Positions 1-64,000 of a DNA stretch of 64,000 nucleotides are shown here, piece by piece. The DNA lies in assembly GCA_964035545.1 (NCBI GenBank), contig OZ037765.1, positions 35,240,080 through 35,304,079 on the forward strand. The letters run 5' to 3'. The notes below the pieces were generated by a model. The model worked only from the letters and a program-made list of their open reading frames with translations, was not told the DNA's origin and made no database searches. Source of the DNA: Bugula neritina. Lineage: Eukaryota; Animalia; Bryozoa. The position numbers and the translations under genes were made by a program. Numbering within the stretch: the first letter of the stretch is position 1; each line of letters opens with the position of its first letter.

Positions 1-208
1 ATTGGGCTTTTACCAATAGATTTAAAACCTACATTTTCTCAGCAAAAATTCTAAGAAATATTTTCTAACTGTTTGATCATTCTGCCATCTAATTTTTCTG
101 TGAAGTATTTGCATATAACTTTTAACCAGCTATATAAGGCTATAGGATGTGTGAGGCTTGAAATACCAACACGTGAAAATTTATAAATAGAGTTCAGGTT
201 CTGTATAC

Positions 209-768
209 GAGATACTGTTAGAACATGTTACATATTCTATATACTAGATACTGTTAGAGTATGTTACATATTATATATACTAGATACTGTTAGATTATGT
301 TACATATTCTATATACTATATACTGTTAGATTATGTTACATATTCTATATACTAGATACTGTTAGAACACGTTACATATTATATATACTAGATACTGTTA
401 GAGTATGTTACATATTATATATACTAGATACTGTTAGAGTATGTTACATATTCTATATACTAGATACTGTTAGAGTATGTTACATATTCTATATACTAGA
501 TACTGTTAGAGTATGTTACATATTCTATATACTAGATACTGTTAGATTATGTTACATATTCTATATACTATATACTGTTAGAGTATGTTACATATTATAT
601 ATACTAGATACTGTTAGAGTATGTTACATATTATATATACTAGATACTGTTAGAGTATGTTACATATTCTATATACTATATACTGTTAGATTATGTTACA
701 TATTCTATATACTAGATACTGTTAGAGTATGTTACATATTATATATACTAGATACTGTTAGAACATAT
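209..768. repeat. 36-bp intronic minisatellite (~15.5 copies) immediately upstream of the caspase A last exon
   Basis: Unit tagatactgttagagtatgttacatattctatatac recurs with 36-bp period (gatactgtta at 211, 247, 283...). Confidence 0.95.
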
Positions 769-773
769 TTCAG

Positions 774-1010
774 GTTCAACACAGAATCAGTGAGTACTGT
801 AAGAGAAAGAAGGACATTCTAACTGGACAGCTGGTAGTTGCTAGTGACACTCTCTCTCATGGAAGGAAACTCTACCTGTTTCCTGGATACAACGGAGTTT
901 CTGGTACAGATATCCATCAGGGAGCTACTCAGATAGAAGGAGAGAATAAACCAGAGTCAGTTGGCTCTACCATGTTATATAGAAAACGGAATTCATGTTC
1001 TATAATATAA
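774..1010 (+). CDS. Terminal coding exon of caspase gene A (end of p10 subunit plus short tail with polybasic/CaaX end); upstream exons lie outside the window
   Basis: tttcag acceptor at 768-773, then phase-0 frame VQHRISEYCKRKKDILTGQLVVASDTLSHGRKLYLFPGYNG...MLYRKRNSCSII*. The caspase C-terminal signature (S/D)TLxxKLYLFPG is present and the exon is homologous to 9100-9215. Confidence 0.85.
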   Translation, partial: VQHRISEYCKRKKDILTGQLVVASDTLSHGRKLYLFPGYNGVSGTDIHQGATQIEGENKPESVGSTMLYRKRNSCSII

Positions 1011-2294
1011 CAGTCTGTCTGATTTTCAGCTTTATTACCAACATTTAATCTACCACAAACAAGAAGATACATTCATGACATCATTTCCCTTTAGCTTTAG
1101 CAGCAAATGTATAGACAAAGAATTATATTCTATGCAAGTTTTTTTACATTGAATAACATCTTAATTATTATGTAATCATGTTGCTACTTTATCTATTTCA
1201 TTATTTTATATAGCCTCAACAACTACTCATAATACTTTGTATTTTGCATCTTAGAAGTTAATTAATGCATAATTGAGTTTTCCAGTTGTCTATTTGAACC
1301 TTTGATTTTGGTAAAAATGATACATTTTTCAACCGGAATTTCTAAATAAGTTAAACTTTGATCGTCTTCATGTAAAATAATGCTAATTAATTAAAGTTGA
1401 GGTTCTTTCATGAACACAACTTCTTTTGTTATAATTTTAATCTGGAACACAGGCTTTTCTCAGTTTATACTGCATCTACTTTTCTCTCTATAGCAGTAGA
1501 AGGTTGACTGTAGTATAGCGCTGCCTTTTCCCATTACAAAAGATAGTAAATTATTACCTAAACATTTTCAACTATACCATATAACATAACATAATATAAT
1601 AACAATCTGGGATTTTTATATACTCCAAGTTTTACTCTAGTTTAAAAATAAAGTACTAAGCTTATTCTAAAAGTGACAAAAATCTCTTATAATGTATTAA
1701 CCATGACTACTGTCTCAGCTAGAAACTGTAGCTTAATTCAAGCAAACATACTTCAAGTCTTGACTCAGAGAGCTAACACAGCTTTAAGGAAGCTGAATTA
1801 TGTGATATGCAACTCAAAGTGAAATAACTTCATGTGAATAGCTCAGCTACAGAGAGAGACATGGAAGCACAACTCTACCATGTGTACATTAGCAAACAAT
1901 AGGCCCTTTGCTAAGGGTTGGGCACAGATTTCTTAAAAATCTTGTACATATCAAAGGTTCTACTAAAACTAGTAAAGTCATGCAGCTAAAAGTCGTACGA
2001 ATTCAGAAGTATCAGAATATCAGAATTTTGCCAGTATATGTTTCCAGAGCTATTTCTGAGATAAAGAGAGTAGGTTTGAGGTCCCTGACGCCATTTTTTA
2101 TTTATCAGAAATGAACAATTCTTTGAGCATAACAAATACAGAAATGAGGTAAAAGTAAAAGATGAAAAATTTCACAGACAGCCTAGAAAGATAGACAATT
2201 TGATATTTATTCTTCTTATTCTCCATCCCATTTCATTTCAGATATTATAACAATAGAGGGCTTGAAACTGTGAAGAATTTGAAGGTTGACCTTA

Positions 2295-2517
2295 GTAATG
2301 CTGTGTAATGCTGTGTAATGCTGTGTAATGCTGTGTAATGCTGTGTAATGCTGTGTAATGCTGTGTAATGCTGTGTAATGCTGTGTAATGCTGTGTAATG
2401 CTGTGTAATGCTGTGTAATGCTGTGTAATGCTGTGTAATGCTGTGTAATGCTGTGTAATGCTGTGTAATGCTGTGTAATGCTGTGTAATGCTGTGTAATG
2501 CTGTGTAATGCTGTGTA
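2295..2517. repeat. (GTAATGCTGT)n 10-bp tandem repeat, ~22 perfect copies
   Basis: Direct reading. Confidence 0.97.
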
Positions 2518-2666
2518 AAATGTTGGAGTCCTGGCAGTGTCAGCTGTTTATTACTCACTTGAATGTATTATTGGAAATGTGAACCAATTCCTAAACAACA
2601 ACTACAAAGTTCTCTTTCTACCAGTTTATTATGAGATACATCTATCATGCATAATATTAATCATAT

Positions 2667-3214
2667 TGTAGTGAATTTTAGTAGTACAATTAGTTAGTAT
2701 ATTATATCGAAAGGGTTGACTCTATGCCGGACTGACACGCGAGGCCGGCAGCATCTTGTCGTCAGGATGGCACCACCAGTGACAGCCAATCAAGTGTGAC
2801 TGATAATTAACAATAGGCGGAGCTGTCAACGTGTTGCGAAAGCATGCTAGGCAGCTTGAGCCGCAGAGCAGATTGGGACTTGATCATGAACAGTTGTGTA
2901 TAAATTGCTCTATATTATGTAATCGTGTGCATTAGTGTTAGTAACTTTTATTGCTGTATAATTCGTAAAAAACAAACTCTATTCAATTGTGAGAAACCTG
3001 GTGAAGTGGCTTTGCATAAGTAGACCCTCTAATTATAGTGAATCGTAAATTCACTACAGTGGTGGCAGCAGTGGAATCTCGCTTATTGCAAATGCTCCTA
3101 GCCAGGGAGTAAAAAATGGCCAACGATGAGGACATACCCGTCAGGAACCGGTAGTGATGGAGGAGGATAACATAGGCGACCCAGCGCTGCCTATGGACAG
3201 GTACCATTTGCGGG
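2667..3214 (+). mobile_element. Gypsy LTR retrotransposon 5' fragment: LTR (2667-3058), tRNA-Leu-type PBS and start of gag
   Basis: TGTAG...CTACA termini, PBS tggtggcagcagtggaat at ~3060-3077, preceded by ATAT. Homologous to the reverse complement of 23420-23972. Confidence 0.8.
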
Positions 3215-4980
3215 CAAACATCAATAATATCATCATCCTAAAACTTAATGCTATTACATACAGTGATTAAAACTTTATTTTAAACTCATACTTCTAAAGT
3301 ACTTTGACGTTTACTACTTATGAATGTTTAGTACAGTATTTACTTGCTATAGTTGTATTCTTCCTAACAATAAAATACATGATGCACAAATGACTATAGC
3401 AATATTTCCTATCCAAGGCTGCATGCAGCAAAGAAGCAAGAATTTCTAGCTCACCTTAGTATCTATGCAATATTTGAGTTTGGATTACCATGCACTTCCA
3501 GCTCTAACATCTAGGTTGTTTCATTGTAATTTAAGCACTGTTTAAACTTTTCAAGAAAATGAGTTTTACCAACATTATAGGTGTTAGTATTCAGTAGTGT
3601 GGTTACTGTAGGGACAGCACTTAATGATCTGTATATTGCAACATAGCGTGTCATATTCATATCATCATCACATATCTGAGAAGTGTTTTTACTACAAAAT
3701 TTTTAACACACCCACATTTCTTTAGTAAATAATGTTTATTATATAGGTAAGCTTTAAATTATCATGTTCAGTTCCTCATAATATTTTACAACATTGAAAA
3801 TCTTTAACACTACAGTAGTTAGTGAATTGGGTTCTTCTCATACCATTGTTGCTTCAAAAATATCAAGGACTCGTATACCAAATAAATATGCAATGTTTTC
3901 TAATCTTTTCTATATTTTCCACAGTTTACTTATACTTAGCTAAAAAGATACACAATGTCTAAATAGTTGTAAAAAAATAAAAAGTTTGCCTTTTATTTGG
4001 CTCAACCAGGTCATAAATTTTGCAGTTAGATAATTTATCACAGCAATTATAAGGAGCCAATCAATTTTCTACTTTTCACCAACCGAAACAAAACTTCTGT
4101 CTAAGGCTTTTTAATCAAGAGGCTACCAAATACACTTATTAAAAATTTTATGTTTATCTTAATCCTTCAAAAGGATAGTCATAATCAAATTGAAAATCAG
4201 TCAACAAAAACCTAATGTAGGCACTGATGGGTCAATAATTTTCTATACCAGTTTCAAATTTGTTAGCTTAATTCTCAAGCAAAACAGTGTAGCACAATGC
4301 TTTTAAATTGTAATAGATCTCAGGCATGCACCTTTTAGTGGATGATTTCAAATTATCTGCTAAGCAAAGAAAATTGAACGAAAACCAGCAGAGCCAATTC
4401 ACAAACCAGTAACTAAATATGATCTAAAGGAATAAAAGTATATTTACCAAGGATGAAATATTAAATAATACAAAGTTGCAGAAAATCTATTATAAAAGAA
4501 TGAATTGACTAAGCTTCAACTTCATCCAGGTCATCGGCCTGTGAAGTCAAAACTTTGTATGCAGTAGCTTCTGGGTAACTTGAAGTCAATGTGTTTTTGT
4601 ATGACACCTTTTCTATTTCCTTGCAGTAATGAGATATAAACTATAATAACGTAACAACACTTACACTTTTTGCTGCAGGCTTTGTTTACTATGTAATATG
4701 ACAATACGCCTATCTTGCACAGTAATAACATAAATTACAAACCTTTATGCTATGTGCTGCTTTGCAGAGTAGCACAAGTTTTTAATACACCAGTAATATA
4801 TGGTTAAACATTTTAGTAAATAGGTGGTTTGACAAAACTATTAGCATAGTAATGCACATTCGAACAATTTATCTTGTATGTTTAGGGTGCAGAAGTTATC
4901 AAAGACCAGTGGGTCAAATTTTGCTCATTGGACATAATGTACCTTTTTATATACATTGCTTGAAATATAGTTTCTCATAG

Positions 4981-5640
4981 CTCGGAAAAGAACGGATTGA
5001 AATCTTTCTCTCAGAATTAACATTAGTAGCTCTAAAAAGTAGCTCAGACCTCATTTATTTCAACTGTAAGCAAGTGTACATATTAAATAACTTATAGCCC
5101 ATCAGTTTGTGTACCAAGTTTATGAATGTTATGTCCTTTTCCAAATAAAAAACTTCTTTATACTATAATAACAAAATAGAATGGATTGTGTGTTTTTCCA
5201 GCAGTTGCTTCATTAGTGGTACAATTACTTGTCCATGGTCTATTTTTAAACAAGCAATTTTTTAATTTTGCAACTATAAAACAATAAAGTTTGGAAATAT
5301 ATTAAAAAGATCAACTCAATGCTCTAAACTTATAATATGAAATTAAAAATGTACATGTTTTTTACAAATAACTTTTGGAAGCATGCATTTTGCACGTACA
5401 AATGTGCAGAATCTTATATAAGTTGAAAGGGCAAGATATTCCAGTGGGACAATCTTCTGATTGATTGAGTTTTACCTGGTCTATTGCAAGTATTATTGTA
5501 CTAGTTGTCTGTTTTCAACACAGAGTACATGACTGATGTTGTTATTTCAGGCACTCCTTTGACAAGCCCAGATGTTCAAAAACTTAAAACTGCCATTGCA
5601 GATCTAAAACAGAAGAAACAAAAGGAAAGCTCCAAAAATG
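4981..5640 (+). pseudogene. Putative upstream exons of caspase gene B (4981-5065; 5524 or 5551-5640) encoding a SAM-like helical segment
   Basis: AG/GT-bounded segments translate to LGKERIEIFLSELTLVALKSSSDLIYFN and (YMTDVVIS)GTPLTSPDVQKLKTAIADLKQKK. The SAM resemblance was judged by eye; use of the 5524 acceptor would create a TAG at the junction. Confidence 0.4.
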
Positions 5641-5898
5641 GTAGACTTCAGGCTTTTTAGAATAGCTAGTATATATCTCTCCTTTAGCATTTTGATGTAT
5701 AAGAAAATGAACATAATATGTCAAGTTTATTGCTCCGCCATAATAATTTTTTTTATGCAACAGTCAAAACTCGTACAAGATTGTCAATGCAAGAAATGTG
5801 ATAATGAGAATTACAGAAAGTACAAAATTCTGCATTTATATACCTACGCTATCAATATATTACATTACTGACAGAGTATGTTAATATTCACAATACAG

Positions 5899-6091
5899 AG
5901 ACTGTCAAATAACATCAGCAAACTGCCACCACCTCTTCTGTGGAAGATGAGTCGAGTGATCTCTCTGATGATGATGAATATATGGTACCTTCACCATCTG
6001 CTGTTGGCAGATTGAAACATCTCAAACAAGTTCCTGTTCCTACAACTAGACAAGATATAATAGACCTCTTTCCAAACACTAACAAGATGAT
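5899..6091 (+). pseudogene. Caspase gene B acidic linker exon (disabled)
   Basis: ETVK*HQQTATTSSVEDESSDLSDDDEYMVPSP...IIDLFPNT. In-frame TAA at 5910-5912, and the donor phase does not match the next exon (apparent frameshift). Confidence 0.55.
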
Positions 6092-6301
6092 GTAACAGTA
6101 TCTTATTATAGCAATTAATGATGTTTCTTACCAAGCTGACCTTTTAAAAGTATTTGGTGTAGACAGATTTTTCATTGCCTTGTGTTTTGACTTTTATATT
6201 AAATTTTGAGGCTTTTTCGTCTATGTTACTGTTCCTAAAAATTATGTCATGAGATTTATACAGTTAGAGGAATAATACTCTCAATAATTTGTTTCTACCA
6301 G

Positions 6302-6466
6302 GTGTTTCGTGTGACAAAGCCGAGGGGAACTGCTTTGATAATCAATAACAAGAAAATAAACAATCAAAAGGAAAGATTGGGTTCTGAAATAGATGTTGAA
6401 AATCTCACAGATATGCTCTAATTATTTCAGTTCAATGTCAAGTCAGAAAAAGATCTTACCGCTAAG
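6302..6466 (+). pseudogene. Caspase gene B exon: start of p20 subunit, with in-frame stop
   Basis: VFRVTKPRGTALIINNKKINNQKERLGSEIDVENLTDML*LFQFNVKSEKDLTAK. PRGxALIINN and RxGSxxD caspase motifs; TAA at 6419-6421; cag/gtaa boundaries, 165 bp, phase 0-0. Confidence 0.88.
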
Positions 6467-8039
6467 GTAACAGTACAATATATCTATTTCTTATATCTAA
6501 ACTTGTCTCACTGACAAACTTTTTACACAGCTGCAGCCTAGACTACATGCAAAACAGCTACTTGAAGACACATAGTTGCATTTGGTGCAGCCTGCAACCT
6601 GCACTGTGCACTGACTTGTCAAAACGCCTAGCTTGTGCAGTGAGTGACTTAAAACCAGGTTGGAACAGTTGCACAGCGACTGTTGAGTTTGGCAATACCA
6701 GCCATTGCACCAGCTCTGCAGCTAGTAGTTGAAGTGACTGTGCAGAGTAAAAAAATAAAAGAAGCAGGAAGGCAGCAATAGGATAACGTGGCACAAGGGC
6801 ACCAGATGTTTAGAACCAGTGGGCCATGTAATATTTGTTGTAAGCTAGCATCGCTGAGATAGAAACTGGGTGGCGTCACTGCGATATGTGCACACACCAG
6901 TGGTAGTACCTTATGGTATATGAAAAATTGTTGTTGATCATACGGCCTTAGTACTGGTGACGCTTTCACTGAGTTTCTGATTTATCATGCTGCCGTCAAC
7001 TGTTGTTATGATCATTATGGTGTTGACCAATAGCTGAAAATTCGGATCAAGTTCTATAGATGTGGCATGAAAAACAGCAACCACTATCAAAAAAGGCAGC
7101 AGGCGTGCAAAATAATTACTGCAGACAATGAGAGGTATAGTGACAAGCAGTATCAATGGAGCGCATTTTTTGTTGCTGCATTTAGAATAAGCACATTTCA
7201 ATACCTTTGATGACTGTCCACTTGAGGGTAAACCTGGTGCCAGCAATATATATCTACATACTTCCATTAAACATCAGAAGGAGAGAGTAGATGGCTCTAC
7301 TGATCGTACTTTCCCAACCGAGCCAGGAGCAGAAGGCATACCTAATTTGTATTTTTCCAAGTGAACGTCTCATCTCTGTGTGTTCACTTTTAAGGAAATT
7401 GTAACTGCTTAGAGAAAAAATAAGATTAGCTAGATATGATGAAACATGGGCTCTTGATGTTCAGAGAGCTAGGTAGATAATGATCAACAGGTACGGCCGT
7501 GGGTATTAGCACTCAGATAAGCAAGGCAGTCCACTGAACTTCAAACATGATAGGGATTGGAGATTGCATTTTTTATGTGCTTGAAGAATTTCTTGCATTA
7601 ACGAGTCATCAGTCTGCAAAAAATCCTTCTCTTTCAGTAGAGTGGTTTAAAAAGTTTAAAAAATGGCCATTACAGTGCGGCAACTGGAAAATGAACTTAA
7701 TTGCTTTTATGTTCAATTGCCATAATTATTGCTCGCATACAATTTTCATTAAAGCACAAAAGTATTTTTTATCAAATTTTGTTGGCTTGGAAAATTCAAT
7801 ATCTCCCAAACCTTTTTATTGTGGCTTCAGCAGATACATTCCATGTTTATAATATTCTGTATTGCGTTCTCCTAACTTGTTAACCGGTTTAGTCAAAAAT
7901 AAAAAGCATAAAACTGAACATTGCATTTATTATAGTGATAAACTTTAGTTAATATTTCTACGTGAAAGTCAGCATTCCTATAAGATCATCATTTTGCATT
8001 TACCTGTCAGAATGCTGTTTTTTCTTTTAAAACCAACAG

Positions 8040-8256
8040 GAAATATATGAAACAATTGAGAGAGAAGTAAATGATATTAGAAATGATCATGGAATGTTCT
8101 TCCTGTTTATTGGTTCCCATGGAGCTGAAGAATATGTCTGTGGATCAGATGGAGAGTTGGTAGAACTGGCAGGCGTCTATAACTTGCTGTCTGTTCCTCG
8201 AAAGAAAGAGATTCAGGATAAGCCTAAATTGGTCCTTATACAAGCGTGTAGCAATA
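8040..8256 (+). CDS. Caspase gene B catalytic exon (His-Cys dyad)
   Basis: EIYETIERE...MFFLFIGSHGAEEYVCGSDG...KPKLVLIQACSN. SHG and KPKxxxIQAC motifs; aacag acceptor and gtgagt donor. Confidence 0.92.
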
Positions 8257-8360
8257 GTGAGTGGCAACCTTAATATTTCTTTTATATTAACAAATGAAAA
8301 TAGAAATCATTTGATCTGAGCATTACAAGATAATAATAAAAATGCTATCTATTGATTTAG

Positions 8361-8480
8361 GGATACTTAAAGACAAAAAATATGCTGCACATAGAGTTTT
8401 ACGTGCTGATGTTGGTAACGGAGCTGAATTAGAGAAAAATCATGGTGAAAATTTGTATATTTTAAAAGCCAGCTTCCCGT
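8361..8480 (+). CDS. Caspase gene B exon: intersubunit linker and start of p10
   Basis: RILKDKKYAAHRVLRADVGNGAELEKNHGENLYILKASFP. Phase 1-1; tttag acceptor and gtaagg donor. Confidence 0.85.
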
Positions 8481-8646
8481 GTAAGGATACACCTAATTTT
8501 TTGAATTACAATGAAAATGTTCTGTGTGCATGGATATGTTTTTATGAAATATAAAAATAATGTTTCAGTGTATATATGTGATTATTAGCTTATATCTTTT
8601 AACATTAGCTTCCGGTCATAAGAGTTCAGCATTGTATGTTATCTAG

Positions 8647-8756
8647 CATATCCTTCTTTCAGATATCTTGGCCGTGGTTCTCTACTAGTCAGATGTTTTG
8701 TCAGAACCATGTACCGACATGCCTGTCACAGAGATATGCATGAGATCTACAAAGCT
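8647..8756 (+). CDS. Caspase gene B exon: p10 core
   Basis: SYPSFRYLGRGSLLVRCFVRTMYRHACHRDMHEIYKA, matching caspase G-Y-x-S-W-R-x4-GS. Phase 1-0; gtgagt donor. Confidence 0.88.
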
Positions 8757-9099
8757 GTGAGTTTGTTGAATTAATTATTAGGTCAACCCATTTAATGAAT
8801 ATACACTGTATAGTGTCTTTCAACAGTGATAATAATTTGTACCTCTCATGCACCTCCTTCGTTATAATAATCTGGGTGGCTGGTGATAAAATGAGTAGCA
8901 ATGACAACAAATTATAACCAGTTACAGCAAAAACTTGTACAGCTAGCAAACTTGTGTATTGGCTTGAGGCAAAACGTTAGTTTTTGCAAACTCAAAACTA
9001 CATTTGAATGCCAGATGAATAACCATGTTAACACGTTCATTTAAACATTTGGTAAAATTCACATTTCTTTGAAATCACATATGCATTATACTAATGTAG

Positions 9100-11049
9100 G
9101 TACAAGGCCGGATTAAAAAGTTCTGTGCAAAAACTAATCGCGATGTTGGGCAACTAGTACATGCTACAGACACCCTGACACACCATAGAAAGCTTTACCT
9201 GTTTCCAGGATATGATGGGGGTTCTGATAGAGAGGAGCTGAGTTTACTTCAACTCAGCAAGAGATTTCAATATCCTCCATCCAAACAACTTCTGTCAAGT
9301 TCAGCTGCACAGTCCACACTGTCAGAGACAGCCAGCACCTCACAGCAAGCAGAGACAGCCAGCACCTCACAGCAAGCAAAGACAGCCAGTACCTCACAGC
9401 AAGCAGAGACAGCCAGCACCTTACAGCAAGCAGAGACATCCAGTACCTCACAGCAAGCAGAGACAGCCAGAACCTTACAGCAAGCAGAGACAGCCAGCAC
9501 CTCACAGCAAGCAGAGACAGCCAGCACCTTACAGCAAGCAGAGACAGCCAGCACCTTACAGCAAGCAGAGAGAGCCAGTACCTCACAGCAAGCAGAGACA
9601 GCCAGCACCTCACAGCAAGCAGAGACAGCCAGCACCTTACAGCAAGCAGAGACAGCCAGCACCTCACAGCAAGCAGAGACAGCCAGCACCTCACAGCAAG
9701 TAGAGACAGCCAGTACCTCACAGCAAGCAGAGACAGCCAGAACCTTACAGCAAGCAGTGACAGCCATCACCTCACAGCAAGCAGAGACAGCCAGTACCTC
9801 ACAGCAAGCAGAGACATCCAGTACCTCACAGCAAGCAGAGACAGCCAGAACCTTACAGCAAGCAGAGACAGCCAGCACCTCACAGCAAGCAGAGACAGCC
9901 AGTACCTCACAGCAAGCAGAGACAGCCAGAACCTTACAGCAAGCAGAGACAGCCATCACCTCACAGCAAGCAGAGACAGCCAGTACCTCACAGCAAGTAG
10001 AGACAGCCAGAACCTTACAGCAAGCAGAGAGAGCCAGTACCTCACAGCAAGCAGAGACAGCCAGCACCTCACAGCAAGCAGAGACAGCCAGCACCTTACA
10101 GCAAGCAGAGACAGCCAGCACCTCACAGCAAGCAGAGACAGCCAGCACCTCACAGCAAGTAGAGACAGCCAGTACCTCACAGCAAGCAGAGACAGCCAGA
10201 ACCTTACAGCAAGCAGTGACAGCCATCACCTCACAGCAAGCAGAGACAGCCAGCACCTCACAGCAAGCAGAGACAGCCAGCACCTCACAGCAAGTAGAGA
10301 CAGCCAGTACCTCACAGCAAGCAGAGACAGCCAGAACCTTACAGCAAGCAGTGACAGCCATCACCTCACAGCAAGCAGAAACAGCCAGCACCTCACAGCA
10401 AGCAGAGACAGCCAGTACCTCACAGCAAGTAGAGACAGCCAGTACCTCACAGCAAGTAGAGACAGCCAGCACCTCACAGCAAGCAGAGACAGCCAGCACC
10501 TCACAGCAAGTAGAGACAGCCAGCACCTCACAGCAAGTAGAGACAGCCAGCACCTCACAGCAAGTAGAGACAGCCAGCACCTCACAGCAAGCAGAGACAG
10601 CCAGCACCTCACAGCAAGTAGAGACAGCCAGCACCTCACAGCAAGTAGAGACAGCCAGCACCTCACAGCAAGCAGAGACAGCCAGTACCTCACAGCAAGC
10701 AGAGACAGCCAGCACCTCACAGCAAGCAGAGACAGCCAGCACCTCACAGCAAGTAGAGACAGTCAGCACCTCACAGCAAGCAGAGACAGCCAGTACCTCA
10801 CAGCAAGTAGAGACAGCCAGCACCTCACAGCAAGCAGAGACAGTCAGCACCTCACAGCAAGCAGAGACAGCCAGCACCTCACAGCAAGTAGAGACAGCCA
10901 GCACCTCACAGCAAGCAGAGTCAGCCAGCACCTCACAGCAAGTAGAGACAGCCAGCACCTCACAGCAAGCAGAGACATCCATCACTTTCCAGCAAATAAA
11001 GATAAAACGCAAGCGCAAATCAAAAAGGAAGTTTTGTAAACAACAGTGA
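9100..11049 (+). CDS. Caspase gene B terminal exon (650 codons): end of p10, ~61x ETASTSQQA repeat, polybasic stretch and CKQQ*
   Basis: tgtag acceptor; VQGRIKKFCAKTNRDVGQLVHATDTLTHHRKLYLFPGYDGG reads without stop into the repeat and is in frame with ORF 9757-11049 (offset 657 bp). Confidence 0.85.
   Translation, partial: VQGRIKKFCAKTNRDVGQLVHATDTLTHHRKLYLFPGYDGGSDREELSLLQLSKRFQYPPSKQLLSSSAAQSTLSETASTSQQAETASTSQQAKTASTSQQAETASTLQQAETSSTSQQAETARTLQQAETASTSQQAETASTLQQAETASTLQQAERASTSQQAETASTSQQAETASTLQQAETASTSQQAETASTSQQVETASTSQQAETARTLQQAVTAITSQQAETASTSQQAETSSTSQQAETARTLQQAETASTSQQAETASTSQQAETARTLQQAETAITSQQAETASTSQQVETARTLQQAERASTSQQAETASTSQQAETASTLQQAETASTSQQAETASTSQQVETASTSQQAETARTLQQAVTAITSQQAETASTSQQAETASTSQQVETASTSQQAETARTLQQAVTAITSQQAETASTSQQAETASTSQQVETASTSQQVETASTSQQAETASTSQQVETASTSQQVETASTSQQVETASTSQQAETASTSQQVETASTSQQVETASTSQQAETASTSQQAETASTSQQAETASTSQQVETVSTSQQAETASTSQQVETASTSQQAETVSTSQQAETASTSQQVETASTSQQAESASTSQQVETASTSQQAETSITFQQIKIKRKRKSKRKFCKQQ
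9325..10985 (+). repeat. 27-bp coding minisatellite, ~61 copies
   Basis: Unit gagacagccagcacctcacagcaagca; variants differ by substitutions only, and the frame is preserved throughout. Confidence 0.97.
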
Positions 11050-11970
11050 AGATAGCACTGAAATTATAAAACACAAAAGAGTTGATTCACTAAAAATACA
11101 GACCTCATAAAAGCATTTGAGTATTTAATTTAGTATGGATTTTAATTTCTGCATGGCTCAAAATAAACACTAAATGTTTCTAAAACCTTTATCTGTAAAT
11201 AATTTAGAAATCATAAAAAATGGCTGACAAGGAAGGCTTAGAGAAATGCTTTTAAGATGATTCAAACACATTTCAATTCTATCTAAGTTTTGTATTATTT
11301 TACTGAAATTATAAGAAATGAATGCAAGCGTTTTTAAACTAAATATTTAGCAGTTTTATAGTCTACTAAACTGAATCACTATTTAGTGTCAGCTTCTAAC
11401 GAGGAATATCAGCTTAGTTAATGTTGTAAAATAGTAAGAGAAATTACTTTTAGAATAATATATCATAACTCTGCAACTCTGCATATTACATTTACCACTA
11501 TAGTAATATTATGTTACATTTTATTATTATTTCTAAACATAGAATTGTTTTACTTGCAGTTATTCTGTATCCCCTTTCCTAATGTAGGTTACTATTTAGA
11601 CTCCATTACTAGTTCTGTCAATTTGAACTCTGCGTGGTAGTATTTTTCAGTGGCTTTGATATATAATTAGAAATTATTAATCTTTCTTACAACTTATATG
11701 CCTATTTTGTGTGAAGAAAATATAATATTCTGTGAAAACTTGCAGTTCGAGAAGTGTTTAATGTTTTACAGCTGGCATTTTAAAAAGTTGAAGCAGCAGT
11801 TTAAATGACTATCAATTTAAAATCTAGAATTTTACTAAACCGGCAACAATTATGACATTAACATGATATTATATATCTGCTGAGAAGTAATACGTATGTC
11901 AAATGTTACCAACTAGGTTGGAGTGTGAAGAGAACTGTCTCAGAGTAACTTAATTGTTTCATATATATAA

Positions 11971-12074
<104 letters not shown>

Positions 12075-12395
12075 CCTGTGGTCCTGTGTGCAGGTATGAT
12101 AGCTACATAGTAGCTAGTTGGGATAACTCCAGGTCTTACAATAATGTAGACTGTTATCTAAACCTTGTAATGTGTCAGCTAGTATAACAGTCACAGCATC
12201 ATATCCTGTTCCTTGTCATGAGATGAAGATACAGAGTCAGAAACTAACCAGAGTCCATAAGTTGCTGGATATATCAGATAACATAAGTCGTGGAGAAGTT
12301 TATATACATACCTATATAACAAAGATCTCTTGGAAAGCACAGTTGGTACATAATAATATAAACATTGATGTCTTTATGATAAGTTGTCTGTGACA

Positions 12396-13343
12396 CACAG
12401 AGTATATATACATGATAGATAACTCCTGTGTAATGGCCTACAGAGTATATATACATGGTAGATAACTCCTATGTAATACAGAGTAAATATACATGGTAGA
12501 TAACTCCTGTGTAATACAGAGTAAATATACATGATAGATAACTCCTATGTAATACAGAGTAAATATACATGGTAGATAACTCCTGTGTAATACAGAGTAA
12601 ATATACATGGTAGATAACTCCTATGTAATACAGAGTAAATATACATGATAGATAACTTCTATGTAATACAGAGTAAATATACATGATAGATAACTTCTAT
12701 GTAATACAGAGTAAATATACATGATAGATAACTCCTATGTAATACAGAGTAAATATACATGGTAGATAACTCCTATGTAATACAGAGTAAATATACATGG
12801 TAGATAACTCCTATGTAATACAGAGTATATATACATGGTAGATAACTCCTATGTAATACAGAGTAAATATACATGGTAGATAACTCCTATGTAATACAGA
12901 GTAAATATACATGGTAGATAACTCCCATATGTAATACAGAGTAAATATACATGGTAGCTAACTCCCATATGTAATACAGAGTAAATATACATGGTAGATA
13001 ACTCCCATATGTAATACAGAGTATATATACATGGTAGATAACTCCTATGTAATACAGAGTATATATACATGATAGATAACTTCTATGTAATACAGAGTAA
13101 ATATACATGATAGATAACTTCTATGTAATACAGAGTAAATATACATGGTAGCTAACTCCCATATGTAATACAGAGTAAATATACATGGTAGATAACTCCC
13201 ATATGTAATACAGAGTAAATATACATGGTAGATAACTCCCATATGTAATACAGAGTATATATACATGGTAGATAACTCCCATATGTAATACAGAGTAAAT
13301 ATACATGGTAGCTAACTCCCATATGTAATACAGAGTAAATATA
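12396..13343. repeat. 38/40-bp minisatellite (~24 copies)
   Basis: Unit gtaatacagagtaaatatacatggtagataactcc(ca)tat. Confidence 0.95.
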
Positions 13344-13829
13344 CTATTATATAGTCATTATGTAGTCATGTATATAACTATATACTAACTAATACTATAA
13401 CTATATAGGCCTACTAACCTGTAACATATGGTGGATAGTACATGTATATAACTGTGCACTGTACATGCACTGTGCTACCAGTAATACCAACATGAAAGAT
13501 CATGTTGGCACAAACTCAAATATTTATAAACAATCTGTCATGTTGATAGAATTCCCTTGCAAGCTACAGGACAGTATAGCGCACTATGTAAATATCCTGT
13601 AGCCTGTCACTATGTGCAGTATAGCTAGCAGTATTCTCATTATATCATATCTATATTCAGTCATCTCAACTGCACTCTCTTCCATAACTTATACCTTCTG
13701 CTACGAAATACACCTTATAATACTGAAAGAGATTGGTAATCATTCTTACTTCCTATGTAGATTTAGAGTTACAATTTTCTTATTGATTGAGTTACAAACA
13801 TATTAAGAGACATAATTGGTAACTATCTA

Positions 13830-14252
13830 TAGTATTATATAGTCATATTGTATAGTATATTATAGTATTATATAGTCATATTGTATAGTATATTGTAGTA
13901 TTATATAGTCATATTGTATAGTATATTATAGTATTATATAGTCATATTGTATAGTATATTATAGTATTGTATAGTCATATTGTATAGTATATTATAGTAT
14001 TATATAGTCATTATATTGTATAGTATATTATAGTATTATATAGTCATATTGTATAGTATATTATAGTATTACATAGTCATGTTGTATAGTATATTATAGT
14101 ATTATATAGTAATGTTGTATAGTATGTTATAGTATTATATAGTCATATTGTATAGTGTATTATAGTATTATATAGTCATGTTGTATAGTATATTTTAGTA
14201 ATATTATATAGTCATATTGTATAGTATATTATAGTATTATATAGTCATATTA
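13830..14252. repeat. 33-bp AT-rich minisatellite (~13 copies)
   Basis: Unit tagtattatatagtcatattgtatagtatatta. Confidence 0.92.
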
Positions 14253-14435
14253 GTATACCATGCAAGTGTATTTAAGGTTGGAGTTTGACCTGTACTCAGT
14301 TACTTAACCACTCACTATCAGTTAATGTAAACATTACTTAGTATATCCTCTGATAAGGTAACTTTACTTTACTCTGTTACTCTGTAGTTACAGTCTACAC
14401 AGTGTCACACAGGCACACAGTTTACAGAATACAGT

Positions 14436-14454
14436 ATGGAGTCTGCAGTAACAG
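14436..14454 (+). CDS. Putative first coding exon of LRR gene (MESAVT-G)
   Basis: ATG in agtATGG context, then acag|gtaggt donor; phase 1 matches the exon at 15874. Confidence 0.55.
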
Positions 14455-14728
14455 GTAGGTGTGGCTATGGTTGAATTCTCAAACATTATAATATAGTATA
14501 TATTATATTATATGTTATAATATAGCATTTAGGATTGTCGTATTTCTGGGTTGTGATATGAACAAGATGGAATAAAATATGTACACAAAAATGTTTTTTA
14601 ATCGGAAAATGTTTTTATTCAAAAGAATCACTGTCTATATATTTTATAAGTTTATCAGAAGATTTAAAATGAAGAGATGAATGGGTTTACATCAGTTCTA
14701 TCTCTTATATCAGTCTATATTCAAGTCA

Positions 14729-15726
14729 GTAGACACACAGACAGACTACTTACTGTAGACACACAGACAGACTACTTACTGTAGACACACAGACAGACTA
14801 CTTTTACTGTAGACACACAGACAGACTACTTACTGTAGACACACAGACAGACAACTTACTGTAGACACACAGACAGACTACTTACTGTAGACACACAGAC
14901 AGACTACATACTGTAGACACACAGACAGACTACTTACTGTAGACACACAGACGGACTACTTTTACTGTAGACACACAGACAGACTACTTACTGTAGACAT
15001 ACAGACAGACAACTTACTGTAGACACACAGACAGAATACTTATTGTAGACACACAGACAGACTACTTAGTCTAGGGCCACACTGTGCGTATTTTCGCATG
15101 CGAAAGTTGAAACCACAAGTAGCAAAGGTGTCCACTGTAGCGTCAGTGATGCGGGATAAATAAAGTTTTCATTTTTAAATCGCACTCGCTTTCAATAAAA
15201 CACAATTTACTGGAATGTAGCACTAAAATAAAGGAATCGGGCTCGCTGAATAACTACCAGCCAATTAGGTGACGGAGACAGAGACGATTCGCACTTCGTT
15301 CAGAATGCTGAGCGACAAGTGCGAATGTTTTCTCAACACATACAGTGGACACCTTTGCTACTTGTGGTTTAAATGTTCGCATGCGAAAATACGCACAGTG
15401 TGACCTTAGGCTTACTGTAGACACACAGACAGACTAATTATACTGTAGACACACAGACAGACTACTTACTGTAGACACACAGACAGACTACTCAATGTAG
15501 ACACACAGACAGACTACTTACTGTAGACACACAGGCAGACTTCTTACTGTAGACACACAGACAGACTACTCACTGTAGACACACAGACAGACTACTTCCT
15601 GTAGACACACAGACAGACTACTTACTGTAGACACACAGACAGACTACTTACTGTAGACACACAGACAGACTACTTACTGTAGACACACAGACAGGCTACT
15701 TACTGTAGACACACAGACAGACTATT
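14729..15726. repeat. 26-bp minisatellite interrupted by a MITE
   Basis: Unit gtagacacacagacagactacttact on both sides of 15069-15411. Confidence 0.95.
15069..15411. mobile_element. Non-autonomous DNA transposon (MITE), PIF/Harbinger-like
   Basis: ~70-bp TIRs (gtctagggccacactgtgcgtattttcgcatgcgaa... / ...ttcgcatgcgaaaatacgcacagtgtgaccttaggc) and a TTA target-site duplication (15066-15068, 15412-15414). Confidence 0.85.
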
Positions 15727-15873
15727 TATAGTGCATGTGTATATACTGCTATTGTCAGCTCAACACACACATCAGAGTCACAGAGTGAAACTGGATATAA
15801 ATAAGATGTTTTGCTCAGTTATTCAGAGTTCATTTATTTTTTATTAATTTTTGTGAATATCATATAATTATAG

Positions 15874-16102
15874 GGGAATACAGAGTCTGGTTCAGACACT
15901 CCGGAGAGGATCCACCTGATGACAAATGGTATCGAAGTGACACAAGAAAACAGACCATAGAGGGTATAAAGGAAAAGGTTAAAGGTCACACAATCACCCA
16001 CATGATAGTAGATGGAAATCTACCAGATAATATTCATCTACTGGCTCCAGAGTTGAGTCACCTGATCGTGAAGAATGTGAAATCTGTCTCTAACCTGTCT
16101 GT
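15874..16102 (+). CDS. LRR gene exon 2 (N-terminal cap and degenerate first LRRs)
   Basis: GEYRVWFRHSGEDPPDDKWYRSDTRKQTIEGIKEKVKGHTITHMIVDGNLPDNIHLLAPELSHLIVKNVKSVSNLSV. tatag acceptor and gtaagt donor; phase 1 in, phase 2 out, matching the LRR exons. Confidence 0.72.
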
Positions 16103-17788
16103 GTAAGTCTCAGATTATTATTATGGTGTTTAGGTAAAATAAAATAAGAATATTTTCAGTGGAGGTGCCCACGTGCACAAATAGGCAGGTGGAGCACATC
16201 AATACCAACATTTTCACCACCAAGCCAACATTCTTTGTTTTGTATCTAGAGTTCTCAATAAAAGAGGTAAATTTGCAGGGGTCAGGCAATTTTCAAGGAG
16301 ATATGATGGAATTTTAGATATGTAATTATTTGAGTGATTTAAGTTTTTTATTTAAATTTTTTTCATACAAATCCTGACTAAAGATTGACATGTGGACAGA
16401 GCCTATGACACAATGTGTTGCTGTTTTTCTGGAAATTCCTGATGTTCTCTGAGCTGACACTTTTGTTCCAGCATCTAGATTAATAAACTTTAGGATGTTA
16501 TGAGCACTCCATAGTGTCCTCTTAACTCCAGTTCATTCTGACAAATACTACTTCTTCTATCTCTCTAGAAATTAAAATTTTTGTTATATGTAGACACTCT
16601 ATAGTGTTTCCTTAACCCCACCAATTTCTATTCCAGTTTGACAAATGGAACTTTTTCTGCAGCTCTGAAAATTAAAGATTTCAAAATCAGAGTTAGCCCC
16701 CCATTTTCACCCAATATTATTGTGTTTTATCAATTGGGTTAATATTATTCTGGTGTAAACTAACCTTTAGATAGGAATGATGAGCTGATTAAAATTAATA
16801 TACAGAGAGTGGTTATTGGCTGATGAGTTATGTCTTTAGATTTTTCTGTATCATGGTCAAAATAAGAAGAGGTCCTTTTGTTACACTAAATACTTATCGA
16901 ATTATCTACCGACTATAGATAAACAAAAAGTTGAATATGTAATACATGTTGGCGCAGTGGTTTTGTAATGTATAACATGTTACATACAGTGTATAGTTTC
17001 TTAGAATAAAGAGTTGTATATGAAATAGACTAATATGTTGCTAGCTATTTCTTAGGACAATATAAAAACATATTTTGTTCTTATGTCTAAATACATTTCC
17101 GACTTTTCTAGCCAACAGAAAGTTAATTCATTACATTATTAGAAACATATTTCCAAAGAGTAATGTAGCTCAAAGTAACGGCTATTACTGTTAGAGTTAA
17201 AATTTGACAGAGCTCTTTATTGCACTGAATATTACAAGCAAGGGAATGAAGAACAACAAAAAAAAAAAGAAAAGTATAAAGTAAATAGCTATAAACTTGC
17301 TATTACAGAAAAGCAGCTAAGTACAATAGGCATAAGCTAAGAAACAAAAGCACATTGAAATAACATCAACCGATTCAATGTGTGGCTATAAACATATTGT
17401 AGTGAATTTCGCAATTCACTATATTATGTGGGTCGACTTATACAAAGCTACTACACCAGGTTATTTACGTTATTACAAGTTTATTATTTACAAGATACAA
17501 GAATTGAATTACTACTAACATGAATTGAACGATTACATAATAAGTGAGCCTTTACACACAACTACTCTAAGCGAAGCCCCAAGCTGCTCTGCCCGGCTAG
17601 CTACTTAGCGTGCTTCCACTACGAGTAGTTAGCTCCACCTGCTATCAATTAACACTCAGTCCTGATTGGCTGGTATTAGTGGTGCCACTGTCGACCATAA
17701 GATACAAGTCGCAGGAGGTCGATGTAATCGATCTCCACAATAGCATACAATATAGAGTTGACCCTTTCAATATAATACTAATAATAAA

Positions 17789-18213
17789 TTGGGTCATTTT
17801 ACTTAATTTAGTACACACTGGATATCTTCAGTTTTTGGCTATTTTTCACAATTTAGCTGGTAATGAACATGGTTTTTTGGCCGAAACTAGTGAAACACCA
17901 ACAAATACACCTAAATAATCAAAGTTCTTTTTAATTTTGCTTCATTCCCTATGTTTTTTCCTAATTATTCAGCTAGTTTTGGTTACGGACCGTTACGTTT
18001 TTTTCGTAACGGTCGCACATATAGAATATTAAGTGCATATGACAATGACCAGTGCTTTAATGTTGGGGAATCCCCTCCCAGCCTTTTCTGTTATGCGTAG
18101 TTAAAACCAGCACATAAAAAGACCATGTATAGTAAATTTCAATTAATTTTGAGCAAACTTTAGTATTAGGTCATAAGTTGCTGGTGTGTACTAAATGAAG
18201 TAAACTGAATCAA
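17789..18213. mobile_element. MITE family X, copy 1, inserted in the Gypsy 3' LTR
   Basis: Absent from the other LTR; imperfect ~28-bp TIRs ttgggtcattttacttaatttagtacac / gtgtactaaatgaagtaaactgaatcaa. Confidence 0.8.
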
Positions 18214-19464
18214 TTGCACCACTGAAATCCATTACACTCGCCACACCAATCGAAAGGTACACTCTATGATTAATTCTTGTATGACAACATTATAAAAATT
18301 AAAAATATTGAAAAGTAGACAAGAATAAAAGAACACAAAATAACATCAGGATAACATAATCAAGTGATTTACATAACATTAACAAAACGATCGATTAATG
18401 GCCCGTCGCAGGGTCGAAGTGTCTCTCACCCGATAACGTAAGGCAGCATAAAGGGGATGGGGAAGGACTGTATCACACTCACATAGTTCGAACCAAGCAA
18501 TGGGTGGCGTCGAGAAGCCACCAGAAGAATCAAGCGTGGCAAAGGAATCTCCCCAAGGGGGGGGGAGAAAAAGAAGGGGGGGTTGACTGGTCTCTTTCTA
18601 GAGGGTCGTGTCGAACACCAACATCCACACTGATCACCGTCGAATTCCCAAAGGGGAGAATTTAAAGTTTCTTTATCTTGGCTTTCACCTTTAATTATTA
18701 ACTTTCATGCAGGATTCTTTTAATATTACTTATTACATTTATTACTTCTTATTATTACGATTTGCTCCCTCCTTGCAGTATTATTACGTCGTCGCTATGA
18801 CGAAAAGAGAGAAGAACTCCTCTGTCTAGTTGCATCTCTGCACCTCCCTGTTGTAGGGCACCATCCGCCACAACAGTCAACAGAACTGCTATTATGGCGC
18901 TACAGGAATCAAGTCAAGCAGTCAACATCGCAGTCGACAAATTAATGTAATGAGTGATGGGTAACTGCGGGACGGTGGTGCCAGGAGAAAGAACATGCCA
19001 TTAAAGTATCACCTGCAACAGAATGCCAGAAACTGTTGAAGGGGTTTTCACCTGGTCAGTACGACACCTCGACTGAGTCTCGCAATCTACTAACCACTGA
19101 TTATTACTAAATCATGCGGTCGATTGCCCCACTCAAGTCGTCAGTGAAATCACCTGACTTGGGAAACCAGCTTTATCAGTATGATAAAGCGAGACTGATT
19201 TAAAGCTACCAGCTTGAATTCTACTTAAATAATAGAATTATACTAGTAGACTTACCATAGGACAGCCACGACGTTAGTCTGCTGCCCACTTAGGCCTCGT
19301 AGTACGCCAGCCTGCCGGGTACGTGCGTGCACGTTGGCAGTTGAAATAGAAAAGAACGCTCTTCGCAGTGAAAGTGATTACATAATACCCCCTTCACTAG
19401 CGAGCTGGCTTTGCTCTTTTCTTTACCCCCGGTGGTGTTACATTTACACTACTGGGTAGGCAAC

Positions 19465-22400
19465 TCACAGTTGCGTCTCCTTGTATTTCGGAAACGCAAC
19501 TCTCAATTGCTCGTCGCCCCAGATTTCTTTTATGATAGCTGATGGATGTTTTTCCACTGCATCACACAATAAATCTTTTAAATAAGATGGAGGCGCCCTA
19601 GTGCGTTGCCTACGCTCCAACTGCACTGGGGAATTTGCTACGACTGGTGACTCTTTCACCACTGGTGGTGTCGCCAGTACGGGGGGTCCACCAGTACAGG
19701 TGGTCCTCCCCAGCTGCCTCTTCCTCATGATTTTGAGGAATTTCCATCTCATCCGGGGTGATGGGCCTGTCGACCGGCTCCACAGGTGGTGGAGCTGGCT
19801 CGGACAGGTCTTCTGGTGTGTTGGCCTCCTCCTCCTGGGGTGGAGGTGGCCGGGGCAGGTCGGGCGGCGCGTCGGCCGGCGCGTCAGTCGGCGCGTTGGC
19901 CGCCCTGTCCTGATCTTGCAGTATCTCCTCTATCTCTCTATACGCCATGCCTCGCCCCCTCATAGGAGGGCGTCTAGCGGGCTCTAAGAGAGGAGGTGCT
20001 TAACCTGTTGCATCAGGACTCGCCCAGTGAGGTTTCAGCCGTGCTTCGTTCTGGACCGACACTTGTCCAGACCGTTCCACTTTATAAGTGTGATTAGGCA
20101 TCACCTCAATCACGCAGTAGGAACTTACGAACTTCGGCTGCAACTTGGCTGCCTGTCCGCGTCGCCGGCAATGACTGGTCATCCAGACCCAGTCTCCCAC
20201 CTTGTATAGGGGGGGGTCGTCAGAGTCACCACTTCTGACCTGCCATTGCTGCTCACGTAGCACCTCGTGAGCCGTCCCCATGCGCTTTATGAGCTTGTCC
20301 ACGTAATCGTGGACGTTGCTCTCCGGAGCTGGAACATGATAGGTTACGTGCTCAGGAACCCTGGTTTCTCTCCCCAGCATGAGAAAATTAGGGGTCTCCA
20401 GTGTACTGGAGTGAGGGGTACTACGGTAAGCTCGCATGATTTGCGGCAGCACCATGTCCCACTCTTCCTGGCTCCTACCGATAAGCAGGCTTCTCAGTGA
20501 GTCTCTTAGCATTCGGTTGTTCCGCTCCACAACCCCGTTCCCTTGCGGGTGATACGGGGTCGTCCGACTCTGGTTTACCCCCCACATTTTACAGAGATCG
20601 CTCATAAGTTACGACTGAAACTGGGCGCCTTGATCAGAGTGTATCTGTTCCGGCAAGCCGAAATAGCAGAACACATGCTGATCCAAAGCTCTGGCCACCG
20701 AGGGGGCCGACGCATCTGGAATAGCCAGTGCATCAGCCCACCGCGTGAAATGGTCAGCTAGTACCAGTATCCAGTTATTACCTCTCACTGTTGTGGGCAT
20801 GGGGCCTACCAGATCTACAGCAACTATTTGCCACGGACGACCGGCATGGAGGCGGCGCCTCCCTGCGGTCTCAGTGGGGCCGCCGCGCTTACTAGCTTGG
20901 CACACCTCGCACTTCCGCACCCGGAGTCGGACATCCCGGGTCATACCGGGCCAAAACCACTGAAGTTGAAGACACCTAGTCACCCGGCTAGCTCCCGCCT
21001 GAGCTTGCTTATGGGTGTCCCAGATCAACTTCCGCCTCAGAGCGGACGGGCAGACTACCTTCTCTTGTTCACTGCGATTGGTGCCGGCTGCCAACGTTAT
21101 CGTTAGCAGCCCATCGCTGTTAAACCGGAGAGAGCCCCAGCGGTCACAGAAGTACTCAAACTCTGCACTTTTTACTCGCTGTTCGGCCTTACTCGGCCGC
21201 CGTTCCTCCTTCTTGGCCCGGACTAGGTCAGCTACCACCCCTGGTAGTGTAGCCTGGAGCCGACACAGCTCTCTGACGTTCCTGAGCAGCGTGGGGTTTG
21301 CGTGAAGGTTGTTAACAGCTTCATTAGGGGATTCAAAGTTGTCCTTCTTCCTAGCTGTATACACCCGCTTTCCCCAACTGTGCTTCAACGTCCGAGCGAG
21401 GGGGTCCACCATCCTTGCGCTCAATACTCTGGCACTGCTTACACCCATCTGCCTGGCGGCCGCTGAGTTCGTCGGCGTCACCGTGTTTCTTACCGGGTTG
21501 ATGTTCGATCCGATAAGAAAACTCTGCCAGGATTTCCAGCCAGCGCACTACTTGGCTTGATGGTTCCGCCCGTCGACACAGCCATATCAAAGACGCATGA
21601 TCCGTCCGAAGCCGGAATGTGCGCCTATATAGGTATGGTCTAAAGTGTTTGACCGCCTTGACTACTGCCAAGAGTTCCCTCCTGGTTGTACAGTAGTTCT
21701 TCTCAGGCGCCGACAGGGCTTTGCTATAGTAAGCCACCGCCACCTCGCGGCCATCTTGGACATGCGACAGCACAGCCCCCACATTATGGTTACTGGCATC
21801 AGTATCCAAAATGTACTCCTTCGCAGGGTCAGGATACCCCAAGATGGGTGCTTCCACCAGGCGATCCTTTACGTGGTCAAATGCCTTCTGCTTGGCCTGT
21901 GTCCACTGCCATCGCACCCCTTTTGCTGTCAGCCGATTTAACGGCTGTGCAATTCCGGCGAAGCCTGGTATGTACTGACGATAGTACCCTACCAGTCCCA
22001 GGAATGCCCGCAATTCAGGGAGGTCGACAGGGACAGCCCAGTCCCTCACAGCCCGTACCTTCTCGGGGTCGGTGGCGACCCCGTCTCGACCAACTACATG
22101 GCCCAGGTACTTAACCTCGCGATGCAATAATGCACACTTAGAGGGCTTGAGCTTCAGACCAGCAGCTCGAAGTCCGTCAAACACCTCCCTGAGTCGACTG
22201 ACATGTGTGTCGAAGTCGGGGGAGATGACAATGACATCATCGAGGTAGATGAGCAAGGTCTTCCAGTGTAGCCCACTCAGGACCTGCTCCATGAGTCGCT
22301 GGAAGGTGGCCGGTGCGGGCGTAAGTCCGAATGGCAACACCTTCCATTTCCAGAGCCCATCCCGCGTAATAAACGCGGCCTTGTCCTGTGCTTCAGGAAT

Positions 22401-23400
22401 CAGGGGCACCTGCCAATACCTGCTTAACAAGTCCAACGTGCTGAAGAACTTGCTACCAGCTAAGGCATCGAGCGACTCATCGATCTTAGGAAGAGGGTAA
22501 GCGTCCTGGATGGTCATGCTGTTCAGCCTGCGATAATCAACGCAAAACCTCCACCTCCGATCCTTTTTCCGAACCAGGACAACTGGAGAACTCCAGGCCC
22601 CATGGCCTGGCTCAATCAGGTCCCGGTTCAGAAGGTCTTGCACCTGAGGGCTCACTTTTCTCTCCTTCTCAGGACCTAACCGGCGGGTCGGCTGCCAGAT
22701 GGGCGCCGCCCCCGCCGCCAGGGGTATCTCATGACAGACAGTCTTAGTCAGACCCATGTCGTGGTCGCCGCAACTGAACACGTCCTTGTACTCAGAGAGT
22801 AGCCGCGCCATCATCAGGCGTTCTCGCTTGCTCTCACAGCCATCACAGGCATCCTCGTTCAACTCCGCTACGTGTTCAGGCACCGGCCCCCTGCTGTCTC
22901 TAGTGGGTACCCCAGGGGCTTTGTCTGCTGTCTCCAGCGCGGCCCTACATCCTCCTCCTGTACGGAGTGCAACTTCCCCACTAGAGACCCAGCCGGCAAT
23001 TCTACCGGCTCCGTGAAAGGATTTACGCACTGGACCAGGAACTTCCCCGCTCATCCAGTCTATTCAGACTGTTGGCGAGCTGGACGCCCCCCAATGCACC
23101 TTCCACCACTCCTAGCTCGGAGATTTCTCTACAGTTCACTCTGCAGCAAACTGTAGCTCGGGAGCGCCCAGGTACAGTACAACGCTACACCACCTGCACT
23201 CCCCCCACCAAGGGTCGGCCAAGTCGGTCGACACAGGCCAGCTCACGTCTGGCCATCACCACCGCCGACTTGCTAAAGTCGATGTAGCACCTGTGTCGCT
23301 TCAGAAATGGCATGCCCAAGATGGCGTCCTCCTTGAGTTGACTGACGATGAAGGTCTCACTGATCGTCTGATCACTGACTCTACCAGTCAACTGGATTAC
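19465..23400 (-). pseudogene. pol: Gypsy pol (protease remnant, RT, RNase H, integrase, Pro-rich tail), disrupted
   Basis: RFCVDYRRLN, LPFGL, YLDD, TDAS, DLVGP, HSDQG and PYHPQGNGVVER motifs spread across several frames. Confidence 0.93.
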
Positions 23401-24011
23401 CCCATAGAAAGGAAACCCGCAAGTGGTACCTGTTCATAGGCAGCGCTGGGCCGCCTACGTGATCTTCCTCTATTACGCGTCGTCCTCGACAGCCATCTTC
23501 TTTCTACTCCCTGGCTAGGAGCATTTGTATTAAGTGGGATCCCACCGCTGCCACCACTGTAGTGAATTTCGCAATTCACTATATTATGTGGGTCGACTTA
23601 TACAAAGCTACTACACCAGGTTATTTAGGTTATCACAAGTTTATTATTTACAAGATACAAGAATTGAATTACTACTAACATGAATTGAACCATTACATAA
23701 TAATGAGCACTTTGCACACAACTACTCTAAGCGAAGTCCCAAGCTGCTCTGCCCAGCTAGCTACTTAGCGTGCTTCTACTACGAGTAGCGAGCTCCACCT
23801 GCTATCAATTAACAGTCAGTCCTGATTGGCTGGTATTAGTGGTGCCACTGTCGACCATAAGATACAAGTCGGCTGGAAGTTGATATAGTCTATCTCCATA
23901 ATAGCATACAACATAGAGTCGACCCTTTCGATATATAACTAACAATCAATTGCACTACTGATATCCATTACAATATTTACTGTCAACACTCCCACTAACT
24001 CCACATTGAAT

Positions 24012-27000
24012 CTAAATTATATACAAGTGTTTACTGCATAGTTGCAAAAATCTAGTTTTAGGCATTGGCTTTGTCAACAGGTCTGCCAAAATTACCTCAC
24101 TTGGACAAAAGTTTGTTGCTACAGTTTTTGAGTTAACAGCTTCCCTAACATAGTGGTATTTAATGTCCATGTGCTTGATACGCTTGGTGCTTTTGTTATT
24201 GTTAGCAATGGCTGCGGCAAATTGATTGTCTACATTAATAACAGTTGCGTCCAAGATTGGACTATCTATATCTGTTAGGAGTTGTCTTAACCAGACCGCT
24301 TCTTTTGTAGCTTCAAACAATGAGATGTATTCTGACTCAGCGGTTGAGAGGGCAACCGTATTTTGTCCCTTGCTAAACCATGTGATAAGATTGTCTGCAT
24401 ATGAGAATACTACCCCAGTTGTTGAGTGCCGATCATCACTATTATCTGCCCAACTAGCATCTAAATATCCAATTAATGTTCCATTATTTTTTCTGTAACT
24501 AAGTCCAACATCACTAGAACCTTTCAAATATCGCAAAACACGTTTAGCTGCAGTAAGGTGTGTTACAGTGGGGCAGGAATTGAACTTAGAGAGGACTCCC
24601 ACTGCATAGGCAATGTCAGGTCGGGTTGCAACCGCAAGGTATAATAGACTGCCTACGATTGACTGGTACAGCTTTTGATCAACTGGTTTGCTTCTATCTG
24701 ATTTGACCAGCTTTACATCTATAGCCGCAGGTGTAGATACTGGATTACAGTTTTCCATATTCTGAACTTTGTGAGTATTTTTGCGATTGATGAAGGCCTG
24801 CTGACTTATCTTTAGAAAGTTTTCTCCAGGCTCTATTGACATACCAAGAAGGAAATTTAGTTTACCCAAGTCTTTCATTGCAAATCTATTGGCTAGTCTT
24901 TGTTTAACCTGAAGCAGAGCAGATTCAGTGCTTGACATAATCACAAGATCATCTACATAAATAGCAATAATGGTTTTTACATATATGCACTGGTCAGCAG
25001 ATGACTGAGTAAAACCTTCTGATTTCAAAAAATTATCTAGAACAGCATTCCAACACCTAGGTGATTGCTTGAGGCCATAGATTGACTTATTGAGTTTACA
25101 CACTAATTTCTCTTTTCCCCGTTTCACGAAATCCTCTGGTTGTGACATATATATCTCTTCACTTAAATGTCCATTTAGGAATGCCGTTATTACGTCCATT
25201 TGATGAATGTACATGTTGTTGCAGAGAGCATAAGCTAGCAAGGCTCTTAACGATGGATATTTTACTACTGGCGCATACGTTTTATCATAGTCCACACCAG
25301 CTTGTTGTGTGAACCCTCGAGCTACTAGTCGACCTTTGTAGCGCTCAATGTTTCCGTCTTTGTCGTATTTAGATCTAAATACCCATTTACAGTCAACCGT
25401 CTGACGGTTGCTAGGTAAAGAAACAAGCTCCCATGTGTTGTTCTCAACCAAAGAGTAGTATTCAGCTTGTGCTGCAGCTAGCCATTCTCTTGAATGTGGA
25501 CTGGTCAATGCTTCTGCATTGCTTTTAGGTTCTACAATTCCTTGGGCGTAGCATGCTCTGTGACTGGTTTCTGCTGCTACAGACGAGTTACTTATATATT
25601 CATCTATACCAAATCTTACTGGAGGGTGATGTGTGTGAGTAGGCCTACGTGGTTCATCACAGCTTGGAGCATCAGAGTTGTCCTCACTTGGGGCACCAGA
25701 GTTGTCTTGAGTTTGCATGTCTACAGAAAACCTGTTTGCATATGGAGTTGCCTCCACTATTTCGTTTGTAACTCAAGCACCAAATTTTGTTTCGTCGAAT
25801 GTAACATCACGTCTGATTACAACCTTTTTGGAGTTGGGATTGTACAGCCGGTACCCTTTTGACTGTGAGGCATAGCCCACCAAAACCATATTTTCTGCTT
25901 TGCTGTCTGGTTTTGACCTGAGTTGCTCAGGAATATGACTGTAAGCGAGACATCCAAATACTCTAATATGACTTATATTTGGCTTATAACCAAACCAGCT
26001 TTCATGAGGTGTCACTGATGTTGCTTTGGTGGGCAGACGATTTCTTGTGTATGCAGCAGTGTTGATAGCTTCAGCCCAAAATAACTTTGGTAAACCTGAT
26101 TGAATTATCATAGCTCTGGCTGACTCGCATACGGTACGATTAAAACGCTCAGCAACACCGTTTTGCTCTGGGGAGTATCTTACAGTGGTTTGGTGTTGAA
26201 TACCATGTGACAATAAATATTGTTCAAAGCTTTTGCTGGTGTATTCACCACCACCATCACTGCGGAGTGCACCAATTTTTAGACCTGTGTGATTTGTCAC
26301 CAATGCCTGAAACTCCCTAAATCTATCAAAAACCTCTGATTTTTCTTTAATAAAACACACATAAGAATATCTTGAAAAATCATCAATAAAAGATACAAAA
26401 TATGCACTGCCTCCAATAGACTTTGTTTTCATAGGACCACAAACATCTGTATGCACTAATTCAAGTGGTCTACTAGACTTGATACCTACATGCTTACTAA
26501 AACATTTTCTAGTCATTTTGCCTTTGATGCATGGCTCACACACACCTACATGTACATTAGATAAGTCTGCCCCTACTACTAACCTATTTTGTTGAGCAGA
26601 TTGAATGCTTTGCATGCCAGCATGTCCAAGGCGTTGATGCCACAAATCAGTATCACTAGCAGGGGAAGCAACGTGGTAGTTCGAGTACATAGTGTCCAGA
26701 TAATATAGTTCATTGCAGAGTGTTCCTGTTGCACGCAGCTTTCCTGATTTGTTTTTCAGCCAACAGCGGCTATGTCTAAATTGTATTATAAGATTCTTCT
26801 CTGCTGCTGATCGTACTGAAAAGAGATTAGTTTTCAGTCCAGGCACATGCAATACGTCATACATTGTGTTCAGCTTTATTTGTTGGCCTCTTATGCGAGT
26901 GAAAATTTCTATATTTCCCTTGCCAACGACTTCCAGCACATGACCACCAAGAGTAACTTTCTGTGGAACTTCAAAGTTGTTGTATACCTTAAATAGATCT

Positions 27001-27877
27001 TTGTTGTGCGTCATATGTGAAGTGGCACCTGAGTCTATGAGCCAGTTATTCTCCTTTTCCCTTTTTGATACGAGGAAGGCACTCTCAGTTTCCTCAATTG
27101 CATTCTGATTCTGTATTACTGGTTTAGCCTTATGACTGGATTCATCAGCTAGACCTAGTTTTGGACAGTTCCGTATAAGATGCGCTGGAGAGCCACACTT
27201 GAAACATGTCCTTTTTGTGTAGTGTGGCTTGCTTCGATAGTTACCAGTGGCGAGAGCTGTGTCTATGTTACGATCTGTTGGTACACGAGTTTGTTCTTTT
27301 CGTCGTTGTTCTTCAGACATAAGAGCCTGTTGCACATATAGTTCAGTGTCAGGTCTTCGAATCTAGCTTCTAGAGCAATTACCAGTGTTGAGTAGCTGCT
27401 AGGTAGGCTACCAAGTAGTGTCACTACCTGATCTTCTTCGCTAATAGAGGAGTTTACAGCAGCCAGTTTGTCAGTTAATTCCTTCATATATCTAATGTGC
27501 TGCTCAATCGATGCATTTTCTCCCATTACGGTTCTGAAATATTGCTTTTTTAGAAACAGTCTGTTAGTTAACGTGTCACGCTCAAAATGTTGTTGTAAAG
27601 TGCCCCATGCTTGCTTTGGTTCTGTGCAGCTGGTTATGAGATATAGCAAGTCATCGCTCACCGAGAGTATAATAATTGACATAGCCTTGCTTGATTTCTT
27701 TGTATAGTCCAGTTTCGTTTGAACACCAGCTGATTCTTCAGGCTCAGTTATAGAGCCATCAACATATCCCCATAGCTCTTTAGCAATCAGCAAATGCTTG
27801 AGTTTAAACTTCCAAGTGCTAAAATTTTTACTCGTCAGCTTGTCTACAGATTGCTTGTCTTCAATAATTCCAGCCAT
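24012..27877 (-). pseudogene. Copia gag-pol polyprotein with one frameshift (~27300) and one premature stop (~25773)
   Basis: CFKCGSPAHLIRNC zinc knuckle, IDSGAT protease, WHQRLGH, HTDVCGP, PEQNGVAER integrase, YVDD RT, ADLLTK RNase H. Confidence 0.95.
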
Positions 27878-29024
27878 TTCGTCTTTTTATACTACTGTAA
27901 CTAGTGTTTGAGATAGCGCTCTGGGCCCATAACCTGTTAGAGTTATAATTTGACAGAGCTCTTTATTGCACTGAATATTACAAGCAAGTGAACTAAGAAC
28001 AAAAAAGCATAAAGTAGCACACATAAGTAGATAGCTATAAACTTGCTATTACAGATAAGCAGCTAAGTACAATAGGCATAAGCTAAGAAGCAAAAGCACA
28101 TTGAAATAACATCAACTGATTTAATGTGTGGCTATAAACATATTTACTGACAACAATTACATGGTACTTTTATTCCACTGCTTTTATACTACATTTTATG
28201 TAGATTTTAGGCATTTAAAATATGTTTGGCAAATAGCTATATAGTAGTTTGAGTAAATTATTTATCTATTGCAGGAAATATTTTTACAAAAACAGAGCAG
28301 CTTAATTGATTATTATACAACACCTAGGAATGTTAATGACTATCTAAATGTTGTGACAGATAAGCTAAGTGACATGTCACAAGCATATAGCCACCTTCTG
28401 CAGTCTTTCAATATTGTAATGTTTTGTTGTTGGGACATTACATGAGCTTGGAAAGTTTGTTGAATAATTATAGCTTTACTCGCATTATTATAGCTATGTT
28501 AGCTATATTATGCTTTTCTACAATGAGTTTTGCTACTGCAAAATAGCTATCTTTTTAGAATGTTATATGAACCCAGCATTTTCTGTTATTCACTCTCCTT
28601 TCTCTTTTCATTCAGTCTGCTATAATGAACATAATTATGTCTATATATATTCAAACACAACATTTGTGATGTAAAAATTTGAAAAAGCAATGAACTGTGC
28701 TTCAGTAATTGTAGTTTATGTGAACATAGAAACACCTATAAGTCTCAGCTACTTAATTCCAGCTCTCCTGTTAAGTTTTACACAATTTATGCTAGTTTTT
28801 TCTTAATGGAGAAGTTACCACATTATGCAAGACAATGTTTATGATAAATTCGCAAATGGTATTTTATCTTATTCCTATAATATATTATAGACATGCGTTT
28901 TCTGTTGGAAATTGTTTTTTCAAAGTTCAAATAAATCATCTGAAACCTTATTAACACATTTAATTTCTTTTAGTAATATTCAGTATTATTATATCGTATT
29001 TCAACTAGTATATGTTTACTATAG

Positions 29025-29165
29025 AATGGCTAATCTGAAGAATCTGGAGACTCTTAATATATCATGGAATAACTTCAGTGAAGGATTACCTGATGTATTC
29101 ACATCAATGACATATCTAAGAGAGTTGGGTATTAGTGGCTGTAAACTACCAACTCTACCTGAGAG
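29025..29165 (+). CDS. LRR exon A (141 bp, 2 LRRs)
   Basis: tactatag acceptor and gttagt donor, phase 2-2; MANLKNLETLNISWNNFSEGLPDVFTSMTYLRELGISGCKLPTLPE. Confidence 0.9.
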
Positions 29166-31519
29166 GTTAGTGAAAAGACAATTTGCATAAATAACTCATA
29201 TATAGACTACTTTCTGATGTCTAAGATTTACCTGCATGTTTTTCGACTTGCATTTTTTGTTGCTAACTATTTTGTGAAAATTTATCAAGTCTGTTGAACT
29301 TGACATGAATACATGCATGTATATACAGAACAAATTCTAAATAGCATATACAGAAATAAAAATAGGCTATATGTAATATAAAAAGTGCAGGTTATGGAAT
29401 ATATAGGATTTGTTACAATATTTTAATCTATTATCTACTTCAAAGAAGTAAAAGTTAGTAAGTCAAGTTAATTAGCCATTTCTTGAAAAATAAAAAGCCT
29501 AATGAAAACAATTGTGCTCAAATAAATATATCTAGATAAACCCAGATAGCCTTTAAGCTGTTAGCATTCTGGCTTTTGTGTTACAGTTTTGTTATTTCTT
29601 AAAATGATGCCTGTGCCTTGTAGCATTTAGGAGCAGCAGTGGAGAGATTGAGATAGCCTAAGTTCTTTGAATTCCTTTATAAATTTTGTTGTTGCTCATA
29701 ACATAAATTCTTTTGCTACATTTCTAATCTAGAACGCAGGCTTTTCTCAACTTCTCCATTACTGCACCTACTTCGTATGTAGTAGTCATCTCTGTCAGCT
29801 GCAGTAGACTCAAGGTCCTAGTTAATAGTTAACGTAGGTGGTAGGTTAAAACATAGTTACATAATGAAATAGGTAAAAGGCCAAGCTAAGCCAACCACTA
29901 CTGAAGCTGAAAGCCCAAGTTTCCCAACTCATCAAATTGCAGCATAAACTGAATTCTCTGAAAACCACTTCTGAAAGAAATTCTGGTTGAAAAGTAAATT
30001 AAGCAGATTCTGACAAGGGAAGCAGTAAAAGCACATTGATAATATTGAGTTATTAACTTTTTGCTTGGGTTTTCAGTGAAACCATTTATTTTTATAGCTT
30101 CTCAACTTCTCATGCTCCAAATATCTACATCAGCTAGTCTTATTGTAACTTAGCTGTAGTTTTACAGCTGGCTTGGCTGATCCTGGGTCACAAATTGTTA
30201 TGCATAAGTGTAAACTATCATCCCTGGTTTGTAAACAAGCACAATGTGGTCTTTAGTTTCTACTGATGTTTTATTGGTAAAACTGTCGTGAAAACTATAC
30301 AATTAATGAAATTGTGAATATGCCATAATGAATGATAATATGTGATGAAACTTTTATCAGTGATAATTTGACACTAACTAATAAGCTTCAAGTAAAGAAC
30401 AAGTCTTGCTATAAAATTCAGTATACACCATCTAAATTATTGAAATTGATATTAAAAAAGATAATACAAATGCCATAAATGATTGTCAAAAATACTACAA
30501 TAACAATAATTACCTTGTTAGACCATCCAGGAATGGAGCTTATAACTTTGATGTCAATGTAGTAGGTATTTATTCTCTACTTTGATAATATTGATTTAAA
30601 TGCAACAAAAAATTTAACATAACATAAGTGAAAGGTTACTCAGCAGTTTATGCTACATGTTAGTTGACTGAAAGTGTAGCATAGAATGAGAGCTAAAAAT
30701 AAAATATACCTCAATGAATGAATCATTTCAGGAAGCTGATGGTGTAAAAAACTATTTATATAATTTAGTCATGCATAGTGAAATCATGCATATGAGGAAA
30801 TCATGTTGACTTTCGTGTGCAAATTTGTCATAGCCATAAAAGCAAAACAGCTACATATACATGACTAATTCAATGGGTTTCTAATTGGTTAACTTTGTTT
30901 GTTTTGATGAGAGCAAGAAATTTCACTGGCATTCCAATTAATTACAATAAGCGAGGATAAGTACACATCAAGTATAACATTGTAACTAAAACTGTCAAAT
31001 AAAGCTATTAGACCTATTGTAAAATAATTATGCGATAAATATATAGGGCAGACAAAATATTTCAAGATGATATTGAATTAAATTATGTCTGCTTAAATAT
31101 AAAATTTTTTAAATACTTTTTGTATAAACTGAGCTTTGCTTCTCTTAGTAACATTTTTCTTTTAAAGACGTTTTGGCCATAACACGAAACTATGTAAAGC
31201 ATTCAAGGTTCCTTGAACATAATGTAGTACAAACTCTTCAAAGTATAATTATATGCACATGCTATAACACAGCTAAGCTGCTGAGCAGGCATGTGAGTAA
31301 TTACATGTAACTAGCAGTGAAACTGGACCACTGCAGAGTTGAAAGATCAATTCAGCTATGAATTGTATAGTCATAACAGATAAGACAACAAATAATAATA
31401 GAGATTTAATCATAGTTGCCATATCAGCATTGCCCAGCAACGAAAACCACAAAAATTCGTTCAAGCATATTTTAGGCAACGGCTTTTCATGTTGGGAGGA
31501 CACAACTATTAATTATAGG

Positions 31520-32460
31520 GGGATCTCATGCAATGACACTGGAAAAGGGTCTATTGAGTTTGCTGCAGAACATACTACCATAACAGATACGGACCGCACT
31601 GTGATTTTTCACGCCAGGAAAATGCTATTATACCAATCCGGCCAACCCTGGAGGAAAAAGTGCGGCCCATTATTTGACATCACAATGGGCAGCTATGACG
31701 GTGCAAAATGTTGCACTCTGTTTGGCATATTTTAACTATATAAAATCAACCAGAAGCTTAAAAATACGTTCGGTATATACCGTGATGACGGCCTAGGAGT
31801 AACCAACGACACTGCAAAAAAATATAGATAGAATTAAAAAATCAATATGCAAAATTTTCTAAAAGTATATTCTAAAAATTACTATTGAAGTAAACCAGAA
31901 AGTTGTCAACTATATAAATATAAATTTTGACATCAGCAAAAGAATACACAAACCCCATGTAAAAGCTAACAGTGAAATTTTATATGTAAACTCTAGATTT
32001 AACCATCCTCCGCATATCACAAGAAACATCCCACAAGCCATAAACAACAGGCTTTCCAAACCTCTCATCTAACGAGGAAGTGTTTAGTCAGACAACAAAG
32101 ATGCACCAAGGAGCTCTAACTAAAAGTGGGTACACACATAACCTAACTTTCCAGCCAACACACACTACTAGCAGACCATAAAGAGGAAGAAGACGAAATA
32201 TCACATGGTATAAGCCCCCATTCTCCAAAAGTGTAACAAGTAACCTGACAAAGCATTTTTTTAAAATCCTGGAGGAAGAAATACCCAGAGATCACAAACT
32301 CTACAAAATTTTCAACAAAAACAATATAAAACTCAGTTACAGTTGCTGCAGAAATTTGAACAACATAATCAACAGCCACAATAAAATATTACTCAACCCA
32401 GCAAACCAATCTCCTCGAGAATGTAACTGCAGAAGCAACACAGTGTGCGCCTAGATAAAA
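31520..32460 (+). mobile_element. Penelope-like retroelement RT/thumb fragment (decayed)
   Basis: FDITMGSYDGA and YRDDGL motifs, N-H-P-P, HKLYKIFNKNNIKLSYSC, CNCR; multiple stops. Confidence 0.8.
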
Positions 32461-35400
32461 AATAGGAAAAGGAACAGTTGAATAGACAAGTTGTGTTTAC
32501 TCGTTTGCAATTATGTAATGCTTGTAATTTTCTGTAGTTAGTGATTCTTGTATTATTCGTAGCAATAAATTATATTCTTATTCTAAATCAGCGATATCAG
32601 TTCAACTTTAATTACCCACAATTAGGTGAATGTGTAAATTCACAACAGTGGTGGCAGCGATGGGATTGTTTTAAAGCCAATGCTCCTGGCCGAGGAGTAG
32701 GAGAGATGGCCGACAAAGGAGACATTCCTTGTCTAGAGCCGATCAAATCAGCAGCTGTGGAGAATGTCATAAGCGGCCCAGCGCTGCCTATGGACAGGCA
32801 TCATTTGCAGGCTCCAAACTTCTCCGGAGAAGAAGATGTGGAGCAATTTATCACTGAGTTCAGTGATGTGGCAGCTATCTGTCGATGGCCTGCCCGAGTT
32901 ACTCTGATCCAGCTGCAGTTGTGCTTGACGGGAACGGCCAAACCTTATGGTATTGACCAGAATGTCGGCGAGATCTTTGATGCGTTGAGAGCCAGGTGTG
33001 GGCTCACCGCCCAAGATGCGCGTATCCAACTCCAAGAACTTAGGGGAGATCGTAAGACTGCCTTGCGAGAACACGCAACTCTGGTGGAACGGCTGGCACA
33101 AGTTGCTTATGGTGATTTGCCTGCAAATGGCCGACAGAGTTTGGCACTGGATGCCTTCCTCCAGTCTATAAACAACATGGGCTTAAAAAAGCATTTGCTG
33201 GTAGCTGAAGTTGAGACAATGGAGAGGGCTCTCCGGCTTGGGAATGCCTATTTCTAAGCTGATAGTACGTGCCGGCCTAGAATGGCTGTACAGCAAATAG
33301 AGGCCGACCACGACAACGTGTCGCCATCGTCGGCCACGGCGACTGTACACGTGGCTACGGCGGCAGCCGACGAGCCGACCGGCTTCATCACAAGCCTGGT
33401 TGGAGAGCTGCTGGCCGAATCACGCATATCCGCCAACAGTCGACAGTTGAGCGACCCGCTAGGTCGCCGACAACTGTCGTCGGCAGGCGTACTCTTGTAT
33501 GTTGGGGTTGTGGTAGTGGTGGGCACCTTCTGAGGAGCTGCCTCTATGGCAGGAGGAAACAGTTAAATGACAACGGTCCACGGTGGACTCCGCCAACCGT
33601 GGACCTCGGTTTAACCCTCCGAGGCCGAGGCCAAGGCCAAGGCCAAGGCCAAGGCCAAGGCCAAGGCCAAGGCCAAGGCCAAGGCCAAGGCCAAGGCCAA
33701 GGCCAAGGCCAAGGCCCAAACCCATTCGAGTGAGGAGGCCGCCTTTGCCGGAGTGGCAAGCCCCACGGAAAGTTAGCAGACCACAAGGTTTGCCAAAACC
33801 TATGGCTTGGCCACGCAAAAAACCGCTTTGAAGTGTTTCCTGATGAGGGGGCGTACGACGAGTGGGAGCAAGACCGAGATTTCCCTTGGCTGCCCACGCA
33901 TGAGCAGGACCGAGCCTTCACTCGGCCGCCCGTGTGCGAGCAAGGCCAAGATGTAACTCGGCAACCCTTTTGCAATTGGAAAGCATAAGTGCAAACCCGA
34001 ATCCATGCACATGAGGTGTCACTTCCGGAGACAGACCGCTCAGTGGGCGCCCAGCCATATGGAAGCAGTTATTTCTTGCCCGGTAAACTTGCCGGCAAAG
34101 TTGCGACATTTCTTTTGTATACTGAGTGTACCACAAATCTCCTAAGTTGGCGTCTCTTTGACACACTCAATGCTAGAGATTGGGCAAATCTGAAGCCATA
34201 TGAAGAAGAACACCGAACGTTGGCGGACGGGTTGTGTATCCTTTTCTATTGAGTGATCAGCGAGACTTTCATCATCAGTCAGCTTAAAGAGGATGCCATC
34301 TCATGAATGCCATTCCTGAAGCAACAAAAGTGCCACATTGACTTTAGTGAGTTGGCGGTGATGCTGGCCGGGCGTGAGCTTGCTTGTGTGGATAGGTTTG
34401 GTAGACCCTTGGTGGGGGAAGTGCAGGTGGTGCGGCGCTGTACCATTACTGGGTGCTCCTGGGCCTCGGTTCACTGCAGAGTAAACTGCAAGAAAATCTC
34501 CATCTTAGAAGTGGTGGAAGGGGCACTGGGGGGCATCCAGCTCGCTAATGGCCTAAATAGGCTGGATGAGCGGGGGAGTTCCTGGTACAGTGTGTGAACC
34601 CTTTCACGGAGCCGGTAGAGTTGCCGGCTGGTTTGCTAGTGGGGAAGTTCCATTCTGTGCAGGAGGAGGATGTGGGGCTTTCTAGGAACGGCAGGGGGCC
34701 GGTGCCTGAACACTTGGCAGATTTGTACGGGGATGCCTGTGATGGCTGTGAGAATAAGCGAGAATGCCTGGTAGTGGCGCAGTTACTCTCTAAGTACAAA
34801 GATGCGTTTAGTTGCGGCGATCATGATATGGGCTTGACCAAGGCTGTCTGTCATGAGATACCCCTGGCGGCAGGGACAGGGCCTATTCGGCAGTCGACCC
34901 ACCGGTTAGGTCCCGAAAAAAAGAAAGTGAGCCGTCAGGTGCAAGACCTTCTGAACCGGGACCTGATTGAGCCAGCTCATGATCCTTGGAGCTCTCCGGT
35001 TGTCCCGGTTCGAAAAAAAGATGGGAGCTGGAGGTTTTGCGTGGATTATCGCAGACTGAACAGCGTGACCATCCAGGACGCTTACCCTCTACCGAGGATC
35101 GATGGGTCGCTGGATGCTTCAGCTGGTAGCTAGTTCTTCAGTACGCTGAACTTGTTGAGTGGGTACTGGCAGGTGCCCCTGAGTCCTGATGCACAGGACA
35201 AGGCTGCTTTTAAAACGCGGGACCGGCTCTGGAAGTGGAAGGTTCTGCCGTTAGGACTTACGTCTGCTCTGGCCACCTTCCAGCGACTCATGGAGCAGGT
35301 CTTCAATGGGCTACACTGGAAGACTCTGCTCGTCTACCTCGATGATGTCATTTTCATCATCCCGACTTCAACACCTCTGTCAGTCGTCTCAGAGAGGTGT

Positions 35401-38400
35401 TTGACAGACTTCGAGCTGCTGGTCTGAAGCTCAAGCCCTCCAAGTGTGTGTTGCTGCGACAAAAGGTTAAGTACCTAGGCCACATAGTTGGCCGAGACGG
35501 GGTCACCACCGACTCCGAGAAGGTACGGGCTGTAAGGGACCGGGCCGTTCTTGTCGACCATCCTGAATCGCAAGCATTTCTGAAGTTGGTAGGGTTCTAT
35601 AGGCAGTACAGACCCAACTTTGCAGAATGGCTCAGCCGTCAAACCGGCCTGACCGCTAAGGGAGTGCGTTGGCAGTGGACGTATGCAGAGTGGAAGCTGT
35701 GCTGTCGCAGGTCCAGAATATTCGCGATATGGTGGTGGCTCACTACAGTAAAGTTATGTCAGCCCCTGAAGAGAGCTACTGCACGACCAGGAAGCAGCTT
35801 CTGGCAGTAGTCAAGGTGGTCAAGCACTTTAGGCCATATCTGTATGAGTGTACGTTCACACTGCAAATGGATCACGCGTCCTTGATATGGTTGTGTCGAC
35901 GAGCTGAACCCTCTAGCTAATTAGCGCTGGCTTGAAATCTTGATTGAGTTTTTATACCGGATCGAGCACCGACCCGGTAAGAAACACAGTAATGCTGACG
36001 GATTGAGCCGCCGTCAGGCAGACGGGTGTAAGCAATGCCTAAACATTGAGCGCAGGGATGGACCCCATTGCTCGGACATGGAGAAGCAGATAGGGAAAGC
36101 AGGTGTATAAAGCTGGGAGGAAGGACAACTCCAGTCTGAACTTCCCTCTAAAGCTGTCAACACCTTTCATGCAAACCCTATACTGCCCCGAAACGTCAGG
36201 AAGCTGTGTAGACTCCAAGCTATGCTACCTGGGGTGGTAGCCGACTTAGTCAGGGCCAAGAAGGAGGGACGGCGGCCTAGCGAGGCTGAACGTGTTCAGA
36301 ATTCAAGTATTTCTGCAACTGCTGGAACTCCCTCCAGTTCAATGGTGATGGGTTGCTAATGATAACGTTGGCGACCGCTGTGAATCACCAGGAGCGGGAG
36401 AAGGTAGTCTGTCCGTTTGCTCTTCGCCGGGAGCTGATTTGGGAAACTCATAAGCAAGCTAATGCTGGAGCTGGGCGGTGGACTAGGTGTCTTCAGCTCT
36501 GGTGGTATTGGCCCGGCATGACCTGGGACGTCCGACTCCGTGCGGAAGTGTGAGATATGACAGGCCAGTAAGCATGGCCGCTCCACTGAGACTGCGGGGA
36601 GGCGTCGCCTCCATGCCGGTCGTTTGTGGCAGATAGTTACCGTAAATCTGGTGGGCCGCATGCCCACATCTGTGAAAGGTAATAACTGGATACTGGTACT
36701 AACTGACCACTTTACGTGGTGGGCTAATGCTCTGGCTATCCCAGATGCGTCTGCCCCCATGGTGGCCAGGACCTTAGATCAGAACGTATTCTGTTATTTC
36801 GGCGTGCCAGAACAAATACACTCTGATCAGGGCGCCCAGTTTCTGTCGCAGCTTATTAGCGATCTCTGTAAGACGTGGGGGATCAACCAGAGTCGGACGA
36901 CTCAATATTAGCCGCAAGGGAATGGGGTTGTAGTGCAGAGCAATCGTATGTTAGGCGAGTCTCTGAGAAGTCTACTATTGGGTAGGAGTCAGGAAGAGTG
37001 GGACTTGGTGCTGCCGCAAACCATGCGAGCCTACCGTAGTACCCCTCACTCCAGCCCGCTGGAGGCCCCTCGCTTTCTCATGCTCGGTCAAGTAACGCGG
37101 GTTTCTGAGCATTTAATTTACCATGTTCCGACTCCAGAAAGCAATGTCCATGAGTACGTGGACGAGCTCATTACACGCATGAGGACAGCCCACGAGGTGT
37201 TGCGTGAGCAGCAATGGCAGTTGAGGAGTGGGAACTCTGACGACCCCCTCCTTTGTCTAAGGTGGGAGACTGGGTCTGAATCACCAGTCACCGCTGGCGG
37301 CACGGACAGGCGGCTATGTTACAGCGGAAGTTTGTGGGTCTTTTCTGCGTGACTGAGGTGATGCTAGATCACACGTATAAAGTGGAACATTTCGGCCAGG
37401 TGTCGGTCCAGAATAAAACACGATTTTAGCTGTACTGGTCGAGTCTTGATGCAACAGAACAGGTCCCTCTACTCCTGGAACCTATGCGCCGTCCGACCAT
37501 GAGGGGGCGAGCTAGGGCCGACAGGGAGTTCAAGGTGGTGTTGCAAGATCAGGAAGGAGCGGCCGATGCGCCGACCAACTAGCCCCGTCCGCCCCCAACT
37601 CTGAAAGAGGCGGCCGACCAGCCGGCAGACCGGCCCGGGCCGGCCCCACCACCAGTGACGAGAGCCGACACACCTGTCATCCCTGATGAGATGGAAACTC
37701 CTCAAACTCATGAGGCGGAGGTAGCTAAGGAGGAACCACCCGTACAGGTGAACCGCCCTACACTAAAGACCCCATCCGTAGTGGTGGATTCACCGGTGGC
37801 AGCAGCCCCCCCCCCAGTACAGTTGGAACGTAGTCAACGTACTAGGGCTCCATCATCTTATTTAAAAGATTTCTTGTGTGATGCAGTGGATAAACCACCT
37901 ACACTCATCATAAAAGAAATCTGGGAGACAAGCAATTGAGAGTTGTGGTTCCTCATTATCGAGAAACACAACTGTGAGTTGCAGGCCCAGTGGCATGTAT
38001 AACTATCATCACTGGGAGAACAGAAAAGGGCGGAGTCAGCCGACCGGTAGAAGGGAGTGTTATGTAATCACTTTCACCGTGGAGAGCGCCCTTTTCAATT
38101 GTAACTGTCAATGTTCGCGCAGGTACTATGGCAGGCTGGCAACCACGTAGCCTAAGTGGACAGTAGACTAATATCGTGGTTGTCTTATGGTAAGTCTACT
38201 AGTGAAATTTCATTAGTTAATTAGAATTTAGCCTAGTAGCCAAGTTCAGTCTCACATTGTCATAATGATGAAGTTGTACTGATGTCAGATGATTTCACTG
38301 ACGACTTTGAGTAGAGTAGTCACCCGGACGACTTTGATAATCAGAAGGTTGATAGACTACTTGACTCAGTCACAGTGTCGTACCGACTAGGTGGAGTCCT

Positions 38401-38450
38401 CTACAACATAATCTGGTACCCTGTTCTGTTGCAGGTGAGACTTTGAGGAA
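32460..38450 (+). mobile_element. Second Gypsy element (relative of 17398-23972): partial 5' LTR, PBS, gag and decayed pol; no 3' LTR seen
   Basis: ...attcacaaca then gtggtggcagcgatgggat PBS at ~32648; gag-like ORF 32541-33257; RT/RH/IN fragments 34594-37939 colinear with the nested copy. Confidence 0.9.
33620..33716. repeat. (GGCCAA)n hexamer microsatellite inside the Gypsy gag region
   Basis: Direct reading, ~15 units. Confidence 0.95.
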
Positions 38451-39009
38451 CTTGAAGATAGATTCTATGACCACCAGCCATGCAGTCGCCCCTCCCCCCT
38501 CCCCCCCGTTCTCTTCTTTCTAATTTCAAGTGGACCGCTCTTGACCGGTTTGAGGAGATGACAACGTAATCTTCTCAGTGATGACAAGATGCATAGCATC
38601 AGGCGGCTGTAATGGGCTGGTGGTATATTAGTTGGCGGTCTCTTTATTCCTATCATGATATAACTCTGTAGCTGGGGTCGAAGACCTGAGCAGCAATATC
38701 CTTCGTCACCCTGAACTGAGACCGCGACTGTGCCATAGCAGATATAGTAACATAATATTTTTAATAGTGAATATTTACTCATATAGAAAATAATGATATT
38801 AGTATATGTATAGCTGGGAGGGGATTTCTGCCTAGTTTTATTGCCCTAGTGACTAAAGGAAAAAAAGGGGGGGGGGGGCTTCAAATTTTGATCCTCAACT
38901 CTGATCGTTAAAGTGTCGGCTAGAGACACATGTGATGTCGGAAATATTTTGATGATTATCTTATCATTCATTTATTCTTTTTGTTTTGTTTTTGTTCTCT
39001 TTTGTAAAT

Positions 39010-39435
39010 TTTTAATACGCGTCAGATGGAAAGCTTTCTTCTACTTAAACCCAGACTGCAAGCCTACTACCAGCAAACTAACACCTTACATTAAAGAATT
39101 AGACCACTTTGAAACTGAAATATTCAACCTACTAGCCAACATCAGGTTTGAACCATTTACAAATTAACTACAAACCGAAATTAGAAATAATGTAAAGGAT
39201 ATATAAGATGATGACAAACCGCTAGTGAAAGCTGCCAAAACTACTAATTTCTACAAAATATCTACTTTTCAATACTGAGATTTTGTTAAACAAAACATTA
39301 CCAAAGAGTAAAAAAAGCCCCACATGGCCTAGCTAAATCAATCACAACAAAGGATCGACATCACAATCGCCAAATCACTAAATTTAGACACCAGAATAGA
39401 AGTACTGGCCAAGAAAGAAGCATTTATTACATTTT
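39010..39435 (+). mobile_element. Penelope-like element N-terminal ORF fragment
   Basis: RVRWKAFFYLNP, LVKAAKTTNFYK, IAKSLNLDTRIE...AFIT motifs typical of the region upstream of PLE RT. Confidence 0.7.
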
Positions 39436-39632
39436 TTTGAATGCTGGCAAGTTGATAAGAGTTTGTTTTGTTTGTTTAAAATACACATTTGCGTTAAACA
39501 CTATACATGACACATAGTATAGAGAGTGGCAGTTATTACAAATTATTTAAACTGAGGAAGATAATCTTGTTTTTTATATTACGTGAGTTAACAATTATAC
39601 TGATTTCTTTACATAAAAATGAGTTGGAGTTG

Positions 39633-39635
<3 letters not shown>

Positions 39636-39719
<84 letters not shown>
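39636..39719. repeat. (AT)n microsatellite
   Basis: Direct reading. Confidence 0.97.
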
Positions 39720-39721
<2 letters not shown>

Positions 39722-39779
39722 GTATATAGAAACAACATGGATTAGTGAAAGGTGTGTAGAGTTGAGTAGTGTAGAGCTT

Positions 39780-40370
39780 ATTGGTAAAGTTTTAGTGGTA
39801 TGTAGCAATTTTGTTTATTCAGTTGAGGTTTTACTGTTTAACGTAAAAAGCTTCAGCTAATTTTCGATGATGGATTCCTTTAAATGACTGATTTAGAACT
39901 GTTACATTGTCTAATTATACGTTTCCATGGTTAGTAGTGGAGATATGAGAATATATTTTCATAGTAATTTCATGGTAATGTTCATTTATCCTGTGTGATA
40001 GGCAACGCCAATTTCGCCTATAATATAGGTTTGTTGACGTGAAGCTTCAGAGCAGGTTATTTTGTAAACTATGTTGTGTAAGTGTTCTTTACTAGTTTTG
40101 TCTTTGAGGTTGGAATGTGAATTTAAGGAAGTTCCTTTGAATATAATTCGGGCGTTGATTCATTTGGAAGTGAGTCTGCAATGAATTTGTTGAGGAAATG
40201 AAATAGCTTTCCTCCTGCTACTCTTTTATAATTAGCTAGTTGAAGTAAAATATTATGTTTCCTGTTGTCCTTTTCACGGAGTAGTCCGTCACTAATGTTG
40301 GTAACAGTTTTCTCTATTACGTATATACAATTTAAATTTGATCAATTGTTGCTAATTCTTCTTCAATTGG
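39780..40370 (-). mobile_element. 3' fragment of another Penelope-like element (GIY-YIG end)
   Basis: Minus strand gives YIGEIG... and RKLAEAFYVKQ...PQLNKQ, degenerate. Confidence 0.55.
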
Positions 40371-40532
40371 GAAGTTGATATATCATGCAAGACCAAACTT
40401 ATAATAGTGTCACTAAATTTCTTCAAAGTTCAAATAAGTCTGCTAAATTTTTTTTAAACACATTTTATTTCCTATAAAAATAGATAGATGTATACTTCAT
40501 ATCACATGTCAACTAGTATATGTTTACTATAG

Positions 40533-40673
40533 CATGTCTAACCTGGAGAATCTGGAAACTCTTAATATATCAGGGAATAACTTCAGTGAAGGATTACCTG
40601 ATGTATTCACATCAATGACATCTCTAAGAGAGTTGCTTATGTATAACTGTGAACTACCAACTCTACCTGAGAG
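40533..40673 (+). CDS. LRR exon B
   Basis: 141 bp, phase 2-2; MSNLENLETLNISGNNFSEGLPDVFTSMTSLRELLMYNCELPTLPE. Confidence 0.9.
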
Positions 40674-41823
40674 GTTAGTAAATGCAAGCACCCTCCTAGT
40701 GTTTTGCCTCCATGTTTATAGACATGCACCTCCTGTTGCTATGTACTGTTAAAATTATTGCAAATTTGTTATTCTGTATTTAAAGTTGACCAAAAATATA
40801 AAATTTACCTACCTGTATGTTTTGAGACTTACATTTTTTTGCTAAATAATCTGTGAAAATCTCTCAAATCTGTTGAATGTTTGCTTATATGATGTATACA
40901 ATATGCAGATAAATATATGCTAATAAAGAGATGCTATGTAATATTATGACATGTGGTTATATGAAATAAATAAGACATGTTCCAATATTTTAATTTCCTA
41001 CTTAATGCTTGAATTAAGTAGAAGTTATAGTAAGCTGAGTTTATTAGACTTTTCTTGAAGAATAAATTAAGATGAAACTTTACTATACATGTCATCTTGC
41101 AGACTAAAACAAGGCGCTGATCTAACAATATAATACAAAAGTGATATAATTGATAATTAAATAAATCATACCGTCTTTTATTATACTATAAACAATGTTT
41201 AACTTTATTTTAATGCTTTATATTACTTTTTAAATTTAAGGGTAAAAAAAAACAAATACTCTTAGCAAATGACCTGTAATCATGGAAAATATAAGCTAAT
41301 GAAGATATGCTACGTAATGCTATAACGCCAATAATCTAATTTCCTATAATGCTTGAATTACGTAAAAATTACAGTAATAGCTGAGTTTATTAGAATTTTC
41401 TTGAAAAATAAAACGCTGAAGCCTTATTATGTAATATCCTGCAGACTAAAATCAGGCTTTCAATATAATGTATAGTTGATTAGGTGTTATAAATAATTAT
41501 TAATTTAAATTTGAAGTTTGAAACAGAAATGAAATATTTTAGCAAATTACCTGTAAGTATGACAAATATTATTATATATATGAATAAAATGCTAGTTGTA
41601 TATTTTGTACTCAGCTTAAGGTTTTCAAAATAAAGACTCATGCAGTATATTTCACATGTATATGTGAGATTCATATCTACTGATGTCTTTTATTCCAACT
41701 TTATACTCCATTAGATGAAATTTATTATATATCAATGAGAAACTTTATGCTAGAATTATATTTCTATTCCTTTAGATGGTTGTATTACTATATGATGTCT
41801 CAACTAGTATATGTTTACTATAG

Positions 41824-41964
41824 CATGTCTAATCTGAAGAATCTGGAGACTCTTAATATGTTAGGGAATAACTTCAGTGAAGGATTACCTGATGTAGTCA
41901 CATCAATGACATCTCTAAGGAAGTTGTATATTAGTGGCTGTAGACTACCAACTCTACCTGAAAG
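41824..41964 (+). CDS. LRR exon C
   Basis: 141 bp, phase 2-2; ...LNMLGNNFSEGLPDVVTSMTSLRKLYISGCRLPTLPE. Confidence 0.9.
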
Positions 41965-42836
41965 GTTAGTAAATGCAAGCACGTCCTCCTAGTGCTTTGT
42001 CTCCATGTTTATAGACATGCATCTCCTGTTGCTATGTATTGTTAAAATTATTGCAAATTTCTCATTCTGTATTTAAAGTTAACCAAAAATCTAAAGGGTT
42101 TATGTGTATGTTTTGAGACTTACACTTTTTTTGCTAACTAATCTGTGAAAACATCTCAAATCTGTTAAATATTTGCTTATATGATGTATACAATATGCAG
42201 ATAAATATAAGCTAATAAAGAGATGCTATGTAATATTATGACATGTGGTTATATGAAATATATAAGACATGTTTCAATATTTTAAATTCCTATTATGCTT
42301 GAATTAAGTAGAAGTTATAGTAAGCTGAGTTTATTAGAATTTTCTTGAAAAATAAAAAGCTTAAGATTTATTATGTAATATCCTGCAGACTAAAATCAGG
42401 TTCTGATCTAGCAATATAATGTATAGTTGGTATCTAAATAAGTTATACAGTCGTTTGTCATACTATAAGCAGTAATAACCTTTAATTGAAGTGTTATAAA
42501 TAATTAATTTGTATTTTGAAGTATGAAACAAAAATGAATTATTTTAGCAATTATCTGTAACTATGACAAATATTATTATATATAAAATATAAATGCATGA
42601 AATGTGAAGGGTATATACTTTGTATTCAGCTTGATGTTGAAAAAAAGGACTCATGCAGTATATTTCACATGTATATGTGAGATTCATATCTACTGATGTC
42701 TTTTATTCCAACTTTATCTTCCATTAAATGAAATTTATTATATATCAATGGGAAACTTTATGCTAGAATTATATTTCTATTGCTTTAGATGGTTGTATTA
42801 CTACATGATGTCTCAACTAGTATATGTTTACTATAG

Positions 42837-42977
42837 CATGTCTAATCTGAAGAATCTGGAGACTCTTAATATGCCATGGAATAACTTCAGTAAAGGATTA
42901 CCTGATGTAGTCACATCAATGACATCTCTAAGACAGTTGGATATTAGTCACTGTAACCTACCAACTCTACCTGAGAG
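42837..42977 (+). CDS. LRR exon D
   Basis: 141 bp, phase 2-2; ...LNMPWNNFSKGLPDVVTSMTSLRQLDISHCNLPTLPE. Confidence 0.9.
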
Positions 42978-43446
42978 GTTAGTAAATGCAAGCACCCTCC
43001 TAGTGTTTTGCTTCCATGTTTATAGACATGCATCTCCTGTTGCTATGTATTGTTAAAATTATTGCAAATTTCTTATTCTGTATTTAAAGTTAAGCAAAAA
43101 TCTAGAATTTACCTGCATGTTTTAAGACTTACATTTTTTTTGTTAACTAATCTGTGGAAATTTCTTAAATCTGTGGAATGTTTTCTTATCTGATGTATAC
43201 AATATGCAGATAAATATAAGCTAATAAAGAGATGCTATGTAATATTATGACATGAGGTTATGGAATATATAAGACATGTTCCAATATTTTAATTTTCTAT
43301 AATGCTTGAATTAAGTAGAAGTTATAGTAAGCTGAGTTTATTAGAATTTTCTTGAAAAAAAATAAATTAAGCTTAGACTTTACTACATGTCACTTGCAGA
43401 CTAAAACAAGGTGCTGATCTAGCAATATAATGCAAAAGTAATATAA

Positions 43447-44598
43447 GGGTCATTCCATGTCAACTCAACAAAGTTTTTGAAGATTGTCACCGACCCGTTT
43501 CAGATTTTTTTGAGACCCTAGTATGGTATTTCAAAACATGCCAATTAAAAAAATCTCAAATATTAGCCCATAATTCCTAATAGTTTTATAGTTACGGCAC
43601 TTTTTGTGTGCAAAGGTTGGTAAAAAGTCGGTACTTTTTCATGGGTTTCAGTACCGAAGGTCAACTTCATAGATTTATATCTCGGAGAAGATTCAAGACA
43701 AACCTTTCATCCTTTTATGGATGATAGTTCTACATGACTTTAATCAACTAAAAGCAAAGGACTTGCCATAAATGTTGATCAGAAAAACTCTCTGTTGTAT
43801 TACGTTTTCAGGTCAAAAACTTGGTAGTTTTTCAAAATCGTCAATTTTTAGGCGCCTAAAATTCACCTTTTGCAAATAGCTATGAACTTCATATTTTAGC
43901 ACCTAATAAATATATTATATAAATCATATTAGAAAAGATTCAGTTTTTTACTGGCATAAGTGTGTTGAAATATTAAAATCTGAAAATTATGCATTTTTTC
44001 ATGCATGAGCTCATGCATGAAAAAATACATAATTTTCTAGGAGAAAACTAAATGTGGGTATAAATGAACTTTTTTAAAAATGGTTTCATTTCAGGTGATT
44101 GTGATGAATCTTATCCCAGTAAAAAGCTGAGACTTTTCTAATGTGATATATATATATAACAAAGTTTTTAGGTGCTAAAAATATCAAGATCATAGCTATT
44201 TGTAAAAGGTGAGTTTTAAGTGCCGGAGAATTGACGATTTTGAAAAATTACCAAATTTTTGGCCTAAAAACGTAATGCAACAGAACTTTTTTCTCAACAC
44301 TTATGGCAGATTTTTTGCTTCAATTTAAATAAAATCATGTAGAACTATCATCCATAAATGTATGAAAGGTTTGTCTTGAATCTTCTCCGGGATATAAATT
44401 TATGAAGTTGACCTTCGGTACTGAAACCCATGAAAGAAGGACTGATTTTTTTTACAAACCTTTGCTCACAAAAAGTGCCATAACTACAAAACTACCAGGA
44501 ATTAAGAGCTAATATTTATTATTTTTTTATTTGACATGTTCTAGAATACTCTACTAAAATTTTGGTTTTGGCCTTGTTGAGTTGGCGTGGAATGACCC
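43447..44598. mobile_element. Palindromic foldback non-autonomous DNA element, copy 1
   Basis: Termini gggtcattccatgtcaactcaacaa / ttgttgagttggcgtggaatgaccc; halves are inverted copies around ttttttcatgcatgagctcatgcatgaaaaaa (~43995-44026). Confidence 0.88.
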
Positions 44599-44697
44599 AT
44601 ACATCAATGGGAAACTTTATGCTAGAATTATACTTCCATTGCTTCAGATGGTTGTATTACTATACATGATGTCTCAACTAGTATATGTTTACTGTAG

Positions 44698-44838
44698 CAT
44701 GTCTAATCTGAAGAATCTGGAGACTCTTGATGTGTCAGAGAATAACTTCAATGAAGGATTACCTGATTTAGTCACATCAATGACATCTCTAAGGAAGTTG
44801 AATATAAAGAGATGTGAACTACCAACTCTACCTGAGAG
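44698..44838 (+). CDS. LRR exon E
   Basis: 141 bp, phase 2-2; ...LDVSENNFNEGLPDLVTSMTSLRKLNIKRCELPTLPE. Confidence 0.9.
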
Positions 44839-45709
44839 GTTAGTAAATGCAAGCACCCTCCTAGTGTTTTCCCTCCATGTTTATAGACATGCATCTCCTG
44901 TTGCTATGTATTGTTAAAATTATTGCAAGTTTCTTATTTTGTATTTAAAGTTAACCAAAAATCTAGAATTTACCTGCATGTTTTGAGACTTACATTTTTT
45001 TTGCTATAAAAAATCTGTGAAAATTTCTCAAATCTGTTGAATGTTTGCCTATATGATGTATACAATATGCAAGTAAATATAAGCTAATAAAGAGATGCTA
45101 TGTAATATTATGACATGTGGTTATGGAATATATAAGACATGTTCCGATATTTTAATTTCCTATAATGCTTGAGTTAAGTAGAAGTTATAGTAAGCTGAGT
45201 TTATTAGACTTTTCTTGTAAAATAAAAAGCTTAAGCTTTATTATGTAATATCCTGCAGACTAAAATCAGGTTCTGATGTAGCAATATAATGTATAGTTGG
45301 TATCTAAATAAGTTATACAGTCGTTTGTTATACTATAAGCAGTAATAACCTTTAATTGAAGTGTTATAAATAATTAATTTGTATTTTGAAGTATGAAACA
45401 AAAATGAATTATTTTAGCAATTATCTGTAACTATGACAAATATTATTATATATAAAAATATAAATGCATAAACTGTGAAGGGTATATACTTTGTATTCAG
45501 CTTGGTGTTGAAAAAAAGGACTCATGCAGTATATTTCACATGTGTATGTGAGATTCACATCTACTGAAGTCTTTTATTCCAACTTTATATACTCCATTAA
45601 ATGAAATTTATTATACATCAATGGGAAACTTTATGCTAGAATTATATTTCTATTGCTTTAGATGGTTGTATTACTACATGATGTCTCAACTAGTATATGT
45701 TTACTATAG

Positions 45710-45850
45710 CATGTCTAATCTGAAGAATCTGGAGACTCTTAATATGTCAAGGAATAACTTCAGTAAAGGATTACCTGATGTATTCACATCAATGACATTT
45801 CTAAGACAGTTGGATATTAGTCACTGTAACCTACCAACTCTACCTGAGAG
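45710..45850 (+). CDS. LRR exon F
   Basis: 141 bp, phase 2-2; ...LNMSRNNFSKGLPDVFTSMTFLRQLDISHCNLPTLPE. Confidence 0.9.
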
Positions 45851-46321
45851 GTTAGTAAATGCAAGCACCCTCCTAGTGTTTTGCTTCCATGTTTATAGAC
45901 ATGCATCTCCTGTTGCTATGTATTGTTTAAATTATTGCAAATTTCTCATTCTATATTTAAAGTTAACCAAAAATCTAGAATTTACCTGTATGTTTTGTGA
46001 CTTACATTTTTTTTGCTAACTCATCTGTGGAAATTTCCTAAATCTGTGGAATGTTTGCTTATATGATGTATACAATATGCAAATAAATATAAGCTAATAA
46101 AGAGATGCTACGTAATATTATGACATGTGGTTATATGGAATATATAAGACATGTTCCAATACTCTAATTTTCTATAATGTTTGAATTAAGTAAAAGTTAT
46201 AGTAAGCTGAGTTTATTAGCCTTTTCTTGAAAAAAAATAAATTAAGCTTAAACTTTACTACATGTCACTTGCAGACTAAAACAAGGTGCTGATCTAGCCA
46301 TATAATACAAAAGTAATATAA

Positions 46322-47474
46322 GGGTCATTCCATGTCAACTCAACAAAGTTTTTGAAGATTTTCACTGACCCGTTTCAGATTTTTTTGAGACCCTAGTATG
46401 GTATTTCAAAATATGTCAATTGAAAAAATCTCAAATATTAGCCCATAATTCCTAATAGTTTCATAGTTATGGCACTTTTTGTGAGCAAAGGTTGGTAAAA
46501 AATCAGTCCTTTTTTCATGGGTTTCAGTACCGAAGGTCAACTTCATAGATTTATATCTCAGAGACGATTCAATACAAACCTTTCATACATTTATGGATGA
46601 TAGTTCTACATGATTTTATTCAACTAAAAGCAAAAGACTTGCCATGAATGTTGATCAGAAAAACTCTCTGTTGTATTACGTTTTCAGGTCAAAAACTTGG
46701 TAGTTTTTCAAAATCGTCAATTTTTAGGCGCCTAAAATTCACCTTTTGCAAATAGCTATGAACTTCATATTTTTAGCACCTAATAAATATATTATATAAA
46801 TCATTTTAGAAAAGATTCAGTTTTTTACTGGCATAAGTGTGTTGAAATATTAAAATCTGAAAATTATGCATTTTTTCATGCATGAGCTCATGCATGAAAA
46901 AATGCATAATTTTCTAGGAGAAAACTAAATGTGGGTATAAATGAACTTTTTTAAAAATGGTTTCATTTCAGGTGATTGTGATGAATCTTATCCCAGTAAA
47001 AAGCTGAGACTTTTCTAATGTGATATATATATATAACAAAGTATGTAGGTGCTAAAAATATCAAGATCATAGCTATTTGTAAAAGGTGAGTTTTAAGTGC
47101 CGGAGAATTGACGATTTTGAAAAATTACCAAATTTTTGGCCTAAAAACGCAATGCAACAGAATATTTTTCTCAACACTTATGGCAGATTTTTTGCTTTTA
47201 GTTGAATAAAATCATGTAGAACTATCATCCATAAATGTATGAAAGGTTTGTATTGAATCGTCTCCGAGATATAAATCTATGAAGTTGACCTTCCGTACCG
47301 AAACCCATGAAAGAAGGACTGATTTTTTTACAAACCTTTGCTCACAAAAAGTGCCATAACTACAAAACTACCAGGAATTAAGAGCTAATATTTATTATTT
47401 TTTCATTTGACATGTTCTAGAATACTCTACTAAAATTTTGGTTTTGGCCTTGTTGAGTTGGCGTGGAATGACCC
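46322..47474. mobile_element. Palindromic foldback element, copy 2 (co-duplicated with the LRR unit)
   Basis: Same termini and identical flanking junctions as 43447-44598. Confidence 0.88.
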
Positions 47475-47575
47475 ATACATCAATAAGAAACTTTATGCTA
47501 GAATTACATTTCCTTTTACTCTGATGCATGGTTGTATTACTACATGATGTCTCAACTAGTATATGTTTACTATAG

Positions 47576-47716
47576 CATGTCTAATCTGAAGAATCTGGAG
47601 ACTCTTGATGTGTCAGAGAATAACTTCAGTAAAGGATTACCTGATGTATTCACATCAATGACATCTCTAAGAAAGTTGGATATTAGTCACTGTAACCTAC
47701 CAACTCTACCTGAGAG
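47576..47716 (+). CDS. LRR exon G
   Basis: 141 bp, phase 2-2; ...LDVSENNFSKGLPDVFTSMTSLRKLDISHCNLPTLPE. Confidence 0.9.
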
Positions 47717-48188
47717 GTTAGTAAATGCAAGCACCCTCCTAGTGTTTTGCTTCCATGTTTATAGACATGCATCTCCTGTTGCTATGTATTGTTAAAATTA
47801 TTGCAAATTTCTCATTCTATATTTAAAGTTAACCAAAAATCTAGAATTTACCTGTATGTTTTGTGACTTACATTTTTTTTTGCTAACTAATCTGTGGAAA
47901 TTTCCTAAATCTGTGGAATGTTTGCTTATATGATGTATACAATATGCAAATAAATATAAGCTAATAAAGAGATGCTACGTAATATTATGACATGTGGTTA
48001 TATGGAATATATAAGACATGTTCCAATACTCTAATTTTCTATAATGTTTGAATTAAGTAAAAGTTATAGTAAGCTGAGTTTATTAGCCTTTTCTTGAAAA
48101 AAAATAAATTAAGCTTAAACTTTACTACATGTCACTTGCAGACTAAAACAAGGTGCTGATCTAGCCATATAATACAAAAGTAATATAA

Positions 48189-48744
48189 GGGTCATTCCAT
48201 GTCAACTCAACAAAGTTTTTGAAGATTTTCACTGACCCGTTTCAGATTTTTTTGAGACCCTAGTATGGTATTTCAAAATATGTCAATTGAAAAAATCTCA
48301 AATATTAGCCCATAATTCCTAATAGTTTCATAGTTATGGCACTTTTTGTGTGCAAAGGTTGGTAAAAAATCAGTCCTTTTTTCATGGGTTTCAGTACCGA
48401 AGGTCAACTTCATAGATTTATATCTCGGAGAAGATTCAAGACAAACCTTTCATACTTTTATGGATGATAGTTCTACATGATTTTATTCAACTAAAAGCAA
48501 AAGACTTGCCATGAATGTTGATCAGAAAAACTCTCTGTTGTATTACGTTTTCAGGTCAAAAACTTGGTAGTTTTTCAAAATCGTCAATTTTTAGGCGCCT
48601 AAAATTCACCTTTTGCAAATAGCTATGAACTTCATATTTTTAGCACCTAATAAATATATTATATAAATCATTTTAGAAAAGATTCAGTTTTTTACTGGCA
48701 TAAGTGTGTTGAAATATTAAAATCTGAAAATTATGCATTTTTTC
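48189..48744. mobile_element. Palindromic foldback element, copy 3, left half only
   Basis: Identity to copies 1 and 2 stops at ...ttatgcattttttc, the centre of the palindrome. Confidence 0.85.
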
Positions 48745-48955
48745 CAGTATATATTTTCCTAGAATGTTGTTTAGAGACATAAATAAACTGCCTATGCACA
48801 ACATACTTTGCATCTGTTTAGTATCTCGTAATTAGACATAAAAAAATCAAAGCCAATTATAAGGCAAAAGACCATAATACTGTACTATCATTGGATAGTT
48901 CTTCATCAATAAACAGGTAGTCGCCAGTGGTGGATATGAACCCCTCCTAGATCTT

Positions 48956-50522
48956 TCTCATCTCATCTCATCTCATCTCATCTCATCTAATTAATCTCAC
49001 TCGGAGCGCTTTGGCTCCTTTATCGAGATGCAGTGGTGTATGAACAATTGTTTAGATTATCAGTAGTAAGGAAGAAAACTATTTTGTCTACGAGATAAGA
49101 ATATAGTTAATTATGCTTCGATTCAAAGCTCAATAGCTAGCTACTGCCAGGGGAGAAAGAAAAAAAGAAAAAAGAAAGAAAAAAAAAAAAAAAAAAAGTA
49201 AATAAATAAATAGATATACACCGCACAGCTTCAGATGATATAAAGCAGAGTCGGTGTTAAGTGCTTATAATCAGTTAGGCAAAGCAGCTAGAATCATTAA
49301 AAAAGTTTATGGATGCGATGTTTATATGAATGTTTGGCAGTTTTGGTATTGATATTGCCCTTAATAGCACCATGTCTGGTATTGTGAGACTCTGCAAAAT
49401 GAAGGGAGAACCGGTCTTGGTCTATAGCGGCATTACCAGAAAGCATACGAAAGTACATTTTTTGGTCTGCATTGTCACGTCTTTGTGCAAGGCTATCCCA
49501 ATTAGAATTTGTCATGAGCTCAGTTATATGATTTCGTTTTCTCTTACAGAATGTCCACCTGAAGGCTTTTCTATTTATACCTTCTATGATGTTGATGTTT
49601 TTCAATTTAAATGGAGACCAGGTGTGGGTCGCAAATTCTAGTATAGGGCGACAGACTGTTTTATAAGCTATGGCTCTGGTTTTACTTTTAGCCTTTTTTA
49701 GACAGCGCATCAGCATGTGTAATAATTTATTAGCTTTTGAGCAAATGTTTATTATATGTTGATCGAATGACAGTTTATTATCAATCGTGACACCAAGGTA
49801 TAATACTTTGTCAACACATTGTAAGGGGTCATTATTCATGCTGTATTGAGATACTAGAGGATTTACAGTGGAGCGTTGAATTGTCATATGCTCACATTTA
49901 TTTATATTGAACTTCATCTGAGAACTGTCTGCCCAAGTTATAAGATGGTCTAAGTCATTCTGAAATAAACTAGAATCAGCAGGTGTTGTGATTGGTTTGT
50001 ACAACAAGGAATCATCTGCATATAGTTTAAGCTTGCTGTTGGCTACCGCAGAGTGCATGTCATTTATGTACACATTAAATAACAATGGTCCTAATACACT
50101 GCCTTGTGGCACTCCTGAGGTCACATGTCTAGTGGCCGATTTGACGTTGTTGACACACACTGAAAGAAGACGGTTCTGAAGCCATGAAAAAATCCATTTG
50201 ACAGTTTTATCAGCTATTCCGATATTTAGCAGTTTAACCTGTAGTTTATGGTGCGACACAACGTCAAAGGCCTTTGAAAAATCCAAGACAGCGAGATCAA
50301 CCGGTATCATTTCGTCAAAAAAATCTATAAATTCACTCACTGTATTCAACAACTGAGTATCGCAGCCATGATTTGTCCTGAAACCATGTTGGTGTGGGTA
50401 AAACAGGTCATTTGATTCGAGGAAACAGTTGATATTATGTGATACGATATGCTCGAAGATTTTGGATATGATAGAAGTGAGTGATATTGGCCTGTAATTC
50501 AGCGGGTCTGTACGACTTCCTC
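48956..50522 (-). mobile_element. 5'-truncated LINE (CR1/L2-group-like) RT fragment with 3' UTR and (TGAGA)n tail
   Basis: ORF 49297-50352 with LDFSKAFD, GVPQGSVLGPLLF, YADD, YLGV; upstream NYRPISLTS and QHGFR; (TCTCA)n at 48956-48988. Confidence 0.9.
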
Positions 50523-53500
50523 AAAAAACATTTTCGTTAAGCCAAAAAGAAATAGTAATACGCTTTTTTAGTTGACAGTTTTTAATTTCTGACTGATATT
50601 TCACCTTATTTCCAATTATAATTAACTTTTAACCGGCACTTTTCTTTGTAGTAATTCCTACCCTTTAGACTGTGTACTTTGAAATGAGTCTGTTTTACTC
50701 GTTACATAAAGTATAGTTGCACTGGCTACAGGTTGACACAAAAGCAAGCCTATCTTGATAAAATCATGCGCAAATGTAGAAACTACCGAGGAGTTTGTTC
50801 CTCATAATTAGAAATTGACAAATTATTTTTAATCCGTTTAAAAGCATCTGGTTAGGGAAGCATATGCCTTGTTCAATTTGTTATTCTAGCATTAAAAATA
50901 ACAGAATGCAATAATTATAAGTTTATGAAAGTAATTTGTTTTCTTTCTAATTACAAATATAATATTTTAGTATATATTGTAAATTTATAAGGCTTGCATT
51001 AGGAATAACGCAGCTAAAACATCATTTTCCTTAAAGTCTTAAAAATATATAAGTATAACATAATACACTATGCCAATAAACTTATTAAAGTACCAAGCAA
51101 GCTTAGCTAGTTTAAGAAAAATTACGCTAGGTAAATTCCCATTATTTATAGAATGCTTGCTGATATATTAGCTTTTGATGTAATTAAAGTAAATTATTAT
51201 TTATCTTTCTAGCTAAGGATTTCTTGCCGTAGGTATGTTTTGCTTTTATGCATGGAGAAATGTCGTAACAAACGAGTTAAATTTTTATAGCACATAAAAA
51301 TGTAATCTACAAGTCGAAGATATTTAAACTTAGCCATTAACTCATTTTAATTAGCAATGTAGCCTAAATCTAATACAATACAAAGTATATACCAGTATAT
51401 ATAATATATTTTTACCATATGCTGTTAATTACAGTATTTGTAAAACAAATTTTATGCTCATTAATTAAATGCAACAAATATTTATAAAATACTAATAATG
51501 TTGAATAAATAAATTCAATAATTCCTTTTCTATTTAAACGGCTGCATAATTTCTTGCAAGGTTGTATAAAGGAGTTGTGGCCTACAACTTATTATGTGTT
51601 CAATTGCCACATATGTCTTAGGAAGAAGAAAACTCCCCAAAAATTCTTAGTTTGAAAATTCTAGTATAATTAAAATCACTTAATATATGTCTTTGAAATG
51701 CATTTTGCCACTCTGCAAAATTGCAGGAACAAATATTGCATGAAGTAATAAATGATTTATGAAGTAATTAACAAACCAATGTAAAAACTGTTGTTGTATA
51801 TAGAACGCAACATATTGATTTTCTTCAATTTCCACATCAAATCTATATATTCAATTATATCTAACCAATGCTAATAAACTAAACATGCATGCATACAAAT
51901 ATTTGCACCATATGCAAGTAATATTAGCTAATTAGCAACTATAGCATTTTTTCATTATCTTTATTGCTTGCATATGTCTAAGTATTATTAAAATAAGGTT
52001 TTTATTTGCAACTTTGCACCACAAATTACATAAAATCTAAAAACTTGAGTTGTGACATAGGGCTACCTATACACAAATAGACCTTCATAAAACTCTCAAT
52101 GATTTTATTCAACTCATGTATGCAAAAGTTTTGCTTTAAAACAATTCTTCTAAACCACTCTAGAGCAGGGAATTATTACAGAAACAGCTTCTCATATATA
52201 ATTTTTCCCCAGATTAATTTTTTTTCCTGTATTTAAACTAACTTAGCAAGTGAAGATTGTGATATCACTCAGGTAATCACATATATATTATTCATAGCTG
52301 TAATACTTTAGCAATGAATAGATCATATTTAATTTCCACTTTACCTAGCAGTTTTTCAGAATTATAGAGCTATGTATATCGTGAAATTGGAATAGCCTAA
52401 TAGTTTTACATGTGTTTATAGCTAGACAAATTAACTTAAAAAGCTTACAATAATTAGATGATATTTGCATTCTTTTGAAGGTTATGGTGAAGCTACTGCA
52501 AAACTGGCCATTGGTTTAGCATAATATGCAATGCCACGCAAAAGCATGCCAAACAAGCAATTTTTATTTACCTTACCAGTGCAATTTTATCACCTTAAAC
52601 ACAAAAGCAAGTATAAAATACGCATCCATATTAGATTAACTGTCAAGTTAAAAAAAGACAACATATATTCATGAGCTGGTTCTGTTTGCACAAGTACAAT
52701 TTAGACCAGCTTATTATTTAGATTGCCACAAAAACATGACGTAAAATATGTCTTTAATCATTATTTTGATATTCACTGGTTGAAGATATTTTTTATATCC
52801 TAATATGTAAATATTGTACATAAATCTTAAAAATTAACTAGGTGAATAAGGAAAACTGCTAATTTTATGAAACTGTTATGTTAATAAAGACAATGGCTAT
52901 CAACAAATCCCACCAGACCACAAACTAATTGTAAATACTAAAGCAATTACATAGTGCTATGTGTTGATCTAGCCTAGTCAATACACCACAAATATGTATT
53001 ATGACATACCACATTTTATGTACTGGGTTACCACTTATTCTAATGGGTATTTGTTTAAACTGTTATATACAGCTTTTTGCACTACCAATATACAAGCCAG
53101 TTGTTATTCTGTCACTTTTTATCTACAACTCTTTTTAATGCCAGTTACTTGTTAGCTTTAGTACAAACAGCTAAACATTCTACTCTACAGCTAATCTTAC
53201 TGTTAACTCTTGTTTAACAATATTACAAGAATCTAAAAATTTGAGTGTGTTTTAAGTATAATATTCTATCATTATAACTTTTAAATGAAACAATAATATG
53301 ATAAATGCATTATAACTTTCTGAAAAGTTTGTTTGCAAAGTAAATGTTTTTGGAAAATAGTTTTACAACATTTGCTAGGAGCATTATATTTATTCCTATC
53401 TCAAATAATTTTGTTTGAACTGCTATGTTTGTAATCATGTAATCAGAAGTAAAGCATCGGTAAAATGGGTATAAGTAGAAGCTTGACAGCTACATTAGGC

Positions 53501-55356
53501 ATTGCTACATAGTACATAAATATATGGCCCTATTAAATACTTAGCTGCATTCACAGATAAATGCATGGCTTGGAATTACAATACCATGAATACATTATTT
53601 ATTTAGCTGGGTAACTATACAATTATGCCAAAGTGAAAAGCTTTTGGTTATTAATGCCTGAAATGTCTAACAATCTACTTGGGAGACCACCTTGTTGTTA
53701 CAGAGTGAATGAGTTATTTGTTTGGCATTTGGATGATGGCACAAAGAAAGGCTATTTGGTTTGTTACTTGAGACTAGTAGCAAACTGCTACAGTCATAGC
53801 ATCTTAGAAGATTTTGCATCACTTGCTAGAATTGTACATTATTTTAATGTAGCTATTGAAATTAATATCGCACTGAAAACACAGTATTGCAAAATCTTAA
53901 GCTGTACATAATTATATTATGCATCAAAAAGTACTTCTGCTATTCGACTATCCCAGGTTTATTTTAAACTAGCACTGCCAAAGTGCCTTGACTCTATTAC
54001 AGTGTTTACTAGCTAATTTTGTTCTTCTCAATAGTGAAATAGATCTATTGCAAGAAATTAATGACTAGATATGACAATAATGATTTTTAGGCAAGACTTT
54101 CGCATCTATATTGCTCATCTGCTAGCTTGAAATACCCCTCTCCTTGGACTAATCTCAGGCTTTTCATTGTTGTTTAAACAGTTTTTAAACTCCTATTTCA
54201 ATAAATCATTACCAACACTGCCTGCATGTATTAATATTCATTAGTGCCATCAATGCACTGTGGAGACAGCACCTGATGTTCTGTATATTACATTATAGTA
54301 CAGAGATACTAAATCCAAAACATCTAAAATAATTGATGCTTCTACCAGATTTTTAGCACACCTATAATATGTATTCCTGTAGTAAATATTAATAAGATGT
54401 TTTAACTGATAGTTTTTATGCCATTATAATAGTTTGATACTATAACTACAACTTGAAACTCTTTAACCAGCACATTGGTTAGTAATATTGCTTCTTGATA
54501 TTTAATTGCTGGTTCACAAACTATCAATAATAGGGATGCATATCAAAACTTGACTGCATTCATAATATGATTTTAATGCTAGGTAATGACTAAGCATGTC
54601 TGGCTGATATGAGGTGACTATTTTGTACACTGTTTAACAACATCAGCTTTTTGGGTTCATTTAAAGCATCTGCAAATCTGTATTATACATAATTACTGTT
54701 AAGGCCAATTATTTAAATTGTTAACCCTGAAATTCTTTTTACACTGTAATACTAAGTAGTAAAAGATATGTATATATATATATAAACTGATTGTAATTTA
54801 TACATAACATTGTACATTTAAAAAAAATCACAAAATACATAATTTATTAGCTAAATTTCAAGGCGTTTTGTAGGTAGTGGGTTAATGTCAATAAAGTAGA
54901 ATCCGGGAAGTTGAGTAGCTTTATTCAAGAGGAAGGCTCTCCAACAGTTCTACCAAAGCCTAAATAACATGTATAAAATAAAGGTTATATGCACAATTTT
55001 TTTTCCAAAACAGCCTGCAACTGTTTTGCTATTGCATATGCCCTATGCCATTCATCAAGTAGAACAATTTTAACCAGGATATCTAGAAAAGTTGACACAA
55101 GGGCTTTATAAACTATGTAACAGTAAAACTGTGAGTAGAAATTAATTGACACTAATGAATAATGCTTTAGGTGCTGGCAACAACCATAAAAGAAAAGTTA
55201 TATAACAAACAAATAGAAAAAGCACTAAACAAATCAACAGCATTATATACAATTGGGGCACATACATGAAAACAGCAGCTAGTGTCATTTTCTTAAGACA
55301 GCACTATTTTAGGTATAAATTTAAGAAGTATTAGAAAATGCAGAAATTTACTGCAA

Positions 55357-55756
55357 TTGGTTCATTTTATTTAAGTTAGTACATACTGAAGATCTCAAGT
55401 TTTTGCTAATGAACATGAGTTTTGGCCCGAAACTAAAAAAATATCAATAAATACACCTAAATAATCAAGGATCTTTTTAATTTTCTTTGATTTCCTATGC
55501 TTTTTTCTAATTACAGCAACTTCTGACTGGGGATCGCCACGGTTAGTTTGTAACAGTAGGCAATCCAAATGAAATGAATAAATAGGAAAAAACATGAGAA
55601 ATCATGCAAAATTAAGAAGAACCTTGATTATTTAGGTGTATTTCTTGATGTCTCACTAATTTTAAGCAAAAAGCATTGTTCATTAGCAGCTAAAATGTAA
55701 AAATGGCTAAAAACTGCAGATTTCCAGTGTGTACTAAATTAAATAAAAGGACTCAA
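55357..55756. mobile_element. MITE family X, copy 2
   Basis: TIRs ttggttcattttatttaagttagtaca / tgtactaaattaaataaaaggactcaa; interior similar to 17789-17980 and largely palindromic. Confidence 0.75.
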
Positions 55757-55955
55757 TCACCTTTGCAACATAATTCAATAATTGCATGGTCAAGCAGAAT
55801 AAACTACAATTAACAGCAACAACAGTGTAATAGTTGCGTAGAAAAGTTGTACTGCAAAAAACTAAAAGAATGCAAAATCTATAAATGTGTGCTACCAAGT
55901 AAATGCTGAACAGACATCATGAAATAGTGTACGAAATACAAACTATTAAACTTAC

Positions 55956-56918
55956 CTGTTGGTCTAATGCAGCCAAAACCTTAAGCTTAGAGTAGTGGAA
56001 TGGTGCTGTTCGATGTTGATATGCTACAAGTAGCTAAGATGACTCAAATTCTTGCCTTTAGGAGTAAGAGGCCTCAGCTCAGTTTCAACAAAACTTCCAA
56101 TAATCTCAACGGATGCGCTCAATTAGGAGCCACAACAAAGCACACCCATGTCATTTTAGTAAACTCTAAAAAATGAACGGAAATAAAACTGTTAGAGAGT
56201 AAACAGAGAAACATATAGTGATGGGGGAAAAACCTGTCAGCAAAGGTTATATACACTCATAGCCATAACACGAAGAAAAAGATAATGAATAACAACCTAT
56301 TCAAGATGACACAAGAAACCAAACAAATTTCTTTGACTAAAAAATATAATTAAATACTATATTACTTGGCAAAAAATATTTGTTTTGAACAACGTATTAT
56401 TGGGAAGAATTGCCAGTGTCCTTAATTTTGAGATTAAAGTTTCTGCCTTATAGCGGAAATAGAGAGGCAATCAATAGTGTACAAAACATGTTTTCAGTCA
56501 TTGGCTGTTGACTAAATTGACAAAGTTAAAGAAAGCTTCCATATCATTATTTATTTTGTTCTCAAGTGTGTGGTTACAGTTTCATGAGTCAGAAATATAA
56601 TTATTTGAGATATGAAATCAAATGTAGTCAAAAGAGTGTCATACAATTTAAAATGTAGTAATAGAGCTTTGACAATAATTTCTTCTGCTAAGTAAAACAG
56701 GTACCATTATGTGCTACTTATCTTTTAGAGATGAACACCAAGGATGTTGAAAACAAAATAGTTGTAAATTACAGCAAATACCTTTCTACTTACCTAACCA
56801 GAGAAAATAAGTTTTCAACCTTGCATGCACTCAGCTGGTTTTCAATGTTTGGATCAGTGACATCTTTATAACTGATAGCAGCATTATGTGATAGCTTTAG
56901 GAATTGTTACCTTAAATC
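55956..56918 (-). pseudogene. Possible decayed spliced gene remnant (exons ~56918-56794 and ~56166-55956), product unidentified
   Basis: Two segments bounded by tttag / gtaagt on the minus strand with compatible phase but several in-frame stops. Confidence 0.25.
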
Positions 56919-57789
56919 TAAATTATATAAAACAAGAAGTGCAAAAATATGGCATTAGTACTCATTGCACAATACACACTTGCTAGAGTAGCTAATCTAG
57001 CATCACATTAATTTAAGAAAGACAAAATTTTATTACTGTTCACAAATGATGAATATTAAAATTTCAATAATTAGACAAATTAACAATGATATTGATGTTA
57101 CTTCAAACATTACTAATGGTAAACACCAAAATACTAATAGGAATAGTCATGTTAACATCAATTAGAAAAGTAAAGATAATTTGAAAATGAGACAGTTTAT
57201 AGGTCTAACTCTTATAGTTAACAAGCAATTACAGGGCAGTCATATTGATGTAGGCTACCCTCAAAATGTAGCACTTTAAAAATATTAAAAAGACAGCACA
57301 TATAAGAACATAATCTTAAAAATAGGCATATGTGACACCTATATTTTGATTAACAAAGAAATCTTCTTTACTTTATTAATCTAGCTCATATAATGGTATT
57401 CTGTCTTAGTATGTTATTTTAATACTTGAAATCTAATCAGCTACAGAAAAGTACTTCAATTCAAAGGCCTTCATAATTATTCTTTAGTTTGCTATTTAAA
57501 TAGACAGTAAGGTTGATGAATAAAATAAAAGTTAGTAAAATAAAAACTAAATAAATTGAGAATAATATCTCCACTCTAAGGTTATAATCCTTATAAATTA
57601 ACATTTTAATACTCCTGTTATCCTTAGGTATAGTTGTTAACAATTTAACTATGAGCTCAAAGCCAAATGTCAGTATCAGCATCCCCATTACATTGACTAA
57701 GACTGACTTTATAACCCTCAAGCTGTGGCACTCAATTTCTATAAGTAGTAACTAATAACAAATATAAAATTATTTATTTGCTACTGATA

Positions 57790-59590
57790 GTGATAATAAT
57801 AATAATTAAAAATAATAATATGATCCATTAAAATAGAACTAATAAAGCCAACGACGTTAATGGTATGTCTAACTAAACATGGCATGTCTCGTCTGGCAGT
57901 GGGTATGTGGAGGGCCAGGCAACCTACGGCCGTCAACCCGTTAATGGCAAAACTAGAAGAAGATACTCAAGAGAAGACAACAAAGTTGTCATGAAATGCT
58001 GCTTCAAAAGTACACCCAAATTGAGAGGTTATAGAAAAACAATGTATGAGCTCTGTAGACCCGGATCAAAGAATTATTTAAAAAGAATGTGCAAACGCTG
58101 GAAAACAGAGGAGAGTTTAACATCAGCGAATAGAGACTAGCGGATTAAGCAAGAACTATGAAGAAACACAAGCATTTTATGGAAGAAGAACTCCATAAGA
58201 TTGAAGAAGGAACCTTGCAAGAACTAGGCACATCAATTGGTAAAGAAGATAATGAAGAGCTAAATTTGCAAATAGAGGATGTTATAGTACAACATGAGAT
58301 AGCATATAAATCAGCCATGAGAATTTTAAGAGTACCTAGTTCAGAGGTAGAAAAAGTGTTAGTAGAAAAATTATAAATGAGCATAACAAACTATCTAATG
58401 ATCGACCAACACTAAGAGCCCTTAGGCACATTGAGAGGGTCAAATTACTACAGGCAGTAAAACAGATTAATGATGTGCTAAACTGTGTTGAGATTATTAA
58501 TACCATTGAGCTTAATAACACCACCATGGATTGTGCAAAAAATAGTAACAGAACAAGTGTGTAACAGAAAGGAAAAAGAAAAACTGACAATGTACAAGTA
58601 TGGAAAATACGACTGCAGAAGAAATAAAAAGAAATTAGATCAGACTTAAGTAAAATAGCAGAGTGAAAAAGTAGAGCTTACAATGATTCATTGAGAAGAA
58701 TGGTTGAAGAAAAATATAGGATAAAGAACAAAGAGTGTGGTGTAGTGATTGAAAAACTGAAGCAAAACCTGAGAGCTGTAAGCCAGAAGATAAACAGATA
58801 TACAGAATGAGTTGATCAATATAATCAGAACACAATGTTTACAATGATAAGCGCTTTTATCAAGAATTACGAGGAAATGAATGTACATCTAAAGAGGCAC
58901 CTGACAAGGAAATCAAAAGCATTCTGATAAAATATATGGGGTCAGCCAACTAAAAATAATACCAATGCAGAATGACTAAATAAAGTTAGCAACAAATTGG
59001 AGCATATGTAAAGACAAGGAAATTAGATCTTAGAAACGATGCAAACAACTGGAATAGCAATTAATGTCATAAGGTTGATAAGAAAAAGCATGAAACCTGG
59101 AAAACACAACTGAAATACCTGGAAGAAAAGATAGGAGAAATAAAGATCAAACTAAGAATTTTCCAAGGAGACTCTTTATCTCTATCCCTTTTCTCCAACT
59201 ACCGATTCGCATGACAGAAGCGGCTCAATGATGCAAATTTCGACGAGACAGAAAACAAACCATCTCCTATATGTGGATGACCTGAAGGTAAATAGGAAAT
59301 CAAAGTCAGAACTGGAAGCTTTGGTAAACACTGCCGGGATCTTCACAAGGAATATAGAAATGAAATTTGGATTAAAAAATGTGCCACACTGGTTATGAGA
59401 AAGGGAAAGAAAATCAAGGACACAGGAATCAGTTTGCCTGATGAACAGGTAATCAAAGATCTGGGTGAGAAGCCGTATAAATATCTAGGAGTTCTTGAGA
59501 TTGATAGAATACAAATATATGAAATAAAAAATAAGATCAGGGAGTACTACACAGAGAGAAATATTAGTGTTAGAGTGAACATTAGCTGAC
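57790..59590 (+). mobile_element. Decayed non-LTR retrotransposon, R4/Dong-like RT
   Basis: RRRYSREDNKVVMKCCF...GYRK N-terminus, IFQGDSLS, HLLYVDDLK, YKYLGVLE; many stops and internal deletions. Confidence 0.8.
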
Positions 59591-59744
59591 AACTAAAACA
59601 GCTCGTTTTTTGGCTCCTAAATTGACCAGTAGTGAATAGAAATTAGTGTCAGGTACTGTTCACAGTGAATAGTATGTTAGATCAATGTTGATATAAAGAG
59701 TTGTGAAGTTGATTCTTTGTATTTATCACAATGAGCCAAGTTAT

Positions 59745-59960
59745 GTTCAATGGTGATCTTATATATTTTCAATGGTGATCTTATTTATGCTCAATAGTGA
59801 TATTATATATGTTCAATGGTGAGCTTATATATATTCAATGGTGAGCTTATTTATGCTCAATAGTGATATTAGATATGTTTAATGATGATCTTATTTCTGT
59901 TCAATGATGATCTTAGATATGCTCAATGCTGAACTAAGTTATATTCAAAGCTGAACTTAT
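59745..59960. repeat. Degenerate ~21-bp minisatellite
   Basis: Unit resembling gttcaatggtgatcttatata. Confidence 0.8.
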
Positions 59961-60562
59961 AAATGTTCCATGCTGCTCTAATTTTTGTTGGAAATAAGCT
60001 TCTGCAAAAATTATTACTGATCACTCTGAACTAACTTGTCATAACTTCTAACCAGTATGAGAGTATAGTAATGTGGATTTTATTGTATATGATAGTTGAA
60101 TATAAGAAATGCAACAAAAAATAACTTCTAAAGATTAAAATAAGAAAAAAAAACATGAAAATAAACATTTGCAGAATTTTTCTACGACTGTAAATTCAGT
60201 TGACTTTTCTCAATATTAGCAGAACCTGCTAAGACCATAGTGTGTGTCATTACATTCTTGCTCTGTAGTGTAGCGATAACCAAGCAGTTGTGGTGTGTAA
60301 TGGTTAGCACACCTGTGTGCAAGTCCGAAGTCTGTGATAGTAACCCAAGTACGGGAGGGGGGAGGGGGAAGTTTTATAACTAATTTCAGCGGTTAGTAAA
60401 GTGTGGTAGTACTCCGAGAGGAGTTGAGTGGTCAGGGAAACTTGAAGGAGTAGTATAAAAAAAGGCAGCTGAGTTCTTGAAAAGTGGGTAATAGTCTGGC
60501 AGAACTGGGGGTTAGGTTCGCAATCTCGGATAAAGTTTTTTTCTCTTTTGATTATTTATCTT

Positions 60563-63140
60563 GAGGGTCCAGGTACATGTTTCCAGGTGGGTGTGGACCT
60601 GCCACCCTTGAGCATTTCGAGAAATCCAAGATGGCCGCCAATTATGAAAAAATCGTAATCTAGTCGGCATAAAGTCTATATTATGTTGCAAAAATAAAAT
60701 TTTTTTGATGATTAAAATAGATGTGCATTTTTAGAATAAATATGTGCAATGCCAGTAAAAAAGAAATCAAAGTAAAGAGCTAAGAGACATGTTTTTTAGC
60801 TCAAAAATCGGAATTGCTTCAATAAAACATCACATATGGTGCAGAGAAATGATACAAGGTTTTTGAATGACTGTTTGGGCACTGGGCAGATATATAAAAA
60901 AACATTACTTATTGCCAGGAAATAGAAAGTGAAAAAAAGATACAGATGCAACATATTGCTCAGCTAAAGTTAAAATTGAACGTATATATAATCGTACAAA
61001 TGCGACAAACTTTCACTCATGTTCATATTAAACTCCTTTTTCATTTTTTTTATCATTAGTATTTGTTAGAAATGTTAGTTCATTGCAGCACACTCCTTTT
61101 ACTGCTTCACAAGGGCAGAACTCTGTGCATGGGATAGATGTACTAGAATAGCCATATCTTGTTGTTTAACATGATTGTTGGCTTCCACAGGAGCATTTAA
61201 TGAATTTGGGCCATTTTACTTTATTTAGTACACATCAGCAGATTATGATCAAACATTTTAAAGTTTGCTCAAAATTCATGAAACTTACTGTATGGGGTAA
61301 TAGAATTCGCTGATTCTATCTATGCATAACAAAATGACTGGGAAGAGGTCCTGCAACATTTAAGCGCGGCGTCATTGTCATACGAGCTAAATATACATTT
61401 GTGAATCATCACGGCCTATATAATACCTCAATGTAATAATAAATTAGGAATAGACATAGAAAATCATGCATAATTGGAAAAACCTTAATTATTCAGTTTT
61501 ATTTGTTAAAATTTTGATAGTTTGAGCCAAAAATCTATATACAATAGCAGCTAAACTGTAAAAAATCGCCAAAAGCTAGAGCCGTCGAGTGTACACCAAA
61601 TTAACTAACATGATCTACTTCATAATACTGTCTGGTGTAAGCACAACATCATATTTCATAATCCTTTTGGGAAAAGAGATTCTATTAGATTCCCTATCAC
61701 TTACCAATGTTCTAGTGGGTTTAATGCCGCAGTTTCATATGGCTACCTGGAGGTGTGCTCTGGTGACATTGTCCAATAGCTTCATCTGTAGGAGGCAAAG
61801 TACATAAGTTAAAGGCACATCGCAAATAGCATTGCTGACCTTGGTTTCCCAAGTCTTTTGTCTTGTAGATGTCATGGAGGAGCACTTTGCATAATTGTAG
61901 CAACATAGCATAAAGTTGGTAGCTTGTAGGAATAGTAATCCTGAAAAAAGCACTAGTGTCACCAAATCACATTTTCCTTCTACCAAGACATTTAGTATGA
62001 CTCTCTTTCCAATATTCTACATTGTTGCCCCTGAGAGACCATGGGAAGGCAGCAAATTTTTCATTATAGGGCTTTGTCTCAGACTTTCTCATCCAGTACG
62101 CCGTTGTCCAAGATGAGTAGCAGTTTTGCAGGGCACCAAGTGCTATCAGAGAGTGTCATCTGATTCTATTGTCAACATCTTCATCTGAGAAGCCACATTT
62201 CAGTATGCCATCCTTCACTGTATCCGTTAACCTTTTTTGCCCCCTCCCCCCTCTCCGTTTCTCTTTCTCTGTATCTTCATCTCAGCCACCATTATAATAT
62301 CTTCCTCCGTATCTCTTCTGCGCACATGTCCATACTATTGAAGAGGTCTTCTCTTCATGTCTATTGCGATAGCTTCTATTTTGGCCTCCTCCTTTATATT
62401 ATCATTTGTTACATGGTCTTCCCAATTCATATTGTAAATTTTTTTAAGCATCCTCATCTCAGTTGCACTTATCTGCTTCAATATTGACAAGAGCAACTGG
62501 GTGGCATCATTCTTTTAGTGGGTCACTGCAGAGTTCAATCTTCCGTTTGACAGACTCCCTGTCCTTTGAATCAGATTGGATTCTTGATTGCATCTCATCC
62601 TTATGAGTAGTGAAAGCATTTATTTCAGACTCATCCCTGATGTCACTGAGGCCATACTATATCTTGTTGCATGCAGAAGTGCTGTACACCCACACCTTGA
62701 GAGTTTCGAATTTAGTGGTGATGCCAATGATTCCCCCTTGCTGTGACCAAATCTCACGAAGGTCACCTCAATGGTCATGTCTGACCAGATGCCGTCGAGC
62801 TGGCCGCGTTTATGATGCATTGCGTGGTTACCAGCCGCGAATTCAATCCTTACATCTTGTGGCATGACCTCCATGCTATGCAGATAGTGCATTTCCTCTT
62901 CTATTGCTAGGTATAAGGCCCAGTCTCATTTTCTAACAGATATGATGTGGGTGTTGATGGTAAAAATTGGTCCAATAAAGCACATGGCCCACAGTTTTGC
63001 TGTTCTTGAGCTCTCTGCAATCTTAATCAACATCTTTTCAAGCTCCTTCATGCTAGTGATTACACTTTCATCAAGACTAGCTTTAACAGTTCTCCCACCA
63101 ATATTCTCAGACCTTGTACATTCTGGAGAAACTTTTTCTA
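60563..63140 (-). mobile_element. Decayed large DNA transposon remnant, Academ-like transposase with C-terminal CXC-type Cys cluster
   Basis: YLHSME...GIWSDMTIEVTFVRFGHSKG (62620-62892); KCSCGSQQSC*...IPCTEFCPCE..CCN at ~61080-61200; terminal region with ccaagatggccgcc. Superfamily assigned from recalled motifs only. Confidence 0.55.
61206..61617. mobile_element. MITE family X, copy 3, interrupting the transposase remnant
   Basis: ttgggccattttactttatttagtacac terminus; interior is reverse-complement-similar to 17789-18213. Confidence 0.65.
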
Positions 63141-64000
63141 TTTAGCATTTTGGAGAAACAACCAAAAGTAGAATTAACTACTTCTACCAAACCACTTTCA
63201 GCTATTAGTGTTCCAGTGCACCCAACATAGGTCATTAAAAGGGGAGAAATTAATAGTAAACGTTAATGAAAGGGGATTGGTATGAAAAAGGTAGGAAACC
63301 ACTGTTCTAATAGATGTATTACTTCCCTCAGCATGAAATACATTTTCATTTATAAAAAACTGTTGCAAATGCTTTTAGAGGAAAAGTCAAATGGGCTGAT
63401 TGTAGAAATAGTTTTCGAAAGCAAAAATGTCAATATTTAGATAAATGGTGTGTCAATAATAAAGCAATTAAATTATGTTAAGAAGCCTTGGTGCTGTGTT
63501 ATTAAAATTTTTGACCCCTTTTTATAACTTTAAAAAACATAGCTAAAGTTTTAAAACTAAAAATAACTATTAAGTTGGCAGCTCAACAAACCTTTTCGAT
63601 AGGCATGCCAGTTGGAAATAAATTGCTATTCAACTCATATGGCAATGACGTTGCATTTTAAGTTTGCAGAACTCCTTTCAGCTTTATTTGGTGGACATAC
63701 TTGTAATCAGCATATAACATCACACCATATAGTAAACTTTCATGAAGTTAGAACAAACTGATGCAGAGATAAAAGGAAATTATAAACACGGCAAGGCTAG
63801 GTTAAACTTGAAAAAATGAATGATTAAGGCTTAGCTTAGTTACCCTTGGGTATCATTTGCCTATTACTCAATAATGCATATGAGAAAGGCACAGGCATCT
63901 TTATTATATTAATTTCTAAAGATTTCAAAGCATTGGAACCTTAAATTTAGCCCCAATGGGTAGGTACATTTGAATTAAAAAAATCGTTTGGTGCCTGGCG

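Follow-up and report, generated by a model that had tools for sequence, protein, structure and literature searches.

The window analysed here is a 64,000-nucleotide stretch of the forward strand of Bugula neritina contig OZ037765.1 (positions 35,240,080 to 35,304,079). It contains the 3' end of a gene that starts before the window (gene A), a second caspase copy downstream (gene B) and a set of leucine-rich repeat (LRR) exons. How A and B are spliced and where they end is predicted from the DNA, a check of RNA runs having turned up none that contains the locus, and searches were run exon by exon rather than on a spliced model. Gene A and the LRR exons comprise the following elements:

L001 1665-7033 (before the window): at least nine LRR exons of gene A
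L002 5675-7527 (before the window): Roc-COR exon of gene A
L002 7775-9860 (before the window): six linker/caspase exons of gene A
199..762, strand not assigned: 36-nt minisatellite in the last intron of gene A, present too in its duplicate, L003
774..1010, + strand: last exon of gene A, with the caspase end motif KLYLFPGY, a 39-aa tail and RKR-NS-CSII-stop
996..1007, + strand: CSII, the CaaX motif of gene A (DNA letters; substrate status from PMC10320760 Table 3)
29025..47716, + strand: seven 141-nt phase-2/phase-2 LRR exons, starting at 29025, 40533, 41824, 42837, 44698, 45710 and 47576

The Roc domain of gene A is recovered by the Pfam profile PF08477 (30.5 bits, cut-off 27), and its G1, G3 and G4 motifs take the form of GNTMAGKTS, DMGG and THKD. 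Directly C-terminal to it, COR-A (E 1.8e-5) and COR-B (E 0.02) matches occur in the expected order, both under the curated cut-offs. The Roc-COR region as a whole has a full-length match to annotated MFHAS1-like proteins, and among solved structures the Chlorobium Roc-COR is the best relative. An acidic linker separates it from a Peptidase_C14 domain (PF00656 genome matches at A's exons), the catalytic exon of which has caspase-2 as its best solved match. The SHG and QAC of the His-Cys dyad align to caspase-2; with regard to the Asp pocket (Arg179/Gln283/Arg341), RHGSD aligns to RNGTD, and the SMR before GSL supplies a pocket residue placed by analogy to the alignment. The pentapeptide QACxG appears as QACSG, with an atypical Ser at x, and given that the family displays QACSG or ETCSG in place of QACRG its caspase activity is putative. 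An assignment of gene A to the NLRs was rejected, as its central domain is Roc-COR rather than a STAND ATPase of the NACHT/NB-ARC type; the exon-by-exon search of the genome gave one weak NACHT match and no NB-ARC match, which is no proof of absence. Gene A may function in the manner of an NLR without belonging to that class. The seven LRR exons at 29025..47716 would belong to the next ROCO-caspase gene, with its Roc exon about 30 kb beyond the window end (L006). The LRR cassette exons of gene A are likewise of 141 nt and vary on the binding face. Each 141-nt cassette holds two repeats, and the LRR binding face has a pN of 0.28 versus 0.07 elsewhere, a value reached by 0/300 random column sets.

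This architecture is widespread in the genome, which has 71 full Roc-COR exons, 70 of them without stops. Every one of the 71 is followed on the same strand by a caspase exon, within 8 kb in 68 cases and at 10-15 kb in the other three. LRR-Roc-COR-caspase fusions are also found in single gene models from Bugula neritina (EB796_002463), Watersipora subatra (XP_067947674.1, XP_067948342.1) and amphioxus (XP_002614028.1). These fusions are candidate immune receptors, numbering at least 71 in this genome. A literature search, mostly without subscription papers, yielded no description of a Roc-COR-caspase fusion. The amphioxus models (XP_002614028.1, P0203 and P0204) have the domain order of the bryozoan ones, but their caspases show QACRG and short ends without Cys. 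In a quick tree, used for grouping only, their Roc-COR falls outside the bryozoan clade and groups with amphioxus ROCOs whose ends are of the death or glycosyltransferase type, and thus the fusion may have arisen twice.

The elements of gene B are as follows:

5551..5640, + strand: first remaining exon, corresponding to the linker found after Roc-COR in intact paralogs
5899..6086, + strand: acidic linker exon, with an in-frame TAA at 5910-5912
6302..6466, + strand: first caspase exon, with an in-frame TAA at 6419-6421
8040..8256, + strand: catalytic exon, with SHG and QACSN
8361..8480, + strand: inter-subunit linker exon
8647..8756, + strand: small-subunit exon, with SFR..GSL
9100..11049, + strand: last exon, with the caspase end motif, a repeat spacer, a basic run and CKQQ
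9323..10985, + strand: 27-nt minisatellite of 61.6 copies, encoding a 9-aa unit rich in Gln/Thr/Ala/Ser, of which the sisters' tails hold one to two
10999..11049, + strand: basic run and CKQQ-stop, in a frame shifted by a 5-nt deletion relative to the sisters

The earlier note had described two tandem caspases at this locus. This holds for A, albeit as the caspase end of a larger LRR-Roc-COR-caspase, and fails for B, in which no open frame runs through the caspase domain. Besides the two TAA codons and the QACSN motif, the donor after 6086 reads AT rather than GT (it is GT in a second sample, run X1), and there is no Roc or LRR match upstream of B between 1010 and 5550. Similarity to its sisters begins at about 5480, within the intron that would follow the Roc exon absent from B. 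An assembly error does not account for the stops, since 17 differences distinguish the second sample within 5400-6874, none of them at either stop. The dN/dS of the B branch is about 0.37, compared to 0.20 for its sisters.

The CSII and CKQQ ends are present in the DNA as the earlier note had it, as are the unalignable tails of 39 and 611 aa after FPGY. The last exon of gene A has an AG acceptor in phase 0 and reads through KLYLFPGY to RKRNSCSII-stop, and that of B is one open frame ending KIKRKRKSKRKFCKQQ-stop. Both motifs are indeed prenyltransferase substrates, scored '+' and 100% modified in a yeast reporter, which was not this protein (PMC10320760 Table 3). The proposed division of lipids, with a farnesyl group on B and a geranylgeranyl group on A, is putative. 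The polybasic stretch that had been claimed before both Cys residues is real for B, where 9 of the 12 preceding residues are K/R. In gene A only 3/12 are, and its sole close duplicate ends RIWNSCSII without a basic patch, two basic residues being among the differences between these tails. A polybasic run beside the CaaX motif, as in the K-Ras4B-type anchor, is absent from A and its duplicate. Neither is the Cys at -4 a feature kept in both paralogs: the tails are unrelated, with one relative of A's tail DNA and three of B's in the whole genome, and B's Cys is out of frame relative to the tails of its sisters, whose coding end extends beyond B's stop. These sisters (L004, L007 and L008) end in a basic, Cys-free KRK-x11-KH(R/K)K. 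A search for orthologs of either tail found none, which leaves selection on CSII conjectural.

Cxxx ends are found in 3/22 paralog last exons of this genome (A, its duplicate and B), a count that leaves out about 28 further located last exons, with 0/14 in the main family and 3/8 in the subfamily of A and B; among other bryozoan and amphioxus records the figure is 1/31. Taken over the family, this survey shows no enrichment of Cys at -4, the outcome that the earlier note itself had named as refuting, and for the members sampled it disposes of the proposed family of lipid-anchored caspases. No shared Cxxx exon that might represent a hidden later last exon was found within 2.4 kb past the paralogs' stops. 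A metagenome scan with the last exons confirmed nothing, whereas one with the Roc exons gave 14 short contigs, none reaching the last exon; JGI contigs of A's subfamily likewise stop before it. As a chance baseline, 4.9-5.5% of stop-terminated local DNA readings end in Cxxx and 1.6% in a CaaX-like motif. The occurrence of 2 Cxxx ends among 5-6 independent new tails has P ~0.01-0.03, before correcting for the pick from a genome scan.

Taken together, these observations lead us to favor, with moderate confidence, a joint reading with three components. Gene A would be an intact single-chain LRR-Roc-COR-caspase with its 3' end in the window; gene B a copy belonging to the same subfamily, truncated at its 5' end and broken only recently, a pseudogene now unable to make the protein; and the CaaX ends private traits gained twice, independently, within a subfamily with fast tail turnover.

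The strongest competitor accepts the same gene anatomy and regards both Cxxx ends as accidents without a prenyl-dependent role. A's tail would then come from translation running on into what was once 3' DNA and B's from a frameshift, with the basic runs acting as nuclear-localisation signals like the ends of B's sisters. We consider this unlikely, though a serious contender. The roughly 5% of random local readings that end in Cxxx, the basic residues lost between A and L003, the Cys-free basic ends of B's sisters, a Watersipora member with a C-terminal basic run and Cys at -1, and the selection of the finding from a genome-wide scan are all in line with it. However, each motif belongs to the class of good substrates, for which the baseline is 1.6%, and both gains fall within one eight-gene subfamily. 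Further, the basic/CKQQ segment of B has diverged from its sisters more than the 3' UTR behind it, and nine K/R directly before its Cys are rare in simulation. A Cxxx end with >= 7 K/R arose in <= 2e-5 of neutral runs, which started from the sisters rather than the ancestor, ignored local A-rich and slippage bias and used a threshold set after seeing B. Since neutral change rarely leads to such an end, selection may have favored it while B was still intact. For some of its existence B was probably equipped with a basic farnesyl tail resembling those of K-Ras4B and LKB1, and today it would be silent.

A second, rather improbable alternative is that gene A is not expressed as one chain, either because an 8.6-kb intron with retroelement remains splits the LRR array from Roc or because A is a young pseudogene. 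Remains of LTR elements and LINEs do occur in the stretch from the last LRR cassette to the Roc exon, and the joining of A's exons is predicted from DNA alone. Against this, the exon chain from the LRR exons to the last exon is in phase and stop-free with all AG/GT splice sites, the dN/dS of A versus its duplicate is 0.26, and relatives are represented by single LRR-Roc-COR-caspase gene models. Less probable again, to the point of being far-fetched, is that B serves as an alternative 3' cassette of A, such that A's Roc-COR exon splices to the caspase exons of either, giving one sensor two ends with different lipid anchors. B does start exactly in an intron following a Roc exon, and the intact phase-1 acceptor of its first exon matches the phase-1 donor of A's Roc exon; moreover, a second copy, L008, also has no Roc exon within reach and lies behind a full gene. 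Yet the two in-frame stops are the same in the second sample, L008 lacks the two linker exons needed to accept the splice, and partial tandem duplication explains the layout with no new biology. Finally, the idea that these are lipid-anchored caspases of a lineage-specific family, in which the polybasic-CaaX end is conserved and the prenyl group differs between paralogs, is barely credible: two neighboring genes and a duplicate do carry valid motifs at their ends, but Cys at -4 is missing from 19/22 last exons here and 30/31 elsewhere, the tails are not homologous and B is broken.

With Roc and COR placed after an LRR array, gene A resembles ROCO proteins of the LRR-Roc-COR type, such as human MFHAS1/MASL1, Chlorobium tepidum Roco and LRRK1/2, and the Watersipora relatives go under the RefSeq name 'MFHAS1 homolog'. 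It differs from these ROCOs in the whole caspase after COR, where they have nothing or a kinase, in the at least 71 copies of the family and in its CaaX end. The candidate immune receptors of the ROCO class in brown algae (Ectocarpus; PMC11378527) are similarly expanded, with phase-2 cassette LRR exons and a diversifying LRR face. However, the algal LRR exons are of 72 nt with one repeat, versus 141 nt with two in the bryozoan, and a caspase is absent (0 mentions), though three of these genes have a different peptidase, IPR009003. With the initiator caspases (caspase-2, -8, -9 and CED-3) gene A shares the fold, the His-Cys dyad and the Asp-pocket residues; unlike them it lacks a CARD, DED or death prodomain and has QACSG, not QACRG. 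Its layout would be comparable to the sensor-switch-caspase platforms of the NLR inflammasomes and the Apaf-1 apoptosome, except that sensor, switch and protease are on one chain. As for the ends, CSII is a canonical CaaX, and B's end joins a basic run to CKQQ, the motif found in LKB1/STK11, NAP1L1 and Pex19. Prenylated immune proteins include ZAP-L and the GTPase GBP1, which has a link to caspase-4. In contrast to K-Ras4B, LKB1, NAP1L1, Pex19, GBP1 and ZAP-L, the motif here is on a caspase end, in only three genes, one of which (B) is broken.

Initiator caspases are activated by induced proximity. In these receptors a ligand on the LRR face would change the nucleotide carried by Roc-COR and its dimerisation, and this switch would bring two caspase domains together, resulting in activation by proximity; Roc-COR dimerisation has been reported for C. 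tepidum (PMC4104024). Gene A, if expressed with its CSII end, would be prenylated, placing the receptor on endomembranes, and most paralogs would stay soluble. More tentatively, and with considerable doubt, single-chain LRR-Roc-COR-caspases might be the main intracellular immune receptors of bryozoans, of which one subfamily gained prenyl anchors twice under selection, so bringing a sensor-GTPase-caspase to membranes.

The case for the lipid tag is weaker than first proposed: the tag is putative and comes down to a single working gene plus its duplicate. The literature search, again mostly without subscription papers, brought up no caspase that is prenylated in nature; if the reading is true, gene A would be new as the first naturally prenylated caspase-domain protein. 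An immune-receptor role has long been suggested for LRR-array ROCO proteins, which lack a known output. In gene A an output is fused on, namely a caspase, which is easy to assay, and the control of an effector by the nucleotide state of Roc-COR, a question for LRRK2 and MFHAS1, becomes testable in one chain.

The caspase exon ending in CSII at the start of the window belongs to gene A, a predicted gene with an LRR-Roc-COR-caspase architecture, the rest of which lies upstream of the window. Its spliced model, which was searched exon by exon, covers the gene short of its 5' end and comprises:

Upstream of the window: at least nine 141-nt LRR exons
Upstream of the window: 1,853-nt exon encoding Roc, COR-A and COR-B
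Upstream of the window: six linker/caspase exons
774-1010: last exon, with an AG acceptor, ending in RKRNSCSII-stop, 39 residues past FPGY

Across these predicted exons all boundaries are AG/GT, the phases chain and stops are absent. The Roc domain retains G1, G3 and G4, and the caspase retains SHG, QACSG and the Arg/Gln/Arg of the Asp pocket. Because the LRR exons are of phase 2 at either end and 83-99% alike, duplication or skipping of an exon can leave the reading frame intact.

The architecture is widespread in this genome, with at least 71 full-length Roc-COR exons (70 without a stop), each of which, by comparison of positions, is followed on the same strand by a caspase exon, within 8 kb in 68 cases and at 10-15 kb in three. 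Caspase-domain matches in the 216-Mb genome number at least 184, and matches to the catalytic exon 133. In a quick tree gene A and the paralogs L003-L007 form one well-supported clade. The fusion is already visible in public annotations: Watersipora subatra (XP_067947674.1, XP_067948342.1) and amphioxus (XP_002614028.1) combine LRR, Roc, COR and caspase in one gene model, and the Bugula neritina model EB796_002463 combines Roc, COR and caspase. Since its last exons are nearly identical to B. neritina records, the genome probably falls in the B. neritina species group. The amphioxus LRR-Roc-COR proteins P0148 (XP_019614112.1) and P0165 (XP_066267700.1) have different ends, either a GT4 'conflict' glycosyltransferase or a death domain, so in animals the effector that follows COR is swapped. 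A genome search recovered a single, weak match to NACHT and none to NB-ARC, though split exons could hide genes of either kind. A search of literature mostly outside the subscription journals found neither a paper on the Roc-COR-caspase fusion nor one on a naturally prenylated caspase.

The earlier note had reported polybasic CaaX ends on two caspases, gene A and gene B, and both ends are indeed present in the DNA. The relevant features of gene B are:

5910-5912: in-frame TAA
6419-6421: in-frame TAA
after 6086: donor with AT where GT is expected
9100-11049: last exon, a single open frame in which a 27-nt unit is repeated 61.6 times, ending in KIKRKRKSKRKFCKQQ-stop

The basic character holds for B, with nine K/R among the 12 residues preceding the Cys, but hardly for A, with just three. 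The reading of CSII and CKQQ as prenylation motifs is borne out by a yeast reporter, in which both are known, fully modified substrates; in a Ras-based screen CSII scores high (11.35) and CKQQ low (0.40) (PMC10320760 Table 3); CKQQ is the motif of LKB1, NAP1L1 and Pex19 (PMC10320760). The CSII of gene A is likely to be prenylated if the predicted end is expressed and, because there are only three basic residues, endomembranes are a more likely destination than a K-Ras4B-type plasma-membrane anchor.

The proposal of a lipid-anchored caspase family did not survive a survey of relatives. Among the 20 paralogs closest to A whose last exons were read (about 28 further last exons were located), L003 alone has a Cys at -4; it is a duplicate of A in inverted orientation, at a distance of 230 kb, whose end, RIWNSCSII, has lost the basic patch. 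In other records, from bryozoans and amphioxus, one of 31 last exons has such a Cys (CHYR); these comprise nine from Watersipora, three from amphioxus, a set of 16, some of which are perhaps alleles of this genome's genes, and a further set of three. Main-family genes (n=14) stop 6-20 residues beyond the FPG motif, and the sisters of B (L004, L007, L008) carry two basic patches, and no Cys, at their ends. The tail DNA of A has one relative genome-wide and that of B three. All three ends with Cys at -4 lie in the long-tail subfamily (A, L003-L007, B, L008). As far as the predicted last exons tell, the CaaX ends are private to a few genes, a result new in this analysis. The ROCO-caspase P0199 of Watersipora subatra has a basic run at its end, with Cys as the last residue.

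Gene B is a pseudogene, newly recognised here. No Roc or LRR exon was found for it, and its likeness to its sisters starts at about 5480, within the short intron after their Roc exon. Run X1, contigs of unrecorded kind from a second sample, differs from the window at 17 places over 5400-6874 and has a GT donor; assembly error is ruled out for the two stops, since X1 shows no difference at either. In a DNA alignment there is a 5-nt deletion close to the end of B, its Cys codon is outside the sisters' frame and their coding end runs on beyond its stop; by this alignment the CKQQ arises from a frameshift, also a new observation. B was not always dead, because dN/dS (per-exon counts summed) is about 0.37 on its branch vs 0.20 on that of its sisters. 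When the sisters' tails were evolved neutrally in simulations, which are rough and use a threshold picked after the tail of B was seen, Cys at -4 with at least seven K/R arose in at most 2e-5 of runs, and the basic segment with this Cys changed more than the 3' UTR that follows; selection may thus have acted on the tail during the working life of B. We put selection for a lipid tag in the past of B at about even, and in A lower. The intron after the first caspase exon of B carries an insertion (6510-7400), within which 6841-7102 is of high depth in X1 and probably a repeat.

Several paralogs show further variation. The last exons of L004, L007 and L008 (G000:C8, about 5043800, 4824500 and 4903500) encode basic patches 11 residues apart, resembling a bipartite nuclear localisation signal, and these are possibly nuclear ROCO-caspases. 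At L008 (G000:C8:4897700-4905700) a second caspase copy with the motif QACNT lies downstream of a full gene, its Roc and linker exons not found there. In the branch of B the Gly that follows the catalytic motif varies, L004, L007, L023 and L024 having QACSI or QACST for QACSG. The main family (L009-L016, L018-L022) has Glu for Gln ahead of its catalytic Cys, as ETCSG, EVCSG or EACS, and in many cases position 341 is without the usual Arg, changes that may reflect a substrate preference other than Asp. L005 has a different tail repeat of about 39 nt (5501-6235) with an in-frame TGA inside, beyond which the frame ends in KVKQ, as in L006; repeat spacers thus originated twice in the A/B subfamily.

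The window further contains LRR exons and, on the minus strand, retroelement remains (20000-27877 and 49297-50352):

20000-23054, minus: reverse transcriptase/RNase H/integrase set
24012-27335, minus: copia-type set
49297-50352, minus: further reverse transcriptase
29025-47716: seven LRR cassette exons of 141 nt, probably belonging to the next ROCO-caspase gene and scattered among retroelements

A short repeat at 2656-3215, also present in an intron of gene A (L001 7746-8333, L002 1024-1438), recurs at 17398-17695, 23416-23976 and 32626-32812 and looks like the LTR of nearby elements. Over 16 LRR exons (nine of A and the seven in the window) pN is 0.28 at ten predicted binding-face positions vs 0.07 elsewhere, a value reached by none of 300 random column sets; overall pN exceeds pS in pairwise counts, which are not independent.

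Proximity activates initiator caspases. Roc-COR units dimerise (PMC4104024), and brown-algal ROCO genes with shuffled LRR exons are candidate immune receptors (PMC11378527). For the family studied here, the sequence shows how the domains are ordered, that their motifs are intact, how the LRRs vary and how many copies there are. We infer a mechanism in which ligand binding would alter the dimer state of Roc-COR and this ligand-driven change would activate the attached caspase, with the Asp-rich linker exon potentially providing self-cleavage sites.

What the first reader, a model, noticed from the sequence alone, without database searches (positions are those of the whole stretch)
774..47716. 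Candidate linked sensor-protease system: variable LRR gene head-to-tail with membrane-anchored caspases
Seen: caspase A end, caspase B and the LRR gene start are consecutive on the same strand. Caspase B has no convincing first exon, and the LRR gene has no terminal exon in the window. Inference: either clustered sensor and effector genes, or tandem copies of one long architecture (LRR array - ? - SAM-like - caspase - CaaX) of which the window shows 3' ends of two copies and the 5' end of the next. The latter would be a single-chain, membrane-tethered inflammasome-like receptor. The fusion is not demonstrable from this window.
Basis: inference. Interest (0 to 1): 0.8.

Follow-up and report, generated by a model that had tools for sequence, protein, structure and literature searches.

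The report
Tandem LRR-Roco-caspase genes plus dead copy
The stretch holds the tail of one gene and the head of the next gene of a large bryozoan family that joins a variable leucine-rich-repeat surface, a Roc-COR GTPase switch and a caspase in one protein; the caspase lying between them is a truncated, dead copy, and membrane anchoring is not a feature of the family.

Summary
In detail: caspase A's last exon (771-1007), caspase B (5551-11046) and an LRR gene start (15874 onward) lie head to tail on the + strand.

These are tandem copies of one long architecture: N-terminal exon, 141-nt LRR cassette exons, Roc-COR GTPase, linker, caspase. The unknown middle part is Roc-COR, not NACHT and not SAM.

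- **Gene A** starts 30 kb upstream of the window and ends at 1007.
- **The window's LRR gene** very probably continues outside the window. Its seven cassettes adjoin six more at 81.8-93.1 kb, a Roc-COR exon at 94.3 kb and a caspase ending near 99.2 kb. The intron after cassette 47576-47716 is a complete cassette intron split by a 32.4-kb insertion.
- **Caspase B** is not the end of a full copy. It is a 5'-truncated duplicate with two in-frame stops (5910, 6419), QACSN in place of QACSG, and a frameshifted tail.
- **CaaX** is not a family trait. Only A and one close paralogue end in CSII, and B's CKQQ comes from the frameshift.

No RNA evidence was obtained, and no start codon was found. This scan had already found the family many times on other DNA of this genome. 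New here are the link between the two arrays and the pseudogene verdict.

The parts
771..1007 (+). Terminal exon of gene A (LRR-Roc-COR-caspase). It carries the end of the caspase small subunit and a tail ending CSII-stop.
   Evidence: It is homologous to the last exon of caspases B and D and of about 40 paralogues. The rest of gene A lies upstream of the window: N-terminal exon at -30147..-29887, nine cassettes at -18337..-12963, Roc-COR exon at -4357..-2459.
5480..11046 (+). Caspase B, a 5'-truncated pseudogene copy of the linker-plus-caspase module. It has no LRR, Roc or COR.
   Evidence: Homology to the full-length paralogues L042 and L043 starts at 5480-5499, inside their intron after the Roc-COR exon. 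Its closest relatives are on another chromosome, not its neighbours A or D.
5910..5912 (+). First in-frame stop (TAA) in caspase B, in the linker exon.
   Evidence: The paralogues have TCA or TCT (Ser) at this codon. An X1 DNA contig that differs from the assembly at 29 other places shows no difference here.
6419..6421 (+). Second in-frame stop (TAA) in caspase B, in the first caspase exon.
   Evidence: A, D and L044 have GAA here, L042 and L043 have CGA, and L041 has CAA. The X1 contig keeps the stop.
8037..8250 (+). Catalytic exon of caspase B. SHG is present, and the cysteine motif reads QACSN where A and D have QACSG.
   Evidence: Pfam Peptidase_C14 scores 35.3 bits.
9323..10985 (+). Minisatellite of 27 nt x 61.6 copies in caspase B's last exon (ETASTSQQA units).
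   Evidence: Tandem Repeats Finder. The repeat is stop-free in 3 of 6 frames, so its openness is a property of the repeat unit. Paralogues carry one copy of the unit. After the repeat the ancestral tail lies in another frame, so KRKSKRKFCKQQ-stop is a frameshift product.
15874..16099 (+). N-terminal exon of the window's LRR gene (gene C/D). It holds no start codon.
   Evidence: It is 80-84% identical to gene A's N-terminal exon and has 107 homologues genome-wide, each upstream of a Roc-COR exon. The donor phase fits the cassette acceptors. No in-phase ATG exon was found upstream.
17186..28155 (-). Nested LTR-retrotransposon insertion (copia-type and gypsy-type) in the intron after the N-terminal exon.
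   Evidence: Gene A is collinear with 15634-17185 and then with 28156-28902. Pfam finds gag, integrase, RT and RNase H on the minus strand. I observed these elements only.
29025..29165 (+). LRR cassette exon 1 (141 nt, two LRRs).
40533..47716 (+). LRR cassette exons 2-7: 40533-40673, 41824-41964, 42837-42977, 44698-44838, 45710-45850 and 47576-47716.
   Evidence: They share the acceptor ...tttactatAG and the donor AG|GTTAGT, with phase 2 at both ends. The variable codons 9, 12, 15, 34, 36, 38, 39 and 41 are x positions of LxxLxLxxN.
47717..48744 (+). Left 1028 nt of a cassette intron.
   Evidence: About 99% identical to the left part of intron 45851-47575. The right 702 nt lie at window coordinates 81105-81806, just before the next cassette.
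48745..64000 (.). First 15 kb of a 32.4-kb insertion (48745-81104) that splits that intron.
   Evidence: The left (1028 nt) and right (702 nt) pieces add up to the 1725-nt reference intron. The junctions carry an imperfect short duplication. The insertion holds RT fragments at 49300-50520(-). It holds no N-terminal exon, Roc-COR exon or cassette.

Best explanation
The stretch is a piece of a tandem cluster of LRR-Roc-COR-caspase genes in a cheilostome bryozoan genome.

**Gene A** begins 30 kb upstream of the window. It has an N-terminal exon, nine 141-nt LRR cassette exons, one 1.9-kb Roc-COR exon, a linker and six caspase exons. It ends at 1007.

**Caspase B** (5480-11046) is a dead partial duplicate of the linker-plus-caspase module of a related gene type. 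It lacks everything upstream of the intron after COR. It carries two nonsense codons, a degenerate active-site motif, an expanded minisatellite and a frameshifted tail.

**The window's LRR gene** (N-terminal exon at 15874 and seven cassettes) is the 5' half of a gene spanning about 83 kb. Its remaining six cassettes, Roc-COR exon and intact caspase lie at window coordinates 81.8-99.2 kb. The gene has been stretched by retrotransposon insertions and by a 32.4-kb insertion in one cassette intron.

**Shown:** the genomic architecture, reading-frame compatibility, the Roc-COR fold, and intact SHG and QACSG motifs in A and D.

**Inferred:** the hypervariable concave LRR face binds a ligand. Binding is coupled to the Roc GTPase cycle and to COR-mediated dimerisation, as in other Roco proteins. 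That brings two caspase domains together and activates them by proximity, giving a one-chain sensor, switch and protease for immunity or cell death.
For: **Architecture**
- Within 164 kb there are only two N-terminal exons (-30147 and 15874) and two Roc-COR exons (-4357 and 94300), but three caspase modules.
- Gene A's 5' region is collinear with 15634-17185 plus 28156-28902. Gene A's middle region is collinear with 93115-94346.
- The intron after cassette 47576-47716 is a full cassette intron. Its 1028 nt and 702 nt pieces match the 1725-nt reference intron at about 99.5% identity. It is split by 32.4 kb that holds no family exon.
- The splice phases of the N-terminal exon, the cassettes and the Roc-COR exon all fit.
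- Genome-wide there are 107 N-terminal exon homologues and at least 67 Roc-COR exons, pairing on the same strand. In the A/D subfamily there are six of each, spaced 19-78 kb apart.

**Fusion in independent gene models**
- Watersipora subatra RefSeq proteins of 1419 and 1413 aa carry LRR, Roc/COR and Peptidase_C14.
- Branchiostoma floridae XP_002614028.1 carries LRR, Roc, COR-A, COR-B and Peptidase_C14, all above the Pfam cut-offs.
- A Bugula neritina protein, EB796_002463, carries Roc, COR-A and caspase.

**Roc-COR identity**
- Pfam Roc scores 29.3 bits against a cut-off of 27.
- A family profile hits the C. tepidum Roco protein, LRRK1 and LRRK2.
- An AlphaFold model (pLDDT 87.8) matches LRRK1 (E 2.6e-21), C. 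tepidum LRR-Roc-COR and the isolated COR domain 3dpt with TM 0.63.

**Caspase B is a pseudogene:**

**Diversification**
- Between recently duplicated cassette units the exons differ at 11 of 282 nt, and all ten changed codons are nonsynonymous.
- The introns differ at 9 of about 1722 nt (Fisher p = 1.8e-5).
Against: - No RNA evidence was obtained. The only runs that might be RNA (X3, X4) were laid on caspase B alone and are of unrecorded type. Transcription across the 34-kb intron is therefore not shown.
- No start codon or first coding exon was found for gene A or for gene C/D.
- The 32.4-kb insertion could have inactivated the gene, or could be an assembly error. I could not test its junctions with reads.
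- Pfam COR-A scores below its cut-off in this gene (20.3 against 35.3), so COR rests on the fold match and on relatives.
- A truncated cassette at 93437 does not fit the splice phase and must be skipped.
- Ligand sensing, GTP gating and proximity activation are untested inference.
Confidence: 0.8

Rival explanations
1. Clustered but separate genes. The window's LRR array is an LRR-only gene that ends somewhere in 47.8-81.8 kb. The downstream Roc-COR-caspase has its own undetected 5' end, so sensor and protease are separate polypeptides.
For: There is no RNA evidence across the 34-kb gap. LRR-only genes are common in animals (general knowledge).
Against: No second N-terminal exon and no homologue of gene A's 5' or middle region lies in the gap. 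The two halves of one cassette intron flank the insertion and add up to a whole intron. N-terminal and Roc-COR exons pair one to one across the family, with spacings of up to 66 kb in other members. No terminal exon was seen in the gap.
Confidence: 0.07
2. The 83-kb C/D locus is one gene by descent but is no longer functional. Four large insertions have silenced it or broken its splicing, so the window's LRR array is a fossil.
For: Insertions of 11 kb, about 11 kb, 32.4 kb and about 7 kb lie in its introns. One truncated pseudo-cassette lies at 93437. No start codon was found. No expression data exist.
Against: Every coding exon checked is open and keeps its splice sites: the N-terminal exon, 13 cassettes, the 659-aa Roc-COR exon and the caspase exons with SHG and QACSG. 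The neighbouring true pseudogene B has accumulated stops and a frameshift. Cassette exons flanking the insertion show only nonsynonymous change at binding-face codons. Two other subfamily members have 40 kb and 66 kb between the N-terminal exon and Roc-COR.
Confidence: 0.2
3. Caspase B is a working stand-alone caspase, held at the membrane by a long Ser/Thr/Gln spacer and a polybasic CaaX end.
For: The 649-codon last exon is open and ends KRKSKRKFCKQQ. SHG and the catalytic Cys are present. An in-frame ATG at 5529 precedes the first homologous exon.
Against: It has two in-frame TAA codons at 5910 and 6419, both kept in a DNA contig that otherwise differs from the assembly. The ATG lies in sequence that is intronic in the full-length paralogues. 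The motif reads QACSN instead of QACSG. The repeat is open in three frames regardless of coding. The CKQQ end is out of frame relative to the ancestral tail. Runs X3 and X4 give no coverage of B-specific exons.
Confidence: 0.03

Closest known systems
Roco proteins without a kinase: MFHAS1/MASL1 (LRR-Roc-COR) and the Chlorobium tepidum Roco protein
   Same: LRRs run directly into a Roc GTPase followed by COR. NCBI names the bryozoan relatives 'MFHAS1 homolog'. The predicted fold of the 659-aa exon matches C. tepidum LRR-Roc-COR and LRRK1/LRRK2 over its whole length.
   Different: A complete caspase is fused after COR through an acidic linker. The LRR part is built from interchangeable, hypervariable 141-nt exons. 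The family has more than 60-100 members in one genome, whereas vertebrates have a single MFHAS1 gene (general knowledge).
Predicted LRR-Roc-COR-caspase and LRR-Roc-COR-CARD proteins of amphioxus (B. floridae XP_002614028.1; B. belcheri XP_019643705.1)
   Same: The B. floridae protein has the same domain order, with every domain above the Pfam cut-off. The B. belcheri protein has a CARD where the caspase would be. That points to the same output logic through recruitment rather than fusion.
   Different: These are database models only and share about 28% identity in Roc-COR. I found no paper describing them. I did not examine cassette-exon structure or family size in amphioxus.
NLR inflammasomes (for example NLRP1, NLRC4) and apoptosome-type STAND sensors
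   Same: The logic is the same: an LRR sensor, an NTPase switch or oligomeriser, and caspase activation by induced proximity.
   Different: The NTPase here is a Ras-like Roc GTPase with COR, not a NACHT or NB-ARC STAND ATPase. The caspase is covalently fused rather than recruited through CARD or PYD. No death-fold domain was found.
Cassette-built variable LRR receptors (lamprey VLRs)
   Same: Short LRR modules carry variation concentrated at concave-face positions, and the exons diverge faster than their introns.
   Different: Here the cassettes are ordinary germline exons within one gene. There is no evidence of somatic assembly, and alternative cassette usage was not tested.

Membership tests
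Roco proteins | A Roc (Ras of complex) GTPase domain with P-loop and DxxG motifs | tested here: met
   Pfam PF08477 scores 29.3 bits against a cut-off of 27 on the downstream gene's exon. A GxxxxGKT P-loop and a D-x-G-G-Q motif are present in A and D. A family profile hits the Roc domains of the C. tepidum Roco protein, LRRK1 and LRRK2.
Roco proteins | A COR domain directly after Roc | tested here: met
   Pfam COR-A scores only 20.3 bits against a cut-off of 35.3, so sequence alone is inconclusive. The AlphaFold model (pLDDT 87.8, pTM 0.87) aligns over about 650-700 columns to LRRK1 (E 2.6e-21) and to C. tepidum LRR-Roc-COR. It also aligns to the isolated COR domain 3dpt with target TM 0.63.
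Caspases (peptidase C14A) | Catalytic His (SHG) and Cys (QACxG) in an intact reading frame | tested here: met
   Gene A has SHG and QACSG. Gene D has SHG and QACSG. All of their caspase exons are open. Relatives score 126-172 bits on PF00656. Activity was not tested.
Caspases (peptidase C14A), for caspase B | Catalytic His and Cys in an intact reading frame | tested here: not met
   Two in-frame TAA codons lie upstream of the catalytic exon (5910, 6419), and the motif reads QACSN.
CaaX-prenylated proteins | Cys at the fourth position from the C-terminus in a conserved terminal motif | tested here: inconclusive
   A ends CSII, and so does one 89%-identical paralogue. The other 27 C-termini read have no such Cys. 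B's CKQQ is a frameshift product. D ends ...TKVKQ. Whether CSII is prenylated cannot be tested with these tools.
NLR / STAND inflammasome receptors | A NACHT or NB-ARC ATPase between the sensor and the effector or adaptor | tested here: not met
   Pfam finds Roc and COR but no NACHT or NB-ARC in the exon or in full-length relatives. The fold matches are all Roco proteins and small GTPases.
   Pfam at E up to 1 finds no SAM family in the linker exons of B or in the COR-to-caspase linkers of two full-length relatives. The segment is acidic and Ser-rich.

The most novel reading that the evidence does not exclude
Bryozoans, and perhaps amphioxus, use a large germline family of one-chain receptors. 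A cassette-built, positively selected LRR surface is read out by a Roc-COR GTPase that dimerises and directly fires a fused caspase. This would be an NLR-independent, inflammasome-like arm of animal innate immunity. Truncated caspase copies such as B and L041 would be by-products of its rapid birth-and-death evolution.
Probability: 0.35. Interest if true: 0.8.

Novelty: new variant of a known kind. Interest (0 to 1): 0.55.

Why it matters
Roco GTPases are studied mostly through LRRK2 and Parkinson's disease, and their natural inputs and outputs remain unclear. A family in which Roc-COR sits between a fast-evolving LRR surface and a caspase would give that switch an obvious input and an easily measured output. 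It would also add a second way, besides NLRs, of coupling recognition to a death protease in animals.

For annotation, this locus shows that such genes can span more than 80 kb because of insertions. Halves of them can therefore be mistaken for an 'LRR gene' plus a 'caspase gene'. Stand-alone caspases next to them may be dead fragments, not membrane-anchored effectors.

Tried and rejected
- **QACxG motif scan:** a scan of the window found nothing because B reads QACSN. Pfam-based and homology searches found the exons instead.
- **Annotated product of caspase B:** a search for one, using the unique start of its last exon, gave no hit among proteins of 357-1135 aa. The length filter means this says little.
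- **Sequencing runs:** the search found no run on record as RNA. It confirmed both stop codons in a DNA contig. It also showed that X3 and X4 cover only a 40-70-nt conserved piece of one exon, on contigs that run on into unlike sequence and so come from paralogues. It could not address the LRR gene.
- **ATG-bearing first exon:** a search between 11047 and 15873 for one with a consensus donor in the right phase found none. The ATG just upstream of the acceptor is GTG in gene A.
- **Terminal repeats of the 32.4-kb insertion:** I found none, so I cannot name the insertion.
- **Gap contents:** Pfam on ORFs in the gap and in the GC-rich block at 32.5-38 kb gave only reverse-transcriptase fragments.
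- **Species check:** the named Bugula neritina protein EB796_002463 matches this genome at only 85-90%. I therefore do not assert the species.
- **Joined models:** I sent no joined (spliced) protein model to any search or folding tool. All searches were made exon by exon, by reference, so no full-length model of A or C/D was folded or searched.
- **Retrotransposons:** I observed them only and built no consensus.
Full report
**Setting.** The window is G000:C1:35240080-35304079, about 340 kb from the end of a 35.6-Mb contig of a 216-Mb animal genome. It is AT-rich, with GC-rich islands that are retrotransposons. The closest named relatives of its proteins come from cheilostome bryozoans, Watersipora subatra and Bugula neritina. 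A named B. neritina protein matches this genome at only 85-90%, so I call it a bryozoan close to Bugula and leave the species open. I fetched 50 kb on each side. Coordinates below are window coordinates: negative values lie upstream and values above 64000 lie downstream.

**Observation.** All three elements are real, on the + strand and in the stated order.
- Caspase A's last exon (771-1007) ends CSII-stop.
- Caspase B has seven homologous exons between 5551 and 11046.
- An exon at 15874-16099 is followed by seven 141-nt LRR exons between 29025 and 47716.

**What the long architecture is.** In the 164 kb examined there are exactly two homologues of the 15874 exon (-30147 and 15874). There are two 1.9-kb Roc-COR exons (-4357..-2459 and 94300-96276) and three caspase modules, A, B and D.

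Gene A reads: N-terminal exon, nine cassettes (-18337..-12963), Roc-COR exon, linker exon, then caspase exons ending at 1007.

The Roc-COR exon passes the Pfam Roc cut-off, and its COR-A score is below cut-off. A family profile hits the C. tepidum Roco protein, LRRK1 and LRRK2. An AlphaFold model (pLDDT 87.8) matches LRRK1, LRRK2, C. tepidum LRR-Roc-COR and the isolated COR domain over its full length.

Pfam finds no SAM or death-fold domain in the acidic linker.

Independent gene models carry the same fusion. Two W. subatra RefSeq proteins have LRR, Roc/COR and caspase. A B. floridae protein has LRR, Roc, COR-A, COR-B and caspase. A B. belcheri relative ends in a CARD instead of a caspase.

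**The window's LRR gene continues outside the window.**
- Gene A's 5' region is collinear with 15634-17185 and then with 28156-28902. The 11 kb in between is therefore a nested LTR-retrotransposon insertion.
- Gene A's region between its last cassette and its Roc-COR exon is collinear with 93115-94346.
- The gap from 47.8 to 81.8 kb contains no N-terminal exon, cassette, Roc-COR exon or homologue of gene A's flanks.
- The first 1028 nt after cassette 47576-47716 and the last 702 nt before cassette 81807-81947 together form one complete copy of the 1725-nt intron 45851-47575, at about 99.5% identity. It is interrupted at 48744/48745 by 32.4 kb.
- Splice phases fit throughout. The N-terminal exon ends with two bases of a codon. 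The cassettes start with one base and end with two. The Roc-COR exon starts with one.
- Genome-wide, 107 N-terminal exon homologues pair with Roc-COR exons on the same strand. In the six-member A/D subfamily the spacing is 19-78 kb, so long genes are normal there.

I conclude that exon 15874, thirteen cassettes, the Roc-COR exon at 94.3 kb and the caspase ending near 99.2 kb form one gene by descent, and probably in function. A truncated cassette at 93437 does not fit the phase and is probably skipped. That gene ends ...TKVKQ, without a cysteine.

**Caspase B is a pseudogene.** Five lines of evidence agree.
- **Truncation.** Its homology to full-length paralogues on contig C8 (L042, L043) begins at 5480-5499, inside their 75-90-nt intron after the Roc-COR exon. 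The apparent ATG at 5529 is intronic sequence in them. B has no N-terminal exon, LRR, Roc or COR.
- **Two nonsense codons.** TAA at 5910-5912 replaces TCA or TCT in the paralogues. TAA at 6419-6421 replaces GAA, CGA or CAA. A DNA contig from run X1 differs from the assembly at 29 listed places between 4651 and 6874 but at neither stop, so the stops are not assembly errors.
- **Active site.** The motif reads QACSN, whereas A and D have QACSG.
- **Tail.** The 27-nt x 61.6 minisatellite is stop-free in three of six frames, so the long ORF is no evidence of coding. Paralogues hold one copy of the unit. After the repeat the ancestral tail lies in another frame, so the polybasic CKQQ end is a frameshift product.
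- **Expression.** Runs X3 and X4, of unrecorded type, cover only a short conserved piece of one exon, on contigs that continue into unlike sequence. This is weak evidence that B is silent.

A second solo copy with a different breakpoint, L041 on C8, lies downstream of another full-length gene. Truncated caspase modules therefore recur as by-products of duplication.

**CaaX.** Of 29 family C-termini read, most end shortly after ...LYLFPGFNG with a few charged residues. Only A and one 89%-identical paralogue end CSII. 'Membrane-anchored' may hold for those two genes, but this is untested. It is not a family property.

**Variable LRRs.** Across 22 cassettes of A and C/D, variation is concentrated at codons 9, 12, 15, 34, 36, 38, 39 and 41. 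These are the x positions of LxxLxLxxN. For the recently duplicated units around the insertion, the exons differ at 11 of 282 nt and all ten changed codons are nonsynonymous. The introns differ at 9 of about 1722 nt (Fisher p = 1.8e-5). This pattern fits diversifying selection or exon-targeted conversion.

**Mechanism (inferred).** The LRR surface binds a ligand. Roc-COR acts as a GTP-dependent switch and dimeriser, as in other Roco proteins. The fused caspases are then activated by proximity. Nothing here tests this.

**Literature.** Searches for Roco or Roc-COR together with caspase, and for Bugula together with caspase, found no description of such fusions in animals. The nearest papers concern prokaryotic conflict systems and LRRK2.

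**Relation to the scan.** Earlier notes report this family many times elsewhere in this genome, including the genes on either side of the window. I re-derived the architecture independently. New here:
- the downstream gene's 5' half lies in this window;
- caspase B is dead;
- the CaaX idea does not generalise.

**Limits.**
- There is no RNA evidence for any gene here, and no start codon was found.
- The 32.4-kb insertion is unnamed and unverified by reads.
- I sent no joined spliced model to any tool. Searches were made exon by exon, by reference.
- Retrotransposons were observed only.

Noticed in passing
window 14729-15068 and 15411-15728; also L001 near 9690-9790: A 26-nt tandem repeat (GTAGACACACAGACAGACTACTTACT) lies directly upstream of the N-terminal exon of gene C/D. 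The same repeat lies upstream of gene A's N-terminal exon. It could be promoter-associated or a shared mobile fragment.
   Followed up: no
window 199-762, 2295-2518 and 12397-13344: Three further minisatellites. One is 36 nt x 15.7 in gene A's last intron. One is a perfect 10 nt x 22.4 array that recurs near window coordinate 100300. One is 38 nt x 24.4 between caspase B and the LRR gene.
   Followed up: no
window 20000-27877, minus strand: Nested LTR retrotransposons with long open frames. The copia-type element has gag at 27263-27877, integrase at 25773-27335 and RT at 24012-25757. The gypsy-type element has RT/RNase H at 21351-23054 and integrase at 20000-21481. A related gypsy element lies on the + strand at window coordinates 83.6-90.3 kb. 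I observed these only.
   Followed up: partly
L041 (G000:C8:4895000-4904999), about 6700-8550: A second solo caspase module, 92.7% identical to the 3' part of a full-length gene (L043). Its breakpoint is in the intron before the first caspase exon, and I saw no stop in the exons checked. It lies about 13 kb downstream of another full-length gene. I did not test whether it is used as an alternative 3' module.
   Followed up: partly
L003 7339-8994 (window coordinates 71339-72994): A 1.7-kb stretch that is its own reverse complement at 85.5% identity. It sits in a 15% GC region inside the 32.4-kb insertion.
   Followed up: no
P0111 (Branchiostoma belcheri XP_019643705.1): An amphioxus LRR-Roc-COR-A-COR-B protein that ends in a CARD instead of a caspase. 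This suggests that Roco proteins reach caspases both by fusion and by recruitment.
   Followed up: partly
window 4651-6874: The DNA contig of run X1 differs from the assembly at 29 bases and 4 indels over 2.2 kb (about 1.3%). Its depth is about twice that of neighbouring contigs. This looks like a divergent allele or another individual.
   Followed up: no
G000:C1:32.5-35.5 Mb: Dozens of Roc-COR exons, N-terminal exons and caspase exons of this family are packed into the last 3 Mb of contig C1. Further clusters lie on C6, C5, C7 and C8.
   Followed up: partly

What the first reader, a model, noticed from the sequence alone, without database searches (positions are those of the whole stretch)
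29025..47716. Array of symmetric 141-bp LRR exon cassettes hypervariable only at ligand-facing positions
Seen: seven exons of identical length and phase (2-2) each encode a 24+23-aa LRR pair. Framework codons and flanking intron sequence are nearly identical. Residues in and next to the LxxLxLxxN/C strand differ sharply: NISW/NISG/NMLG/NMPW/DVSE/NMSR/DVSE and ELGISGCK/ELLMYNCE/KLYISGCR/QLDISHCN/KLNIKRCE/QLDISHCN/KLDISHCN. By eye, differences are mostly non-synonymous and clustered. Established: these positions form the concave binding surface, as in plant NLRs and lamprey VLRs. No signal peptide is evident in the predicted N-terminus. Inference: a diversifying intracellular immune receptor built from shuffleable exon modules.
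Basis: partly seen in the sequence, partly recalled or inferred. Interest (0 to 1): 0.88.

Follow-up and report, generated by a model that had tools for sequence, protein, structure and literature searches.

The report
Bryozoan ROCO-caspase gene's variable LRR exons
The seven repeated exons are real and form the front half of the sensor arm of a moss-animal gene that joins leucine-rich repeats, a GTPase switch and a caspase; only their predicted binding-face residues change fast, as in immune receptors, but the function is untested.

Summary
Observation confirmed. Seven 141-bp exons with ag/gt borders and intron phase 2-2 each encode a 24+23-aa LRR pair.

Selection: the framework is almost invariant, even at third codon positions. 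Codons 11, 14, 33, 35, 37, 38 and 40 are near saturation. M1a/M2a on the seven exons gives LRT 34 (p=4e-8, omega about 15). In recent duplicates the strand-face codons differ 5 times more than the introns beside them.

New for this locus: the array is not a gene of its own.
- The intron after exon 7 resumes 32.3 kb later, after a young high-copy transposon flanked by a 17-bp target duplication.
- It leads into six more cassettes, a Roc-COR exon and caspase exons.
- The gene is therefore a ROCO-caspase, not an NLR.

The same 141-bp cassettes occur in Watersipora subatra. The closest published parallel is exon shuffling in brown-alga LRR-ROCO genes (PMC11378527).

RNA-like runs cover only the exons and hold exon-exon junctions, but this is evidence for the family, not for this gene. 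Immune function is inferred.

The scan found the same family at least eight times elsewhere in this genome, including both neighbouring arrays.

The parts
15874..16102 (+). Candidate 5' coding exon. It is about 76 codons long, its end is LRR-like, and its donor gtaagt leaves phase 2, which fits the first cassette. The start codon is not located.
   Evidence: sequence and frame; 80% identical to the 5' region of the upstream paralogue; weak match (E 0.35) to residues 43-86 of the Watersipora homologue P0194. Pfam finds nothing.
20000..27877 (-). Ty3/Gypsy-type and Ty1/Copia-type retrotransposon ORFs inserted in intron 1. They are not part of the gene's function.
   Evidence: RVT_1, RNase H; RVT_2, rve, gag_pre-integrs; 17188-28156 is absent from the paralogue's intron.
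29025..29165 (+). LRR cassette exon 1 (141 bp, phase 2-2)
40533..40673 (+). LRR cassette exon 2
41824..41964 (+). LRR cassette exon 3
42837..42977 (+). LRR cassette exon 4. It is a recent duplicate of exon 6; the introns between them are 95.4-95.8% identical.
44698..44838 (+). LRR cassette exon 5. It is the duplicate partner of exon 7.
45710..45850 (+). LRR cassette exon 6
47576..47716 (+). LRR cassette exon 7. Its nearest relative is cassette 8, beyond the window at L006:7807-7947.
47717..48744 (+). First part of the intron after exon 7, 99.2% identical to 45851-46877. It ends in the left copy of a 17-bp target-site duplication (48728-48744).
48745..64000 (.). Start of a 32.3-kb transposon insertion that runs on to L006:7091. 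Both its ends are 98-99% identical to many copies in the genome. A nested reverse-transcriptase ORF lies at 49300-50520 (-).

Best explanation
The seven exons are cassettes 1-7 of a 13-cassette leucine-rich-repeat arm of one large gene of a bryozoan. The genome's size and chromosome number match the Bugula neritina assembly.

Gene layout: a 5' exon near 15.9 kb; seven cassettes in the window; a 34-kb intron swollen by a young transposon; six more cassettes; one 659-codon exon with the last LRRs plus a Roc GTPase and COR; then caspase exons with intact catalytic motifs. Every cassette, the 5' exon's donor and the Roc exon's acceptor are in phase 2. Gain, loss or skipping of any cassette therefore keeps the reading frame.

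Germline history: the arm grew by tandem duplication of exon-plus-intron units, of one exon (about 1 kb) and of two exons (2.9 kb). Units were probably also exchanged with the paralogue 45 kb upstream. The framework stays almost invariant. Residues in and just after the two beta-strands (x5 and x8 of the first repeat; x3, x5, x7, x8 and x10 of the second) are driven apart by positive selection.

Inferred mechanism: the concave face of a cytosolic LRR horseshoe binds a variable ligand, either pathogen-derived or non-self. Binding releases the Roc-COR switch, and the fused caspase is activated by proximity to cleave substrates or kill the cell.

Shown here: exon anatomy, continuity of the array, domain content, the selection pattern, and conservation of the design in a second bryozoan.

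Inferred: transcription of this copy, ligand binding, the switch mechanism, and an immune or allorecognition role.
For: - Anatomy.
- One array split by an insertion. 45851-46877 matches 47717-48744 at 99.2%, and 46861-47716 matches 81092-81947 at 98.3%. One search shows the 17-bp duplication at both junctions. Searches show the insert's ends are a 98-99% identical high-copy element.
- No Roc, COR or caspase lies between 47717 and 81800, and no second 5' exon lies before cassette 8.
- Domains: Roc 29.3 bits (cut-off 27), COR-A E 5.6e-4, Peptidase_C14 38 and 48.5 bits. P-loop GNTMAGKT, DLGG, SHG and QACSG are present.
- Diversity: pi is 0.050 in the framework (0.037 at third positions) against 0.377 at the seven hypervariable codons.
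- Site models: M2a versus M1a gives LRT 34.1 for the 7 exons, 62.6 for 13 and 112.7 for 22. M8 versus M7 gives 120.8. Omega is about 13-15 in about 20% of codons.
- A partition fixed beforehand on xxLxLxx, with its own synonymous rate, gives omega 2.6 (p=0.009) and 1.75 (p=0.005).
- Recent duplicates: face codons show 14/108 differences against 121/4304 in introns (odds ratio 5.1, p=4e-6). The framework shows 9/315, the intron rate.
- Structure: an AlphaFold model of the Watersipora homologue (pLDDT 86.7) places the strands at cassette codons 9-13 and 33-37. It matches LRR solenoids, including the Chlorobium Roco LRR domain.
- Conservation: the same 141-bp phase-2 cassettes lie next to a caspase gene in Watersipora.
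- Transcription: RNA-like runs cover only the exon bins, and their contigs join cassette ends to cassette starts at the predicted borders.
Against: - No read or contig proves that this gene's own exons are joined, least of all 47716 to 81807 across the 34-kb intron. The RNA-like contigs are short, fit several cassettes and show mismatches. No run is on record as RNA.
- The start codon is not found. An ATG at 15806 is GTG in the paralogue.
- COR-A is below Pfam's cut-off.
- My site models are my own implementation, with fixed topology and proportional branch lengths. They ignore recombination and site-specific synonymous rates, which can inflate such tests.
- Synonymous diversity is itself higher at the face codons.
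- Two selected sites (25, 42) lie outside the strands.
- No experiment links any member of this family to immunity.
Confidence: 0.68

Rival explanations
1. The seven cassettes are a severed remnant. The 32-kb transposon cut the gene, so the 5' exon and cassettes 1-7 are no longer spliced to the Roc-COR-caspase part. They are either silent or give an LRR-only product. The downstream half then runs from another promoter or is dead as well.
For: A 32.3-kb insertion sits in the intron after exon 7, and a 34-kb intron is very long for a 216-Mb genome. Two further introns carry retrotransposons. There is no gene-specific transcript evidence. The insert belongs to a family whose copies are 98-99% identical, so it is recent and decay would not yet be visible.
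Against: All 13 cassettes keep open frames and canonical ag/gt borders. The downstream half has no 5' exon of its own. An intronic insertion need not stop splicing. The Roc and caspase motifs are intact.
Confidence: 0.15
2. There is no positive selection. The surface positions are merely unconstrained or mutation-prone, while gene conversion and purifying selection keep the rest of the exon uniform. The contrast only looks like diversifying selection.
For: Framework synonymous sites are about 8 times less diverse than introns. That points to homogenisation or nucleotide-level constraint, which lowers dS and inflates dN/dS. Synonymous differences are also raised at the face codons. Homoplasy is pervasive: mean incompatibility is 0.64 per pair of informative sites.
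Against: In recent duplicates the framework diverges at exactly the intron rate while the face codons diverge 5 times faster. Neutral sites cannot exceed the intron rate in this way. At the hypervariable codons the first and second positions (pi 0.59 and 0.32) vary more than the third (0.22), the opposite of a mutational hot spot. With a separate synonymous rate for the face partition, omega is still 1.75-2.6.
Confidence: 0.07
3. The main source of diversity is not the germline. Cells choose among the cassettes by alternative splicing, as in brown-alga ROCOs or Dscam, or rearrange them somatically, as in lamprey VLRs. One gene would then give many receptors.
For: All borders are in phase 2 and all cassettes have equal length, so any subset stays in frame. 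About 30-40 nt of intron on each side is conserved in all copies. One RNA-like contig fits a join of exon 5 to exon 7. Alternative splicing of LRR exons is reported for Ectocarpus ROCOs (PMC11378527).
Against: That contig has only 24 letters past the joint, and these are identical in exons 6 and 7, so it proves no skipping. The cassettes are ordinary exons with splice sites, not spliceless donor cassettes. No rearranged DNA form was seen in the DNA run over 41760-47750. Germline duplication and selection already explain the pattern.
Confidence: 0.08

Closest known systems
Brown-alga LRR-ROCO genes with shuffled LRR exons (Zambounis et al. 2012, PMC3341825; Teng et al. 2024, PMC11378527)
   Same: LRR-Roc-COR order. 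Tandem LRR exons of constant length, all in phase 2. Intense exon duplication. PAML M2/M8 sites on the concave face. Proposed as candidate immune receptors, and equally untested.
   Different: There, one LRR sits in each 72-bp exon; here, two LRRs (24+23 aa) sit in each 141-bp exon. This is an animal, not an alga. A caspase is fused behind COR. Alternative splicing is documented there and not here.
Human MFHAS1/MASL1, the name RefSeq gives the Watersipora homologues
   Same: A cytosolic LRR-Roc-COR protein of the ROCO family with SHOC2-like 23-24-residue repeats.
   Different: MFHAS1 is a single conserved gene with no caspase and no cassette array. The bryozoan genes form a large, fast-evolving family: at least 95 cassette candidates and dozens of ~690-codon Roc ORFs. 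Orthology was not tested.
Prokaryotic AP-GTPase/COR conflict systems with rapidly evolving N-terminal LRRs and variable C-terminal effectors (Kaur et al. 2021, PMC8195603)
   Same: The same sensor-switch-effector logic. One of the best matches to the cassette, P0045, is an LRR-Roc-COR protein ending in a conflict-system GT4 domain.
   Different: Those proteins have no introns or exon modules. The effector here is a metazoan-type caspase.
Vertebrate NLR and ribonuclease-inhibitor LRR exons (own knowledge: 171-bp symmetric exons, each with a 28+29-aa repeat pair)
   Same: One exon holds one pair of alternating LRRs with symmetric phase, and expansion is by exon duplication.
   Different: The LRR class differs (RI-type against SHOC2/typical type). 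The NTPase is NACHT rather than Roc. I did not test this comparison with tools.
Plant NLR LRR domains and lamprey VLRs
   Same: Hypervariability confined to the xxLxLxx strand and the loop that follows it.
   Different: There is no NB-ARC or NACHT domain here. VLR cassettes lack splice sites and are copied in somatically; these are spliceable exons in a complete germline gene.

Membership tests
Leucine-rich repeat (typical/SHOC2-like 23-24-residue class) | LxxLxLxxN/CxL core repeated every 23-24 residues, folding into a beta-strand/helix solenoid | tested here: met
   Pfam LRR_1 scores 29.8 bits (cut-off 20.6) on one exon. The model of the 47%-identical Watersipora arm has pLDDT 86.7, strands every 23-24 residues, and TM 0.75-0.83 to solved LRR proteins.
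ROCO family | Roc GTPase domain with P-loop and switch II | tested here: met
   PF08477 scores 29.3 bits (cut-off 27) in L008:300-2276. GNTMAGKT and DLGG are present. This holds for the gene only if the two array halves are one gene.
ROCO family | COR domain directly behind Roc | tested here: inconclusive
   COR-A scores 20.3 bits, E 5.6e-4, below the cut-off of 35.3. Paralogues and homologues carry COR-A and COR-B hits.
Caspase (Peptidase_C14) | Caspase fold with catalytic His (SHG) and Cys (QACxG) | tested here: met
   PF00656 scores 38 and 48.5 bits on two exons. SHG and QACSG are present. These exons lie beyond the window, at L008:3388-4858.
NLR (NACHT or NB-ARC plus LRR) | Central STAND NTPase (NACHT/NB-ARC) | tested here: not met
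   The only NTPase found behind the array is Roc. No NACHT or NB-ARC hit appeared in the pieces scanned. The window was not scanned exhaustively for NACHT.
Brown-alga-type shuffled-exon LRR-ROCO | Each LRR unit on its own constant-length phase-2 exon, tandemly duplicated, with positively selected concave-face sites | tested here: met
   The unit is two LRRs in 141 bp instead of one in 72 bp. This is convergence or parallelism; common descent of the exon design was not tested.
VLR-like somatic cassette assembly | Incomplete germline gene flanked by spliceless donor cassettes, with rearranged DNA in lymphocyte-like cells | tested here: not met
   The cassettes have canonical ag/gt borders and lie in order within one gene. 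The DNA run X6 shows no rearranged joint over 41760-47750. Tissue-specific DNA cannot be tested here.
Secreted or membrane LRR receptor (TLR-like) | Signal peptide, transmembrane segment, cysteine-rich caps | tested here: inconclusive
   None is seen in the 5' exon or in the Watersipora N-terminus, but the true first exon of this gene is not identified.

The most novel reading that the evidence does not exclude
The phase-neutral cassettes are used combinatorially. Regulated exon choice, guided by the conserved 30-40 nt intron flanks, would give each colony or cell type a different set of LRR arms from each of the dozens of ROCO-caspase genes. That would be an animal counterpart of brown-alga ROCO splicing and of Dscam, acting in immunity or in colony self/non-self recognition.
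Probability: 0.1. Interest if true: 0.85.

Novelty: new variant of a known kind. Interest (0 to 1): 0.6.

Why it matters
Animals are known to sense intracellular danger mainly through NLRs. Here an animal uses a different switch, Roc-COR as in LRRK2 and MFHAS1, wired directly to a caspase. It also diversifies the sensor with frame-neutral exon modules under strong positive selection. That design has been published only for brown algae, with bacterial counterparts that lack introns.

If the family is functional, it offers a one-chain sensor-switch-executioner in which to study how ROCO GTPases are activated by their LRR arm. It is also a candidate for pathogen or allorecognition specificity in a colonial animal.

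This locus adds a natural experiment. A very recent 32-kb transposon insertion lies inside the array, and duplicates as little as 0.5% diverged show replacement changes accumulating faster than intron changes.

Tried and rejected
- Roc, COR and caspase exons between 47717 and 81800, searched on both strands by tblastn with the downstream gene's pieces: none found. That ruled out a compact gene of its own and led to the split-array reading.
- A second 5' exon ahead of cassette 8: none found.
- The genome-wide Roc scan did not list this locus, because only 150 of 345 candidates were scored.
- RNA evidence: no run is on record as RNA. The single read-laying run gave family-level support only.
- A protein search with cassette 8 returned only unspliced genomic ORFs from a metagenome. 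The join of exon 7 to exon 8 remains unproven.
- Recombination: a PHI-like permutation test gave p=0.57, 0.48 and 0.17. It is inconclusive, because homoplasy is high at all distances.
- Start codon: an ATG at 15806 with a possible 55-nt intron was considered. I rejected it as unsupported, because the paralogue has GTG there and the donor is weak.
- Pfam finds nothing in the 5' exon or in the GC-rich insert at 32.5-37.3 kb. I take the latter for a retroelement remnant by eye only.
The spliced protein of this gene was never built, searched or folded. A public Watersipora protein served as the structural stand-in.
- Complex prediction, the protein-atlas search and the RNA-model tools were not needed.
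Full report
**1. The observation**

A gap-free scan with one exon as probe finds exactly seven 141-nt copies on the + strand. They lie at 29025, 40533, 41824, 42837, 44698, 45710 and 47576.
- Each is bounded by ...tag| and |gttagt.
- Each is open in one frame, with one base before the first full codon and two after the last. That is intron phase 2 on both sides.
- Each encodes a 24-residue and a 23-residue leucine-rich repeat. Pfam LRR_1 scores 29.8 bits on a single exon.

The repeat finder shows that whole exon-plus-intron units are duplicated, with start-to-start spacings of about 1012 and 1864 bp, which add up to a 2.9-kb two-exon unit. The window is AT-rich animal DNA with GC-rich islands that are retrotransposons.

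**2. What the array belongs to**

I tested this on 90 kb of flanking DNA.
- The same cassette occurs nine times upstream (window coordinates -18335 to -12967) and six times downstream (81807 to 93140).
- Behind the downstream six lies one 659-codon exon (L008:300-2276) with terminal LRRs, Roc (29.3 bits, cut-off 27) and COR-A (E 5.6e-4, below cut-off).
- Caspase exons follow (Peptidase_C14, 38 and 48.5 bits).
- The P-loop GNTMAGKT, switch II DLGG and the caspase motifs SHG and QACSG are present.

Between my exon 7 and the downstream array there is no Roc, COR or caspase on either strand. The downstream array also has no copy of the 5' region that my array and the upstream gene share.

The decisive result is:
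- The intron after exon 7 (47717-48744) is 99.2% identical to the first 1028 nt of the preceding long intron.
- The 715 nt in front of the first downstream cassette, together with that cassette, are 98.3% identical to the rest of that intron plus exon 7.
- The two matches overlap by 17 nt. That string (AAATTATGCATTTTTTC) stands at both junctions.
- The 32.3 kb in between starts and ends with sequences found at 98-99% identity at dozens of places in the genome. Paired ends elsewhere lie 20-37 kb apart.

So a young, large transposable element has landed in one intron of a single array of 13 cassettes.

The 5' exon (15874-16102) ends with a consensus donor in phase 2. The Roc exon starts in phase 2. 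Every cassette is therefore frame-neutral.

Introns 1 and 2 also carry retroelements. A broken half-cassette lies at 93439-93497, beyond the window.

The genome has 216,009,554 bases and nine chromosome-sized contigs. This matches the published Bugula neritina assembly (216.00 Mb, nine pseudomolecules; PMC11480708). A GenBank B. neritina protein with Roc, COR and caspase is a 37%-identical paralogue. The locus lies about 0.35 Mb from the end of a 35.6-Mb contig.

**3. Is the variation more than relaxed constraint?**

I used the 22 local cassettes and 65 intact ones from four further arrays.

Diversity by position:

| Class of sites | Nucleotide diversity (pi) |
|---|---|
| Framework codons, all positions | 0.050 |
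| Framework codons, third positions | 0.037 |
| Seven hypervariable codons | 0.377 |
| Hypervariable codons, positions 1 / 2 / 3 | 0.59 / 0.32 / 0.22 |
| Introns within ~30-40 nt of the exon | 0.07-0.14 |
| Introns beyond ~40 nt | 0.3-0.48 |

Nei-Gojobori dN/dS is 2.0 for the seven exons and 2.8 for the 13.

I wrote the codon site models myself, with the topology from IQ-TREE and one scale factor for branch lengths.

| Test | Exons | LRT | p |
|---|---|---|---|
| M2a vs M1a | the 7 of the finding | 34.1 | 4e-8 |
| M2a vs M1a | the 13 of this gene | 62.6 | 2.5e-14 |
| M2a vs M1a | the 22 local | 112.7 | 3e-25 |
| M8 vs M7 | the 22 local | 120.8 | 6e-27 |

About a fifth of the codons fall in a class with omega 13-15. 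The selected sites are 8, 11, 14, 25, 33, 35, 37, 38 and 40, with 12 or 42 in some sets.

Such tests are vulnerable to recombination and to variable synonymous rates, so I added two controls.
- A partition fixed beforehand on the textbook xxLxLxx positions, given its own rate, still has omega 2.6 (p=0.009) among the 22 local cassettes and 1.75 (p=0.005) among all 65.
- In the three youngest duplicate pairs, whose introns differ by 0.5-4.6%, the face codons show 14 differences in 108 sites against 121 in 4304 intron sites (odds ratio 5.1, p=4e-6). The framework shows 9 in 315, exactly the intron rate. Of the 23 exon differences, 21 lie in amino-acid-changing codons.

A permutation test for recombination was uninformative. 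Two-exon units are 93% identical between this gene and the upstream paralogue, while their non-repeated 5' regions are 80-87% identical and the Roc-COR exon 88%. This suggests exchange or concerted evolution between arrays.

One point stays unexplained. Framework synonymous sites are about 8 times less diverse than introns. That calls for homogenisation by conversion or for selection on the nucleotide sequence itself.

**4. Where the variable residues sit**

The best database match to a cassette is a Watersipora subatra RefSeq protein (47% identical, nine repeats). Its longer isoform is named MFHAS1 homolog.

Its LRR arm folds with pLDDT 86.7 into a regular solenoid. The model resembles Leptospira LRR proteins, SHOC2 and the LRR domain of the Chlorobium Roco protein.

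In cassette numbering:
- The strands are codons 9-13 and 33-37.
- Sites 11, 33, 35 and 37 are alternate strand residues.
- Sites 14 and 38 open the loop after the strand, and site 40 lies in that loop.
- Site 25 sits in the short helix and site 42 before the next helix, so not all selected sites are on the concave face.

The Watersipora gene has the same 141-bp phase-2 exons, separated by ~85-bp introns. It is followed 38 bp later by a caspase gene model. The design therefore predates the split of these two cheilostome families.

**5. Transcription**

No run is on record as RNA.
- One run covers introns and exons alike, so it is DNA.
- Three runs, one of them labelled RNA-Seq, cover almost only the five exon bins. 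In the RNA-Seq run the exon bins are often more than 20-fold deeper than the intron bins.
- Those three runs hold contigs that pass from a cassette end straight into a cassette start at the predicted borders.

The contigs are 38-88 nt long, mostly fit several cassettes, and carry mismatches. One has an upstream end that is not this gene's exon 2. This shows that cassettes of the family are spliced as predicted. It does not show that this copy is expressed or that exon 7 is joined to cassette 8. A protein search with cassette 8 found only unspliced genomic ORFs.

**6. Mechanism and comparison**

The best-supported reading is a cytosolic one-chain sensor (LRR arm), switch (Roc-COR) and effector (caspase). 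Its sensor is diversified in the germline by duplication and exchange of frame-neutral exons and by positive selection.

The closest published system is the LRR-ROCO family of brown algae. It has one LRR per 72-bp phase-2 exon, M2/M8 sites on the concave face and alternative splicing, and is also only a candidate receptor (PMC11378527, PMC3341825).

Bacterial AP-GTPase/COR proteins with fast-evolving LRRs and swappable effectors follow the same logic (PMC8195603). One of them is among the best matches to the cassette.

It is not an NLR, because there is no NACHT or NB-ARC domain. It is not VLR-like, because the cassettes are ordinary exons.

I rate it a new variant of a known kind. The scan has already described the same family at least eight times elsewhere in this genome, including both neighbouring arrays. 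I verified the neighbours myself but not the reported family size.

What is new here is the split-array structure, the recent transposon insertion, the exon-versus-intron rate contrast in very young duplicates, and the Watersipora exon conservation.

Noticed in passing
window 48745-64000, continuing to L006:7091: A giant young transposable element. Its first 215 nt and last 600 nt recur at 98-99% identity at dozens of loci, and paired ends elsewhere lie 20-37 kb apart. Here it is flanked by a 17-bp target duplication, begins CAGTAT... and ends ...ATACTGTG. There are few long ORFs inside, apart from a nested reverse transcriptase at 49300-50520 (-). Its class is unknown.
   Followed up: partly
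window 15064-15420: A ~355-bp high-copy element, 92-94% identical at 40 or more loci. Its two ~78-nt ends match each other in reverse, so it is MITE-like. It sits just upstream of the gene's 5' exon.
   Followed up: no
window 46394-46837 and 46987-47432 (also 43519-43960, 48261-48704 and L006:7222-7667): Each long intron holds a ~445-nt inverted repeat pair, 85-86% complementary, with a ~150-nt spacer. The 32-kb transposon landed inside that spacer.
   Followed up: no
window 29025-47716 and the other local cassettes: Framework third codon positions (pi 0.037) are about 8 times less diverse than introns beyond 40 nt (0.3-0.48). This is unexplained: exon-centred gene conversion or selection on the nucleotide sequence.
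   Followed up: partly
window 1-11049 and L004: The upstream paralogue carries two successive sets of caspase exons (about -1947 to 902 and 5976 to 9219). A long low-complexity ORF follows at 9757-11046. Other first-stage notes concern these.
   Followed up: no
L007:9439-9497 (window coordinate 93439-93497): A broken 14th cassette. It starts normally (MSNLKNLDTLNMSGNNFSE) and then degenerates into a stop. It lies between the last intact cassette and the Roc exon.
   Followed up: no
window 32541-37349: A GC-rich (50-54%) block in intron 2 with ORFs on the + strand that resemble a retroelement integrase by eye. Pfam found nothing in two of the ORFs within it (32541-33254 and 36912-37349).
   Followed up: partly
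G000 contigs C5, C6, C1, C3 and C7: Dozens of stop-free ORFs of ~680-730 codons match Roc at positions 2-97 with ~35-38 bits, clustered at C6 2.6-6.2 Mb, C5 11.6 Mb and C1 34.2-35.1 Mb, among other places. They are probably single-exon Roc-COR parts of the same family.
   Followed up: no
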